NCBI GenBank assembly: GCA_977016875.1
Contig: CDRNST010000002.1
Span: 496,001-560,000 of the forward strand
DNA length: 64,000 nucleotides
Reading direction: 5' to 3'
Origin: Pavona decussata
Lineage: Eukaryota
Positions within the stretch are counted from its first letter, which is position 1. The number at the start of each line of letters is the position of its first letter. Positions 1-64,000 of the stretch are shown here, one piece after another. The notes beneath the pieces are model-generated. The model was not told the DNA's origin. It searched no databases and worked only from the letters and a program-made list of their open reading frames with translations. The translations under genes were made by a program, and so were the position numbers.

Positions 1-12
1 GACTATACAAAC

Positions 13-1104
13 CTTCAATTCGTCAACATTGACGCGTACAAACAGAGCTTGTCCACTCATTCCATATTTCGCATTCAGTGAATCGTATGAGTCCGATACA
101 GACCTGCATAAATTGCACCTGAAAATAGGTGATATAAATTGTATGTGTTGAGTCATTTTCCAAACGCCTCTGTTAAAGGCTGCGTCTATAGTTATCAGAA
201 TTATCTCGAGAAATACAGCACGAAAACGAGGAATAGGTTTATTTTTTAGTTATTTGACCTCTAAGCCTGATTAAAGAAAACTTTAGACTAAGGTAAATTC
301 CGAGAGCTTGTAAAACTGAATTGAATAGGCCATGTCCGAGTTGCTTTGAACCTCACTATGAAAGCGAGGCCAAGTGCAAAGTTTTATTGTAAATTAGTCT
401 TCATTCACATGTAAACAAAACTTATGTTCGCCCTTAGCCTCGTTTTCGCAATGAGGTTCAAAGCAACTCGGAAATGGCCTGTTCAATTCAGTTTTACAAG
501 CTCGTGAAAGAAAAGAAGTCCGTAGGACATGCAACGAAAATTACAAATGATAACAAGACAAATAAATTCTCACTCACCAAGTAGCGTAAAACTGTACAAC
601 AACAAGTTTGTCTTGTTCACTCAAAACCTCCTCCCACTCATCAATTTTAGTGATGCTCCTCACGTTAATCACTAAAATATAAACCTTTGCTTTATTATCG
701 CCACAATTATGATTGATTATATTAATAAATTAGCACACTGGTGGCAAGATTATGCCAATACTGCAACTACAGTTCTGTTCGAAAAAAAAAGGTAAGCGGT
801 AAGAAATTCCGTGCTTTGCTTTATTGCCTCCCACCAGTTGTTAGTATGTTATGTTCAGTTTGTGCGGCCTTGACCGTCAATGACATGTGCAATATCAATT
901 ATTTCTAACAAAGTAATTTCGCCATTCAGCAAATTACACGGCAGAGAGTACCATAACATTTGTCTGTTGCAACGCGTACTTTAATAGTCGCCTTCTTCTG
1001 TGATTTACTGGTTTCAGTGATGCAAGTCACTGTGAAGGCGATTCTCGCTTAGCTGATATGTCCGTTTTAGACTAAGTTAGACCTTGTCTGGTTCCCAGCC
1101 TTCC

Positions 1105-1135
<31 letters not shown>

Positions 1136-2392
1136 GCGTATTTTCTTAGGTAAACAGTGAGCAGAACTAGGTGTCACTGCAATTTAGAAATGCCAAGGTT
1201 GACTGTCAGAACTACAAACTACATGCAAGTCCTTGCAGATGAATATTAGAATGCCATTAAGAGGTACAGGTTATAAAAGGAGCTCCATCCAATCACTACT
1301 ATTCTAATAAAGCCCTGGCCGTTGCTAGCACAGGAAAAGAAAATGACCTCGGCAGAAATTGAAAACGTACACGGCCTCAGTGGCATTCATAACATATTCT
1401 TATTGCTGCGAATTATTATTATCACTCACGACCTGATCCCATCTAGCCTCGTAGCTTAGTAGATCTTAATTCGGAGGTTGTCGCTTCGATTGTCACCCAA
1501 GGTCTAAACTTTTTTTTTTGCTCGTGTGGCTTCCTATTTCCTTCCTTCACCTCTGCATTTAATATTAGCCGCATAATTAATTCTGTGAATCACCATTGTG
1601 TCATAAATGCTGCGTGGCACAGCATTCATTGTACTCTTCGACTGAAAGATTTCGTATAGCACAGCAGAGTTCGACTCTTGCACTCAAATTTTAACCATCA
1701 AAGAATACGCAAAATTTTAATAAAACAGGGAACAAACTGAGCAAACGCTGTTGCATGTGTAATCACTATAAATGCAGGTCCAATTACAGTTTATTTCTTA
1801 ACTCTATAGGTAGGGTCTATAACTAAAAGACTCATTTAATTGGTTCCCGCTACCACATAAAAAAATATTGCAAAATTGCACACATTTCATTCCGAGTAAA
1901 CTGATAAATGCAGTAACGTCTTTTCCTTTTTTGCTTCTCGTTGGACAAGAAACAAACAAACAAACAAATAAACAAACTTACCTGTCCCCTCTCCGTGGGT
2001 TAGTATTCCTTGCTGATCTGCTCTCTGTACCACAAGCGCTGCACGCGGCGCTAGACCTACACATAATTAATGCAACTCGGCAATAAATGCAAGTGAAGTG
2101 CAATTGGCAATGGATGGCATGAGACAAGGAAGAACAAAACTGTTGTCAGACGGTGGGCCTGGCGTGCTTATCACAAAACATACGCAAACAAACAAACAAA
2201 CAAACAAAAAAACTGTGGATGTTTTTTTTTCTTTTTTTTTTTTTGTTAAATTTATATAATATTTATTGAAATTTATCATTTACAGAGCAGTTACTGTTTC
2301 ATTGACAATATTATATATAGGTTAAAATAATAACAATTGATACATTTTACACAGTTACCCCATTTCTATTTTTAAGCAAATCAAATAATTCA

Positions 2393-2431
<39 letters not shown>

Positions 2432-5400
2432 TCAACTAATTTAACTAAATAAACCAATTAAACCAATTAAACCGAGCAACATCAGATAAAAAAAAAAGAA
2501 TAGTAGATTAGGCGAATCAGCTTTAAAGACTTTTCACGTAGTTATCAATTTCTTCTCATTTGAATATCCATTTCTTTTCATAAAACTTTTTCTTACTTAT
2601 TTTTCTTTCAATATTATATTTGATAGCTATCGTGTTCTGAAAACCTTGTATTTTAGGATGTATTTGTGTTCTTCTACAGTCCCACAAAAACAGTTTTCCA
2701 ATGATAATAAAGTAATTAAGCAGCATATGTGAAGGGCATGGTGTTGAAAGTATTCCGAATAAGACATTTTCCAAAGTCAGGTGAACCACCTGATTTGACA
2801 AGCGGTGCCAATACAATTCAAACTCGTTCCAAAACTGCCTAGCATAAGTGCATTGATAAAGTAGGTGATATAGTGTTTCTCGCTCAGTTTCGCAGAAAGT
2901 GCATAATTCGTCAACTCTAAAACCAATTTTGCATAATTTCGCGTTTGTGTAGAGTATATTATTGAGAATTTTATACTGAAAGGCCTTAACGTACGATTCG
3001 AGTGCAACAGCGTGAGGCAAAATGAAAGATTCTTTCAATAAATCATCTGATATATTAAAATCGCCTTTCCACTTATGAACAATATTAGGAGGCCGTGATT
3101 TCTTCGCAACAAATAACGAATAGTAATCTTTCGATTTCTTCTTTTTCACATCAAAAATGCTGTTATTTATCTGAAGCGAAGAAGGCGTTAGTGGGTGGAT
3201 TTGATCACGCGTATTTTTTAAGAAATCAGGTATTGAGTGTCGAAGGCCCGCCCACTGTAGAATGCTAATTTTTCCAATTTTATTTGAAACGTAACCAAAG
3301 GAATCGTTGATATTCGAATCAAGTCGGAGATCACGTATGTAAATAAATCCGGATTCATAGAAATTTTTGTAAAAAATGGGCTTTTTATCTATTCTTGTTT
3401 CTTTATTATTCCAAATAATATTTGTCCAATTTATGTCAGTAGCGAAACTGTCGCGAAATTGTGACCACCACAGAAGAAGCTCTCGATAAAACTGGGAAGT
3501 GAATGTATAATCCTTAACGTCATAGTTACAATTTAAAAAGAACAGTCCTCCAACTGTTTTCAATTGGTGTTGTAAGTACCGCTTCCATGTCCCATCGTTT
3601 GCGTTGAATATTCGTTTAAGCCATGCCAATCTCAAAGCTTTAACCATGCTTTCTAAATCAATCATTTTTAGTCCACCTTCCCCATAATCATTTATTGTTG
3701 ACACACGCGTTACTTTATCTGTTCCATTCCATAAGAATTTGAATAGCAATTGATTTAATTGTTTCACCAGCTCATTGGGTGTTGGCAGGAGTGAGCATAC
3801 ATAAACAAATTTGGGAATTAGAAAGGATTTTATTATCGTCACTTTACCAAGGATTGAAAGACCTCTGGAAGACCAAATGTTTATCAGTTTTTTAATACTA
3901 TCCAGTCTTTCGATGAAATTCTTTTCTTTGAGCAGTTTTAGGTCATAAGTGAAGTATACTCCGAGAGCTTTTATTGGTTCTATAGGCCATCTAATTCCAA
4001 AAGGTTCTGTTTTATTTTCTTTGGATGCTCCGATCCACATACCCTCGGTTTTTGCGCAATTAATCTTAAGGCCCGAAATGTCCTTGAAAATGTCCAACAA
4101 TTCAAATAAACTTTTGGCCGAGTTCATATCCGAGAGCACTGCAGTAGTGTCATCCGCGTATTGCAATAGCTTTGTTTCCTCATTCTCGATAGAGATTCCT
4201 TTTATCTCCTTATTTTGACGAATGGCAATTGCAAGAGTTTCCACAACTACTATAAAAAGATACAGCGAGAGTGGATCACCTTGCCGGACTCCGCGTTCAA
4301 GCACAAAATAATTTGAAGCAGTTTCATTATTTATAGTACAGCTCTGTATGTTTTTATAAAAAGAGAGAAAGAAAGAAAGTTAGAAAGTTATAAGAAAGTT
4401 AGGTCCGAAATTAAAGGATTCAAGACATTCGAAAAGAAAGTCCCATTCCACGCTATCAAAAGCTTTTTCAAAATCAATAAAAATCATTAGTCCTGGAATA
4501 TTCTCTTCAACAGTATAATCCATTATATCATAGATAGATCGAATTGTTTCGCCTATATAACGATCTTTAACGAATCCTGTTTGATTGTGATGAATAATCT
4601 CTGGTAACACATTTTTAGTTCTCGAAGCGATTACTTTGGACGTTATTTTTGCATCTACGTTGACTAGCGAAATTGGACGCCAGTTTTCAAGGAATGCACG
4701 GTCTTTTCCTTTCTTCTCAATTAGAGTAATAACTGCTTGTTTTTGGGATGAGGACATCTCACCTTTATCAAAGCACTCATTTACACATCTTATAAAACTA
4801 TCACCCATTAGAGGCCAGAACTTTCCATAGAATTCAATAGGGATGCCATCATTCCCTGGTGTTTTGTTGTTGTTAAAAGAATCTAGAAGGCGAAAACATT
4901 CCTCGGATGTAATTTTACCCTCGCATGTGATTTTCTGTTCCTCAGAAAGTTTTGGAATATTTAATTCACTCAAAAAAGCGAGTCTTTTTAACGCAATATT
5001 TGGATCATTGTTACCAGTTTTATACAAATTATGATAGAAACGCTCTTGTTCCTTCAGAATGCTAATTGGATCCGTATTAATAGCACCGTTTATGTAAAGT
5101 TTTCGTATGTGTTTCTTTACGTGATTCCTTTTTTCCAGATTCAAGAAATATTTAGTACTTTTTTCTCCATGTTCATGCCATCGAGCACGTGCACGTATTA
5201 TTATTCCTTCTGTTTTCTCTTCGTAGAGCGCCTCTAATTTTTCTCGTATTGTGTGATAGTGAGTAATGTTAGAATCACTTGTGTTTTTTTCTAATGTTTC
5301 CTTTGCTTTGTTTAGTTCCTTTTGAAGAGTTTTTTCCTCAACATCTCTTTCTTTCGCTTTCTTTTTTGAGTGTGAAATAGCGTGACGTTTAATGTTATAT

Positions 5401-8400
5401 TTAATCCAATCCCAGGTTGAGCGGTCGTCTGACAATTCCTTTTGCCCTTCTGCAGTCCAAATTGGGATCATTTCTGTGACACTCTTTACATACTCTTCAT
5501 CAACTAACAGAGAGCAGTTCATTTTCCAATATCCCGAACCTCTTAGTTCGGTTGCCAATTCTTCTGTATCTAAAGTAATTGCATCGTGATCTGTTCTAAT
5601 TGCGGGAATAATATCAGTTGATTTTACAAGGTCATTTAAATTGTTTGAAATTAACCAATAGTCTAAGCGGCAAAAGATTTTGGGAGATTTTTGGCTCCAC
5701 GTATAACTTCTTGTGTTTGGGTTCTTAATTCTCCATATGTCTACTAAATCAAGCTCGTTTTGTAAACAGTCAATACGTTCCACAACTGATTTTCGTTGAT
5801 TTAGATTTCCTCCTTTTTTATCACAAGCTGGATTGAGGGGGCAGTTAAAATCGCCTCCCATAATTATCTCTTCCTCGGTGTCGAGATTTTCCTTTCTCAA
5901 TATATCATGTAGATTGTTTACGAATTCTATTTGATCTTTGTCTTTGTTTGGAACATAAATATTTATTAAAACATACCTTGAATCTTTTATATCGGCTTTT
6001 AAAATTATATATCGTCCCATGGGGTCCACGATTGTATGCTGTATTTTGCAATCAAAACCGTTTTTTATCAAAATTGCCACTCCACGTGAATTGGAGCTAC
6101 CGTGACAGGCAATAAGCTCTCCGCCCCATTCATTTTTCCATTGAACAATTGTTTCAGCAGTGGAATGAGTTTCTTGTAGAAAGGTTATGTCTGCATTGCG
6201 TAAAGTTGCTTATGCCCTTCACATTAAGCGAAATCAACTTAAAAGACATCGTACTTGCGGAAAGTAACATTGGGACTGCAGAACCATTAATCAACAGAAC
6301 AAAAGATGATAGCAGGCAATATAAATACATGCAAATCACAAATGCAAGAAGTAAGCAATTTAAAAACAAACGATTCGCCGATGTTGCTCGGACTAAATGT
6401 ATGATGCTAGTAAACCTAAAGGGGAAAAAAAGATTATATTCAAAACGGAAAAATAGGAAAACGATATAACAAATGCAAATAATAACTAAAATTACTAAAG
6501 ACCTAATGTGATAGCAAGTAAACAAAAAAGGTTTCACGAGCGATCGAACAAGCATAGTCTAGTAACGGTGTGTTTGCCTCCTGAAAACCGGTCGTGTAAT
6601 TTAATAAAAAAAATTGATGATGATTGAATAATGTAGTATATCTAGGTCTGTTCATTTTTCCTTACACCAACGACTTATGAGGTATTAATTAAAGGATATG
6701 AGGTAAACAGTCTGTGGCGACCGCTTTTCTTTCGAAGAAGGGCGCGCGGAAACGACGATTACAAAGGCCAAAAGTCTAACATAATCCGTATCGGCTCTGT
6801 TTATTTTAAGTCACTAACTGAGATCAGGCGATCACTGAAAGGCAGAAAATCAACAAACATACATACAGCTTGAGGTAGTCCTACTGTTGAACCGCATACA
6901 AGACCGTCAAAGACTGTAAGGCTACTAATCTGCACGGGTTGCGTGAGAAATTACTGTCGCTTCGAGCGAAGCTAAAACCTAGTCAAGACGTTCAGCGACG
7001 TCTCAGCTCCACGTGGAGCTTTAACAGTCCCGTATGAAAAGGCGTCATGACACGTGATGTGTCTCGTTGCGTAACGCAATGCCTAAACGGTTGGGAGGCC
7101 GTTACATGGCTCCCCCAGACATGGTAAAATGTATGAAATTACAGTAAACAAATATGAATAAAACTAAATGTTCTCAGAGTTCACTAAGTAAATGTCTCTC
7201 TTTCTGAGAATTGTTCTGGCTCCCCGACGGGGTCGTACTCTGGTCATTAAGGTCTACTCCAAATCAACCGTTACTTCTATCTTCATCTTGTCGGTAAATC
7301 AGGATCAACTTGTGGATAGGTCTGTCAAATACCTTTCTGGTACCGGATCGAGTAACAAGCAGACGGACTTTACGAACCAGGCCATCATCGCTGGGCAAAA
7401 CTTCGGTAACTTTCGCAAGTGGCCACTGGTTTCTGGGGCATGTTTCGTCACGGATCAGGACGACATCACCAACTTGACTGTTAGGGCTGGTTTCGTTCCA
7501 TTTCTGGCGTTTTTGCTGCAGCATGCAATATTCTCGTTGCCAGCGACCCCAAAACTGTACCGTCAGGTACTGCACTCTGCGCCACCGTTTCTTCGTGTAA
7601 AGATCTGGCCGCGAGAAGTTTCCTGGAGGTGGTAACACCACTTTTGCTTTAAAGGTGAGCAGGTGGTTCGGTGTGATTGGTTCAGGCGCATCTGGATCTG
7701 ACAAATTGTCGATCGTAAGTGGGCGACTATTTACGATGTTTTCTGCTTCTGTGAACAGCGTTCGTAGAGCTTCATCATCTAATTGCTGGGCGTGGTCTTG
7801 CAAAAGGCTTGAGAGAACTGCACGTACGGTGCGAATAAGTCGCTCCCATATGCCGCCCATATGGGATGCAGTTGGCACGTTCATTCTGAACTCGATCAGA
7901 TCGCAATCTTGTGTCAGGAGAAAGTTCTTGATTGCATCAGTATTGACTTCTTTCAAAGCAGCACTGAGCTCGTTTTTGCCTCCCACAAAGTTTGTTCCTC
8001 TGTCGCATCTCAGTTCCCTAACTTTGCCTCTTCGATTGACGAAGCGTCTGAGAGCATTGATAAATGAATCTGTTTCCATTGTGTTTAACGTTTCCAAATG
8101 AATGGCTCGAGATGATAGGCATGTAAAGATTATACCCCAACGCTTTAGTTCTTTTCGACCCTCTTTGATGTACCAAGGGCCGAAAACATCCATGCCTGTA
8201 TACGTGAAAGGCGGGGCAGGAGTAAGCCGTTCTTCAGGAAGGTTAGCCATCTTTTGGACTTGAGCAGATCCGCGTAACTTGCGGCAAGTAACACATCTCT
8301 GAAGCAGATAGGAGATAGAAGACCGACCATTGATTATCCAGTAACCGGCTTGGCGAAGTGCATTGTGGGTCATTCCACGGCCCTGGTGGTGCTGGTCTCT

Positions 8401-11400
8401 GCTGTGGTAGTATCTGATAAGGAGCTCTGTGATATGACTCTTTTTAGGGACGATAATTGGATGTTTCACTTCAAAGGCTAAGGCAGCTTTCTTGAGTCGA
8501 CCCCCCACTCTGGGTAATCCGTTTTGGTCAAGAAAGGGATCCAGCCTGAAAAGTGAGCTTGTCTGTTTCAACTTTTCGTTTCTGACGCGGGCGCTGTTGC
8601 GGTTCTGGAACATGTGGTCACCCTCATTTAGCTTTTGGAGAACCAGGATCTCTTTCTCGAAGTAACGTAACTGCACTGACTTGAGAATAACTTCCTCTGC
8701 TAAGTGCATTTCTTCCACCGTTGGCGGGCCAGCTACTGGTCGTTTATTGTACTGCTTGTTAGGTCGAATCTTTTCAATCATTCTCTGGATAGAGACGATG
8801 CTTCTTTTCAGGCGGTCGAGCGCTGAAGAATGGTTGAAGCGTTCTAGTTCTAGACCTTTGGGGAAGAGTTTCTCTTCTTTCCACTTGGTAACTTCGTGGT
8901 TCGCAATGAGAGCCGTTGCTTTGCATTTCTTTACCTCTGGGTCTTCAGGATTCAAATCAGGAGCAGGGTCATGGTTCACCACCGACACTTGATTCTTCCA
9001 GAGGAAGTCGGGACCTTTGAACCACAGTTCATTTTCCGAGAGTTGTTTGGCAGTTATGCCTCTTGAGGCAATATCAGCAGGGTTGTCAGAGCTGGAGACG
9101 TAAAGCCATTGTGTTGGATCTGAGCTGTCACGGATTTGCTGCACGCGGTTTGAGACATACGTATGGTAGCGTCTTGCTTCGTTGCGTATATAACCCAGAA
9201 CGACGGAGGAGTCAGTATAAAACACCTTCACTAGATCGAAGTAGTTCAAATCTCTGCTAAGCATTGACGCCACATTGACTGAAATCACGGCTGCAGTGAG
9301 TTCACGACGTGGAATTGAAATAGACTTTAGCGGTGCTACTCTCGCTTTACCCATAAGGAGGCTGACATGTACTTGATTCGCATTGTTTACAAGGCGCAAA
9401 TAGGTTACTTGACCCAGGCCTACGTCACTGGCGTCGGAGAAGCTATGCAGTTCTGTGGTGACCGGTTCACCAAAATCGCAGGGTTTGACACATCTTGGGA
9501 TCTTGATATTCTCTAAAAGGGGTAACTCTGATCTCCACTTTTCCCATCGTGAATGAATGTGGTCTGGTACAGGATCATCCCAATCGATGCCGTCACGGCA
9601 CAGTTCCTGGAGTAACTGTTTCCCCACTAAAATCACTGGCGCCACAATGCCTAATGGATCGTATAATGAGCTTACGGATGATAGAATCCCTCGGCGAGTG
9701 AGAGGTTTGTCTTTAAGCTGAATACAGAATCCAATCGTGTCGGACTCTATGCACCAGTAGGTACCCAGTGAGCGTAGGACAGGCAGAATATCATGCCGGA
9801 GATCCAGATCCTTAAGGTCTTTCGAGCGATCTTCAACAGGTAGAGCTTCCAACACTGTCTTACTGTTACTTGCAAACTTGTGTAAGCGCACATTGACGGT
9901 TGCACACATGGCTTGAGTTTTCTTGATAACCTTGATGGCGTTTTCAGGCGTGTCAAAAGACTTTAGTCCATCGTCCACATAGAAATCATCTCGTAGGAAA
10001 TTCGCTGCTTCCGGACCAAACTCTTGTCGCCCAGTTTCAGCTGTCATTCTTAGACCAAAGTTGGCAACGCCCGGGGAAGAGACAGCCCCAAATAGATGGA
10101 CATTCATGCGATACTCAATGATTTGGCCGTCCAGGTTGTTATCCTTGAACCACAGGAATCTCAGGTAGTCTCTGTGTTCAGGGTTTACGTAGAAACTATG
10201 GAACATCTTTTCTATGTCGCATGTCACTGCTACTTCTTCTTTCCGAAATCGTGACAGTACACCAATGAGAGCATTCATCATGTCAGGTCCTTGCGGGAGG
10301 AGTTTATTGAGAGACTGATTGTCGAAGACAGCACTGCAATCGAAGACTATCCGAATCTGGTCAGGTTTCTTCGGATGGTAGATGTCAAAATGCGGAAGAA
10401 ACCAGACTTTGCCTGCTTCGGTCTTAAGTTCCTCTGAAGGGACGGCACTGGCGTGATTTCTGTCGAAGAGGTTTTGCATAAATTCGGTGTAGTGGTTCCA
10501 TAGTTCTCCATTTCTTAGGAACTTTCTCTTGATGCCTAGTAATCTCTTCAAACATTGTTCACGATTATTTGGCAGAGAAACAGTATCTGTTTTAAAAGGC
10601 AACGGCATCTCCCAGTTTCCCAAATCATTTTTGTGTATGCCAGTGGTAAGGATTTCACTGAAGCGCTTGTCTTCTATGCTTTCACCTTTCTCAGTGCCTG
10701 GGATGTTTCGGGCATGGTAGAGTTTACTATAATCCAACTGCATCATCTCTCTTATTTGCTGAGGCGAGGTAACGTCTTTAAGGTGCTGTCTTGTGGCGAA
10801 GGACACTATGGACTCTTCTTTGAAACGGTTGCTTGTTGGCACAGTGAAAACATTCTGAGGGTATTCACTTTGTACTGTGATGCGGTTTACTGAAGCACAG
10901 TTCAATGTTTCTTCTTCTTTGTCGACGCAAACTGGACCAATGATCGTCCAGCCGAACTTGTATTCTTCAGCCCAAGGTTCATTATCGCTGCCATAAATAA
11001 TGCGCAGTGGCTGGAATGCTGAAGGAATGTTACGGCCAATTAATAAGCCTATCTCCACATTGGGACGGTAATGAATGTGACAGGCGATTTCTTCCAAATG
11101 CTTCCAAGATCTGGCTATTTCTGGTGTCGCAATGTCTCTCTGACTAGCTGGAATATTCTCTTGTGAATAAGCAAAAGGAATCTTGATGGCCTTGTGACGA
11201 TTTTCGGTGTCTTGGATTCGTAGACCATTGACTTTCTTGGTGCGGACACTGTTCAAGCCTGTGATCGTATTGATTTCAAGGTTCACTTCTTGGCCTTCGA
11301 CCTTAAGCTTCTCGAGAAGGGGTTCAGTGATAAAGACATCTGTTGACTGATCGTCCAGCACTGCATAGGTGGGTACCTTTGCTGAGGGATTGTCTTGGTG

Positions 11401-14400
11401 GAAGACTTCGATCAGGACTATTCGAGCACAGGATCGCGCTGGCCGTCCTTGCCCGCAAACTTGAGAACAGGCGGAGCTAGTTTGACTGGTGTCCTTTTTC
11501 TTATGTCTGGTCGGGTCATGCAGTATAGTGGCGTGCATCTGCTTGCAAATCTTACATTCCAACTTGTCTCTTTTGCAGTCCTTCGAGACATGTTCGTTAG
11601 AGCTGACACATTTTAGGCAGATCCTGTTTTTCAACAAGAAATCTTTGCGCTCCTCATAGCTCAGTTTCTGAAACTGTTCACAGTCATTCATAGCATGAGA
11701 TTTCATCTTGTGATAGAAGCAATAAGTGTTAAGCTCCGCAGGGGTGCTAGGGTCTGGTTTCTGAGCTTCAGTTGCAAAAACATTCGATGTTTGGTTTAAC
11801 TCGACTGGAGAGGTTACTTCACTATCAAGTTCTGTGCCACGGGTGCTGGTTAAAGCACTGCCTGCAGATCGTTTACGAGGTGTACGGTTGGAGTTCTTAG
11901 AGCGGTCTGACTGTGTTGAGCTGCTCGCTCCTGAAGTGAGAGTGATCTGAGGAATGTTTGTCCGTTCAGCATGATAACGTATTTCCTGCACAAAGTTTTT
12001 AAAGGAGGGGAAAGCATCTTTGCCATTGCTTTTCTGAAGCTTTAGCACCTTGTCTGACCACTTGTTCTTGAACCAAGCAGGAAGTTTTTCAACGAGGCTT
12101 TGGATCTGTGACGGGTAGTTGAGAACTCCTAGGCCGCTCATGTGCTGACTTGCAATCTGAACTTGGTACAGAAAGTCACTAAATTCCTCTAAAGCAGCAG
12201 CGTCATATGGAGGAATCTTTGGCCAGTTCGCCAATCTTTTCTCAAAACTGGTACTAATAATCGCAGGATGACCAAACCGTTCCTTGAGAATTGTACGTGC
12301 TTGCTTGTACGCGCTGTCTGGGTCTTGAACAAGGTACTGCAGTTGTTCGATAACCCTTTTGGCTTTACCATCCAGATATTGGTATAATAAGTGCAGTTTC
12401 TGCTGGGCTGTAATAGGTATTGAATCGATTAAGCTGTCGAACGCGTTCTCCCACAGGAAGAACTTTGTTTGGTCTTGCTCATCTCCCTTAAACACATCCG
12501 ATTTAGCCTGCGGTAGACGTTGTAGCTGTGTCAATCTGGTTAAAGTGTCACTGAAATCTATCAGGTAATCTTGTGGTGGAAGGGTTTGAACTGGATCGGG
12601 TGATGGAATAAAAACTGGTGGATTTCAACAAAAGCCTCTTGAAGATGTGAGACCTGGTCTGTCCGTGTGGGGCGTGGCAAAGGTTGTTGGGACATTAGAT
12701 CCAAAGCTAGCTCTCGTGTTTGCACTGGTATAGACCGTTTTGCATGAAGAGGGCGTTGTGTACTGAGTTAGGGGGACCTGTGTTCCAAGGCTGAATCTAG
12801 TGTGTGTACTAGAATAAACTGTGTTACTGGTGGGAGACGTAAACATTGGTGAGGCACTTGCAGTTGGAAATGCTTGAAAATTCTGCGGTACTGAAGGAAC
12901 AAGTTCTGGTGTTGACGTAAGCCCTTCATTATTGTCCCTCAGGAAGGCGGGTATAGGATCGTACTGTTTGGTTGGCAGCAAGGGAGATTGAAAATCGTCC
13001 GCTTTGTCCTCTTCTTCCACAGCTTTCAGGTACACGGCCTCTTGCGCTCGGACTTCTCCAAGTTTCTTTTGAATTTTTAGCTGTTCTAACTTTTTCTCTT
13101 GCTCTGCGATGACTGTTGAAAACTTCAGTTTCTCTTCCAAGGCCACTCTTTTAGCTCTTACGTTTATCAGTGTGTCCCTGTGTGAACTTCCGCTTGATAC
13201 ACTTGACTTTCGCGAGTGACGAGATTTTTGAGAGAAAACAGAGTCATTGTCCTCTCGAACCTTCTTAATTTCATTTGCAGCTGTAGCACGAATGGACTTC
13301 CATGTATCCAGCAAATAGGCTTGCTTTTTGGTAGCACGCTGAATTTCAGTTGGGTCATCTGAAAGCTCTATCCACTCGTCAAATAATCGTAATGCATCAT
13401 TTACTTCCTTTGTAACAACGGTGATTTCAGTTTTAATTTTACTTGTGTCTTGACCAGAGTGTACTAATTCTTCGAAGCTACTCAGTCTTGCGTGTAATTC
13501 GCGATCTTTGGATAACGCGGCGGTTTTCTTCAAGCCACTTTGATACTCCCGGCCTTTGGCCGTGAGAGTCCTGGACCTCGTGTTTTCTTCCGGTATGTCA
13601 GTAATTTTACTCGACGAAATTTCAATTATTTTTGGACGCGGCGACGCATCTTCCAACGAAATAAAAGGCACATCACTAACCTCTGTTCCTGTTAAGGCGA
13701 CATTTTCTTTCGATGTTGTATTTGGCATGTCTCTAAGGTTGCTTGGTTTGATGAGGAATTCATCTGGTGTTAGTCCGATTCCAGTGTCACTTTGTTGATC
13801 TTGGTAATGTTTTTGTGAATCCATGTTTTTTTATCCGTGAGGAATTTCCAGTCTTTGACTGTGGCGACCGCTTTTCTTTCGAAGAAGGGCGCGCGGAAAC
13901 GACGATTACAAAGGCCAAAAGTCTAACATAATCCGTATCGGCTCTGTTTATTTTAAGTCACTAACTGAGATCAGGCGATCACCGAAAGGCAGAAAATCAA
14001 CAAACATACATACAGCTTGAGGTAGTCCTACTGTTGAACCGCATACAAGACCGTCAAAGACTGTAAGGCTACTAATCTGCACGGGTTGCGTGAGAAATTA
14101 CTGTCGCTTCGAGCGAAGCTAAAACCTAGTCAAGACGTTCAGCGACGTCTCAGCTCCACGTAGAGCTTTAACAGTCCCGTATGAAAAGGCGTCATGACAC
14201 GTGATGTGTCTCGTTGCGTAACGCAATGCCTAAACGGTTGAGAGGCCGTTACACAGTCATAGTATAATCAGGTTGCCAGTTCTTCTAATTCCCAAGCCTC
14301 ACTGATTCTAAGCGGTCTGGACTCCTCAGTTTTCCGAACAAAAATTTTCCCATCCACAGTCCAAACTCGATTGATCTTATAGGCTCTTTTCATTTTTCTT

Positions 14401-17400
14401 GCCTTAGCCAGAATTTCTTGTCTGTATTGTGTAAGGTTCTCGTTTATGAAGATTCTTCCTTCTGTATCTCCCTGTGTTGACCCGATGATCTCTGTAGTAT
14501 TCGCTTCTTTTAAATTAACTCTTCCTTTATAAAATTCTCGTCTCTTCTTGTATGTAGTGAAGCGAACAATTATGGGTTTAATGGCTGGCGACTTTCGGTA
14601 CAGTTGATGTACAATGTCAATGTCCTCGGTTGTTACATTTACTGACATTCTTTGGCCCGTTTTGATGACAATGTCTTGCAGGTTTTCACCTTCGAATTCT
14701 GGAATGCCATGGATTTCGATATTAAATTTACGCGTATATTGCTCTAAGGCATCGTGCTCGTATTCAAGTGTTTGCACTCTCTTTCCCAAATCAAATACTT
14801 CGCTATGTAAAGCGTTGTTTGTTGAAACCAGTTTCTCATTTTGCGTTTTGAGCGCATCTACCATTTCAGCGTGAAATTGCATCGAGGTCTTCAAATTTTC
14901 CACGTCCTTTCTTAGTTCCTGATTGTCGTTTAATATCGTTGTAACATCAGCTTGTATTTTCATTAATACTTGCCATATTTGGCCGATACTTGGTTCTTCA
15001 CTCACCGAATGTAACGCTTGTGCCGACATGATGGCCGGGATGTCACACCTCGTGGCGTCTGTCAAATTGGATTTCTTTGCTGCGGGAGAGTTTTCGTCGC
15101 TGGAGGACGCGCTGCTTGCTTAACTCTGTTTCCTTTGTCGGTTACGCTTCTTGTTTGTCATCATATATACTGTTTGCTTTCATTTTTTTCGGCTTTAAGG
15201 AGGCGAAAAGGGCGCTCTACAGCGAAACGCGTCTGTTCCCTGTGACCATCTCGTCCCAGTCCAAAAAACTGTGGATGTTAAGTACTTTACTCGGATTGCT
15301 TGTACGCTTTAGTGCGAACTATTCATTTGCCAATTCATAAATTTGACATAAATTACATATATTACCACGTTTTTCAATTTTCACATTCTTATGTATGCAT
15401 CTATGTTGTTAAATACTGTACTTTTCATTTCCAAAGGTAGTTTCTCAATAAAGTTATAAGTTTGAGTATTTAGCCTTTGAAACCAACGGCGAAAATGAAA
15501 CTCATAAAATACATTTACCAACCACAGATCTGAAGTCAGATTTCTACAAAAGACCTGTAGACCAGATGGGGTTCGAGAGATCAACGCGGCCAACCAGACG
15601 CCTTCTATTGTCACTAAAGGTTTGTTGCCTTTTTTGTGCAAAGAAAGGAGATGTAGAGAGTTACCAGGCTTTTCCACGCAGAGATTGCAAGCGAGGAAAC
15701 TATTAAGCAGGAATTTGGAAACGTTGCTTGCAGCAGGATCCACAAGTTTCAACCCCTATTGGACGTGGGATGGAAGATGGAGCAAAAAGGAGGAGTTGAA
15801 AAGTTAGTCATCGACTGGATGGATGGCATCAGAAGCCATCTTGGACCTATTATCCTGTAACTGCACGAGGAAATGTGCAGCACCAAATTGCGTGTGTGTG
15901 GTCAATGGGTGAAGGTGCACAGATATGTGCAGACTCGCTACGTTTGCAGTTTTGAGTTTGGCATCCTACGAAACGAACTAAGCCTTTGGGACCTACAAAC
16001 GCGACCGCGTTGATGATAGCCCAATCATGTCGTGACCATCCCAAAAATGTTTTCACAGAGTATTTCTTTTTGTAACTGCATGATGCCTTCACAACAGCAA
16101 GATACGTTTTTCCCTGATTAATCACTCATTATTCTAGGATTGCTTTCATATCATTACATAGCGGTAATACTCTGCACTGTGCCACCTCACCTGCTGTCTC
16201 TAAACTGCTTTCCAAGTCGCTGATTCTTCTTTGCGGAAATGACGTCAGTAGAACAAAGTCAGTCGCGTTCGGACTGTCATTCAGAGGCCACAGCCTTCTA
16301 ACTTCCCTAAAGAAACAAACATATTAATTTTACCAAGGGCTACAGTGATTATAACCATTCTTCTCAAACTCATTAATAATTCAAAAGCCAAAGACAAAGG
16401 AAATCATGCACCGTGACGTGTTTGGATATCTGATGAAAAACTCCTCGTTTTGCATCCTTAATTTCTCCTTCAAAATCAGTTTGTTTGAGAAGTTGTATCA
16501 AACACTCGTCACAGTGTTTCATCACAAAATCAAAAACCTCGAAGTTTGTCAAAAATACTCCGCTACGCGTCGTATTTTCAACTCTCTTCTCGGTGTTTGA
16601 TGTGTGATGAAACACTGTGTCTCGTGTTTGATATATTACCTCAAACACAATCGTCATAGATACCAGTGTGAATGAAAGGACTTTAATTACGTCAAACGGT
16701 TAAGGATCAGGCGGGAAAAGACGACATTGGAGTGTAGCATAAGTGGGTACTAACTCTACTCATCGACGGTTAATGCGACAAACTAAAAGTCATTTAAGTC
16801 ATTGAGATAGAGCAATTTTCATTTCGCCTTGAAGCAACAACAACAACTACTACTGCTACAATATATTTGTACCAAAAACAAGAAAGAAATTACAATCAAT
16901 TAATTTTGATTTGAACAAGAAAGTTGGTAGCACGCCGATGGACGTGAAACAGAAATATCAGTTCATTTCTAGAAAGTTCTTAACCAACGGATCGAAACCA
17001 ACCAAAGGCCGCGCAAGTTTACTTTAGGTAAGTCTAACTACGTTAAACCAATGAAATTGTTATTATGCAATTAGTCTGCAAAAGGAAATCTGTCTAACGT
17101 CTTAAACTGAGATTATTTACTTCAATTATTAAAGGTATTAATTTGACTTTTAAGTCATTCAGTAAAGGTACTAGTGTTGGGTAAGAATATTAAAAGTATT
17201 TGAGTAACAAAAGCTTATTTGCTTCAAGAATCTATGGTAAAGAGTCCTAAAGGAGTATCAAGTTCGTAAATCAAAGGTATAGACCTTTTTCATAACTGGC
17301 AGCCGATAAATTATTCTTTTGTTTTCATGAAAATTAGCCCTACTAGCCTCGTCAGCATGTGCAAAATTCAAAAGAATTTTTACTCTGAAATGAGGTTAGT

Positions 17401-20400
17401 AGGGCTAACTAACATATATTGAAAAGAATAATAAATCGGCCGCCATTTATGAAAAAGGTCTATTAGTGTCATTTAAATTTTTTTAACTAATTACAAATGG
17501 TATTCGTTAGAGTTACAAAATCCTGTCTGCTTTAATTTGCGAAGGTATTAAGGTGACTTAAAGACTATTTACTTTATTTACTAAGACTATTGGTCTTACA
17601 AAACCAGTTTGCTTCATCCATTTAAGGTATTATTGTAACCAAAAGACTACAGCATTTAGCTAATTCACTAATATAAGGGTATTAAGAATTGCACATGCCT
17701 AACTACTTCATACAATAAGACATATATGTGACTTGTTACATTTAATTCATGTATGAAAGGTATTGGTGTGACAATAGAGCAAAGTATACTCTATATTCAT
17801 CAAAAGCATCAGACATTAGTGGATGAATAATGAATGAATTTCCTTTTTCGCATAAGAGTATCAAGTTAAATCATCAAAGAAATTAAATAGACAATTTACT
17901 AAAATTACCTAAAGATATTATTGTAACAAAAGTTTTTTTACTAAAACGGATACTTAATATAATCTCCAAAGGTGGTAGCGTCACTTAAGGTTATTTACTT
18001 CATTCATGAAAAGTTCAAAATAAAGGTACTGGCGTCACAAAAAAGTATTCACTTCATTCATTAAAGGATACTAGCGTCCCAAAAGTGTATTTGCTTCGTG
18101 CATCAAAGGTACAGTGTCACAAACGAGTACTTATTACGTTTACCAAAAGTATTAGTATCACATCAAAGTATTCAGTACGTTGATCAAAAAGTATAGTGTC
18201 ACATGGTAATATTCCTTTCTACGTTAAAACGACGGCTGTTGTCAGCGTTTTATAACATCGGAAGAAGCTTTCAATCTTGCTAAAGTTGCTATTTTGGCTT
18301 CATCCAAGCGAAAAGTAAATAGAGAAAAACGTCAAGCGTTTCGATGATTGTCCCTATGCATAAGCAAATTTTCAGTGATTACATTTGTTCTGGTGAAGCG
18401 ATCTTATCGCTCACACTGGACCCCGAATGATATTTACAATAGAGCAAAGTATACTCTATATTCATCAAAAGCATCAGACATTAGTGGATGAATAATGAAT
18501 GAATTTCCTTTTTCGCATAAGAGTATCAAGTTAAATCATCAAAGAAATTAAATAGACAATTTACTAAAATTACCTAAAGATATTATTGTAACAAAAGTTT
18601 TTTTACTAAAACGGATACTTAATATAATCTCCAAAGGTGGTAGCGTCACTTAAGGTTATTTACTTCATTCATGAAAAGTTCAAAATAAAGGTACTGGCGT
18701 CACAAAAAAGTATTCACTTCATTCATTAAAGGATACTAGCGTCCCAAAAGTGTATTTGCTTCGTGCATCAAAGGTACAGTGTCACAAACGAGTACTTATT
18801 ACGTTTACCAAAAGTATTAGTATCACATCAAAGTATTCAGTACGTTGATCAAAAAGTATAGTGTCACATGGTAATATTCCTTTCTACGTTAAAACGACGG
18901 CTGTTGTCAGCGTTTTATAACATCGGAAGAAGCTTTCAATCTTGCTAAAGTTGCTATTTTGGCTTCATCCAAGCGAAAAGTAAATAGAGAAAAACGTCAA
19001 GCGTTTCGATGATTGTCCCTATGCATAAGCAAATTTTCAGTGATTACATTTGTTCTGGTGAAGCGATCTTATCGCTCACACTGGACCCCGAATGATATTT
19101 ACTGCAAAGCTTAAGTTTTAGTTTCCTATTTTACCCTTCGCCTTTAACCCACGGACTTACCTTGAATATTTAAAGTTAATTAAACGTTTACATTTTGCGG
19201 CCGGAGATAGAAATGCGTCAAGTGTTGTGTTCGGCTGTATGTAAATAAGTGTTGACCTCCTGATCGTAACTGAGTCGATAACGTTTGACACCGAAGTAGA
19301 TTTATCGCACTGTGGAATTTCCTATTCTTTCAGTCATGTCGTTTACTTGGATTTTTGGGGTAAGCTCGTTTAAAGGTTTTCATGCTTACGTTTGATGTTT
19401 GCTGAAATGAGCAGTTCTGCCTATCGAAGTGCAGCCTCTCTCGCAGACGTTCTTTTGGCTCGTCACGCAATCGTTCCTCCCGAACGACACGAGCAATTTG
19501 CGAGGGAGGCGAATCGAAGTCGAACTCTTGGAAAATATCCGTCCTGAAAGAAAAGTTGCCCCTTAGTCTCCGTAAATGGAAGGATTTACCAGACACCACA
19601 CCTACTAGTTTTTTTCTTTTAAGAATACCTTTTTCGTTGAGTTGATTTTACGTCCTTCTTTTTCTTTTTCCCGTTATGGCGGCTAATGTAATATTAGCAC
19701 CCCAAAAAAGTATTTATTACATTAATTAAAGGTACTAACGTCACAAAAGAGTATTTACTTAGTTCATTAAAGATATTAGTGCCACGAAAAGAAAAAAAAA
19801 ACATCAAACGGGTATTTACTTAGTTCATCAAAGGTATTAGTGTAACAAAAAGGTATTTACTACATGAATTAAAGGTACTTGCGCCACAAAAGAGTATTTA
19901 CTTAGTTCATCAAAGGTACAAGCGTCACAAACGGGTATTTACTTAGTTCATCAAAGATATCGGTGACACAAAAAAGTATTTACTACCAACGTTAATTAAA
20001 GGTACTAGCGTCACAAAAGAGTATTTACTTAGTTCATCAAAGGTGCAAGCGTCACAAACAGGTATTTACCTAGTTCATCAAAGGTATTAGCGTCACAAAC
20101 GGGTATTTACTTAGTTTATTAAAGGTATTAGTGCCACAAAAAAGTATTTACTACGTTACTTAAAGGTACTAGCGTCACAAACGGGTATTAACTTAGTTCA
20201 TCAAAGGTACTAGCGTCACAAAAGAGTATTTACTTAGTTTATCAAAGGTATTTGTGTCACAAAAAATATTTACTACTTTAATTAAATTAAAGGTACTAGC
20301 GTCACAGCAGAGTACAAAAAGGTATAGTTAAGGTACAACTATCCAAAACGGGTATTTTCCTGATTCATTAAAAGATATTAGCGTCACAGAAATGAATTTA

Positions 20401-20612
20401 CTAGGTTCATAAAATGTAGTGTCACAAAAGAGTATTAGTACTAGTATTAAAGGTACTAGCGTCACAAACAGGTATTTACTTAGTTCATCAAGGTATTATT
20501 TAGTGTCACAAAAAAGTACTTACTACTATAATTAAATGAAAGTGAGAAGTGATCATCGCAGTGAATTTTCCAATTTATGCAATTGGAAATTGGAAGCCTG
20601 AAAAAAAATTCA

Positions 20613-20645
<33 letters not shown>

Positions 20646-20862
20646 GTTACCGGTGCGATGCTCTACCAACTGAGCTATGAAGCCACACATTGGGAGCAAG
20701 GTCAATTGTAGGTTCCCATTTTCCCGTGAGAGGAGTGAAACGATGTAAAGTATATGAAATAATTCATATATGAACTGCGGATATAGATGAAAGTGAGAAG
20801 TGATCATCGCAGTGAATTTTCCAATTTATGCAATTGGAAATTGGAAGCCTGAAAAAAATTCA

Positions 20863-20895
<33 letters not shown>

Positions 20896-21342
20896 GTTAC
20901 CGGTGCGATGCTCTACCAACTGAGCTATGAAGCCACACATTGGGAGCAAGGTCAATTGTAGGTTCCCATTTTCCCGTGAGAGGAGTGAAACGATGTAAAG
21001 TATATGAAATAATTCATATATGAAAGATGAAAGTGAGAAGTGATCATCGCAGTGAATTTTCCAATTTATGCAATTGGAAATTGGAAGCCTGAAAAAAATT
21101 CAGGCTTCAACGGGATTCGAACCCGTGAACTCCGCGTTACCGGTGCGATGCTCTACCAACTGAGCTATGAAGCCACACATTGGGAGCAAGGTCAATTGTA
21201 GGTTCCCATTTTCCCGTGAGAGGAGTGAAACGATGTAAAGTATATGAAATAATTCATATATGAAAGATGAAAGTGAGAAGTGATCATCGCAGTGAATTTT
21301 CCAATTTATGCAATTGGAAATTGGAAGCCTGAAAAAAATTCA

Positions 21343-21375
<33 letters not shown>

Positions 21376-21583
21376 GTTACCGGTGCGATGCTCTACCAAC
21401 TGAGCTATGAAGCCACACATTGGGAGCAAGGTCAATTGTAGGTTCCCATTTTCCCGTGAGAGGAGTGAAACGATGTAAAGTATATGAAATAATTCATATA
21501 TGAAAGATGAAAGTGAGAAGTGATCATCGCAGTGAATTTTCCAATTTATGCAATTGGAAATTGGAAGCCTGAAAAAAAATTCA

Positions 21584-21616
<33 letters not shown>

Positions 21617-24600
21617 GTTACCGGTGCGATGCTCTACCAACTGAGCTATGAAGCCACACATTGGGAGCAAGGTCAATTGTAGGTTCCCATTTTCCCGTGA
21701 GAGGAGTGAAACGATGTAAAGTATATGAAATAATTCATATATAACTATAATTAAAGGCACTTGCGTCACAAACGGGCATTTACTTTGTTCATCAAAGGCA
21801 TTACTGTCACAAAAAAGTATTTACTACGCTAATTAAAAATACTTGGGTCACAAACGGGAATTTACCTAGTTCATCAAAGGTACTAGCGTCACAAACAGGA
21901 ATTTACCTAGTTCATCAAAAGTAAGAGTGTCACAAACGGGTATTTACTTGGTTCATCAAAGGTATTAGTTTCACAAAAATATATTTACAAAGTTAATTTA
22001 AGGTACTTGCGCCACAAAAAAGTATTTACTTAGTTCATCAAAGGTACTAGCATCACAAACGTGTATTTACTTAGTCCATTAAAGTTACTAGCGTCAAAAA
22101 AGAGTATTTACTTAGTTCATCAAAGGTACTAGCGTCACAAAAGAGTTTATACTTAGTTCAGCAAAGTTACTAGCGTCACAAACGGGTATTTACTTAGCTT
22201 ATCAAAGGTATTATATTCACAAAAAAAGTATTTACTACGTTAATTAAAGGTACTAGAATCGCATACGGGTATTTACTTAGTTCATGAAAGGTATTAGTGT
22301 CACAAAAAAAGTATTTACTACATTAATTAAAAATACTAGCGTCACAAACGGGTGTTTACTTAGTTCACCAAAGGTACCATCGTCACAAAACGAGTATTTA
22401 CTTAGTTTATCAAAGATATTAGTGTCATAAAAAGGTATTTATTACGTTAATTAAAGATAAAAGCGTCACAAACGGGTATTTACTTGGTTCATCAAAGGTA
22501 TTAGTGTCACAAAAGAGTATTTACTATGTTAATTAAAGGTAAAAGCGTCACAAACGGGTATTTACTTAGTTCATTAAAAGTATTAGCGTCACAAACGGGT
22601 ATTTACTTCGTTAATCAAAGGTATTAGTGTCACCAAAAAACTATTTATTACGTTAGTTAAAGGTACAAATGTTACAAACGGGTATTTACTTAGTTCATCG
22701 AAGGTATTAGTGTCACAAAAAAGTATTTCCTACGTTATTTAAAGGTACAATCTTCACAAACGGGTATTTACTTAGTTTATCAAAAGTATTAGCGTCACAA
22801 ACAGGTATTTACTTAGTTCATGAAAGATATTAGTTTCACAAAAAAGTACTTCTCACGTTAATTAAAGGTACTAGCGTCACAAACGGATATTCACTTAGTT
22901 CATTAAAGGTAAAAGCGTCACAAACGGGTATTTACTTAGTTCATCAAAGGTAATAGTGTCACAAAAAAGTATTTACTTCGTTAATTAAAGGTAAAAGCGT
23001 CACAAACGGGTATTTACTTAGTTCATCAAAGGTAATAGTGTCACAAAAAAGTATTTACTACGTTAATTAAAGGTAAAAGCGTCACAAACGGGTATTTACT
23101 TAGTTCATCAAAGGTAATAGTGTCACAAAAAAGTATCTACTACGTTAATTAAAGGTAAAAGCGTCACAAACGGGTATTTACTTCGTTAATCAAAGGTATT
23201 AGTGTCACAAAAAAACTATTTATTGCGTTAGTTAAAGGTACAAACGTTACAAACGGGTATTTACTTAGTTCATCGAAGGTACCAGCGTCACAAACGGGTA
23301 TTTACTTGGTTCATCAAGGGTATTAGTGTCACAAAAGAGTATTTACTACGTTAATTAAAGGTACTAGCGTCACAAACGGGTACTTGCTTAGTTCATTAAA
23401 GGTACTAGCGCCACAAACGGGTATTTACTTAGCTAATCAAAGATATTAGTGTCATAATAAAGTATTTACTACGTTAATTAAAGGTACTAGCGTCACAAAC
23501 GGGTATTTACTTAGTTCATCAAAGGTACTAGCGTCACAAAAGGGTATTTACTTAGGACATCAAAGGTACTAGCGTCACAAAAGGGTATTTACTTAGGACA
23601 TCAAAGATATTAGTGTCACAATAAATTATTTACTTAGTTCATCAGAGGTATTTGCGTCACAAACGGGTATTTACTTGGTTCATTAAAGGTACTAGCGCCA
23701 CAAACAGGTATTTACTTAGCAAATCAAAGATATTAGTGTGAAAAAAAAACTATTTATTACGTTAGTTAAAGGTACAAACGTTACAAACGGGTATTTACTT
23801 AGTTCATCAAAGGTACTAGCGTCACAAAAGGGTATTTACTTAGGACATCAAAGATATTAGTGTCACAATAAATTATTTACTTAGTTCATCAGAGGTATTT
23901 GCGTCACAAACGGGTATTTACTTGGTTCATCAAAGGTATTAGTGTCACAAAAGAGTATTTACTATGTTAATTAAAGGCACTAGCGTCACAAACGGGTATT
24001 TGCTTAGTTCATAAAAGGTACTAGCACCACAAACGGGTATTTACTTAGCAAATCAAAGATATTAGTGTCACAAAAAAACTATTTATTACGTTAGTTAAAG
24101 GTACAAACGTTGAAAACGGGTATTTACTTAGTTCATCGAAGGTATTAGTGTCACAAAAAAGTATTTCCTACGTTATTTAAAGGTACAATCTTCACAAACG
24201 GGTACTTACTTAGTTTATCAAAAGTATTAGCGTCACAAACAGGTATTTACTTAGTTCATGAAAGATATTAGTTTCACAAAAAAGTACTTATCACGTTAAT
24301 TAAAGGTACTAGCGTCACAAACGGATATTTACTTAGTTCATTAAAGGTAAAAGCGTCACAAACGGGTATTTACTTAGTTCATCAAAGGTAATAGTGTCAC
24401 AGAAAAGTATTTACTACGTTAATTAAAGGTACAAGCGTCACAAAAGAGTATTTACTTTGTTCATCAAAAGTATTTGCGTCACAAACGGGTATTTATTTAG
24501 TTCATCAAAGATATTAGTGTCACAGAAAGGTATTTACTACGTTAATTAAAGGTACAAGCGTCACAAAAGAGTATTTACTTAGTTCATCAAAGGTACTAGA

Positions 24601-27600
24601 GTCACAATCAATTCAATTTTCCAATTCAATTTTTTTTAGTTTTTCACACGTACAACGAGATTCAATACAATACATATTACAAAGGAGGACTCAAAAGAAA
24701 TAGGATAAATTTGTTTGGTTTAGTGTGAGCAGTGCCTAAAGGAGCATGCTGCTTTCGAGTTGGGCACTGCTTACGATGGAAAAGAAAATTATTTCGGTGA
24801 AAGAGAAAATTATTTGGAAAGGTTTGGAAAAGAACAAGAGCGTGTTTAGTGAACGGATGACGGTGAAAAACTCTACATAACTTTTGGTTTATCAGCAAAT
24901 TTTTCCTGTATTTGGTTTTAAACGAAAAAGCGGAGTTTGATTGCTTAATGTTACAGTCTATTGTTTCCCATATCTGTGATGCTGCGAATCGAAATGTGTG
25001 TTTACCGTAGTTAGTACGTATTTTTAGTCTGCTAAAATTTTGTCGAGATGAAAATCAAGTATTGTACGAGTGCCGAGAGGATGCTGTGGAAATAAAGTTT
25101 GCAAAAACAAGACATATTTGATCATTTATTATTTTGAACGTGAAAATGGCAACCTTGAGTTTGAATGCATTGTCAATGGTTAGAATTCCCAGTAGATTGA
25201 AGTAAGCAGTAGCATTTTCTCTTTTGTGAGCAAAGAATATATTTTTTACACATTCGTTTTGGGCGGTGCAAATTTTGTTGAGATGGGTGGTGTAGGTGTT
25301 GCCCCAGCAAGTTGCCCTCGCTTTACCTGGTTCATCAAAGGTACTAGCGTCACAAACGGGTATTTACTTAGTTCGACAAAGGTACCAGCGTCACAAAAGA
25401 GTATTTACTTAGTTCGACAAAGGTACAAGCGTCAAAATCGGGTATTTAATTGGTTCATCAAAGGTACCAGCGTCACAAACGGGTATTTACTTAGTTCAAC
25501 AAAGGTACCAGCGTCACAAAAGAGTATTTACTTAGTTCGACAAAGGTACAAGCGTCAAAATCGGGTATTTAATTAGTTCATCAAAGGTACCAGCGTCACA
25601 AACGGGTATTTACTTAGTTCGACAAAGGTACAAGCGTCAAAATCGGGTATTTAATTAGTTCATCAAAGGTACTAGCGTCACAAACGGGTATTTACTTAGT
25701 TCGTCAAAGGTACTAGCGTCACAAACGGGTATTTACTTAGTTCATCAAAGGTATTAGTGTCTAAAAAAGTATTTGCTACTTTAATTAAAGGCACTTGCGT
25801 CACAAACGGGAACTTCCCTACTTCATCAAAGGCATTAGTGTCAAAAACGGGTATTTACCTAGTTCATCAAAGGTATTAGTGTCAAAAACGGGTATTTACT
25901 TAGTTCATCAAAGGAATTAGTGTCACAAAAAAGTATTTCCTACTTTGATTAAAGGTACTATTGTCACAAACGTGTATTTACTTAGTTCATCAAAGGTACC
26001 AGCGTCACAAACGGGTATTTCCTTAGTTCGTTAAAGGTACTAGCGTCACAAACGGGTATTTACTTGGTTCATCAAAGGTATTAGCGTCGCAAACGGGTAT
26101 TTACTTGGTTCATCAAAGGTATTAGTGTCACAAAAGAGTATTTACTACGTTAATTAAAGGTACTAGCGTCACAAACGGGTATTTGCTTAGTTCATTAAAG
26201 GTACTAGCGCCACAAACGGGTATTTACTTAGCTAATCAAAGATATTAGTGTCATAATAAAGTATTTATTACGTTAATTAAAGGTACTAGCGTCACAAACG
26301 GGTATTTACTTAGTTCATCAAAGGTACTAGCGTCACAAAAGGGTATTTACTTAGGAGATCAAAGATATTAGTGTCACAATAAATTATTTACTTAGTTCAT
26401 CAGAGGTATTTGCGTCACAAACGGGTATTTACTTGGTTCATTAAAGGTACTAGCGCCACAAACAGGTATTTACTTAGCAAATCAAAGATATTAGTGTGAA
26501 AAAAAAACTATTTATTACGTTAGTTAAAGGTACAAACGTTACAAACGGGTATTTACTTAGTTCATCAAAGGTACTAGCGTCACAAAAGGGTATTTACTTA
26601 GGACATCAAAGATATTAGTGTCACAATAAATTATTTACTTAGTTCATCAGAGGTATTTGCGTCACAAACGGGTATTTACTTGGTTCATTAAAGGTACTAG
26701 CGCCACAAACGGGTATTTACTTAGCAAATCAAAGATATTAGTGTGAAAAAAAAACTATTTATTACGTTAGTTAAAGGTACAAACGTTACAAACGGGTATT
26801 TACTTAGTTCATCGAAGGTATTAGTGTCACAAAAAAGTATTTCCTACGTTATTTAAAGGTACAATCTTCACAAACGGGTATTTACTTAGTTTATCAAAAG
26901 TATTAGCGTCACAAACAGGTATTTACTTAGTTCATGAAAGATATTAGTTTCACAAAAAAGTACTTATCACGTTAGTTAAAGGTACTAACGTCACAAATGG
27001 GTATTTACTTAGTTCATCAAAGGTATTAGTGTCACAGAAGAGCATTTACTTAGTTCATCAAAGGTATTAGTGTCACAAAAGAGTATTTACTTTGTTCATC
27101 AAAAGTATTTGCGTCACAAACGGGTATTTATTTAGTTCATCAAAGATATTAGTGTCACAGAAAAGTATTTACTACGTTAATTAAAGGTACAAGCGTCACA
27201 AAAGAGTATTTACTTAGTTCATCAAAGGTACTAGAGTCACAAACGGGTATTTACTTAGTTCATTAAAGGTAAAAGCGTCACAAACGGGTATTTACTTAGT
27301 TCATCAAAGGTAATAGTGTCACAAAAAAGTATTTACTACGTTAATTAAAGGTAAAAGCGTCACAAACGGGTTGTTGCGGTTTTTGTTAATTTACACTTTT
27401 CTATGTAGTTTTTGTTTTCCGCATCTTTATACGTGTTAATTGTGTCCTGCACCCTTCATTCCTTCCTGAACAATTTTTCGCACTATATGTAAATTCAGTG
27501 GTATATAATATTTTCAACACTTTCATTTTATCACTCACCCACCTAAATCCAGCAATTGGTAAGTGTTTTTTCAGTCGTCCTGTTTTTTGGTTTCAGTTGT

Positions 27601-30600
27601 CATTTTCGCGTTTATTCTTTTTATAGTCGTTCTTAGTTGTTTCCTGTACTTTCTCTGATAGGTATTTTACCAAATCCCTTGATTTGAGTGAATAAATTGC
27701 TGATTGAAACCTGTGAGTCTCTTCGTGGCCCTTGCCACTTCATTGTAAAATACCAATTGAAGATCATGGACGTTATCGAAGCTGATGATGCAAGTTCCAT
27801 CCGAGCGAGTTCCAGGAGTAGAATGCCTAATTCGCTGCAGGACCAAGAAGGAGTTGTACGCGAAAAGCTGAACAGTCTATAACGGTCTGCAGGAGGCTAT
27901 GTGGCCACAATGTCTAAAGTGTGCGCTCGAATTGATGATTTACTCGCGGACTTTGCTAACTTGGTGCAAGTGCGGAATCTGCAAGCCACCTTGTCAGATG
28001 CATTTAGGAATTATGGAGACAACGTCGCGCGGACCAAAGCTCTTCTCAATGACAGCAGCGTGGAACTTAACAAAATCCAGGGCGTTTACGAGGCTCAAGA
28101 GGTCAGAAAACGTCTGTATGATGAAAGGATCGAACATTTCGCGATCGAAGCTGCTTCGTATTTTAATAAACAAGTGTCAGAAGAATTACTCCGTGTCGAC
28201 ACTTCATCGCCTCGAGGATCGGTGAAATCGCAGAGCAGTCGAATTTCCAAGTTAAGTGCAGCGAGCTCGAGACTTCGCGAAGCCAAAATCGCGGCAGAAA
28301 AAGCGGCTCTATTCGAAAAACAAACTGAGCAAAAACGATCAAGGACAATAGCAATGAAAGTCAAGTTATTGGAGCTTGAAATGAAACAAAAGCAATTCGA
28401 ATTTCAACATCAACTAGAACTAGCGAAGCTCGACGCCGAGAAAGAGGCAGAGGAAGCCCGGGAAAGGACAGAGTTGGCAGATTTGGAGTTCAAGTTAGCA
28501 GAGCGCGAGTTTTCTTGTCTGCAGTTTGAGGAAAATCCACCTGAGCGGCATAGTTTTAACAGAAATATTGACATTGACGGAAACTTTACAAGCGTATCCG
28601 ACGCTGGTCCGCAAGTTGTCTACCCTCAAGCTGTTTCCACGCAATTAGGGTCGATAGCGCAGGTTTGCTCCACGCAGCCACTTTCTCCAACCACGTGTTC
28701 CGTCTCATCCACGAGAGTCTCGACCGGCCACGTCACGTCTTCGCGTGTCTCTGTTCTTCCCGACACGTCCTCGCGTGGATCAACGTTGCCTGCGCCCACT
28801 TCACGTTTTCCTGAATTTTCTGTCACGTCCTTTCAAGCCCCTGCAGTTCCCGTGGTGTCCTCGCGCGTCTCCTCGTTACCTGCGTACTCTACGTGTCTTA
28901 CAGATCTTCCACCCATGCCTACGTGTGCTCCCTTGCAAGCCTCTGCAGTTCCCGTGGTGTCCTCGCGCGTCTCCTCGTTACCTGCGTACTCTACGTGTCT
29001 TACAGATTTTCCACCCATGCCTACGTGTGCTCCCTTGCGAGCCTCTGCAGTTCCCGTGGTGTTCTCGCGCGTCTCCTCGTTACCTGCGTACTCTACGCGT
29101 CTTACAGATGTTCCACCCATGCCTACGTGTGCTTCCTTGCAAGCCTTTGCAGTTCCTGTGGTGTCCTCGCGCGTCTCCACGTTACCTGCGTACCCCACGT
29201 ATGTTCCTGATTTCCCACCGATGCCTACGCCTGCTTCTGTGGTTCCTGCTATGTCTGCCTCAACGTTGCCGTCTTCGTATGTTCCCGAGTCTTCGCGCGC
29301 TAGCTCGTGTGTTCCTGCCATGTACCCGGGTGTCTCCCTGTTCTCATCCCAGCCGCCCTACAATGCAGGTCCAATATTCACACATGCAGCTCAAGCCTAT
29401 GGTCCAGTTCGCCTGCCTTGTCATGCAACTTCAGGACATCTTCCACCTTCTCTTCAGCCAATGGGTGAAAGCTTCCTTGCAACTATTGCTACCACAATAG
29501 AAAGAATTAGTGCCGATCAAGGTCTACCTCCACTACAAGTGCTTAAGTTTGATGGCTCCCCTGAGAGATATCCACTATTCAGACAGAGGTTTCACCAGAT
29601 GGTAGAATCGAAGGCATTGGATGAACAGACTAAGATGGCTCGCCTGTTGCAGTTTCTCGAGGGCCCTGCTCTTAGAGCTGTGCAAAGGTACGAGGCTTTG
29701 TCAGGAGGTTTAACCAAGGCGTTAGAAGTCCTGCAAAGTCGTTTTGGTCAACCCTTTAAGATCGTAAGAGCTTGCGTCGACACTCTGACTAAAGGTCCCC
29801 CTATCGCATCTCAAGACAAGGATGGTCTCCAACGCTATGCAGATATGGCACAAGTCATGTATGATACCCTCGGATCTATGAACTGTTTAGGAGAAATGAA
29901 CACTGACAATCTCGAGAAAGTGATACTAAGGTTGCCCAAATGGCTCCAAGACAAGTTTCAAGAACATTTGAAGAAGCTTCAACGCCAAGGAAGAATTATC
30001 CCCACATTCAAAGACATTGTTGAGTTCCTGAATGACCGAGCTGATTTGGCTAATCATCCGTTTTTCACAACTTCTTCTGAGGTGAAGTCACACAAACGAA
30101 TTGAAGATCGAGACAAGTCTCATCTGCGTCACCTTACCACTCTTACCACAAGTACCTCTAGGGAGGCCAGCAGACTTGCGATCAATAAAGACACTAAAGC
30201 CAGCAACTGCCCCTTGTGTGTCCAGTACCACCCACTCTATCGCTGCGGGGTATTCAAGTCCAAGCCCGTCGAGGAGAGGAGGGCCTTAGTCAACAGAAAG
30301 CGGATTTGCTTCAACTGCATCAGCTCTACAGAACACACGGCCAGTTTGTCAAGTCGCAAATGCGTTGTAGGGTACCTGGTTGTGGAAGGTCTCACCACAC
30401 TTTGCTTCACCTGTCAGGTCCATCCCGAGAAAACGCTGATCATCACACTAACAACACTGAAGTCACAGTCATCCCAACCATGCCTACTGTCCTGCCAAGC
30501 GACCAAGATGCTCCCTCGAGCACGTGCGCTACTGCAACCTTGGCTGAATCCTCTGAGATTTACCTGCAGATCATGCCCCTCAAGATCATTGCCAACGATG

Positions 30601-33600
30601 GACGATATACAACCACTTACGGCTTGATCGACTCCGGCTCCGACGTCACTATGATTGACCCATCCCTCGTCGATCAGCTTGGTATTCAAGGCGAAGATGG
30701 ACAACTCCTACTTTCCACAGTAAGCCAAAGAGACAAACAGGAGAATGGAGTAAAGGTTGACTTCAAAATAGCGCCCGTTGATGATCAGCACTCACACCAG
30801 ATTACTGTGCGCAATGCATGGGCTGTACGAGACCTTACCATCCCGCTTAAGCATGTAACAGCTCGCAAGAAGATGGAGCAATGGTCGCACTTGTGTCAAG
30901 TCCCTTTTCCCGAAGTACAAAGAAAGAAGGTTTCTATCCTTATTGGAACGAACATCCAGGAAGCCTTTATTCCGTTGGAAGTTAGAAAAGGAAGTCCTAA
31001 TGAGCCCTTCGCGATACGATCCTGCCTTGGCTGGAGTATCCTTGGCGGTTCCGGCAGTGTAGACGGTAGACGTCAGTTTAACCTGCATCATGCTTCTTCT
31101 GAAGATGTTTCTCTCAACCGACAGTTGGAAGAATTCTGGCGAATTGAGTCCCACGGCACCGTGAAAGAAGCCTTTGGGCCAATGTCTGTTGAGGATCGAA
31201 AGGCGCTGAAGATAATAGAGAACACAATCTCTAAGGTTGACGGCCATTACCAGATGGGCCTTCTCTGGAGGCAGGAAGTACCCTACCTTCCATTTAACAG
31301 AGCCTTGGCAAAAGGTCGTCTTCAAGCTCTGAAAAGGAGATTTAACCGGGATCCTGGCCTAGAGGAAAAGTACCACTCCGTCATAGATGACTACGTTACT
31401 AAAGGTTATGCAAGACAGCTAAATGAAGAAGAGGCCTCTAAGAGATCCAAGATCACTTGGTACTTACCACACCACCCGGTGCTGAACATTAACAAGCCCA
31501 ACAAAGTACGCGTGGTATTTGACGCTGCCGCTAAATTTGATGGCACTTCCCTGAACGATCGGTTGTACCATGGCCCAGATCTCACAAATAATCTGGTTGG
31601 CGTGCTTATTCGCTTTCGAGAAGAAGAAACTGCGTTCACAGCTGACGTAGAGGCGATGTTCCATCAAGTCAAAGTTCTTCCAGAGGATGCAGACGCCCTA
31701 AGGTTCTTGTGGTGGAATGCTTCTTCAAATCTCCCTCCTAAGGAATATCAGATGCTTGTCCACATATTTGGCGCAACTTCATCCCCTTGCTGTGCCAACA
31801 AGGCACTTCGACAGACGGCAGACGATAATAAAGGCCGGTATAGCCCTGAAGCCATCAAGACCGTACACAGAAATTTCTACGTTGATGATGTACTGAAATC
31901 TGCGCCGACAACAGAGAAGGCGATTTGGCTAGTAGACCAGCTGACCAGGCTACTGAGTGAGGGCGGCTTCCACCTAACGAAGTTCACAAGCAACAGTAGG
32001 CAGGTGTTAAAGGCCCTCCCACTAGAGGAACGAGCGAATCCTTCTATCAATCTCGACCTCAGCCAACTTCCTATCAGCCGCGCACTTGGATTACACTGGG
32101 ATGCAGCTTCGGATACCTTGCAATTCAAGGTTGTTCCCACGAACAAGCCTCCAACTAAACGTGGCATTCTTTCGACTGTTAGTTCCCTATTCGATCCACT
32201 TGGTTTTTTGGGCCCGTTTCTCCTCCCAGTCAAAGTCATTCTTCAAGAACTATGGAGAATGGACGTCCAGTGGGATGACCCTATTCCAGAGCCTTTGCTA
32301 ACACAGTGGAATGGATGGGTAGAGTCTCTGCCCCTTGTTGCGAACATCAAGATTCCACGATGCTTCAAATCATTTTCTAGCACCCGAGTCATCACCGATG
32401 TTCAAATGCATTTTTTTCCTGACGCATCCAACAAGGGTTACGCTGCAGTTGGCTACTTAAGGCTCGTTGATGATATGGGAAAGGTCCATTGCGCCTTTGT
32501 TATGGGAAAGACCCGCAATTCCCCGCTGAAACAGTGGTCCATACCGCGTTTAGAGTTACAGTCAGCAGTGGTAGCTACACGCTTGCATTTACTGATACGC
32601 GACGAGCTTGACATACCCCTTCAAGGTGTTACGTTCTGGACAGACTCTTTGACGACCTTGCAGTACATTACGAACGAGAAGAGGCGATTCAAGCCATTCG
32701 TTGCTAATCGAGTGAACGAAATTCATGAAGCCTCGACTCCTCAGCAATGGCGACATGTGCCAACATCACTGAACCCAGCTGACGATGGTTCCAGAGGAAT
32801 GAAGCTACATGATCTTGACCCAAATTACCGCTGGCTCTCTGGCCCAAGTTTCCTCCTGAAGCCCGAAGAACATTGGCCAGTTAGAAGGGTTGGCAATATT
32901 CCAGAAGACGACAGTGAAGTTCAAGTTGAAAGAACCGTCATGGTGATTGACCGTGGATCATCACTGGACCTGCTTCTGCGTCGCTATTCATCTTGGCCTC
33001 GCCTCTTAACTCTTGTCGCCTGGTTGTTACGTTTCGTTAACCATGTTCAGAACAAAGGAACTTCTACTGAAAGAGGTGGAATATCCCTTTCAGAGATACG
33101 GTGCTCTTCCAAGAAAATTGTACAGTTGGTACAACGCCAAGCCTTTGCTGAAGAGATTGATTCCTTAGTCGAAGGTCATCCAGTTAAATGTCAAAGCAAG
33201 CTTGCAACTCTTCTTCCTGTACTCGTAGAAGGAACCGTGCGCGTGGGAGGAAGAATTCGTCACGCTCCTATCGCCTTCGAAGCTGCCCATCCGATGATAC
33301 TTCCTAAAGATCATCCAGTTTCTACCCTGATCGTGCGCTACTACCACGAAATCCTGGGGCATGCCGGTCGAGAGCACGTACTTTCCTTCATACGACAACA
33401 TTTCTGGATTATTCAAGCAAGGTCACTCGTGCGCCATGTTCTACGAAGATGCATCAGTTGTCGCAAGCGAAATGAAGTCCCCATGACTCAGTTGATGGCT
33501 GACCTGCCAAAGGAACGTCTCACTCCCTATGATCGGCCGTTCACCTACACAGGAGTCGACTTCTTTGGCCCATTCTACGTGAAGCGTGGTCGGAGTTCAG

Positions 33601-36600
33601 AAAAGGTGTACGGTTGCCTCTTTACCTGCCTTACCAGTCGCGCCGTGCATATAGAAGACGTGAGTTCATTAGAGTCCGATGCCTTTATTCAAGCCCTCCG
33701 CAGATTCATCTCGAATCGTGGGTGTCCCAAAGAAATCTGGAGTGATAACGGAACAAATTTCGTCGGAGCGGACAAGGAAATTCGCGACTCTATTCGTCAG
33801 TGGAATCAGGATGATCTAAACAAGCAACTGATTAAGGACGGGATTAACTGCTCCTTGTGCCCAATGTTCCAGTGGAAATTTCAGCCTCCAGCCGCGAGCC
33901 ATATGAATGGGGTCTGGGAACGGTTAATTCGAAGTGTGCGTAAGACCATGAAGGCGATCCTTGGCAATCCAGATGCGTTGGTTGGACTGGAAACCTTACG
34001 CACGGTCTTCGCAGAGGTTGTTACCATCCTCAACAGTCGCCCGCTTACTCCCAGCAGCGATGATCCAAGCGACCCGGAACCACTCACTCCGAACCACCTT
34101 CTGCTGCAACAGAAAGATCTTGCTCTGCCCCCAGGTCTGTTTGTTCGCGAAGATCTTTACAGAAGAAAACAATGGAGGAGAGCCCAATTCCTTGCTGACT
34201 ACTTCTGGAAACGGTGGCTAAGAGAATACGTTCCAGCTTTACAGCAACGCCAAAAATGGGTTCGCGAGAAAGGAAACTTGAAGGTCAATGATCTTGTAAT
34301 GCTTGTGGATGAAAATTCCCCTCGTGGAAGATGGCTCCTTGGCAGAGTTATGAAGATCTTTCCTGGCCACGACCAACGCGTCCGAGTTGGAGAAGTCAAA
34401 ACGAAGAATTCAACGCTTGTGAGGCCGATTTCAAAACTTGTATTGCTGGAAGAAGAAGATTAGTAACATTGACATTCGCCTACAGTTATTCTCAGAAACC
34501 TCTTGGACAGTTTGAATGCGCTAGTTCTAAGAACTTTCAGTGACTGATTAATTGATTCGCTTTTATTGCTGAATTTCCGCAAATTCAGCGAAGCCCCCCA
34601 GGATGTTGCGGTTTTTGTTAATTTACACTTTTCCATGTAGTTTTTGTTTTCCGCATCTTTATACGTGTTAATTGTGTCCTGCACCCTTCATTCCTTCCTG
34701 AACAATTTTTCGCACTATATGTAAATTCAGTGGTATATAATATTTTCAACACTTTCATTTTATCACTCACCCACCTAAATCCAGCAATTGGTAAGTGTTT
34801 TTTCAGTCATCCTGTTTTTTGGTTTCAGTTGTCATTTTCGCGTTTATTCTTTTTATAGTCGTTCTTAGTTGTTTCCTGTACTTTCTCTGATAGGTATTTT
34901 ACCAAATCCCTTGATTTGAGTGAATAAATTGCTGATTGAAACCTGTGAGTCTCTTCGTGGCCCTTGCCACTTCAGGGTATTTACTTAGTTCATTAAAAGT
35001 ATTAGCGTCACAAACGGGTATTTACTTAGTTCATGAAAGATATTAGTTTCACAAAAAAGTACTTATCACGTTAATTAAAGGTACTAGCGCCACAAAAGGA
35101 TATTTACTTAGTTCATTAACGGTAAAAGCGTCACAAACGGGTATTTACTTAGTTCATCAAAGGTAATAGTGTCACAAAAAAGTATTTACTACGTTAATTA
35201 AAGGTAAAAGCGTCACAAACGGGTATTTACTTAGTTTATCAAAAGTATTAGCGTCACAAACAGGTATTTACTTTGTTCATGAAAGATATTAGTTTCACAA
35301 AAAAGTACTTATCACGTTAATTAAAGGTACTAGCGTCACAAAAGGATATTTACTTAGTTCATTAAAGGTAAAAGCGTCACAAACGGGTATTTACTTAGTT
35401 CATCAAAGGTAATAGTGTCACAAAAAAGTATTTACTACGTTAATTAAAGGTAAAAGCGTCACAAACGGGTATTTACTTAGTTCATCAAAGGTAATAGTGT
35501 CACAAAAAAGTATTTACTACGTTAATTAAAGGTAGAAGCGTCACAAACGGGTATTTACTTAGTTCATGAAAAGTATTAGCGTCACAAACGGGTATTTACT
35601 TCGTTAATCAAAGGTATAAGTGTCACAAAAAAACTATTTATTACGTTAGTTAAAGGTACAAACGTTACAAACGGGTATTTACTTAGTTTATCAAAAGTAT
35701 TAGCGTCACAAACAGGTATTTACTTAGTTCATGAAAGATATTAGTTTCACAAAAAAGTACTTATCACGTTAGTTAAAGGTACTAGTGTCACAAAAGGATA
35801 TTTACTTAGTTCATTAAAGGTATTAGTGTCACAGAAGAGTATTTACTTAGTTCATCAAAGGTATAAGTGTCACAGAAGAGTATTTACTTTGTTCATCAAA
35901 GGTATTAGTGTCACAAAAAAACTATTTATTACGTTAGTTAAAGGTACAAACGTTACAAACGGGTATTTACTTAGTTCTTCGAAGGTATTAGTGTCACAAA
36001 AAAGTATTTCCTACTTTATTTAAAGGTACAATCTTCACAAACGGGTACTTACTTAGTTTATCAAAAGTATTAGCGTCACAAACAGGTATTTACTTAGTTC
36101 ATGAAAGATATTAGTTTCACAAAAAAGTACTTATCACGTTAATTAAAGGTACTAGCGTCACAAAAGGATATTTACTTAGTTCATTAAAGGTAAAAGCGTC
36201 ACAAACGGGTATTTACTTAGTTCATCAAAGGTATTAGCGTCACAAACGGGTATTTACTTCGTTAATCAAAGGTATTAGTGTCACAAAAAAACTATTTATT
36301 ACGTTAGTTAAAGGTACAAACGTTACAAACGGGTATTTACTTAGTTCTTCGAAGGTATTAGTGTCACAAAAAAGTATTTCCTACTTTATTTAAAGGTACA
36401 ATCTTCACAAACGGGTACTTACTTAGTTTATCAAAAGTATTAGCGTCACAAACAGGTATTTACTTAGTTCATGAAAGATATTAGTTTCACAAAAAAGTAC
36501 TTATCACGTTAGTTAAAGGTACTAGTGTCACAAAAGGATATTTACTTAGTTCATTAAAGGTATTAGTGTCACAGAAGAGTATTTACTTAGTTCATCAAAG

Positions 36601-39600
36601 GTATAAGTGTCACAGAAGAGTATTTACTTTGTTCATCAAAGGTATTAGTGTCACAAAAGAGTATTTACTTTGTTCATCAAAAGTATTTGCGTCACAAACG
36701 GGTATTTATTTAGTTCATCAAAGATATTAGTGTCACAGAAAAGTATTTACTATGTTAATTAAAGGTACAAGCGTCTCAAATGAGTATTTACTTAGTTCAT
36801 CAAAGGTATTAGTGTCACAGAAGAGTATTTACTTAGTTCATCAAAGGTATTAGTGTCACAAAAGAGTATTTACTTTGTTCATCAAAAGTATTTGCGTCAC
36901 AAACGGGTATTTATTTAGTTCATCAAAGATATTAGTGTCACAGAAAAGTATTTACTATGTTAATTAAAGGTACAAGCGTCTCAAAAGAGTATTTACTTAG
37001 TTCATCAAAGGTACTAGAGTCACAATCAATTCAATTTTCCAATTCAATTTTGTTTTAATTTTTCACACGTACAACGAGATTCAATACAATTGATAAAAAA
37101 AATATATTAGATTATATTAGAAAGGAGGATTAAAAAGAATTAGGATAAATTTCTCTGGTTTAGTGTGAGCAGTGCCCAAAGGAGCATGCTGCTTTCGAGT
37201 TGGGCACTGCTTACGATGGAAGAGAAAATTATTTCGGTGGAAGAGAAAATTATTTGAAAAGGTTTAAAAAAGAAAAAGAGCGCGTTTAGCGAACGGATGA
37301 CGGTGAAGAACTCTACATTACTTTTGGTTTATAAGCAAATTTTTCCTGTATTTGGTTTTAAACGAAAAAGCGGAGTTTGATTGCTTAATGTTACAGTCAG
37401 TATTGTTTCCCATATTTGTGATGCTGCGAATTGAAAAGTGTGTTTACCGTAGTTTGTACGTATTTTTGGTCTGCTAAAATTTTGTCGAGATGAAAATCGG
37501 GTATTGTACGAGTGCCGAGAGGATGCTGTGGAAATAGAGTTTGCAAAAACAGGACATATTTGATCATTTATTATTTTGAACGTGAAAATGGCAACCTTGA
37601 GTTTGAATGCATTGTCAATGGTTAGAAATCCCAGTAGATTGAAGTAAGCAGTAGCATTTTCTTTTGGTGAGCAAAGAATATACTTTTTACACATTTGTTT
37701 TGGGCGGTGCGAATTTTGTTGAGATGGGTGGCGTAGGTGTTGCCTCAGCTAGTTGCCCTCGCTACAATCGGGTATTTACTTAGTTCATCAAAAGTACCAA
37801 CGTCACAAAAGGGTATTTACTTAGTTCGTCAAAGGTACTAGCGTCAAAATCGGGTATTTACTTAGTTCATCAAAGGTACTAGCGTCACAAACGGGTATTT
37901 ACTTAGTTCGTCAAAGGTTCTAGCGTCACAAACGGGTATTTACTTAGTTCATCAAAGGTATTAGTGTCACAAAAAAGTATTTTCTACGTTAATTAATGAT
38001 ACTAGCGTCACAAACGGGTATTTACGTAGTTCATCAAAGGTACTAGCGTCACAAACGGGTATTTACTTAGTTCATCAAAGGTATGAGTGTCCCAAAAAAG
38101 TATTCACTATAAGTTAATTAATGATACTAGCGTCACAAACGGGTATCTACTTAGTTCATCAAAGTTATTAGTGTCACAAAAAAGTATTAACTACTTTAAT
38201 TAAAGGTACTATCGTCACAACAGAGTATAAAAAGGTATAGTTAAGGTACAACTGTCCAAAAAGGGTATTTTCCTCATTGATTAAAAGGCATTAGCGTCAC
38301 AGAAATGTATTCACTACGTTCGCCAAATGTACAGTCTCACAATACAGTATTTAGTTCGTTCAAAGGTATTAACGTCCACAGAATAATATTTACTACGTTC
38401 ATCAATGGTACAGTGTCACAAAAGGGGATTTAGTTCGTTCGTCAAAGGTACTAACGTCACAAAAGGGTATTTAGTTCGTTCGTCAAAGGTACTAGCGTCA
38501 CAAAAGGGTATTTAGTTCGTTCGTCAAAGGTACTAGCGTCACAAAAGGGTATTTAGTTCGTTCGTCAAAGGTACTAGCGTCACAAAAGGGTATTTAGTTC
38601 GTTCGTCAAAGGTACTAGCGTCACAAAAGGGTATTTAGTTCGTTCGTCAAAGGTACTAGCGTCACAAAAGGGGATTTAGTTCGTTCGTCAAAGGTACTAG
38701 CGTCACAAAAGGAGATTTTGCTTCATTCACTAAAGGTACAGCGCCACAAAAGGGTATTCACTTCATGAAAGATATGTTTACGTTTCGTTCCGTTAATTAC
38801 AGCTTAGGTGCAATTAATTCGGGAAGTATGACTGTTTGCACCCGATGCAAAAGAAAGAAAGGAAATTGCGGTGAAAGATAACAAATATGTAACTGGATTT
38901 TAATTTATATAATCATAAAAAAAATTATTGTTTAAGACTAAATGTGTGAGTTTAGCTAAGGTGAATAATCACTTAACGGTTATTTAACAGTGATTTTCAG
39001 CTCTTATTTTTTATATATTTTTGTGGGGCTGTATTTTATTTTATTCAAACGTTTGAATTTATGGGGGAATGGATGAAACTGAAATATACAATCTTTCAGG
39101 AACGGGTCTTTATCCTCCAACCCTGAAACTGTGCTGTTACACAGTTCAAGTCATGAGTCTTTGAAAAGAACCTGCTGCAGAAGCTGTGAATGAAAACCTA
39201 GTCACTGCATAAAAATATGTCGAATGGCTTGACATTTACAATGCGATAAATGGTACGGGCTTAACATTCACGAAGTGATTACTCATTTTTGTGCACAAGC
39301 ATTAACCTGTAGCGGACTGGTTGACAAATTAACTCGAATATTAACAAACGACAATTCAAAGAACAACAGCAACAGGACCAACAAAAAGGCACTTCTAACT
39401 AGCGGACGGTTGAGCCAACGAAAAACAAGAATGTCATTTCGATTGTCACTTTTTTACATGTGCAGACTTTCTGAGTCCCAAGTTTGAGGGCAGTTTGTTC
39501 ATATCAACATCTTATACTAATATGAATTTATTTTTGCATCAAATATTCCACCGCAGAAAAAAGTAGAATTGGCGAGCATTAATACGGAAATATTAGTTGG

Positions 39601-42600
39601 AATGGAATGGAGAGGGAACACTAAATTGATTTGCCTAAATGAAACTCTCGTTAAAGGGTCAAAGGGGATTTCTTGTACAAGATAGTTCAGAATTACCAAA
39701 AGACATTTCTTAATGGAATTTGCGCGCATTATCTGCTTCTTTTTATCCATATGAATGGCCACTTGATCTGTTTCTAGGCTTTCTAGCTGTTTAAGTTACT
39801 TACTGATACAATGCTTCAACTGTTGATTCCCTTGAAAGACTAATGGACAAGACCTGGAAAAAAGACAGTAAGTAGCAGGTAAATGTTCGAAGGTAAAGCA
39901 TGATCATCCTTGTAAGTGTAGTCCTGGGAAGGACTGTTTGAGGTGACAATGACGGATGTTTCGATAACCTGAGCGGAAGTAATCATCAGAGTCAACGTCG
40001 CTCAGCCTGTAGTTTCGTCAGTCGATAGGCACCTTCAGATCTGACTGCGAGTACGACACATCAGTCACATCCCCAGAACTCACTCTCCTTCCCGTTGTTT
40101 ACCAGCAGATAAGGAGACCTTAGAAACAAGATTGGTGCAACAAGCGATTATCTAAACCACGCAAACTAGACTTAAAAGGTGGTACTCGCATTCAATCTCG
40201 TACCCGTAGTCAAATCTGAAGGTCCCTATTGTCAAGTCAAACAGTCCTTTTTTGACTACACTCACCCGGATGATCATAATTTAGCTACTTATGACATGAT
40301 CCCGAATAAGTCAAACCACTTACAGTTTCAGGTAAATATTAGGTTCACATGTGACACGCATCCTACAACCTGATAGCATCAGTAATGTTGAGAGCGTTCA
40401 GAACTCCATTTAGCATGCATTTCCTGTTCTTTGCGAAGCAGCAGTTAGAGGTGAGAAGTTTAACCGTTCGAACTCTTTAACAAGGACTCCCTTGTTTGTA
40501 TTAGTGAGGTGTCTTTAACGTAACCGTCAATTCTTCTTGGACCAGAAGCTTGCCCAAATAGAGAAGTTTCTATGTCACATATGTACACTGTTATGTACCC
40601 ATAAGGAGGCAAAGGTATGACTACATAATTAATGCACATTATCATTGTCAAATAGATGTTGCACGTTTTTACCTGGCCATCTGGCAATCTTATTCTCAAA
40701 TCCACCATTGGTGACTTTCCGACATCACCCTGCTGATCAGCAATGGTTCTGTTTGAAGGCTCAGGTGGCTCCTCTGTAAGTTTTGCTTGTTTTGCCTGGT
40801 AGATCATTACAACAGATATTATTTAAGTCTTTCTCTCAAGTTGCCTTTATCTTCTTTTCGAAAGCGAGGTCTAGTGCAAGGCTGTTAGCATTTAAAACGG
40901 CTTTTCATTCAAGTGCAATTTAAACTGTTTTCACATGTGAAATACTTTGCTCTGGGTCTTGCTTGCAAATAAAAAGGAACAAATGAGATAACAACAACTC
41001 AGAAATAGCCTACTTTTAATGACGTACATATCATACAAGCACTTTAACAGAGCATAAATGTAGTATTGACTTTGACGACTCCTTAATTATAGTGACAACG
41101 GAAACCATCGCAGCCCAAAGATATTGAGTCTTGCACACAGTAAAAACTATGAACATTGACAATATAATCACTTCCGTGACAATAAAGAATTCTTTTAAAC
41201 AAAAACTGACAAACGCTTTTACCAATGTTCCTTTTATTATTCTTTATAGATTTCTTCATATTTTTGAATTTATGTGTAATCACCTTAAAGTAGGTTAAAT
41301 ACTTAAAACCTGAAAAGATTTTCACGTTTCACTTCTTTACAATTACATTTGAAGGGGTGTACGGAATAAGGCCCTAAGGGACTTTTGATGCAAGGACAAA
41401 TTCTCGTTTTGTTTCACAAGTGAATACAAGGCAATTTGGAAGGGGAATCTAGCAATTTATTAGAAGTCACTTGGAGCTTTTTTCCAGGCACCCCTTCATT
41501 TTACCCGTTGAAGACAATAGTCAGGTTCTTGAAAGCTCACAGTTAAAGCGTTTTATTAGTCACAGGCAAGGATAGATGTATTTCCACTGCAGGTCTCTAG
41601 GTCATGTTGTTTGTTTACAATAGACACTGTGAAGGAGTCAGGCACACAAGGAAAGCAACAGATCATGAACGCAATCTCCTGTTGTCTTTAAGATATTTTC
41701 TACATTAAAGGACGGTGCCTACTTTTGTTACTGGACATACGTTTTGCGCATTTCGAGATACTCGGGTTTCCTTTGGGTGGTGCCTACTAATACAGGGATA
41801 TTTTTGCACGGTTTAAACCTATGCGGAGAAAGCAGAACTTAGCAAGTGCTCTTGGCAAAAGAAAATTGGGGGGGGGGGGGGGAGGGGGGGAACCATGCTT
41901 TTTTTCAGAGATACATGTAATAAAGCTACTATTTTGGAAAAAATGCTATACATTGCTTTGTATTTTAGCACTTTTTAGAATTATTGTTTCTCAATCATCT
42001 CTAAGAAATGGTGGTTACCCCCAATTTTCTTTTTGGATTCCAATAGCCCTTGCAAAGATCTGCTTTTTCCGCATAGTAATAAACTGCGCGAAAATACTTC
42101 TGTGTTCAGTTGTAGGCACCGACCTTGAGTACCTGGTTATCTTCACTGCAGTTGTTGGCCATAACACCAAGCTGTTACCTACTAATGACAGCACTGGATA
42201 TATGTTGTATACATAGCTGAATTTATTAAATACAGATGAATGACATTTCAAAGGACTAAATAAAATAATTGTTTGACAAAGTAGGCCAGTACATGTACCT
42301 TTTCCAATTTTTCGTCTTTTTCATCCTTCATATCTTTCAACAAATATTCCTTGTGAAGTTTCTTTCTTTGCTTTTCCAGCCTACATAAAAAAAAAACATG
42401 GTACCATGGTAACTTAACAGAACAAGATGTTTATCCAGCTAGAAACAAGGTGAACCAAATCTAGGACGAGGAGGGAGGGGGGACTACTTGAACCTCCGGC
42501 CCGCTGCCTCCAGTCTGGAAAATACAGTTGGCAATAAAATGCTGTTTGTTCTTTTCCAGTCATCATTCCTCGACCTTTCTCAAGTCATTGCACATTTTGA

Positions 42601-45600
42601 TAACAACACAAACACAAGGCTAGTAGGAATGGTTTTGGTGGCATAACTTGTCAACTATATGATCAAACGATTCCACTACTTATTGGAAGACAAACGAAAA
42701 TCAGTGAAAGGAATAAATTAATCATCTCACTTTGCTTCTTCAATTGCCTCTAGTCTGAGTCGTTCCTGGAACTTGTGCCTCTCGCCAATTGTCTTTTGGT
42801 ATCTAGATACTGGTGCAGGCTGTCACAACAAATAACAATTAGCATGAAGAGTAAATTGTAGTTTTTGCGACAAGCTAGAACGTTCATCATCCTATTTTCT
42901 TTTTTTTCTTAAAGTTCTTTGTCAGTTGACCAAACATGTTCAGTGAAGGAATTAATTATGCAACTGTTCTCTGCTCGTGGCCCTGCTGTACTGGTAATTT
43001 AAGTTAGGCCAGAGCAATCTTAGAGAGTCATACTCGGGACAACAAAGTACGGTAGGGGGACGCTGTGGAGGGTACCAATGTAGAGGGTTAATTTAATCCT
43101 TCCTTCTCTGTTGTCAAAGTGAGCATCTGCGACATCAAAACAGCTCTGATTACTTGGTCTCACTCCCAGGCCTTGTTCGTGGAAGCTTCTCAAGACAGCG
43201 TGGCTAATTGCTGCAAAAATCCGCCTTCTGTCCTCTTCTTTGATTTATCAGATTGCTTTACGAGTCAATTTGTTTAGCTCCAAATCCAATTTTCTTAGAT
43301 TTTTACGCCGACTTTGCCACATCAAACATGTGAACTCTTACTCTACGCATGTATTAGCTTCTTATCGGCAGGATTTTCACAGCTTTCAGACAGGGTTTGC
43401 GGTGGTGGAGTTGAAGCTCAAGCCTTGTGCTGCGATTTGACCGTTTGTTTAATATACTTGTCGTGTAGCTGGCCCACTCCCCTTCGGAAATTAGTAACTT
43501 TGAACTCCCCTCCCCCTCGAAATTTCTGGTGACCCTCCACGTGGCAAAAAAAGATATTATCTGGACCAGTGGAGTAATAATTGTACCAAAAGAAGCGGGG
43601 GTCCTTTGTAAAACAGATATGGAGTTTCTTACAATGGAAATTTCAAAAAGAAACCTACATGTAAGAGATGCCACCTCACAGAAGCAGTTAATTTGATGTT
43701 AAAATTTCATGCACACAAATGCACACAGAAAATCTATTTTAAATTTTAAAATATAAAAATTCTGTATTCAGAGCGCAATTATAACTTAAAAGTGGGATAT
43801 TTCGTTCGGATCCACCTAACTTGAAGTTCAGTGGATTCGAACAAAATATCCCACTTTTAAGTTTTAATTGCGCTCTGAGTACAGAATTTTTATTTTAAAA
43901 TCGTGATTCCAGAGCAGGAAAACAATATTTTTGATTCAATTTTTAAATTGGTTGTCAATTTAGATTTAATACCTTATTACATGTAGAGTGGTACCGAGCT
44001 ATAAATTAACCCCCAAAACTTTGGGACTCCCCTTCATGAGGTTAATTAGCATTATTGCTCATTACTGCTGATATCAACTTACTCCAACAGAAGAGCTGCT
44101 GGCAGCAGAGGACTGAGGGATGCTGTGTGTATCGCTGTGTGGTACATCAGCTGCTGATGCTAATTCTTGTTTCAATTTCACTCTTGCTTCACCAGGATTC
44201 TGGTTTATCCTTGTAGGTTAATACAAAATAAATGAACCCATGAGTAGGCGCTGTTATTGTTCCTTTTCGACCACACCTATTTTCGGGGTGTGTACAGATG
44301 TAGAGAAGGGGGGGGGGGGGGGGCAAAGGAAATAACTTTCCACTTCTCAATGCATACACTTTAACAACAAATTATTGAATCTGAATTTTTAATTTTGTGT
44401 TGTGGACAGTAAAAAAGGTTCACAAGGGTGACAAAAAATGAAGGGAGCAAAACTGCATATATAGACAAAATACAAAAATTTGAACAGCTACATGTAGCAC
44501 TAGCTGTCACACATTTTTAAAAGGTGAAGGTGAAGAGAAGAAAGTAGTCACTAGAGAGAATTTGGTTTTGGTGTTGACATTCTTCTTTAATGAAGAAGAA
44601 TTTTTTTGTACTGCATACAATTTGAAAAATGTGTGAAAAACCTTTGAGATATACAAGTGTAGTATGGTAATAATAATAATGATAACAATATCATTATAGT
44701 AATACTGTAATAGTAATGTATTATAATAACATTGTAATGATAATAGTATTGAATGTTTTTTGTGTAATAAGTAGTGTTGACATTGTTTTGTTTTTCATAA
44801 CTGGTGCATACCCAGGGCTCAAACTCATTACAACGCGAAGAAATCTGGCGATGGTGATGATGATGATCATGAGGATGATGGTACTACATTGTAGAATTAG
44901 CATAATTTAACATGATTATAAAAATATGAAAATAAAAATGAAAAGGAAGTATTACCACTCAATAGCAGGTTGAATCCCTTTGTTCTTTGTTACAATCAGA
45001 GCTTTTTCTGCAACAGCAACATCATAACCTAAATGCAACATAATATTGGTGAGGTGATACTAAAACACAAGGCACACTGAAAGGGATATTAAGTGAATCA
45101 CAATTGTCACTACACTGCATAACTACTGCAATTAAGGACAGCACCCACTAAAAAAGAAGTATTTTTTGTGTGGTTTATGACTATGCAGGGAAAGCAGATC
45201 ATAGCAAGGGCTTTTGAAATTCATAAAGAAAATTGGGGGTAACCACACATTTTTCAGAGATAATTAAGCAACAATAAATTATTCTGAAAAACAGTAATTA
45301 TAAAATACAAAGCAACGTATGGCATTTTTTTTCCAAATTGAAGCTTTTTTTCCTCTGAAAAATGCATAGTTTCCCCAATGTTCTTTTTAGATACAGAGAG
45401 CATGTTGTTGCTAAGTTCTGGTTTCTCCACATAGTTTTAACCCACACAAAGATATATCCCTGTATTAGTAGGCACCACCCATAGGAAACCCGAGTATCTC
45501 AAGATGCATGGAATGTATGCACAGTAACAAAAGTAGGCACCGTCCTTAAAGAAATGCATGTATGCATTTGACACCATTTAAGTGTTTGATCACTTTTCAG

Positions 45601-47943
45601 GAACTTTACTGAGTGAAAGAAATGGGATGTTACATTGTACATTTTAAGCTTGATGATCATCTTACTACACTAGTTCAGATGTTCTACCACTGGGCTACAG
45701 GAGACTCATGGGAACTAGGCATTAAAGAACATAAAAAAACAAGGAGAAAAACAGAGGAAAGACAAACACAACTAAGCATTTTGTCATTACCCATTATATA
45801 CATCTATGATGTTCTCAGTCTTTCAATTACATGTAATAATAAAATTGTTCTAATGTTTACAATTATTATTACCCATTTCCTTCATGTAGGAAAGCAAAGT
45901 AAGGTCTGCTTTTACATCTTGATCAAACAAGCTCTCCCCTGAAATAAAAATGAATGATCATAGCAAGTTTGAACAGAGACACTATCAAATGATGGTGGAC
46001 GCTCTCTCCTCGAAGCAACCAATGGGTAGATTGACAAGCAGTCTATTTACTGAGATGAGTTTTCATGTGTGAATGATGACCTATATTGTATGTGAGAGGG
46101 GAAGGTATGTCCACAGAAACTGCAGGGAATTTAGGAGGTGATCTAGGCTGGTCACTGCTTTCTTCTCTCCTTCTTTTCCTGTGCTGCAGCCATTCTCTCA
46201 CTGTCTCACCCGAATAAGGGGACATCAAAGAACAAACTTGACATTAAAAGTGCTAGTATCAGCTAGGGTATAGGATCTCTAAAGAGGAAGAATAGGAGGC
46301 ACTCAATGATGTTTTAGTGGAAAGCGCAAATTCAGGCAGTCAGCCGTATCAATGAACACATGTTTGTCTGACTGGCTAAAATAGAACTTGCCGATACATA
46401 TTTTAAGTACCATGAACCAATGCAACCAGAGGCTACTGACAGAACAGGAATTAAGCACGGTGTGATTAGAAGCACAATACATGTATGTATAGCACAACAT
46501 AAACAAAGTTAATACTTGCCTTTTTGTGAGTTTAGTTTGAGGACATTGCTAGTTTGACTTGAATCTGAAGGGCCATTGCCAACATGGCTTTCCTTATCTG
46601 AGGGTGGAATCCCAAGCACTTCATCAATCAAGAGTTTGGTTCCATCTAGTTTTACTGAAGAAGGAAGAACGAGAAAGTCCCCTTCCTGTAATGATGACAA
46701 ACAAAATAGAACATTAGATGTCAATAGCATGTGTACTGTACATATTGAAATTCACCATTTTGACACAAGTTTACAGAGGTAGAAGACTGTAATGAAGGTT
46801 CCTCAGTTAAGACAAAATAACGACAATTTTAAATAACCATGGTAATCATTAAAAATAATATTAAGAGAATTTAGCATTTGTCTGTATCATACCATAAATG
46901 GGAATGACTTCAGGTCATGCTTATGCCCATGGGGGGTACTCCCTTATATGGGCTATATAGGTATGTGCGGCGCCAGAGGGTATGGTTTTTCAGCCGCTTT
47001 GGTCATAAATAGGGTATCAATTTTAGCCATTTTGCCACCATTTTGGTAATAAATAGGGTATCGATTTTTGCACTCTAGTCTTGAATTTGTCTTTTTTTTT
47101 TTTAGAAGAAACTACTGTTTACGGCAACTGTGTACATGCCGCAACGGCTTGTCACGCGCTCCGGTCACGCGCTGGGCTCCAGGGGAGTTTTGAACTGAAG
47201 TTAAAAACCAGACACTATAAGGTCATAAATAGGGTATCAAATTTTTGGTCAGGTCATAAATAGGGTAGGGAAAATCGCAGATTTTGGTCATAAATAGGGT
47301 AAGGGTTTTGGGAAGCGGGCCGCACACCCCTACCCAATTTTTTTGGGAGTACCCCCCCCCCCCCCCCGGGTGCTTATGGTCCCTAAATAGCTTAGGGAAA
47401 ACATTTATGGACATATGATTCACACTCTGACAATAAACTAAATTACTGAACTCTTCAGTAGTGCATTTTTCATCACAAATGTTCAATATTTTGCTGTCAT
47501 GTATATATTTAAAAGTTAATGGAGTGTCTAATCTGTACCTGTTCAAATCCTGAAAGCAACAGAAATGTCCGTGCCGGCTCCAGTTGCCATATGACTGCAT
47601 TGAACTTTGGATTACCTGCAATTTCCAAATTAACATACATCAAGATTATTCTCAGTTTTCGACAACATAAAAGATTCCTTATGGAACTGCAGTTTTCTCC
47701 AAAGCTTAATGACAGCCCTAAACATGCCATGTCCTTGATTCAAACTGGTAGACATGTTAGACTCAGTCATGCAAAAATATGAACTATTTACACATGACAG
47801 ATATTTGCCAGTGTATATGCATCAGACCTCAGCAGACCAGGAGTCATAAAGACATTTCGACACCCAATTTACAACCAATATGAAAGTGGGTCTGATGCAG
47901 GAAATCTGCAACACATCAGTTTGACCCAATTCAAATAAATAAG

Positions 47944-47978
<35 letters not shown>

Positions 47979-48847
47979 AATAAATAAACTCAGAGCCATG
48001 CCCAGGGTGGGGCGGGGGACTCTCATATGAAAGGGGCAGGGATGCTTGTCGTCTTGCTTAGGGGTGTAAATTTCGGATTTTGGTCTCACTTAGGGTGTTC
48101 TGGGCAAAACGCCATTATATTTGGCCGTGAAGGTCTCGTTTACGGTTGCACGCGAAAAGTTACGGCATTTTTTATTTGTCTGTGTGTTAAAATGGTCTCT
48201 TTGAGGGGGTCAAAAAAGTGTGGGCCATGCCCAGATTGGTCTCCTTTAGGGGTTTAATTGAAAATTTCCGATGAACAAACCCACCCCTTTCATATGAGAG
48301 TCCCCCGAGGTGCCATGTCCATCAAAAGCAGGGGTAAAAGTGTATGATTGTCCCTCAGACACCGCCAGGCCAAGAAATTAAAATAGAAATTAACAGTGTT
48401 GGCAAATAGTGGTATGCAAATCAGCCTTTTTCTAGTCCCCAGCTTCTTTGATCTGCAAATAGTGTTAACATTAAATAGCACCCACTTGTTGATTGAAGAA
48501 GATTGAAAAAATAAAGCAAGGCAACATTATATGTAGATATTTTTGCTGCTTCCACATTTTCTCTAACAAGTGCTTTTTCTAGCAATTTTTTAACAAAAGC
48601 CATTGCAGAATATGAATCTTTCACTTACTTATTCTAATTTTTCTGTATTTTGGATTCTCAGGGTTTGTCACGATGTTGTTGACATAGACTTGCATCAAAG
48701 AGAGCGCATTTTTGGCCTGATCTGTGTCGGAGACTGATCTTAAAGCCTCCTATAACATTAAAAGAAACAATTGGAATAACCATTGTATAACTGAGATCTA
48801 TAAAAACAACAGGAAGCAAAATGATACATTACCAAAGCAAACTCCAT
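13..48847 (-). CDS. Multi-exon gene for a PUB-UBA-UBX-thioredoxin domain protein (putative p97/VCP cofactor); 3' end lies outside the window
   Basis: 15 phase-consistent coding exons totalling 1380 nt (460 aa, no stops): 48833-48847, 48629-48749, 47539-47615, 46520-46685 (GC donor), 45873-45938, 44956-45028, 44083-44209, 42731-42819, 42299-42380, 40673-40795, 39804-39853, 16191-16306, 1982-2056, 578-671, 13-118. Motifs: PUB ([24 protein letters not shown]...[17 protein letters not shown]), UBA ([30 protein letters not shown]), charged coiled coil, UBX (LRIRLPDGQ...TVEALYQEV...[32 protein letters not shown]), thioredoxin ([16 protein letters not shown]...FVRVNVDE). Confidence 0.9.
304..503. 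mobile_element. MITE-like element with long terminal inverted repeats
   Basis: gagcttgtaaaactgaattgaataggcc...ggcctgttcaattcagttttacaagctc; about 65 bp imperfect inverted repeats and no coding capacity. Confidence 0.6.
2556..6249 (-). pseudogene. LINE ORF2 (APE endonuclease + reverse transcriptase + C-terminal Cys/His region), disrupted
   Basis: [13 protein letters not shown] start at 6249; FLQETHS, GGDFN, RLDYWL, TDHDAI endonuclease motifs; [31 protein letters not shown] motifs. Frame breaks near 6200 and at 4355-4395. Confidence 0.9.
6713..7106 (-). repeat. 3' LTR of BEL element 1
   Basis: Near-identical to 13860-14253; ends tgt...aca. Confidence 0.95.
7264..13824 (-). CDS. BEL/Pao gag-pol polyprotein with one in-frame TGA (12625-12627)
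   Basis: ORFs 12625-13824 and 7264-12534 share one frame. Gag CCHC knuckles, protease (LDDQST), RT (YVDD), RNase H ([14 protein letters not shown]), integrase ([22 protein letters not shown]). Confidence 0.88.
13860..14253 (-). repeat. 5' LTR of BEL element 1
   Basis: Near-identical to 6713-7106; contains AATAAA on the element strand at ~13947-13952. Confidence 0.95.
14268..15164 (-). pseudogene. LINE ORF1 (coiled coil + L1-type RRM/CTD) with a premature TAA
   Basis: [32 protein letters not shown] and [10 protein letters not shown] are L1/Tx1 ORF1 motifs. In-frame ATG at 15164 is followed by a TAA at 15120-15122. Confidence 0.85.
16373..16640. repeat. Short interspersed non-coding repeat (MITE-like)
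   Basis: Internal imperfect inverted segments (aaacactcgtcacagtgtttcatcac / gtgatgaaacactgtg). Family not identifiable without a library. Confidence 0.4.
17280..17462. mobile_element. MITE
   Basis: Terminal inverted repeats tagacctttttcataa...ttatgaaaaaggtcta. Confidence 0.65.
17771..19100. repeat. 665-bp direct tandem duplication
   Basis: 17771-18435 is repeated essentially identically at 18436-19100, with 'ac' microhomology at the junction. Confidence 0.9.
20537..21743 (-). mobile_element. Five tandem ~240-bp tRNA-related units flanked by a 12-bp TSD
   Basis: Units start at 20536, 20787, 21027, 21267 and 21507. tRNA-like cores at 20613-20684, 20863-20934, 21103-21174, 21343-21414 and 21584-21655 (GGCTTCA/TGAAGCC acceptor stem, A and B boxes, GGT loop). 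actataattaaa at 20525-20536 and 21744-21755. Confidence 0.85.
24608..25322 (-). mobile_element. 5'-truncated CR1/L2-type LINE 3' fragment, copy 1
   Basis: Degenerate RT C-terminal coding (HSYNT...RTNYGKHTF...W) with an (ATTGA)-like tail; paralogous to 37026-37763. Confidence 0.7.
27372..27742 (+). repeat. 5' LTR of BEL element 2
   Basis: Matches 34604-34974. TATA-like tatataa at ~27502, GT-AG intron candidate at 27559-27661, AATAAA at 27691-27696. Confidence 0.95.
27766..34463 (+). pseudogene. BEL/Pao gag-pol with a premature TAA (27880-27882) and a frameshift near 30349
   Basis: Gag ([12 protein letters not shown]; CPLC, CFNC and [15 protein letters not shown] knuckles split across frames), protease LIDSGSD, RT YVDD, RNase [10 protein letters not shown], integrase GVDFFGP/SDNGTNF. 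Confidence 0.9.
28833..29235 (+). repeat. 102-bp (34-aa) coding tandem repeat in gag, about 4 copies
   Basis: [34 protein letters not shown]-like units starting at ~28841, 28943, 29045 and 29147. Confidence 0.9.
34604..34974 (+). repeat. 3' LTR of BEL element 2
   Basis: Matches 27372-27742. Confidence 0.95.
37026..37763 (-). mobile_element. 5'-truncated CR1/L2-type LINE 3' fragment, copy 2
   Basis: ORF 37329-37694 (...[37 protein letters not shown]). Same ends and same left satellite junction (gtactagagtcacaa) as copy 1. Confidence 0.75.
41705..42127. mobile_element. MITE (same family as 45132-45549)
   Basis: TIRs aaggacggtgcctac...gtaggcaccgacctt. Confidence 0.65.
43744..43900. repeat. 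Near-perfect ~155-bp palindrome (foldback/MITE remnant)
   Basis: aaaattctgtattcagagcgcaatt...gatccac / gtggattc...aattgcgctctgagtacagaatttt. Confidence 0.8.
45132..45549. mobile_element. MITE, inverted relative to 41705-42127
   Basis: ttaaggacagcaccc...gtaggcaccgtccttaa; the internal sequence is the reverse complement of the 41.7-kb copy. Confidence 0.65.
46931..47367. mobile_element. MITE with G/C-rich TIRs
   Basis: ggggggtactccc...gggagtacccccc, with internal ggtcataaatagggta repeats. Confidence 0.65.
48014..48306. mobile_element. MITE
   Basis: gggggactctcatatgaaa...tttcatatgagagtccccc TIRs. Confidence 0.65.
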
Positions 48848-49004
48848 TACTGCGCCTGTGATGCCTTGACCAGCGGTAACCAAAACGGAACAAGAGCATG
48901 CGCTGTGTCGTTTAAAAAAAGGCGTCGAGGAAGTTCGTCGAAGAAACAAATCTTTTGAAGACAAAAGTTTTGTTGAAGAAAGTGTCGTTCATTCTTTAAA
49001 AAAA
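48848..49004. promoter_or_regulatory. Putative bidirectional promoter and 5' UTRs
   Basis: 157 bp between divergent start codons at 48847 (-) and 49005 (+). Confidence 0.65.
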
Positions 49005-50854
49005 ATGGTATGAATTTCGTGCATACTTGTGCCAGTAGTTCTCTTTATCTGGCACAAGTTGATACAGCCGCTCATCGACAGATGGTACGGCAGACCAAAA
49101 CTGGAAAGCGGTAAAGAAGGAGATGTTGCACTAAAATCAGGCGAGAAGGTAAGCTCAGTAATTGATTTTAAAGGCTACCACTAAAGCCTCGTTTTGGGTA
49201 AAATTCAGGGGTCAACTTTGGGAAGTAGTTAACTAAAGGCATCATTACGGCGTAGTATAACTCAGCAGCCATCATTTGAATGTTCAAACCAAAGTATTCA
49301 TCCGCAAATTTAAACTCTAAAATTCCAAGTCCATTACATTTTTCGCTCTGTGTTCCACCATAAAGAAAATATAACAAGTTTTTACTGCACTTATACATCA
49401 AGATGGTGGTGCTTACTTTGTATAAACAACATTATGTTTGACTTTGCTAAAGTGGGCTGAAACGAACCTGCTCGTTTGAATGAAGTGTACTTATAATTTT
49501 CTGCCAAACTTCTTATAGTTTTATTGGATCGGATAAAAAATCGTGCGTGTCGCTACGTGTAGAAAAGGACAATATCAGCTTAAATTGCATCCTATTTAGG
49601 TAATTAATCTGGGCTTATATTGGCCTTCGTCAAGTGTATTCCACAGTATAATTATAATTAAGATCGCTTTAAAAACATGAAGAGAAATAAGTAATGACCA
49701 TATGAAGATGTAGAATGATGTAAAATTTAATTAGTTCACCGATCACAACCTTTCATAGCAGAACTCAATATTTATGAATAGTCAGACTCACAAGAAGAAA
49801 TACAATGTAGCTGTGCAGGGATGACACTTGTTTACAGCTGTGGGATGTTGTCAAGATTTTTGGAAATCTGTTAAATTCACTGAAGAGAAGCATGAATGAT
49901 TTTCTTTGTCATCTCTCAAACAAGGCCCTCTTTAGTTTTAAATTGTACAGAAAAATGGTTTTAATTAAAAGGGATTTGCTGAAGCAAAGACATGGAAAAA
50001 TTACAGAGAGATTTAGGGCAGAAATAGGAGCCTTAGAGTAAAACGTTAAGTAACGTGGGACAACATTTGTTATAGGATTATTGGTGTGCAGGCCAAAGGA
50101 CCAAGTAGAGCTGCGTGTAATTTGGAGCAATCTGTATTTCCAGTCAGATTTCTCCTTAGCACTTTTATTCACCAAGTAATTCTATTACTTTGAGAATTTT
50201 TTTCGTAGAGAATTGGAATTATGTAAGTTATGATGGTAGTCATGGGATTTTGATATTAGTCGTTAAAGCAGTCACAATGTAAAAGCAGTTGAGAAAGAAC
50301 TCACAAACTGGGCCATGTTTTCAAGGTATCTCTCTTTTTTTCCAAAATCTAAGTAATTTATTCTTTGTACAATCTGTGTAGAGTTTGATAGGGCAGCATC
50401 AATCCCAGTGTCATCTCCATGGTGGTTACTGAAGGTTGTGGCAAACGGCATGACCCTATGATACACCAAAAGTGATCCTTCAACCAATCTGAAATAATCA
50501 TACATGTATGTCAAACTGAATATTATTAAGAGATAATTGACCTGCTCTTGGGCAAGGTCTTGTAACGGTAATTGATGCTGTTTAGAATGCTGAGAAGACC
50601 CTAGAGAAGGCTGACAGATAGCTCTTTGGGGTGCCATGAGCACCACTACAAAACAAAACTCCTGTTAGAGTTTTGTGCTATGCAGTGGGAGAATTATGCA
50701 AATATGTTTCAATATGCATCTTCTTCGAGTAGTACTAGACATTGATAAGCCTTTTTCTCTTTTGCGTCAGGATCCAGTAGCCAATGGTGAAGTCAAACTT
50801 GAATCATCACCTGCTAAAGATGTCATGGTGGATGGTCATTCAAAGTCTGACTAG
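49005..50854 (+). CDS. C18orf32: C18orf32/UPF0729-family small membrane protein, candidate selenoprotein (Sec at codon 3)
   Basis: Exon 49005-49148 (donor AG|gtaagc) and exon 50771-50854 (acceptor tttgcgtcag|) give MVUISCILVPVVLFIWHKLIQPLIDRWYGRPKLESGKEGDVALKSGEKDPVANGEVKLESSPAKDVMVDGHSKSD* (75 aa). The N-terminus matches the family pattern [22 protein letters not shown] (recalled from memory). TGA at 49011-49013 aligns with Cys3; a SECIS lies downstream. Confidence 0.88.
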
Positions 50855-50902
50855 CAACTTACCATATTAAGCAGCAGTTAAATGTCAACTCCTTTGAGAG
50901 AA

Positions 50903-50996
50903 TCTCTGTGAACGAGAGATCATGAAGACTTTTGATAAAACCCTATGCTTGGAGCAGTCAAGAGTTGGAAGCAAAATTCATCTTGTTTTGCAGAGA
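50903..50996 (+). promoter_or_regulatory. Eukaryotic SECIS element (form 2-like) in the 3' UTR
   Basis: AUGA at 50922-50925. Helix II GACUUUUGAU (50927-50936) pairs fully with GUCAAGAGUU (50957-50966). Unpaired AAAA at 50937-50940; 3' GGAA (GA at 50968-50969). Helix I UCUCUG/CAGAGA and AACGAGA/UCUUGUU. Confidence 0.85.
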
Positions 50997-51525
50997 AAAA
51001 TGGCATGTGACCGAACAGTTTTAAAATTTTATGCACCACATAGTTATTGACCAGTACACATTGAAGACACTTTTTTCACATATTAATTTTACCAAATGGG
51101 TTGACAGTCCATTGTAATTTGTGTAGTAGATTACTCTGAAACATGGCAGCATGTATGTTGTCCTCTGAAATGACACACGAGGAAACATCTGCAAAAATTA
51201 AATACTGGTGGTATGACAGTACACGTGTACTACGATTGCGGTTCATGTACATCGTAAGTTTTTGAACCAGTACAAGTGGGACAAACTTTGCTGAATAATT
51301 GCATAGCATTACGTGAACTGTATTCAATTTTTACAGGTGTTCCTCAGATGTCAGATTCTAAGTTGTGTGAATGTTGAATCTTTCTACATGTATTTCTGCT
51401 AAGAATGACTGGAAACATTCGTTTTCACTTTATTATTTTTATTGACAAAGCTGGAATAATAATATTATTTTATGTCTGTACAAATGCATGTTGTATATTG
51501 TACCTCGTACAAAATTCTCTAATAC

Positions 51526-51531
51526 AATAAA
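51526..51531 (+). terminator. Candidate polyadenylation signal of the C18orf32-like gene
   Basis: AATAAA about 670 nt after the stop codon and downstream of the SECIS. Confidence 0.45.
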
Positions 51532-52348
51532 ACTAATAATATAATATGGGTAGCCAGTTTGTAAAGAACAGTAATTAAATATATACTCTGTTACTCGTGT
51601 TTTATTCAATTTACCATGCCTTCAAAAAGATGTAGAGGTTCATCTGTTTTTGCAAATCACTGACATTGATTTTGTGTTTTTTTCATTTTATTTTTGGAAT
51701 GTAGTCCTCTCATCTCATTTTTAAAACTACATGTATTAATTATCTCCATTTATAGTTAAAGGGTCACACTTGTAACAAAACAGTAAAGTGCCCTCACATT
51801 GGCTATTGTTGAATGGGACCTGTTAGTTATACAGTCAAGGTTTACCATTCAAATGAAAGCGTTTGAAAACATTTTGATACTTTGCTTTCAGTAGCAGTTG
51901 TGGTGTGACACAAACAGGACAACTGGTCACTCGGTATCTTGCCAACCCTTTTGCTATATTCAGGTACAATCCACAGCCGTACGGAAAAAAAGATGGCGAC
52001 TAGTACATTCACCCATATTTATAATTCTTAGCATGCAAAAACCCAAAAATTCTAATAAAAATGCACAGAAAGTTCTACAAACTTCAAACCTACATAGCAT
52101 GACACAATGTTAGTACCTGGATGAGTTCATAAAAATATGGTTTTCCATGCATCTATTGGCTGTGTTAGGTTTGCAAGGTATTGTGGTAAAAATTAATGCA
52201 CAGCCACCATCTTTTTCTATGAGGCGGATTTTAACAAGTCAGTTACATGTATTGATCCTTGGTAGAAAAAATTATATATAGTCCTCTAGTTGCGGGTGAA
52301 ATCCAATGAAATTTTTTATTTCAGTGGAATTTCAATCGAGATTTATAA

Positions 52349-52494
52349 TGGTAATTGAACTGAGTGGAGTGCAATTTGGTCTGAAATCATACGCATGATT
52401 TCAAAATCAAACGAGCGCGCACCGCAAGTTTGATTTGAAATCACAAGTATGATTTCAGACCAAAATTGCACAACACAACTTAGTTCAATTACCA
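52349..52494. repeat. Inverted-repeat element
   Basis: tggtaattgaact...gcaatttggtctgaaatcatac / gtatgatttcagaccaaaattgc...agttcaattacca. Confidence 0.65.
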
Positions 52495-53625
52495 CTTTAT
52501 TACATCTATTTTGAAATCACAGAGTATCATTGTTAATATTAATATTCTATTTTTGTTACTTCATTTCCATTTTGATGGGCTAAAGAAAAGATGCGATTTA
52601 GAGCAAAATATGGTGCAATTTGGGAATAAATCGCACTGTTGAGAGCCAATCAGATTGCAGGGATCACCAGTGATTTCAAAATGGGTGTAATAAAGATGAT
52701 TATTTATACAGATGCATGCGGTATTTGAGTTGTTTGGAATACAATTCAAGTTTCAGGTAAGAATTAACCCTCTCTAACTTTTAGGTCTTCACCTCTCAAA
52801 GTGAAGAGGTTATTCGTTGGTTATATAATTTGGTTATGTGAGTTATTTCATGCAACTTTCTCCAGTTTTTCTGGACCCAAAATCATCTGTTGCAAATGAA
52901 GTGCGGGTGAGAAGTTGGTTAAGGTGTATGTTAACAATAGTTCCTGCCAAATTCACTGACCTTTCACTAGTATGAATGAGAAAGGAAAGGTTTTCGTCGC
53001 AAAATGTGTTGTTAACAGTTTATAGAACTACTTTTGGTAGCTTGCTATCGACTAAGATTCAGTGGTAGTAAAGAACCAGGGCTATTTTTCATTAACAGTG
53101 AATACTGTACGATACTGTTGAGTGAATACGGTACTGTACGATACTGAATAAGGTGGAATGCTTGGAGAATCTTGAGCCCTTTCGGTGCGGACCCATGACA
53201 CCACTCATTTTTTTCCTTTGTCTGTCTTGTTCTGGGTTAACAAGTCCACTTGATGCCCACTGATATTTATTTCTCCGAGGTTTCGACGAAGTCTCCTGCC
53301 ATTTGGAGGAAGATTTCAGTAGATCAGTAATCTAGGTACTAGTTGAATCTCAGCATTTTTATACCCAGTAAATATACCTATCATTGGGTACTAGCTGCGT
53401 GGAAGTTCAGCTTTAATGCCAGCTCCGTTGGGTTCTGTTTTGTCCTGACAACGTTCAAATAATCCTTTTTTTTTTCATACTTCTTCCTTTGTCGCATCTC
53501 TATAATTATATATTGTTTATCTAAGCATACGTTTCCCTCTTCTGATCCATCACAGTCTGTTTTATAGATTGATCGACCATCGCAATCGAAAGTTGATAGC
53601 CACATGCCAATCACTACTGTACAGG

Positions 53626-56600
53626 TCAATGCCGTCTTTCACAACTGTTGCAACACATCCTGCGGTAATGTGAATACTGACAAAAGTTGGCTTGTATGAC
53701 GTAAAAACATATACCGCGACTGTAAATATCATTGCAGTTTTTGAGTTGCGCTAATCTTTGAGCTGACGTTGGGCAGGGCTTGTTGTTACAGCGTTGATAG
53801 TGGAAAGGCTTGTTTCTTGAGCTGCAGGCTTTAGACGCTTGGCCTTCGTGATCAAAGCACATCACCTTTCTCACTTGACTTCCACCCCCACATGATCTAG
53901 AACACTGCGAAGAAGTAGACAAAAGCGATATTGTAAATACTTTTCTCGTGCAAATAATGCCTTAGATCGACTAATAAATATAGAAAATTTCATTTGCAAA
54001 TCAGAGAAAGCAATTATCGGCGCCACTCAGTAATGGGGATTTCAGCCATACACCATGTAACAGCCCCTCTGAGTAAAGTACTACTAAATATCTTTCGCTT
54101 GAATGATCCACAACCCCAAGTTAGATTAAATTTTCTTAGACTGAGATTCATTGGTCTAGAATCCTCCTTTGGTGCTGCATAGCTGAGGTGTCCTTGCTGT
54201 AATAGTACTAGTCGTTATTCAGTTTAGTTGTCTTATATAAATCAAAAGGAGAACCCTACCCCCTCCCCTCCTCCCCTCCTTCCTCAAGGTCGCAACCTAG
54301 CCTCTTATTGGTAGAGAAGTCATTTCTCTCAAATGTAGAATGCTCGGTAACTTGAAATTTCTCATTTGCTGAGATCGAGATTACCACGTTCTCCATGTCT
54401 AAAAACGAGATAACGTACGGATTGATAAGTAGGCTCAATCGCATGGGCTAACTTATATACGTTACAATTTTTCGGCCGATTTCCTTTTCTGTTGGTCTAG
54501 CGAGGGGTGAAAATCGGCTAGACAAAAATATTGTAGCACTCCTCTCACTTATTTTCTTTGTTTATTGCATTGGTATGTGTAGATTAGCCTTAATATTAAT
54601 TGAACACAGTACCTCGTCCCATTTTGTCGCGAACCACTGTGGTTCACAGGAATTGCTGCCACACGGTTGAACCCTTGTTGGTTTTGAGTTTAGTGGACAA
54701 GACGCGTCTGGAAATTCTTGGTACATGCCACCGACCATACCGGCGCAAAACACTGTTCTAACCTGTGTCCCTGTTCCACACTCGACAGAACACTACAAAG
54801 AGGAGAGCTAGGTTAGAGTGCTGTTAAGCTTGTGCAAGGGTTGATATATTTACTGTCTTCACTTCTGATAGTACAATAATTCTGAGACATTTTGCCATCA
54901 GGTCAATGACCCTAAGGTAGTTTACGACCCGATCGTGAACAGAAATCACTTCTTGTTCTTCTTGTGCCCTTTAGAAATACTGGTTCCGACCTCAACAGGG
55001 GCGGTAAAGTTAAGGAGTCGACATGACCGGGACGGTCTTAAGAAAGTTTAAAACGTGGAGGGCCACTCAGAAATCTACCTAACGCCAAATGTCTGTCAAA
55101 TGTCTGTTTAAAATTGTTCGCCTCAGTGATGCAAATGTGTTCTGCAACAATAATCGTTCTTTTTTCAACCTTTGCTTTAGTAACGGAACCTTATGGGGGT
55201 ACAGATAATGGAGGGGAACATTGAAACATTTGTGCAATTCTGTTGGCTGAACATTTTTTTTTCCGTAGTTGTTTTACCTTACTCCACTCTGATGCCACCC
55301 ACACTGCCTGGCATTGGCCACTGTCACATGGTCTGGTGGAGCTGGGTTTCGTGGCGTGGGAGCAGTGAGCAGACGGCAGGGTATCACCTCCCTTCCTTCC
55401 ACAGAAAACCGCACGACTTTGCTGTCCTTTGCCACAAGGAACTGAACACTATGTAGACAGAATGGCCATTTTAAAAGCATGAACAGAATGAACCCAGTAA
55501 TGGATAGATGGAGGGGATTAGTGGATGGCTACCCTCGAATGAGGAGGCTAAATAGCGATTATGGCTCTTTCTTCTTCAACTGTTTGAATTATTTGATAGT
55601 TGTCTGCCATTTATACGGATCGGGTTTCAAAAGTTATTTGCCAACGGGCAAACGATTGAAACTTTAAGTTATAGGAGATGCAAAAGGTAAATGCGCAGGA
55701 AACTTAGGTCATCCCAACCCGGTGCCCATAACGTCTGTGAACAATCCAATAAGGACATACCCAGTTACAATCCGTAACGTGCTGAGTCAAAAGCACCCTG
55801 ATACCAGAGGGTTTCTTTCTTCTTTGTCCTGAAACAAAACTAATTGAGCCGCGAAACAACGACAACATGCTGCGAGTCTTATCCCGGCGGTGGTTTACGT
55901 AGAGTCCCTATATTTTGTCTCAACTCGGTATGCACATCTCACAAACTGCGCTAAACTAGGTTTGCACTTTTCAAAGCTGCATCGTAGAGAGTAAAGGAGC
56001 AGTTTTTTTTAATCAGGCAAAATGGCCATTCTCAATCAGTACGATTTTTCCTAGTTGTATGCTGAAACGGAAACTATGTTCTTCATTTTGCACAGCTGCT
56101 GATCATGACCGGTTTAGATCACCATTCATTTCGTCCATGACAGCTTGTTTGAATGTATTATAGCGTTATAGTGCACTTACTTGTGACCACTTATGGCCGG
56201 CAAACCAGTCAGTCTTGCACGAGCCGGCAAAGCAGGATTGAGTCACCGATGGCTTGGGACTGCGCCCACAATAACTCTCACTCACGGTGCGATTGTTGAT
56301 GTCCATACAACGTACGACTCGCTGCTTGAATCCCCTTTCGCAAGTCACGGAACACTGCAAAAATGAAGAAGGAACTAACAAATTAAGATGGAGAATCAAC
56401 TTAGAGCATGATCACCAAATTTTCCATAACACTGTCGGGAGACGAGTGTTAGGGCGGATGATATTTGGACCGTCAAAACGGCTTCGCACAAAAGACGAAC
56501 AACTGAAGTGTTCTGCTTTACACCTGTACGAAAATGCAAACTAGAACTTTTGTAACATGGGAAAAATTAATGTCTTAACACTATCTAGGGACACAAAAAG

Positions 56601-59600
56601 TTATTCTAAGAATCTTGCTTACATTTTCTTCTTGGGTGCTCTATTTTAAAATCCCACAGAGTAGAAAATAATTTCAAATTGGCAATCTCTAAGTACAAGT
56701 CCATGCCTATATATGAGTAATTACGCGCCCTGATTGGTTCACAAGAATTAAAATGAGTATAAATGAGTACCGTGCTCCACTCTCCGACTGTCCAGTTCGC
56801 TGGAGGAGGACATGTTTGTAGGTTGCAGTTACGGCTAGGGGTAGGTCGTTCCGAATGACGGCAGTAGCTGATTGGTAACATCTGCTGCTGCCTCCTGCCG
56901 TTATTATCAACAAGCTGCTTACAAAGAAGGCTTCTGATCTGCAAACCAGCTCCACATGTCTTCGAGCACTTACCCCAAGCACCAGGCTCCCACCTGTATT
57001 CAAAGCATAAGGTTACGTTATATCCATGCCCAATCAACTCCAGACATGCCCTGCAGTGGCTAATCGGTGCCTGTGCTCATCGCCAGGTTCTGCAAAGTTG
57101 CATGACTCCCACCACAAGTAGTAAAACTCTAACTTGTAACTAACACCATTGGAAGGGGACACTTCCCTCTCTCAGGCTATTTCAGCATTTTTTAAGGTTC
57201 TACTGATGTTACTTACGAGGACAGCACACAAACAAGAGATCTATGCAGACCTGACACTTGTGGTATAAACTTAAGAGTTAAGAAGAATTAAACGGAAACA
57301 AAGACAAGCGACATGATATAAAGGCTGAGTTTGGAGGAGATATCGTGGCCATTATTTGGAAGAAAAGAAAAAGAACCGGAAAAAATAAACAATCTTGTTC
57401 CGATTGTTAAACTTTGAAAAAAAAAAAAAGATATTGAAATGGGTTTTAAAGAATTTATACAAGATTTTGAGGTAATTCGACCGATTTCGGAACATTTAAT
57501 TGTGTCCCGGTCTTGGCCCCAGCTTGAGAGACATGTTTGTATTTTTTACCTTGGTGGGCAAGGCGGTAGGTTACAGACTCGCTGCCTCTGCGCTGGTTTT
57601 AAGTTCCCCTGGCACAATGACTGTTCAACAACTGAGTTATCCGCCGTCGAAACACATTGATGTACTGTTTTCTGAATGCCTATAGAAAAAACAAAGGCTG
57701 TTTACCGTGTGCACTAGAAATCCGGACATTTTAGCTCGAAATTAAATGGATTCCGAGGTAACTCCAAAAGTACACTCCTCTTTTCCTAGCGAGAAGGAAA
57801 AATTCCGTACCATTTATTGACTTTTCTTTAGTCAAGGGGAGTTTCGTCGAATACAGAAAGTCTTAAAGCCAGTAACAATAGACTTTTTCACACATCGTGG
57901 ACTATAGGCAAGCCTACAACAAGTGGTGGTAACTTAACTTGGTACAATAACTCTCATAAAACATTCCGCTCTTACGTTGAACAAACGAGGTTCGGTTAAC
58001 GAGGAATTAAATCACATACCTCCAGCACAGGAGTGGGTGCACTGTGTGAATCCTGTAAGTCTCCAAGCATATGTCTGTCGGTTGGGTGTTGGTTGGGTAG
58101 GCTGTGCCTGCACGCCTCTGTGACCAAGAGGAACGGGTTCTGCTGGCTGTTGCTGTTCTCGTTGATACTGTATATTTGGGTAGTCTTTAGGAAGAAGATA
58201 CGAGTACATGATCTGGGGCTCGTCATCTTGATAAAGTAACTGCCAACAAAAGGAGGAAAGAAAAACATTACCCGTGGAAGTAAAATAAATATTTCTTCTT
58301 CCTGACAATCGCATTGAAAGAGTTGCTGAATGCAATATGCGATATTTCGGCATTGCCTTCCAAAGATGTCTGAATAGGTCCAACAAAAATTGTAAATCCA
58401 TTTTTAATGGTATTTTTACATCTGAAGTCATTACAATATAATTAATTTCCGCATACATCATTATCGCTAATTTCCATTTATCCTTACGAATTATACGCAC
58501 GTGCGCTATCTCCACTGGTAATAAGATGCCCTCTGTTCGTTCTGCCTGAGAGGGCCGGAGTCTGGATTGAACTCCAAGGGTTTTGGGAACGTACTGCTCG
58601 TTTACGTCAGTTAAGTGAGTGTGTGTATAATATGAAGTTTTAATGCTCCGTTACCGTCTCCTCACCATAATATCAAGATCTTCAGTAGTTGGTCCATCAG
58701 CTATGAAGGACTCTTCACCTCCTTTATTTCTGCGAGGTCTTGAATAATAAACTGTCGTGCCTGCCACCTCATATCCTTTCGGTAAATCGATAACCCAGTT
58801 CCCATTGATATAGTATTTGTTTGAGTCGTGCGACTTGAGAGCTGAAAAACAGAATGTAATATAACCAAATATTAGTTACCTCCAGCCATTTACCTGCTCC
58901 ATTCTCTCGGACACATTTAATTTAATCACTTTTTCTAAGATTAAAATAGCGGCGTTCAGTGATACACGACTGACCTCGGCCGTATACAGACATAAAATAA
59001 AATAAAATAAAATAAAATAATAGATAGGAATTTTAGTGACACATCCACAGAGCGCGTGGGCTATTCGTCCACTGTTTCCAGGTCGAATTGGAATTTAGAA
59101 ATGTTGGTTTTTGTGGAAGGAGGAAAACTGGAGTACCCGGAGAAAAACCCTCGGAGCAGGGATGAGAACCAACAACAAACTCAACATGGCATCAACTCCG
59201 GGAATCGAACCCGGGCCTCGTTGATTGGAGGCGATCGAGTGCTCTCACCACTGCGCCATCCCTGCTCCTTATGAAATGAGCATTGGGAACATTAAAGCAA
59301 GCAGTACCTTTATTGAGAAGGTCTGCTGCAACGACGATCTCTTTCACGATTAACCTTTGTGCGCAAATTTATTTTAAAATATACGATTATGCTCATTTCG
59401 AAATGACTCGCGTTCCAGTGCCTGGGGGATTAGCTCAAATGGTAGAGCGCCCGCTTCGCATGCGGGAGGTACCGGGATCGACACCCGGGTTCTCCAAACT
59501 CTGTCTTTTTTTCCCTTTTTCTCACTCAGAATTTTATATAGTGTGATGCGCTAAAACCTAAAGAAAAAACAGATAAATGTACAATAGCGTTTGCTTATTT

Positions 59601-62200
59601 CGCATTTAAAACATTTTTCTTACGTTTTAGCTCCCTTCATATTTAATTCGAAGGGCATTTCAAGAGGATAAAATGCTCCAAAGAGTTATGGGATTGAATA
59701 GGTAAGCTTGGGAAAGAGAACGAACTGGTGAGCGGGGCTTAAGTCAGATGGTAGAGCACCTGCTTAGCGAAAGGTGCAGAGATTGACGGCCGGATCCTCG
59801 AGTCAAATATCTTTACCCTGCAAGTGAGACAGTTTCCTAAAATATGTAAGAAAAAACGTGTGTTTTCTTATTTTTAATGATTTGATTTTAATTCATGACA
59901 TTCTTAAGCTTACATCATTATCGAGTGGAACAATGGGGCAAACCTTTCCAACATTGCGGTTACAAACAGCAGAATAGAATAGTTTTATCATATTATTCTT
60001 CAGAATGATAATTTAATTGATTTTCGGGAACTAACAGGCACTAAGTATTGCAGGAAAAACTTACCTAAATAGTTCTTGCTTCTCCGGGTCTCTGTAACGT
60101 TAATCTTGGTGGCACCAGCAGGTATTGTTATTACAGGATTGTAACCTAAAACTATGAAAGGGATGGAGGTACGTACATCAGTAATGTATCTGAATAATGT
60201 CCCAAGGACCTGGAGTACTATCTCTTTTCGAGTATGCGTCTTATGGGAACAATGTTTACCTGGCAATGAACATGGAAAACTTGCAGTAAACCCAGAAATT
60301 GTACCGGTGCAGTATTGGATGCAAACTTTGGACAAAATTAAATTCCGTGACAAAATTTGCACCATTATTTCATACGAATACAGTTACTTCCACAGTTCTG
60401 CAACGTTAAGGTATTCAATTTGCTTCAAAAAGATTTGAACCTAGAAGGAATTGAAAGTTATAGAAGAGAAGAAGAAGAACCTTTTTTGATTTATACCGCT
60501 CAGGGTAGCCCCTTCAGATGCAAAATACCAGATAGGCGCTCTTATGTTCGGATAGTTGCTCGGTGTTACATTATACAAAAAGGAAGGCCTACAGTATTAC
60601 CCTTAATTCAAATTACCGGCACTGGATCTATCGGGTCCACTAACATGAAAACATAGCCTGTATTGACTTGAGCAAGCATGGGAACTGATTAATTAATTAC
60701 AAAAACTAAATAATAACAACATCTAGGTAGGCGTACTTAAATGTCCTCGCACAACGTCTCTGGATGTGAACACGCCGGACCGTCTTTGCTTTGGTGTCGA
60801 GACAAAACATCCGCCATTTTTACATTCTAGCGGCAGCTCCTGGAAATGAAAAGAGGGATGTGAAGAATTTTCTACTTTAAGGAATTACTCACTGCAATAT
60901 TCAGCTACATGGTTGAGCGTATTTCAGTATCTCAATTACTCATCCAACTTACAAGACCTAACATAAATTCATCCTACTGGGTTTGTCTTTTGAGAACGAC
61001 AGAAGAGCTTGTTACAGTGTACATACCTTGCATTTTCCATCAATGCAGACTTTCTTCAGGTCAGTGAGGCAGGGTGTTCCGTCTTTGACTTTAGGTAAGA
61101 GACGAAGGAAAAACATGTGTCCTCTCGCTAGACAATTGAGCTCACACTCATCTTCACGTATACTCTTAACTGAGGAAAAAAGAATATTGGTTGCTAGCAT
61201 AAGTGTCTTTTGCATTGTCCGCGCTACAATCAACATAGAGCGTTTACCACTAGTCAGAGCGTGATGGCCAAACTAGTCATGTAAATGAAAGAATGTATGC
61301 CACTTTGAATGATCAGCCTTTTCTCCATGCCCTCATAACGGCAAATTCTGTCAATAGTGTTCTGTCAAAGGTAGGTTGAAGGGATTTAAATAACTTTTTC
61401 TAATCCAGTACTTCAAACTGATGCATCATTTTGTTTACAATCTAGCTGTTGCGGCCAGCCAGTTCTGACAAGTGTATGCTTTCTACCAACTCAGGATTGC
61501 TGTACAATATATAATGATGAGGATCTGTCCGTTACGTCTCCCTACTAGGTGGTGGAAAATATTGGTTTTTCGAGCCTTATGACAGACCTTTCAGACTTTC
61601 TAAACCGGTACAAAATGCACAACTGAGCAACACTACAACATAAAGATGTATCATCCTTAACATGCATCCATACGCCCGGCCTCGTTATCTTCAGGTTTAT
61701 CAAATCCAGTGAGAACAGTGACGTGGTGGTCTGATGGTCATTCCTTGATGAACAGGGTTGGCAAGAAACCTGGTGTTTGCCATCCTTCGCTCCTTTGGTA
61801 AAAAACGTTTCTTTTTTGATAAATGAGAGACTGTAGACATTTATGACATCCCATGTATTCCACTTCCATCGTTTCTTCTTTATAGCGTCTTTCTCCACCC
61901 ATCAAGGATGGGCGTTAAAGAAACGGGACTGAATGCTGCATTCGGTTACTTTCGATGGTGAACTACCAGCAATACAACTAATCGTTTTAGTCAGAAGTGT
62001 TCTTGTACTTCCTTGCCACTTAACGCGTTTCCACCTATGCTTACTTCGTAAGAACCGCCCTTTTAGCTAGTCTTACCTCTCAAGTAAGGCACCCATTTAA
62101 AGAAGTAACCATTGAAGGAAGTATTGTCAAACTTTCTGCACTGCTCGGCTCTGGCCTGAATGGCAATTTTCCGAGTTATCTTAGGAGGCTGGTAACATTT
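53626..62200 (-). CDS. ADAMTS-like secreted protein (THSD4/ADAMTSL4-like: Cys-rich, spacer, TSP1 repeats, PLAC); 5' end not resolved in the window
   Basis: 12 phase-consistent exons: 62077-62200, 61027-61169, 60737-60839, 60065-60145, 58666-58841, 58020-58239, 57550-57679, 56771-56993, 56181-56354, 55278-55448, 54613-54792, 53626-53904. Motifs: RAEQC..F..WVPY, CELNCLARG..KVKDGTPC, IPAGATKINV..NYLALK..YYINGNW..GPTTEDL, six WxxCSxxCG-type TSP1 repeats, PLAC CQYSHYRRMCCNSC. Confidence 0.9.
58993..59268 (-). mobile_element. tRNA-derived SINE
   Basis: Minus-strand head with A box (TGGCGCAGTGG) and B box (GGTTCGATTCC), a body, and a simple-repeat tail (taaaa)n. Confidence 0.65.
59424..59496 (+). 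tRNA. tRNA-Ala(CGC), intronic and antisense to the ADAMTS-like gene
   Basis: 73-nt cloverleaf with G3:U70 alanine identity pair, anticodon arm CCCGC-TTCGCAT-GCGGG, T arm CCGGG-ATCGACA-CCCGG, and a T-run terminator at ~59507. Confidence 0.93.
59734..59801 (+). pseudogene. Degenerate tRNA-Ala-like copy
   Basis: ggggcttaagtcagatggtagagcacctgcttagcg...gatcctcga resembles tRNA-Ala(AGC), but the anticodon and T stems are broken. Confidence 0.55.
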
Positions 62201-64000
62201 CTGCAAACAAATTGGAAGAACAACAAGACGTTAACGTTTTGAAGTTACAGCCCATTCCGTCTCCTCATTGACATTAAAGACTCTCTTTTAAGATATGGCA
62301 GTTTAAAAATACCTTCAATGGGCTAGGCCTCTATTTAACCTTATGCGTGTTCGTTGGCATCCATCAGTAGCGGTAGACATGGGTCATTTGTATTTTCAGC
62401 CGCGTAATGCTAAAATAGCTGTCATGCCCTCTTAATTAAAGCAACCAACTAACAAGGTCTAGACACCAGAAGGCCGGATTGAGTACTCCGCTCTACCTCG
62501 ATAAGTTTACTAAGATTGCCTCATTTGGGACGTTTCCGCACAGATCAAGCTTCCCTCAGAATTACAGTTACCATTCCTACAAGTGGTATATTTTTCTGAA
62601 CTTTCTAGCTATATGATTTATTGTTCACGTTACGCAACTGTACTCTTCTGACCCGTGACATTGATTATAAGATATGTAAATGCGACAGATCAGACATTCC
62701 GCATTTAAGACTTCAGCAGAAAGTCGAAACTGTATAAAACCGTAGGTCTGCATGATGCCACAACTCCGGGATCACTATTGTTGCTATTTTAGTTTGCTAG
62801 GAAAAGGATTGGGGAGCAAATTTATTTAAAGATATGTAAGAGAACGCTAGTATAGGCTTAATTTCTGCGATCAGCTTTTTCCAGAAAGGGACATTTATCG
62901 GCCGAATTCAGTTAACCCTAATGTAAACTGAGTGATTTCTCACCGAAAAGCGGGCATGATGAGATACTGAAAAATATAACTACAAACAGCAAAAACCGCA
63001 ATGTTCTGACACGATAAGATAATGTAGGAAACAACCACGATAACATCGTGCTTAGGCAGTTGACTCTTTTAAAAAAACAGCATTAATGATTACGCTGTCG
63101 TGACTGTTGTGACGATATTAGAACAAAAGAGAAGGATTCACATTGCCAACTTTACAAGTTCGAAACGTTTCCTATACTGAGAACTTTTGGAGTCAAACCA
63201 TTGATTAGTTTACTTAAAGAACTTTTATCATCAGTTGGAGGTGGTTTACTTGTTTGAATGTTTAGACGAGCATTAATGATTAAATCATGAATGATTATAA
63301 TGCCTTAATCAGCTTAATCAAAGTCCACCTTTTGTGCCGTTGGGCAGGAAAAGATGGGCCCACAATACTTGACTTTAGTTTGATATAGAGCTATTTTTGA
63401 ATACATAGAAATGATGTTTAGTCATCCGTACATGATGTCTGCCTTGCGGCAAGGATGAATTTCACTGGACCAGCCATCCACGACGCAGTAAATGAAGTTG
63501 GCTCCGGCGCAAACGATTAGCAGAGACAAAGAAAAAATCAGCGAAGGAGTCGAAGTCCAAACACCAGCAATCCGATTGGGTTCTTCGCTGGTCATTTCTG
63601 GTAGAGCAATAAAATAACATATTTGTTCAAATTTCAAGAGTATTACAACCACTCCAAGCCGAAAAATTTAGGAGTATGTAAGTACAGTGGTGTAAGGAAA
63701 ATTAAGGCAAATTTCTGACCACAGGTTGTGACTAAGGTTGATATAATACTCTTCCAGATTTAAATTAGGGCCAAATATTTATTTGCTTGATGAAAAGAAA
63801 GCGGATGACTGCATGGTTACATAATAATTGAAATACACTTGGTGAAGAAGGAATCTTAACTATGGAATTGGTGCTCCACCCTTCTGAAACATAAATCGAA
63901 AGGTTTTCGTAACCACGAGATATAGCTGGTGCGACCGCTGTTGGCACCCGGCCCCTATTGCATTAGTGTAACCTTCGTGTTGTAGTTTGCTCTTGGGATG

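Follow-up and report, generated by a model that had tools for sequence, protein, structure and literature searches.

Does a stony coral encode an adaptor of p97 that carries its own thioredoxin, and what would such a protein do? To our knowledge, little is understood of how the cytosol readies proteins with disulfide bonds or oxidative cross-links for threading through p97. The reductases known in this pathway belong to the ER lumen (ERdj5, PDI) or to the proteasome (TXNL1).

The locus in question lies on the minus strand of a 64,000-nucleotide stretch of Pavona decussata DNA (the window). An exon-by-exon check of phases and splice sites identified 15 exons between 48847 and 13, which together form 460 stop-free codons (Table 1). 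All acceptors are AG and the donors comprise 14 GT and one GC, while the split codons at all junctions are sense codons and internal stops number zero. The earlier note had claimed 15 phase-consistent exons in one frame, encoding PUB, UBA, UBX and thioredoxin domains in this order, with particular attention to the junctions 39804>16306, 16191>2056 and 1982>671. All 15 exons and 460 codons were recovered with fitting splice sites and phases, an independent exon model returned the same three junctions, and the per-exon Pfam matches were collinear. The coding sequence passes the left edge of the window into two further exons (L005:11010-11072 and L005:12216-12344); the whole gene has 17 exons, 15 of them inside the window, and encodes 523 aa. 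All 17 have collinear counterparts in seven full-length orthologues (65-77% identity). A 14-exon model lacking E5, whose skipping keeps the frame, was rejected because the orthologue proteins contain this exon. The protein runs from PUB and UBA through a charged helix of ~60 residues to UBX, a short Gly-rich linker, a CxxC thioredoxin domain and an acidic tail ending in D-P-R.

Table 1. Exons of the gene inside the window, and introns and mobile elements associated with them (window coordinates).
Feature	Coordinates	Strand	Content and evidence
E1	48847-48833	-	Start codon and first 5 codons, M-E-F-A-L; donor GTAATG; orthologue models begin M-E-x-A-L
E2	48749-48629	-	First half of PUB, with N..P-K-Y-R-K-I-R motif (p97-tail contact); Pfam PUB 36.0 bits, profile 2-32
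E3	47615-47539	-	Second part of PUB; Pfam PUB profile 34-58, collinear with E2; 20-22/25 residues identical to orthologues
E4	46685-46520	-	End of PUB and Ser-rich linker; GC-AG intron, donor AAG/GCAAGT, phase 1; junction Q-K-G-E-S matches orthologues
E5	45938-45873	-	66 nt; UBA helix 1; 19-20/21 residues identical in all orthologues; aligns to UBXN1 UBA 1whc via P0020
E6	45028-44956	-	UBA helices 2-3; Pfam UBA_7 17.2 bits, profile 15-35
E7	44209-44083	-	End of UBA and variable Ser/Ala-rich linker; phase fits; weak orthologue conservation; pLDDT <50 in P0020 model
E8	42819-42731	-	Start of long charged helix; 24-28/29 residues identical in orthologues
E9	42380-42299	-	Charged Lys/Glu-rich helix; most conserved part of the protein
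E10	40795-40673	-	Linker and UBX strand 1 (R-I-R-L-P-D-G-Q); aligns to UBXN7 UBX
E11	39853-39804	-	UBX strand 2 and start of helix; orthologue alignment, splice check
E12	16306-16191	-	UBX core, S3/S4 loop T-S-F-P-Q-R-R; Pfam UBX 16.8 bits, profile 41-70; matches p47 and UBXN7 UBX chains
E13	2056-1982	-	Last UBX strand and Gly-rich linker; positions 569-642 of spliced contig
E14	671-578	-	Thioredoxin beta1-alpha1-beta2 to Trp before CxxC; Pfam thioredoxin profile 5-28; contig 644-742
E15	118-13	-	Thioredoxin C-N-L-C, helix 2, strand 3; Pfam profile 30-61; contig 743-849
Intron 11	16307..39803	.	23.5 kb; BEL/Pao LTR retrotransposon (ORFs 27901-34463, plus strand) within ~9 kb of 41-bp satellite
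Intron 12	2057..16190	.	14.1 kb; second BEL/Pao element (ORFs 7264-13824, minus strand)
Element in intron 12	2556-6080	-	LINE-type endonuclease/RT element

Introns 11 and 12 are far longer here than in related coral loci, where the equivalent of intron 11 measures ~2.3 kb (L007) and that of intron 12 ~1.5 kb (L007) or ~1.1 kb (L006).

We then asked whether the p97- and ubiquitin-binding modules retain the residues on which their textbook roles depend, and in alignments they do. For PUB (PF09409), E2 alone exceeds the gathering score of 34.3 bits, and E3 continues the profile. The domain matches the PUB chains of PNGase (E = 1.5e-5) and UBXN6 (E = 2e-3) in PDB, and its N-N-I-V..P-K-Y-R-K-I-R segment aligns column by column with D-N-I-L..E-K-Y-R-S-I-R of PNGase, whose residues N41, K50, Y51 and R55 bind the C-terminal tail of p97 (PMC8181520). 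The predicted tail contacts are kept in the alignment, with Tyr replaced by Phe in Acropora. N-terminal to UBX, E6 alone reaches ~17 bits for UBA; the best PDB match of this domain is the UBA of UBXN1 (1whc, E = 5e-5), with the M-G-Y loop aligned. The charged region that follows is predicted to form one helix, spanning residues 219-277 in the model of P0020. For UBX (PF00789), the score of E12 alone compares with a cut-off of 21 bits, and the orthologue domains collinear with E10-E13 score 40-55. In p97 cofactors of the UBX type, an F-P loop between strands 3 and 4 inserts into the p97 N domain. Both this loop (T-S-F-P-Q-R-R) and the strand 1 Arg (R-I-R-L-P-D-G) are present; across 13 orthologues F, P and Q of the loop never change, and the loop lines up with F-P-R-R of UBXN7, the third loop residue being Gln rather than Arg.

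The thioredoxin domain (PF00085) is covered by the collinear profile segments of E14 and E15. It matches classical cytosolic thioredoxins in PDB (E = 2e-16), and E14 alone matches the LAFCA/LECA thioredoxins (E = 1.4e-4). The active site W-C-N-L-C is split between the two exons, and the cis-Pro (L-P-T-F) belongs to E16, just beyond the window edge. The two Cys, the Trp before them and the cis-Pro do not vary among ten aligned thioredoxin-bearing orthologues, nor among three loci from this coral and two related corals. The dipeptide within CxxC varies among orthologues (N-L, S-L, A-L, S-S), and the canonical CGPC is absent. In addition, the position of the buried Asp (Asp26 in E. coli) is occupied by Gln in all thioredoxin-bearing orthologues, aligning with the Asp of V-V-V-D-F in LAFCA/LECA. 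This Asp activates the resolving Cys in classical thioredoxins. Judged from its sequence, the domain has the thioredoxin fold and CxxC, yet is not a canonical Trx1; with Gln for the buried Asp and a variable dipeptide, its reductase activity may be weak. Because N-L or S-L stands in place of G-P, and Gln in place of the buried Asp, the domain probably acts more slowly than the oxidoreductase Trx1 of the cytosol, or is more specialised. In an AF2 model, strands and helices alternate as expected in this part (pLDDT 76-91), although the whole chain is modelled poorly (mean pLDDT 54.8). Approximately 25 acidic residues follow the domain.

On balance, we consider it probable that this single gene encodes a UBXN1/SAKS1-like cofactor of p97/VCP (Cdc48) with a tethered thioredoxin that reduces disulfides in clients, a mechanism we infer from the modules. 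Such a protein would combine a dual grip on p97, capture of ubiquitinated clients and disulfide reduction. UBX would dock on the p97 N domain, PUB would bind the C-terminal tail and UBA would bind ubiquitin chains on clients. The thioredoxin domain, ~15 residues after UBX, would sit at the N-domain/D1 side where substrates enter, and there would reduce disulfides that hinder threading, in retrotranslocated or oxidatively cross-linked clients. A fuller version of this proposal can be offered only tentatively: a stony-coral UBX adaptor with a built-in reductase at the substrate entry, holding both the N domain and C-tail of p97 and binding ubiquitin chains, might couple unfolding to reduction as a p97 counterpart of TXNL1, possibly tuned to photosymbiotic oxidative load, and its conserved E-M-Y-F-D-P-R tail could be an internal ligand of its own PUB.

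The same gene, docked on p97 in the same manner, may instead use its thioredoxin as a redox sensor or for maintenance, with CxxC oxidation switching the adaptor under oxidative stress, or with the domain keeping redox-sensitive cysteines of p97 reduced. We regard this as rather unlikely, though it has points in its favour. p97 is oxidatively inactivated via a Walker A cysteine in D2, the non-canonical dipeptide and the Gln found in all thioredoxin-bearing orthologues suggest altered reactivity, and loss of the module from Acropora models implies that it is accessory. On the other hand, the thioredoxin domain follows UBX and would therefore lie at the N-domain face, a long way from the D2 ring, and the strict retention of both Cys and cis-Pro is what is seen in working oxidoreductases. 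That the domain serves as a holdase or binding surface for unfolded clients, with no redox chemistry involved, seems improbable. Such a role finds a parallel in the ATP- and redox-independent chaperone function reported for TXNL1 (PMC10570131), and would agree with the variable dipeptide, but the invariance of the Cys pair, Trp and cis-Pro across the ten orthologues and three coral loci would be unexpected if catalysis were irrelevant.

These readings take the UBX and thioredoxin exons to be one gene, and transcripts bear this out. In Pavona, transcript support stems from a single study, whose runs we presumed to be RNA, and reaches only the 3' half: a 1043-nt spliced contig, found once in each of runs X18 and X19 (same species label), in which E13, E14 and E15 are contiguous. 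Introns of 1310 and 459 nt are removed, the E14/E15 joint being GT..AG at 115>575, and the contig continues for 568 nt on the upstream side and 194 nt on the downstream side. The donor of E13 is GTAAGT and leaves the frame in phase 1, and the UBX domain ends without a stop codon. In other corals, intron-less contigs span the whole ORF (L008, 501 aa; Logan contigs of 2.0-2.7 kb, 499-537 aa) and hold all four domains in one ORF. Since the last UBX exon is continuous with the thioredoxin exons in one contig, the latter are not a separate gene: the UBX exons are spliced to them in one expressed gene. That the fusion is a modelling artefact, combining a UBXN1-like gene with a separate downstream thioredoxin gene, is very improbable in the face of this canonical splicing, the stop-free phase-1 exit from E13 and the four-domain ORFs, even though Acropora models end after UBX and single-exon Pfam thioredoxin scores in the window each fall below threshold.

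Whole-protein models 65-77% identical to the Pavona protein come from Montipora, Porites, Pocillopora and Oculina; all of them carry the label "uncharacterized" or "UBX domain-containing protein". Their domains score well above the Pfam thresholds (PUB 62-69 bits, UBA_7 33-40, UBX 40-55, thioredoxin 64-71). Against two related coral loci, pN/pS is 0.17-0.19 and CxxC is unchanged, indicating that the protein is conserved under purifying selection. In three Acropora species, where the RefSeq name is 'UBX domain-containing protein 1-like', the models break off precisely where the UBX exons give way to the thioredoxin exons, after E13; judging from these models, the thioredoxin module is dispensable in at least one lineage. 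A weak search found no copy outside stony corals. The earlier note knew of no characterised animal protein combining the four modules. This holds in so far as our literature search found neither a function study nor a characterised protein with PUB, UBA, UBX and thioredoxin, but the architecture itself already exists in databases, as automatic models, including RefSeq, from at least nine stony-coral species. The novelty therefore lies in recognition of the architecture and not in discovery of a gene.

A thioredoxin fused to a full set of p97- and ubiquitin-binding modules offers a natural, testable case of reduction coupled to unfolding. Acropora, with models lacking thioredoxin, and the related Montipora, with thioredoxin, provide a natural comparison. 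In coral biology, oxidative stress and protein quality control may be linked through this protein.

Among known systems, UBXN1/SAKS1 shares the layout of a central UBA, a charged helix and UBX. The coral protein adds an N-terminal PUB and a C-terminal thioredoxin, and its UBX is closest to UBXN7 in PDB; the comparison is one of layout and domain matches. UBXN6/UBXD1 (VIM, PUB, UBX) likewise joins PUB and UBX in one adaptor that could in principle touch both faces of p97. The coral protein adds UBA and thioredoxin, carries PUB at its extreme N terminus, resembles PNGase more than UBXN6 in this domain and keeps the F-P loop in UBX; no R-x5-A-A-x2-R motif was seen by eye in its charged helix. A thioredoxin-like fold within UBA-UBX adaptors is known as the UAS domain of FAF1, UBXD7 and UBXD8 (PMC8181520), but UAS precedes UBX and lacks CxxC, whereas the coral domain follows UBX, matches PF00085 and keeps CxxC.

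Precedents also come from other proteins with a redox-active thioredoxin. C. elegans PNG-1 is a cytosolic ERAD-linked enzyme that, like the coral protein, has a thioredoxin domain, for which protein disulfide reductase activity is reported (PMC6429583, citing Kato 2007). However, PNG-1 has CGPC without PUB, UBA or UBX, its thioredoxin replaces the PUB of PNGase, and it is a glycanase rather than an adaptor. TXNL1/TRP32 is a redox-active thioredoxin docked on an AAA+ unfolding machine, the 26S proteasome, during substrate processing (PMC12700817, PMC12700798, PMC10570131). The machine differs, and TXNL1 docks by PITH (DUF1000) on Rpn11/Rpn2/Rpn10; a domain search of the coral orthologues gave no PITH match. 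A further precedent is diatom sPUB, a thioredoxin tethered to Cdc48/p97 via PUB, for which a redox role at Cdc48 has been proposed (PMC3101018, PMC4108028). Protist Trx-UBA-zinc-finger-PUB proteins (P0028, P0029, P0034; Ectocarpus Esi0071_0018) share PUB and thioredoxin with the coral protein, and the P0028 type also UBA (in P0028, thioredoxin 16-104, UBA_7 158-201, zinc finger 228-256, PUB 446-505). In this type, thioredoxin comes first and PUB last, with an OTU1-type zinc finger and no UBX, while the coral protein has the reverse order and UBX. Given these differences, the coral arrangement appears to have been put together separately from similar kinds of module.

The window is gap-free, AT-rich animal DNA, and we rebuilt the gene on its minus strand using stop-free stretches and splice sites. 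The final model comprises 15 exons (E1-E15) running from 48847 to 13, with a length of 1380 nt, equal to 460 codons. Each acceptor is AG, and the donors are GT in 14 cases and GC in one (E4). Codons divided between exons are all sense codons, and no stop interrupts the frame. The GC-AG junction of E4 is also backed by the orthologue proteins (Q-K-G-E-S). A 14-exon model of 438 codons, in which the 66-nt E5 is skipped with the frame intact, was ruled out by the UBA helix-1 exon found in orthologue proteins. Our rebuild from stop-free stretches and splice sites recovered both the exon number and the length claimed in the earlier note, and contains all three of the junctions named there (39804>16306, 16191>2056 and 1982>671). 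In a word search, the stop-free stretch around E15 was found as the same ORF in a sister assembly (L005) and at two related coral loci (L006 and L007). Position 10156 of L005 corresponds to window position 1, and two further exons that lie just left of the window, E16 and E17, are present on L005 (see table). With these included, the complete protein is 523 residues long.

The gene is expressed as a single spliced message. Read contigs were compared with window positions 1-2300. Two runs (X18 and X19), which bear the same species label, come from one study, are of a guessed RNA type and cover the 3' half of the gene only, each contained one 1043-nt minus-strand contig that matches E13, E14 and E15 in succession but lacks the introns between them. 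The intron left out at the 115>575 joint is bounded by GT..AG. The contig extends 568 nt upstream and 194 nt downstream of its window-matching part, and the downstream part matches E16 except for 2 differences. An intron-less coral contig (L008) holds a 501-aa ORF from PUB through the thioredoxin tail, and Logan contigs of 2.0-2.7 kb from other corals encode versions of 499-537 aa. A separate thioredoxin gene is therefore contradicted, both by the spliced contig and by the intron-less whole ORFs; the question posed in the earlier note, whether the thioredoxin exons occur on transcripts of their own, was answered in favour of a single transcript by the contig joining E13-E15.

Pfam and PDB searches were made with single exons, and whole-protein tests with database orthologues as stand-ins. 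E2 by itself scored 36.0 bits for Pfam PUB, where the threshold is 34.3 (profile positions 2-32), and E3 takes up the profile where E2 stops (34-58). E6 matched UBA_7, E12 matched UBX (41-70), and the thioredoxin profile was matched by E14 (5-28) and E15 (30-61), over which the active site W-C-N-L-C is divided. Against PDB, E14 matched cytosolic-type thioredoxins (E = 1.4e-4). Such matching of adjacent exons to adjacent profile positions would not be expected by chance. The PUB-UBA-UBX-CxxC thioredoxin content that had been proposed is borne out by these collinear matches over the window exons, and by the orthologues, which score well above the thresholds (PUB 62-69, UBA_7 33-40, UBX 40-55 and thioredoxin 64-71 bits).

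Full-length models were reached with a profile that combined the PUB exons of corals with a single PUB protein from a protist. Orthologues are present in Montipora foliosa (XP_068694359.1), M. capricornis (XP_068741522/3), Oculina patagonica (XP_078373827.1), Porites lutea (XP_073242302.1), P. evermanni (CAH3030856.1), P. lobata (CAH3165283.1), Pocillopora verrucosa (XP_058945046), P. damicornis (XP_027040207.1) and P. meandrina (CAH3033611.1), all named 'uncharacterized protein' or 'UBX domain-containing protein' in the databases. They are 65-77% identical to the Pavona protein, and all 17 exons align with order kept. In isoform X1 of M. capricornis (P0064), 17 residues are inserted directly behind E3, a PUB exon; they may stem from an alternative exon or from intron retention in this RefSeq isoform. 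In Acropora millepora, A. muricata and A. palmata, the models (P0013, P0022, P0086-P0088; 380-406 aa, 'UBX domain-containing protein 1-like') share the sequence to the end of E13, continue with a nine-residue tail (..E-S-D-S-N-N-G) and lack thioredoxin. The thioredoxin is thus gained or lost as one set of exons, with the break between E13 and E14. Montipora, of the same family as Acropora, retains the domain, and its absence in Acropora looks like a loss in that lineage, or the use of an alternative last exon. Our word-limited searches found no member outside Scleractinia, from which absence cannot be concluded. A phmmer search of 1.84 billion representatives with the PUB exon gave only ORF fragments of exon size and a single protist protein, on contigs of 0.7-4.4 kb that are uninformative on architecture. 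No metagenome match was found to the E14 stretch, and the PUB region of the protist protein P0008 recovered P0008 alone in a word search. A distant PUB match, L015, was rejected as an unrelated protist protein.

The gene is under purifying selection, with pN/pS, summed exon by exon, of 0.19 against L006 and 0.17 against L007; the CxxC is identical at both loci. Residue conservation was judged in a 13-protein alignment, in which conservation is highest over the charged helix. The PUB motif N..K-Y/F-R-x-I-R is conserved and aligns with N41/K50/Y51/R55 of PNGase, the residues that bind the p97 tail (PMC8181520). In UBX, the strand-1 Arg is kept and a T-S-F-P-Q loop, aligned to F-P-R-R of UBXN7, is invariant. 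The UBA aligns best with that of UBXN1/SAKS1. The thioredoxin retains the Trp, both Cys and the cis-Pro; the dipeptide within CxxC varies (S-L in most, also A-L and S-S, N-L in Pavona decussata), and the buried Asp is replaced by Gln in every thioredoxin-bearing member. An AF2 model of the closest full-length orthologue (P0020), built on a shallow alignment, was poor overall (mean pLDDT 54.8); its usable parts are the thioredoxin (pLDDT 76-91) and one long helix (219-277). The UBA was modelled as three helices. The acidic C-terminal tail (alignment A3, columns 560-586) has D-P-R as its invariant last residues; those before it are E-M-Y-F or D-T-Y-V in most species and L-N-H in Pocillopora. PUB-interacting motifs resembling this tail are D-L-Y-G of p97 and D-M-Y-R of OTULIN, and the tail could be an internal ligand of the protein's own PUB domain.

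The introns of 23.5 kb and 14.1 kb correspond to about 2.3 kb and 1.5 kb in L007, where E8-E17 all lie within 12.3 kb. Two BEL/Pao retrotransposons and a LINE-type element, together with a 41-bp satellite spanning ~9 kb, account for their larger size in the window (see table). Both BEL/Pao pol ORFs encode Peptidase_A17, RT, integrase and DUF5641, and the LINE-type and BEL/Pao insertions are missing from L007. As satellite lies on both sides of the element in intron 11, this retrotransposon appears to have inserted within it. Window 20536-21742 holds five copies, 98% alike, of a 240-bp unit whose consensus has a tRNA-like T-arm/acceptor stretch (..GGGATTCGAACCC..); the array may be a tandemly amplified tRNA-derived SINE. 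A short repeat at window 323-512, in intron 14, was matched by hundreds of contigs in each RNA run compared, with summed word depth up to ~56,000; it is probably a SINE/MITE-like element that many transcripts carry. Runs X1-X4 matched only this repeat and none of the gene, and were discarded as evidence for it.

Coordinates of features in the window, on L005 and on the 1043-nt contig
Feature	Position	Strand	Remarks
E4 donor	46518-46519	-	GC-AG intron, strong consensus AAG/GCAAGT
LINE-type element	2556-6080	-	intron 12; endonuclease, RT, zf-RVT; one frame break
BEL/Pao LTR retrotransposon	7264-13824	-	intron 12; long open pol ORF
BEL/Pao LTR retrotransposon	27901-34463	+	intron 11; long open pol ORF
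41-bp satellite	19805-20495, 21750-27371, 34974-37025, 37770-38764		intron 11; higher-order periods 82, 123
1043-nt contig segment	1985-2058	-	record positions 569-642
1043-nt contig segment	575-673	-	record positions 644-742
1043-nt contig segment	9-115	-	record positions 743-849
E16	L005:11010-11072		cis-Pro motif L-P-T-F
E17	L005:12216-12344		final thioredoxin helix, acidic tail ending ..E-M-Y-F-D-P-R, stop codon

From what is known of the domain families, UBX would dock on the p97 N domain, PUB on the p97 C-terminal tail and UBA on ubiquitin chains. Because only ~15 residues separate UBX and thioredoxin, the latter would be positioned at the N/D1 face of p97, the substrate entry side. The protein is probably an adaptor of p97 whose redox module is functional. 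The most likely role, which we propose tentatively, is that the thioredoxin would reduce client disulfides in a reaction coupled to unfolding. Two rivals stay alive because the active site is altered and the Acropora models lack the domain. On these grounds the thioredoxin might instead be a redox sensor or a p97-maintenance module, a rather unlikely alternative. A redox-independent holdase would draw on the same two observations and is improbable.

As for our proposed adaptor, literature searches found no study on the PUB-UBA-UBX-thioredoxin architecture or on the listed coral accessions. The view that no such protein had been characterised stands to this extent, with the qualification that databases already contain the gene for several stony corals, as automatic models without a name. 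Tethering of thioredoxin to p97 has protist precedents. The diatom sPUB is a PUB and thioredoxin protein proposed as a redox regulator of Cdc48 (PMC3101018). In Caenorhabditis elegans PNG-1, PUB is described as replaced by thioredoxin (PMC6429583), and TXNL1 is described on the degrading proteasome (PMC12700817, PMC12700798, PMC10570131). P0028, P0029 and P0034 apparently form a separate protist family that lacks UBX and whose modules are thioredoxin, UBA, an OTU1-type zinc finger, a coiled coil and PUB. In P0028 the order is thioredoxin, UBA, zinc finger and PUB, with thioredoxin first and without UBX, and the protist type is therefore a different assembly of modules similar to those of the coral protein.

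Follow-up and report, generated by a model that had tools for sequence, protein, structure and literature searches.

The window analysed is a 64,000-nt stretch of Pavona decussata DNA (GCA_977016875.1, contig CDRNST010000002.1, positions 496,001–560,000 of the forward strand). Positions 27372–34974 of this window are occupied by element 2, a young BEL/Pao LTR retrotransposon whose 5′ and 3′ LTRs differ at 3 positions (99.2% identity); all of its features given below lie on the forward strand. Alignment of the two LTRs placed the 5′ LTR (371 bp, TGTTG...TTCA) at 27372–27742 and the 3′ LTR at 34604–34974, with a GGGT target-site duplication at 27368–27371 and 34975–34978. A 41-bp satellite unit runs on through the flanks of the element. 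ORF and domain searches identified a gag ORF with a DUF1759 domain (27910–30627) and a pol ORF (30216–34463) containing aspartic protease (Asp_protease_2, 134–188), reverse transcriptase (RVT_1, 466–587), Peptidase_A17 (647–811, 1.2e-46), integrase (Integrase_H2C2 and rve, 1037–1192), and DUF5641 (1318–1411) domains. The assignment to BEL/Pao is given by Peptidase_A17, the PR-RT-(A17/RH)-IN order, and the DUF1759 gag, together with the TG..CA LTRs and a target-site duplication within the 4–6 bp range. A Peptidase_A17 profile search of the coral genome returned more than 1400 candidates.

Within the 5′ LTR, a TATA-like box (TATATAA, 27502–27508) is followed about 30 nt further 3′ by an Inr-like TCACT (27531–27535), both of which were read from the letters and are putative in function. 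Downstream of these lies a candidate spliceosomal intron of 103 nt (27559–27661), which opens with GTAAGT and closes with a T-rich tract and GATAG, and the 3′ LTR holds a second copy at 34791–34893, 327 nt 3′ of the pol stop. The intron is flanked by the two halves of a putative self-primer, CAATTG on the exon-1 side (27553–27558), with CCAG, a motif conserved between families, just 5′ of it, and GTATTTTAC on the exon-2 side (27662–27670), with 27670 as the predicted primer 3′ end. An AATAAA polyadenylation signal is located in exon 2 (27691–27696) and is conserved in the sister family B described below; from its position, both primer and intron would fall within R. The LTR is followed by a TT spacer (27743–27744, TC or TT in relatives) and the putative primer-binding site (PBS), GTAAAATACCAATTG (27745–27759).

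Complementarity at the putative primer-binding site

When 27553–27558 is joined to 27662–27670, the product is the reverse complement of 27745–27759 at 15 of 15 positions, the exon-1 half pairing with 27754–27759 and the exon-2 half with 27745–27753. The claim of the first-pass annotation that joining the exons creates a perfect 15-nt complement at the expected PBS position, 2 nt past the 5′ LTR end, was therefore exact. The junction is defined by the donor CAATTG/GTAAGT (the slash marking the exon–intron boundary) and by an acceptor consisting of a T-rich tract and then GATAG/G. The same annotation had allowed the unspliced RNA a match of only 10 nt; this complement exists on the exon-2 side, counting the last G of the intron (27661–27670 with 27745–27754), but a second partial complement of 9 nt is also present on the exon-1 side (27553–27561 with 27751–27759). 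Full complementarity over 15 nt at the PBS position is rare under the null: a junction-spanning 15-nt complement was reached in 1 of 3000 dinucleotide-preserving LTR shuffles, and 294 control windows from the interior of element 2 gave none (maximum, 12 nt).

Element 2 lacks a tRNA-type PBS, with no TGG in the 25 nt that follow its 5′ LTR. In the rest of the 602-Mb genome, the exact PBS 15-mer was found only in copies of the family and in a few unrelated repeats, none of these sites holding a tRNA gene, and an Rfam search gave no match for the 15-mer. A host tRNA matching the PBS, one of the findings originally named as speaking against the self-primer reading, was thus not encountered at these sites. 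A second BEL/Pao element in the 64-kb window, element 1, has an independent contiguous LTR-to-PBS complement of 11 nt, which starts from the first base after the LTR. Both elements share a host and a PBS just past the LTR that complements an internal LTR site; in element 1, however, the primer is contiguous and without an intron, and its pol is only 36% identical to that of element 2. Calculated duplex energies are −15.3 kcal/mol for the contiguous 11-mer of element 1 and −17.1 kcal/mol for the joined 15-mer of element 2, whose two halves alone give −9.3 and −6.7 kcal/mol.

The candidate LTR intron and the sister families

Approximately 63 LTR copies in the genome keep the 103-nt segment. Intronless LTRs of the same family (C200, C294, C114, and C332) lack exactly these 103 nt and join precisely at CAATTG/GTATTTTAC, with the same PBS 89 nt further on. 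All four are bona fide insertions, with LTR pairs at 99.3% in C200, which also has the target-site duplication TGAAG, and at 99.6% in C294. In the tree, C200 and C294 nest in the intron-bearing clade and C114 lies outside it, whereas C123, which is as distant as C114, retains the intron; grouping of the intronless copies in one clade was rejected by the AU test (p = 9e-15). The intronless copies are therefore not of single origin, and precise loss has recurred, base-precise intronless retro-copies having arisen at least twice in the element 2 family and once in family B. An independent mobile insertion of 103 nt was ruled out, as the segment is found only inside element 2 family LTRs. The segment has the consensus 5′ splice site, pyrimidine tract, YAG, and drifting interior of a U2-type GT-AG intron. 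Among 7 diverged introns across the families, G/GTAAG and TAG/ are invariant and the interiors are T-rich; no conserved fold was predicted for the intron across families, only the splice signals being invariant. Precise, recurrent loss is indirect but strong evidence that the 103-nt GT..AG segment acts as a genuine spliceosomal intron. The intron is dispensable, since there are intronless copies and these have transposed.

Sister families, with gag identities of about 37–52%, were found on JGI metagenome contigs; their LTRs are absent from the coral genome, and a scan of viral contigs found no relative. The sister families hold an intron at the same place (75–99 nt, GTAAG..YAG). Family B (L091, L096, L100, L101, and L104) has CATTTTG/GAATTTAC with the PBS GTAAATTCCAAAATG (15/15), and family C (L093 and L103) has CATTTG/GAATTTAC with the PBS GTAAATTCCAAATG (14/14), a PBS that is present in L099 and L105 too. 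One family B member, L094, is intronless and has a contiguous primer. L102 was considered as a relative without the feature and set aside, being 5′-truncated, with homology that begins 66 nt before gag. Family B departs from element 2 at 4 of 15 primer positions, in each case by a transversion that is mirrored in the PBS, and families B and C are separated by a 1-nt indel in exon 1 that is likewise mirrored; these changes leave no G–U pairs and no mismatches. Retention of the intron in related families, with changes compensated between both sides of the junction and the PBS, had been put forward as a test of the self-primer reading, and the sister families bear it out in full. In the retroviral mechanism, the PBS is regenerated from the primer in plus-strand synthesis, and the mirroring is the pattern expected if plus-strand synthesis rewrites the PBS by copying the primer. 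For exon-1 letters to reach the PBS by such copying, the primer would have to carry exons 1 and 2 without a break.

RNA pairing and alternative explanations

Retroviruses normally package unspliced RNA. It was considered whether unspliced element 2 RNA could prime itself, with the intron looped out and the two halves lying side by side on the PBS in a three-way junction. Splicing would then be a side reaction, or serve expression only, and occasional packaging of spliced RNA would give the intronless copies. Covariation of both halves with the PBS is expected in this case too, and for families B and C, pairing of only the exon-2 half with the PBS is predicted in unspliced RNA at a probability of up to 0.99. 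Against this, simultaneous pairing of both halves is predicted to lie 6–14 kcal/mol above the MFE at 9 of 9 intron-bearing loci, and the exon-2 half of element 2 is weak (−6.7 kcal/mol, predicted pairing probability of 0.002 in unspliced RNA). The intron, moreover, has no conserved structure beyond its splice signals, and the exon-1 transversions and indel are mirrored exactly, with no wobble pairs. Copying of an unspliced primer cannot produce this exon-1 mirroring, because the letters adjoining exon 2 would be intron letters. Priming by unspliced RNA is accordingly considered unlikely. In the spliced state, studied via natural intronless copies (L062, L055, and L094), the 15-bp helix of the natural intronless leader is predicted not to be the MFE structure (2.4 kcal/mol above it, probability of 0.06), which counts against the self-primer model. 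Whole-leader folding z-scores were unremarkable (−0.68 for the unspliced element 2 leader and 0.38 for element 1).

The complementarity might instead serve leader circularisation for packaging, or translation control, the primer then being some host RNA, for example a fragment of a tRNA. The exon-1/5′ splice-site region is predicted to pair with the 3′ half of the PBS in unspliced element 2 RNA (probability of ~0.48), and this could equally be a regulatory helix. Such a role is nevertheless very improbable, given that the complement lies exactly at the PBS position (0–2 nt past the LTR) in elements 1 and 2 and in families B and C, that neither a TGG, a tRNA gene at the other sites of the 15-mer, nor an Rfam match was found, and that all-Watson–Crick mirroring fits primer copying rather than selection on an RNA helix. 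A chance match, or a 103-bp insertion that only resembles an intron, can draw on the AT-rich sequence, on the single shuffle that reached 15 nt, and on the GTA triplet at both segment ends. This explanation has a negligible probability and is effectively refuted by the sister families, which show the same architecture with different letters; the restriction of the segment to element 2 family LTRs and its precise and recurrent loss also stand against it.

Proposed mechanism and comparison with known systems

Element 2 probably self-primes minus-strand DNA as Tf1 does, with a primer that is split by the LTR intron in R. At the sequence level, this reading builds on the complementarity, on the precise recurrent loss of the intron, and on the joint change of primer and PBS across diverged families; from these we infer that spliced rather than unspliced RNA is the primer, and likewise the cleavage and start sites. 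The absence of a tRNA-type PBS and the compensated changes in the sister families lend support to the splicing-dependent self-primer first suggested for this locus. Splicing of the 5′ intron copy would create a contiguous 15-nt leader stretch (CAATTG plus GTATTTTAC), which would fold back on the PBS 2 nt 3′ of the LTR. Cleavage 3′ of position 27670 would then provide a 3′-OH, from which reverse transcriptase would copy U5 and what is left of R (27744 back to 27671) before the new DNA jumps to the 3′ R. Everything 5′ of the cleavage point, including the intron, would be recopied with the 3′ LTR of the RNA as template, so that splicing of the 5′ intron would cost the lineage nothing, and splicing of the 3′ copy would lead to intronless progeny. 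Persistence of the intron through recopying from the 3′ LTR RNA, as the first-pass annotation proposed, would follow from a scheme of the Tf1 type and fits the data.

The position of the transcription start bears on this model. TATA spacing suggests a start near 27533, and one at 27553 is suggested by how sharply the complement ends on its 5′ side. The former, ~20 nt upstream of the primer, would leave a 5′ overhang, unlike the Tf1 primer, and complicate plus-strand transfer, whereas the latter would make the first exon only 6–7 nt long, which is very short for splicing. It also counts against the model that it needs RNA spliced at the 5′ copy yet unspliced at the identical 3′ copy. Splicing may act as a licence or switch for reverse transcription rather than being merely tolerated, in that only RNA with the cap-proximal LTR intron removed would carry the complete self-primer. 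For inheritance, the identical 3′ copy would have to remain unspliced, and its retention is perhaps enforced, as a spliced 3′ UTR junction lying 327 nt beyond the pol stop would make the RNA prone to nonsense-mediated decay. The reading as a whole, in which reverse transcription is gated by pre-mRNA splicing, the 3′ copy stays unspliced, perhaps through nonsense-mediated decay, and transcription may start at the first base of the primer, is offered tentatively and is somewhat more likely to be wrong in some part than right throughout.

Self-priming is described for Tf1/sushi-type elements (Ty3/gypsy chromoviruses) and is predicted also for Tcn1 and the copia-type TAR/Houba elements (PMC6317226). 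Element 2 resembles Tf1/sushi elements in lacking a tRNA PBS and in having, next to the 5′ LTR, a PBS with which its own 5′ leader, in R, would pair. Among relatives, too, the primer covaries with the PBS (three primer/PBS versions, 15/15, 15/15, and 14/14), and whatever lies upstream of the primer would be restored from the 3′ R. Element 2 has the domain set of BEL/Pao rather than that of a chromovirus, and so would work like Tf1 without being a member of that group. Its primer is 14–15 nt long, as opposed to 11 nt, and is interrupted by a spliceosomal intron in DNA and pre-mRNA; the Tf1 primer is the transcript 5′ end, as that of element 2 would be only with a start at its first base. With canonical tRNA-primed BEL/Pao elements and retroviruses, element 2 shares the LTR-PBS-gag-pol-PPT-LTR layout and a PBS 0–3 nt after U5, but its PBS has no TGG, has no match among the tRNA genes found, and matches its own spliced leader.

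Host spliceosome signals within retroelement genomic RNA are otherwise known in or near LTRs, as in Ogre, with an intron between protease and RT, and in deltaretroviruses and foamy viruses, with a donor in R. Splicing in these systems yields subgenomic or coding mRNAs, and to our knowledge none of them puts a complete intron in the LTR or primes reverse transcription from an exon junction. Literature searches found no report of BEL/Pao self-priming (the name "BEL/Pao" not being searchable as written), nor any of an LTR that holds a complete intron or of splicing that assembles a primer for reverse transcription. Tf1/sushi elements and a small number of plant lineages are known to self-prime; what appears to be new is the intron-split primer, which would tie reverse transcription to splicing. 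Survival of an intron in an element copied through RNA would be explained by the 5′ copy never being a template, with only the 3′ copy inherited. Annotation tools that seek only tRNA PBSs would miss the primer site in such LTR elements. Intronless lineages, born repeatedly yet rare, offer a natural experiment on the role of introns in retroelement fitness. Should the spliced junction indeed serve as primer, element 2 would read host RNA processing before committing to DNA synthesis, a type of checkpoint new to retroelement replication.

Split complement to the primer-binding site of element 2

Element 2 (27372–34974, plus strand) is bracketed by a GGGT target-site duplication (TSD), and the two copies of its 371-bp LTR (TGTTG..TTCA) differ at 3 positions of the LTR–LTR alignment. 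The gag ORF encodes DUF1759 and the pol ORF encodes, in order, an aspartic protease, reverse transcriptase (RT), Peptidase_A17, integrase, and DUF5641, the domain set of a BEL/Pao element. At least 22 full-length copies of this family, with LTR identities of 96–100%, were found in the 602-Mb coral genome to which the window belongs. The element sits inside a large array of a 41-bp satellite (~19690–27371 and 34975–38775), the repeat unit of which resumes on both flanks; five tRNA-Thr(GGT) genes in tandem, with a 240-bp period, are set between satellite blocks at 20612–21655. At 34586–34603, where the polypurine tract would be expected before the 3′ LTR, there is a six-C run (GAAGCCCCCCAGGA) that is unusual for such a tract, and CCCCAGGA from the approach to this LTR also precedes the LTR on contig C332.

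The first-pass annotation had claimed that removal of a candidate intron from the LTR creates a perfect complement to the primer-binding site (PBS) position, and the sequence bears this out: 27553–27558 joined to 27662–27670 (the putative primer) is the exact reverse complement of 27745–27759 (15/15), which is set off from the end of the 5′ LTR by 2 nt, where a PBS usually lies. The 103 nt separating the primer halves (27559–27661) open with GTAAGT directly after CAATTG and end in a T-rich tract and GATAG. A TATA-like box (27502–27508) upstream and AATAAA (27691–27696) downstream of this segment, both on the plus strand, place it and the primer in R. In the unjoined sequence, the 10-nt match noted at first pass is present, but it is not the only one, as a second partial complement of 9 nt also exists. 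When the LTR was shuffled 3000 times with its dinucleotides preserved, a junction-spanning match of 15 nt appeared once; 294 control windows drawn from the interior of element 2 gave none.

A host tRNA matching the PBS had been named as one finding that would speak against self-priming. An exact genome search with the window's own PBS 15-mer gave 38 matches, mostly PBSs of element 2 family copies, and no tRNA gene was found at the non-family occurrences; the 25 nt that follow the LTR contain no TGG, and Rfam gave no match in 27300–27950. The PBS therefore appears not to be a tRNA site. Before splicing, the leader is predicted to form, with a probability of ~0.48, a helix between the 5′ splice-site region (27553–27561, CAAUUGGUA) and the 3′ half of the PBS (27751–27759), which could mask the donor or compete with splicing. 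An upstream ORF of 37 codons (27767–27880) begins 8 nt past the PBS and stops before the gag ATG (27910); its ATG region is conserved in family copies.

Element 1 (6713–14253, minus strand; LTRs 14253–13860 and 7106–6713; TSD GACTG), a second BEL/Pao element with a pol 36% identical to that of element 2, has an internal LTR site (14063–14053) that is complementary over 11 contiguous nt to the first 11 nt past the 5′ LTR (13859–13849). A match of at least 11 nt arose in 4 of 3000 shuffles, and the minimum free energy (MFE) and centroid folds both include the helix. This complement is independent of that in element 2 and provides a parallel to it.

Copies without the 103-nt segment

On three coral contigs (C114, C200, and C294), the reverse complement of the PBS was also found 89 nt upstream of the PBS, the spacing expected without the 103 nt. 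With a natural intronless LTR as query, intronless LTRs were found on C200 and C294 (both LTRs of each copy), C114, and C332, and in every case the junction is exactly CAATTG/GTATTTTAC. These copies are genuine insertions: the LTR pairs on C200 (TSD TGAAG) and C294 are 99.3 and 99.6% identical, respectively, and the C332 sequence is a 3′ LTR with a polypurine tract ahead of it. The old copy on C114 adjoins telomere-like TTAGGG repeats (L065, ~1490–1501). The reading of the 103 nt as a separate mobile insert was rejected, as the sequence occurs only within LTRs of the element 2 family (~63 candidates in the genome).

In a tree of copies built from the 1.4 kb downstream of the PBS, C200 (support 95/92) and C294 (100/99) are nested within the intron-bearing clade and C114 falls outside it, whereas C123, as distant as C114, still carries the segment, complete with GTAAGT and TTAG. 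Forcing the three intronless copies into one clade cost 98 log-likelihood units (p-AU = 9e-15). The C294 LTR is ~97–99% identical to the window LTR on either side of the junction, in agreement with the main clade throughout, and therefore was not imported from the C114 lineage. Taken together, these placements indicate that base-precise loss at the GT..AG borders has recurred, which is the hallmark of spliced RNA having been reverse-transcribed.

Covariation in sister families and the form of the primer

Relatives were sought by a gag-alignment scan of JGI metagenome contigs, which yielded 15 loci, most on contigs with one LTR only. Their gag sequences are 37–52% identical to that of element 2 over long alignments, and their LTRs have no match in the coral genome, which makes other hosts their probable source. 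DNA upstream of gag was scanned without bias for contiguous or GT..AG-split complements, and the sequences were then aligned. A common order emerged, consisting of a CCAG motif, the primer first half, G/GTAAG, 75–99 nt, YAG/G, the primer second half, AATAAA, the LTR end (..CTTCA), a 2-nt spacer, and the PBS. The primer and PBS are CAATTG/GTATTTTAC and GTAAAATACCAATTG in element 2 (15/15; window and family copies), CATTTTG/GAATTTAC and GTAAATTCCAAAATG in family B (15/15; L091, L096, L100, L101, and L104), and CATTTG/GAATTTAC and GTAAATTCCAAATG in family C (14/14; L093 and L103), the family C PBS being present also in L099 and L105. Families B and C share ~82% DNA identity, and L093 and L103 share 76–79%. 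With the primers of element 2 and family B set in the same register, 4 of 15 positions are different, two in each exon part, and each change has its counterpart in the PBS. Families B and C are set apart by one T in exon 1, to which one A in the PBS corresponds. The comparison of relatives proposed at first pass, for retention of the intron and compensatory changes across the junction and PBS, was thus positive, with families B and C fully mirrored.

L094, an intronless family B member with a contiguous 14-nt primer, represents another independent intron loss. The sole locus with upstream DNA in which no such primer is present, split or contiguous, is L102, which is 5′-truncated within the leader. 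L096 has two family B LTR copies 5.4 kb apart (1–263 and 5209–5524), in an element shorter than element 2, and its 3′ LTR copy also holds exon 1 and the intron start. In L104, a family B copy, the intron (4943–5017) has lost 24 nt from its interior and is 75 nt long; both splice sites and the 15/15 match are preserved.

Covariation is also predicted if the intron is looped out of unspliced RNA and both primer halves pair with the PBS. Two observations count against splicing: for families B and C, the exon-2 half by itself is predicted to pair well with the PBS of unspliced RNA, and the 15-bp helix lies 2.4 kcal/mol above the MFE (probability 0.06) when the natural intronless leader is folded. 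Nevertheless, four points favor a spliced primer. In unspliced RNA, a fold in which both halves pair at once was predicted to lie 6–14 kcal/mol above the MFE at 9 of 9 intron-bearing loci; predicted duplex energies are −17.1 kcal/mol for the joined helix, close to the −15.3 of the element 1 helix, and −9.3 and −6.7 for the separate halves. The intron has no conserved structure: RNAalifold predicts no pairs, and invariance is limited to GTAAG, TAG, and T-richness. Primer differences between families are transversions or an indel, exactly mirrored, and intact copies contain no G–U pairs or mismatches, whereas an RNA helix evolving by stepwise compensation should show wobble pairs or other intermediate states. 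In retroviruses, the PBS plus strand is copied from the primer RNA; exact mirroring would be expected from such copying, and exon-1 letters could be carried into the PBS in this way only by a primer in which the two exons are contiguous. Finally, the sister relationship of C200 and C294 shows that elements without the intron have transposed in their own right, so the contiguous primer form is competent.

Proposed priming mechanism and intron inheritance

By analogy with Tf1, a Ty3/gypsy retrotransposon that primes reverse transcription from its own leader, we infer that the 5′ leader, once spliced, would fold onto the PBS and be cut after 27670 by the RNase H of the element 2 RT. Extension would copy 27744 back to 27671, and this short DNA product would move to the 3′ R, where synthesis through the 3′ LTR would restore the primer region, the intron, and U3. 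Judging from the TATA spacing and an Inr-like TCA motif, transcription may start ~20 nt before the primer. This is in tension with the complement itself, which in each lineage stops abruptly at the CA that follows CCAG, as the logic of primer copying would put the start at the first base of the primer and leave a first exon of only 6–7 nt.

Because restoration would proceed from the 3′ LTR, the intron state of the 5′ LTR would not be inherited and that of the 3′ LTR would be, so that intron-bearing copies would dominate despite splicing while intronless lineages keep arising. The rarity of intronless lineages may reflect intron-dependent expression or a loss of timing control over priming.
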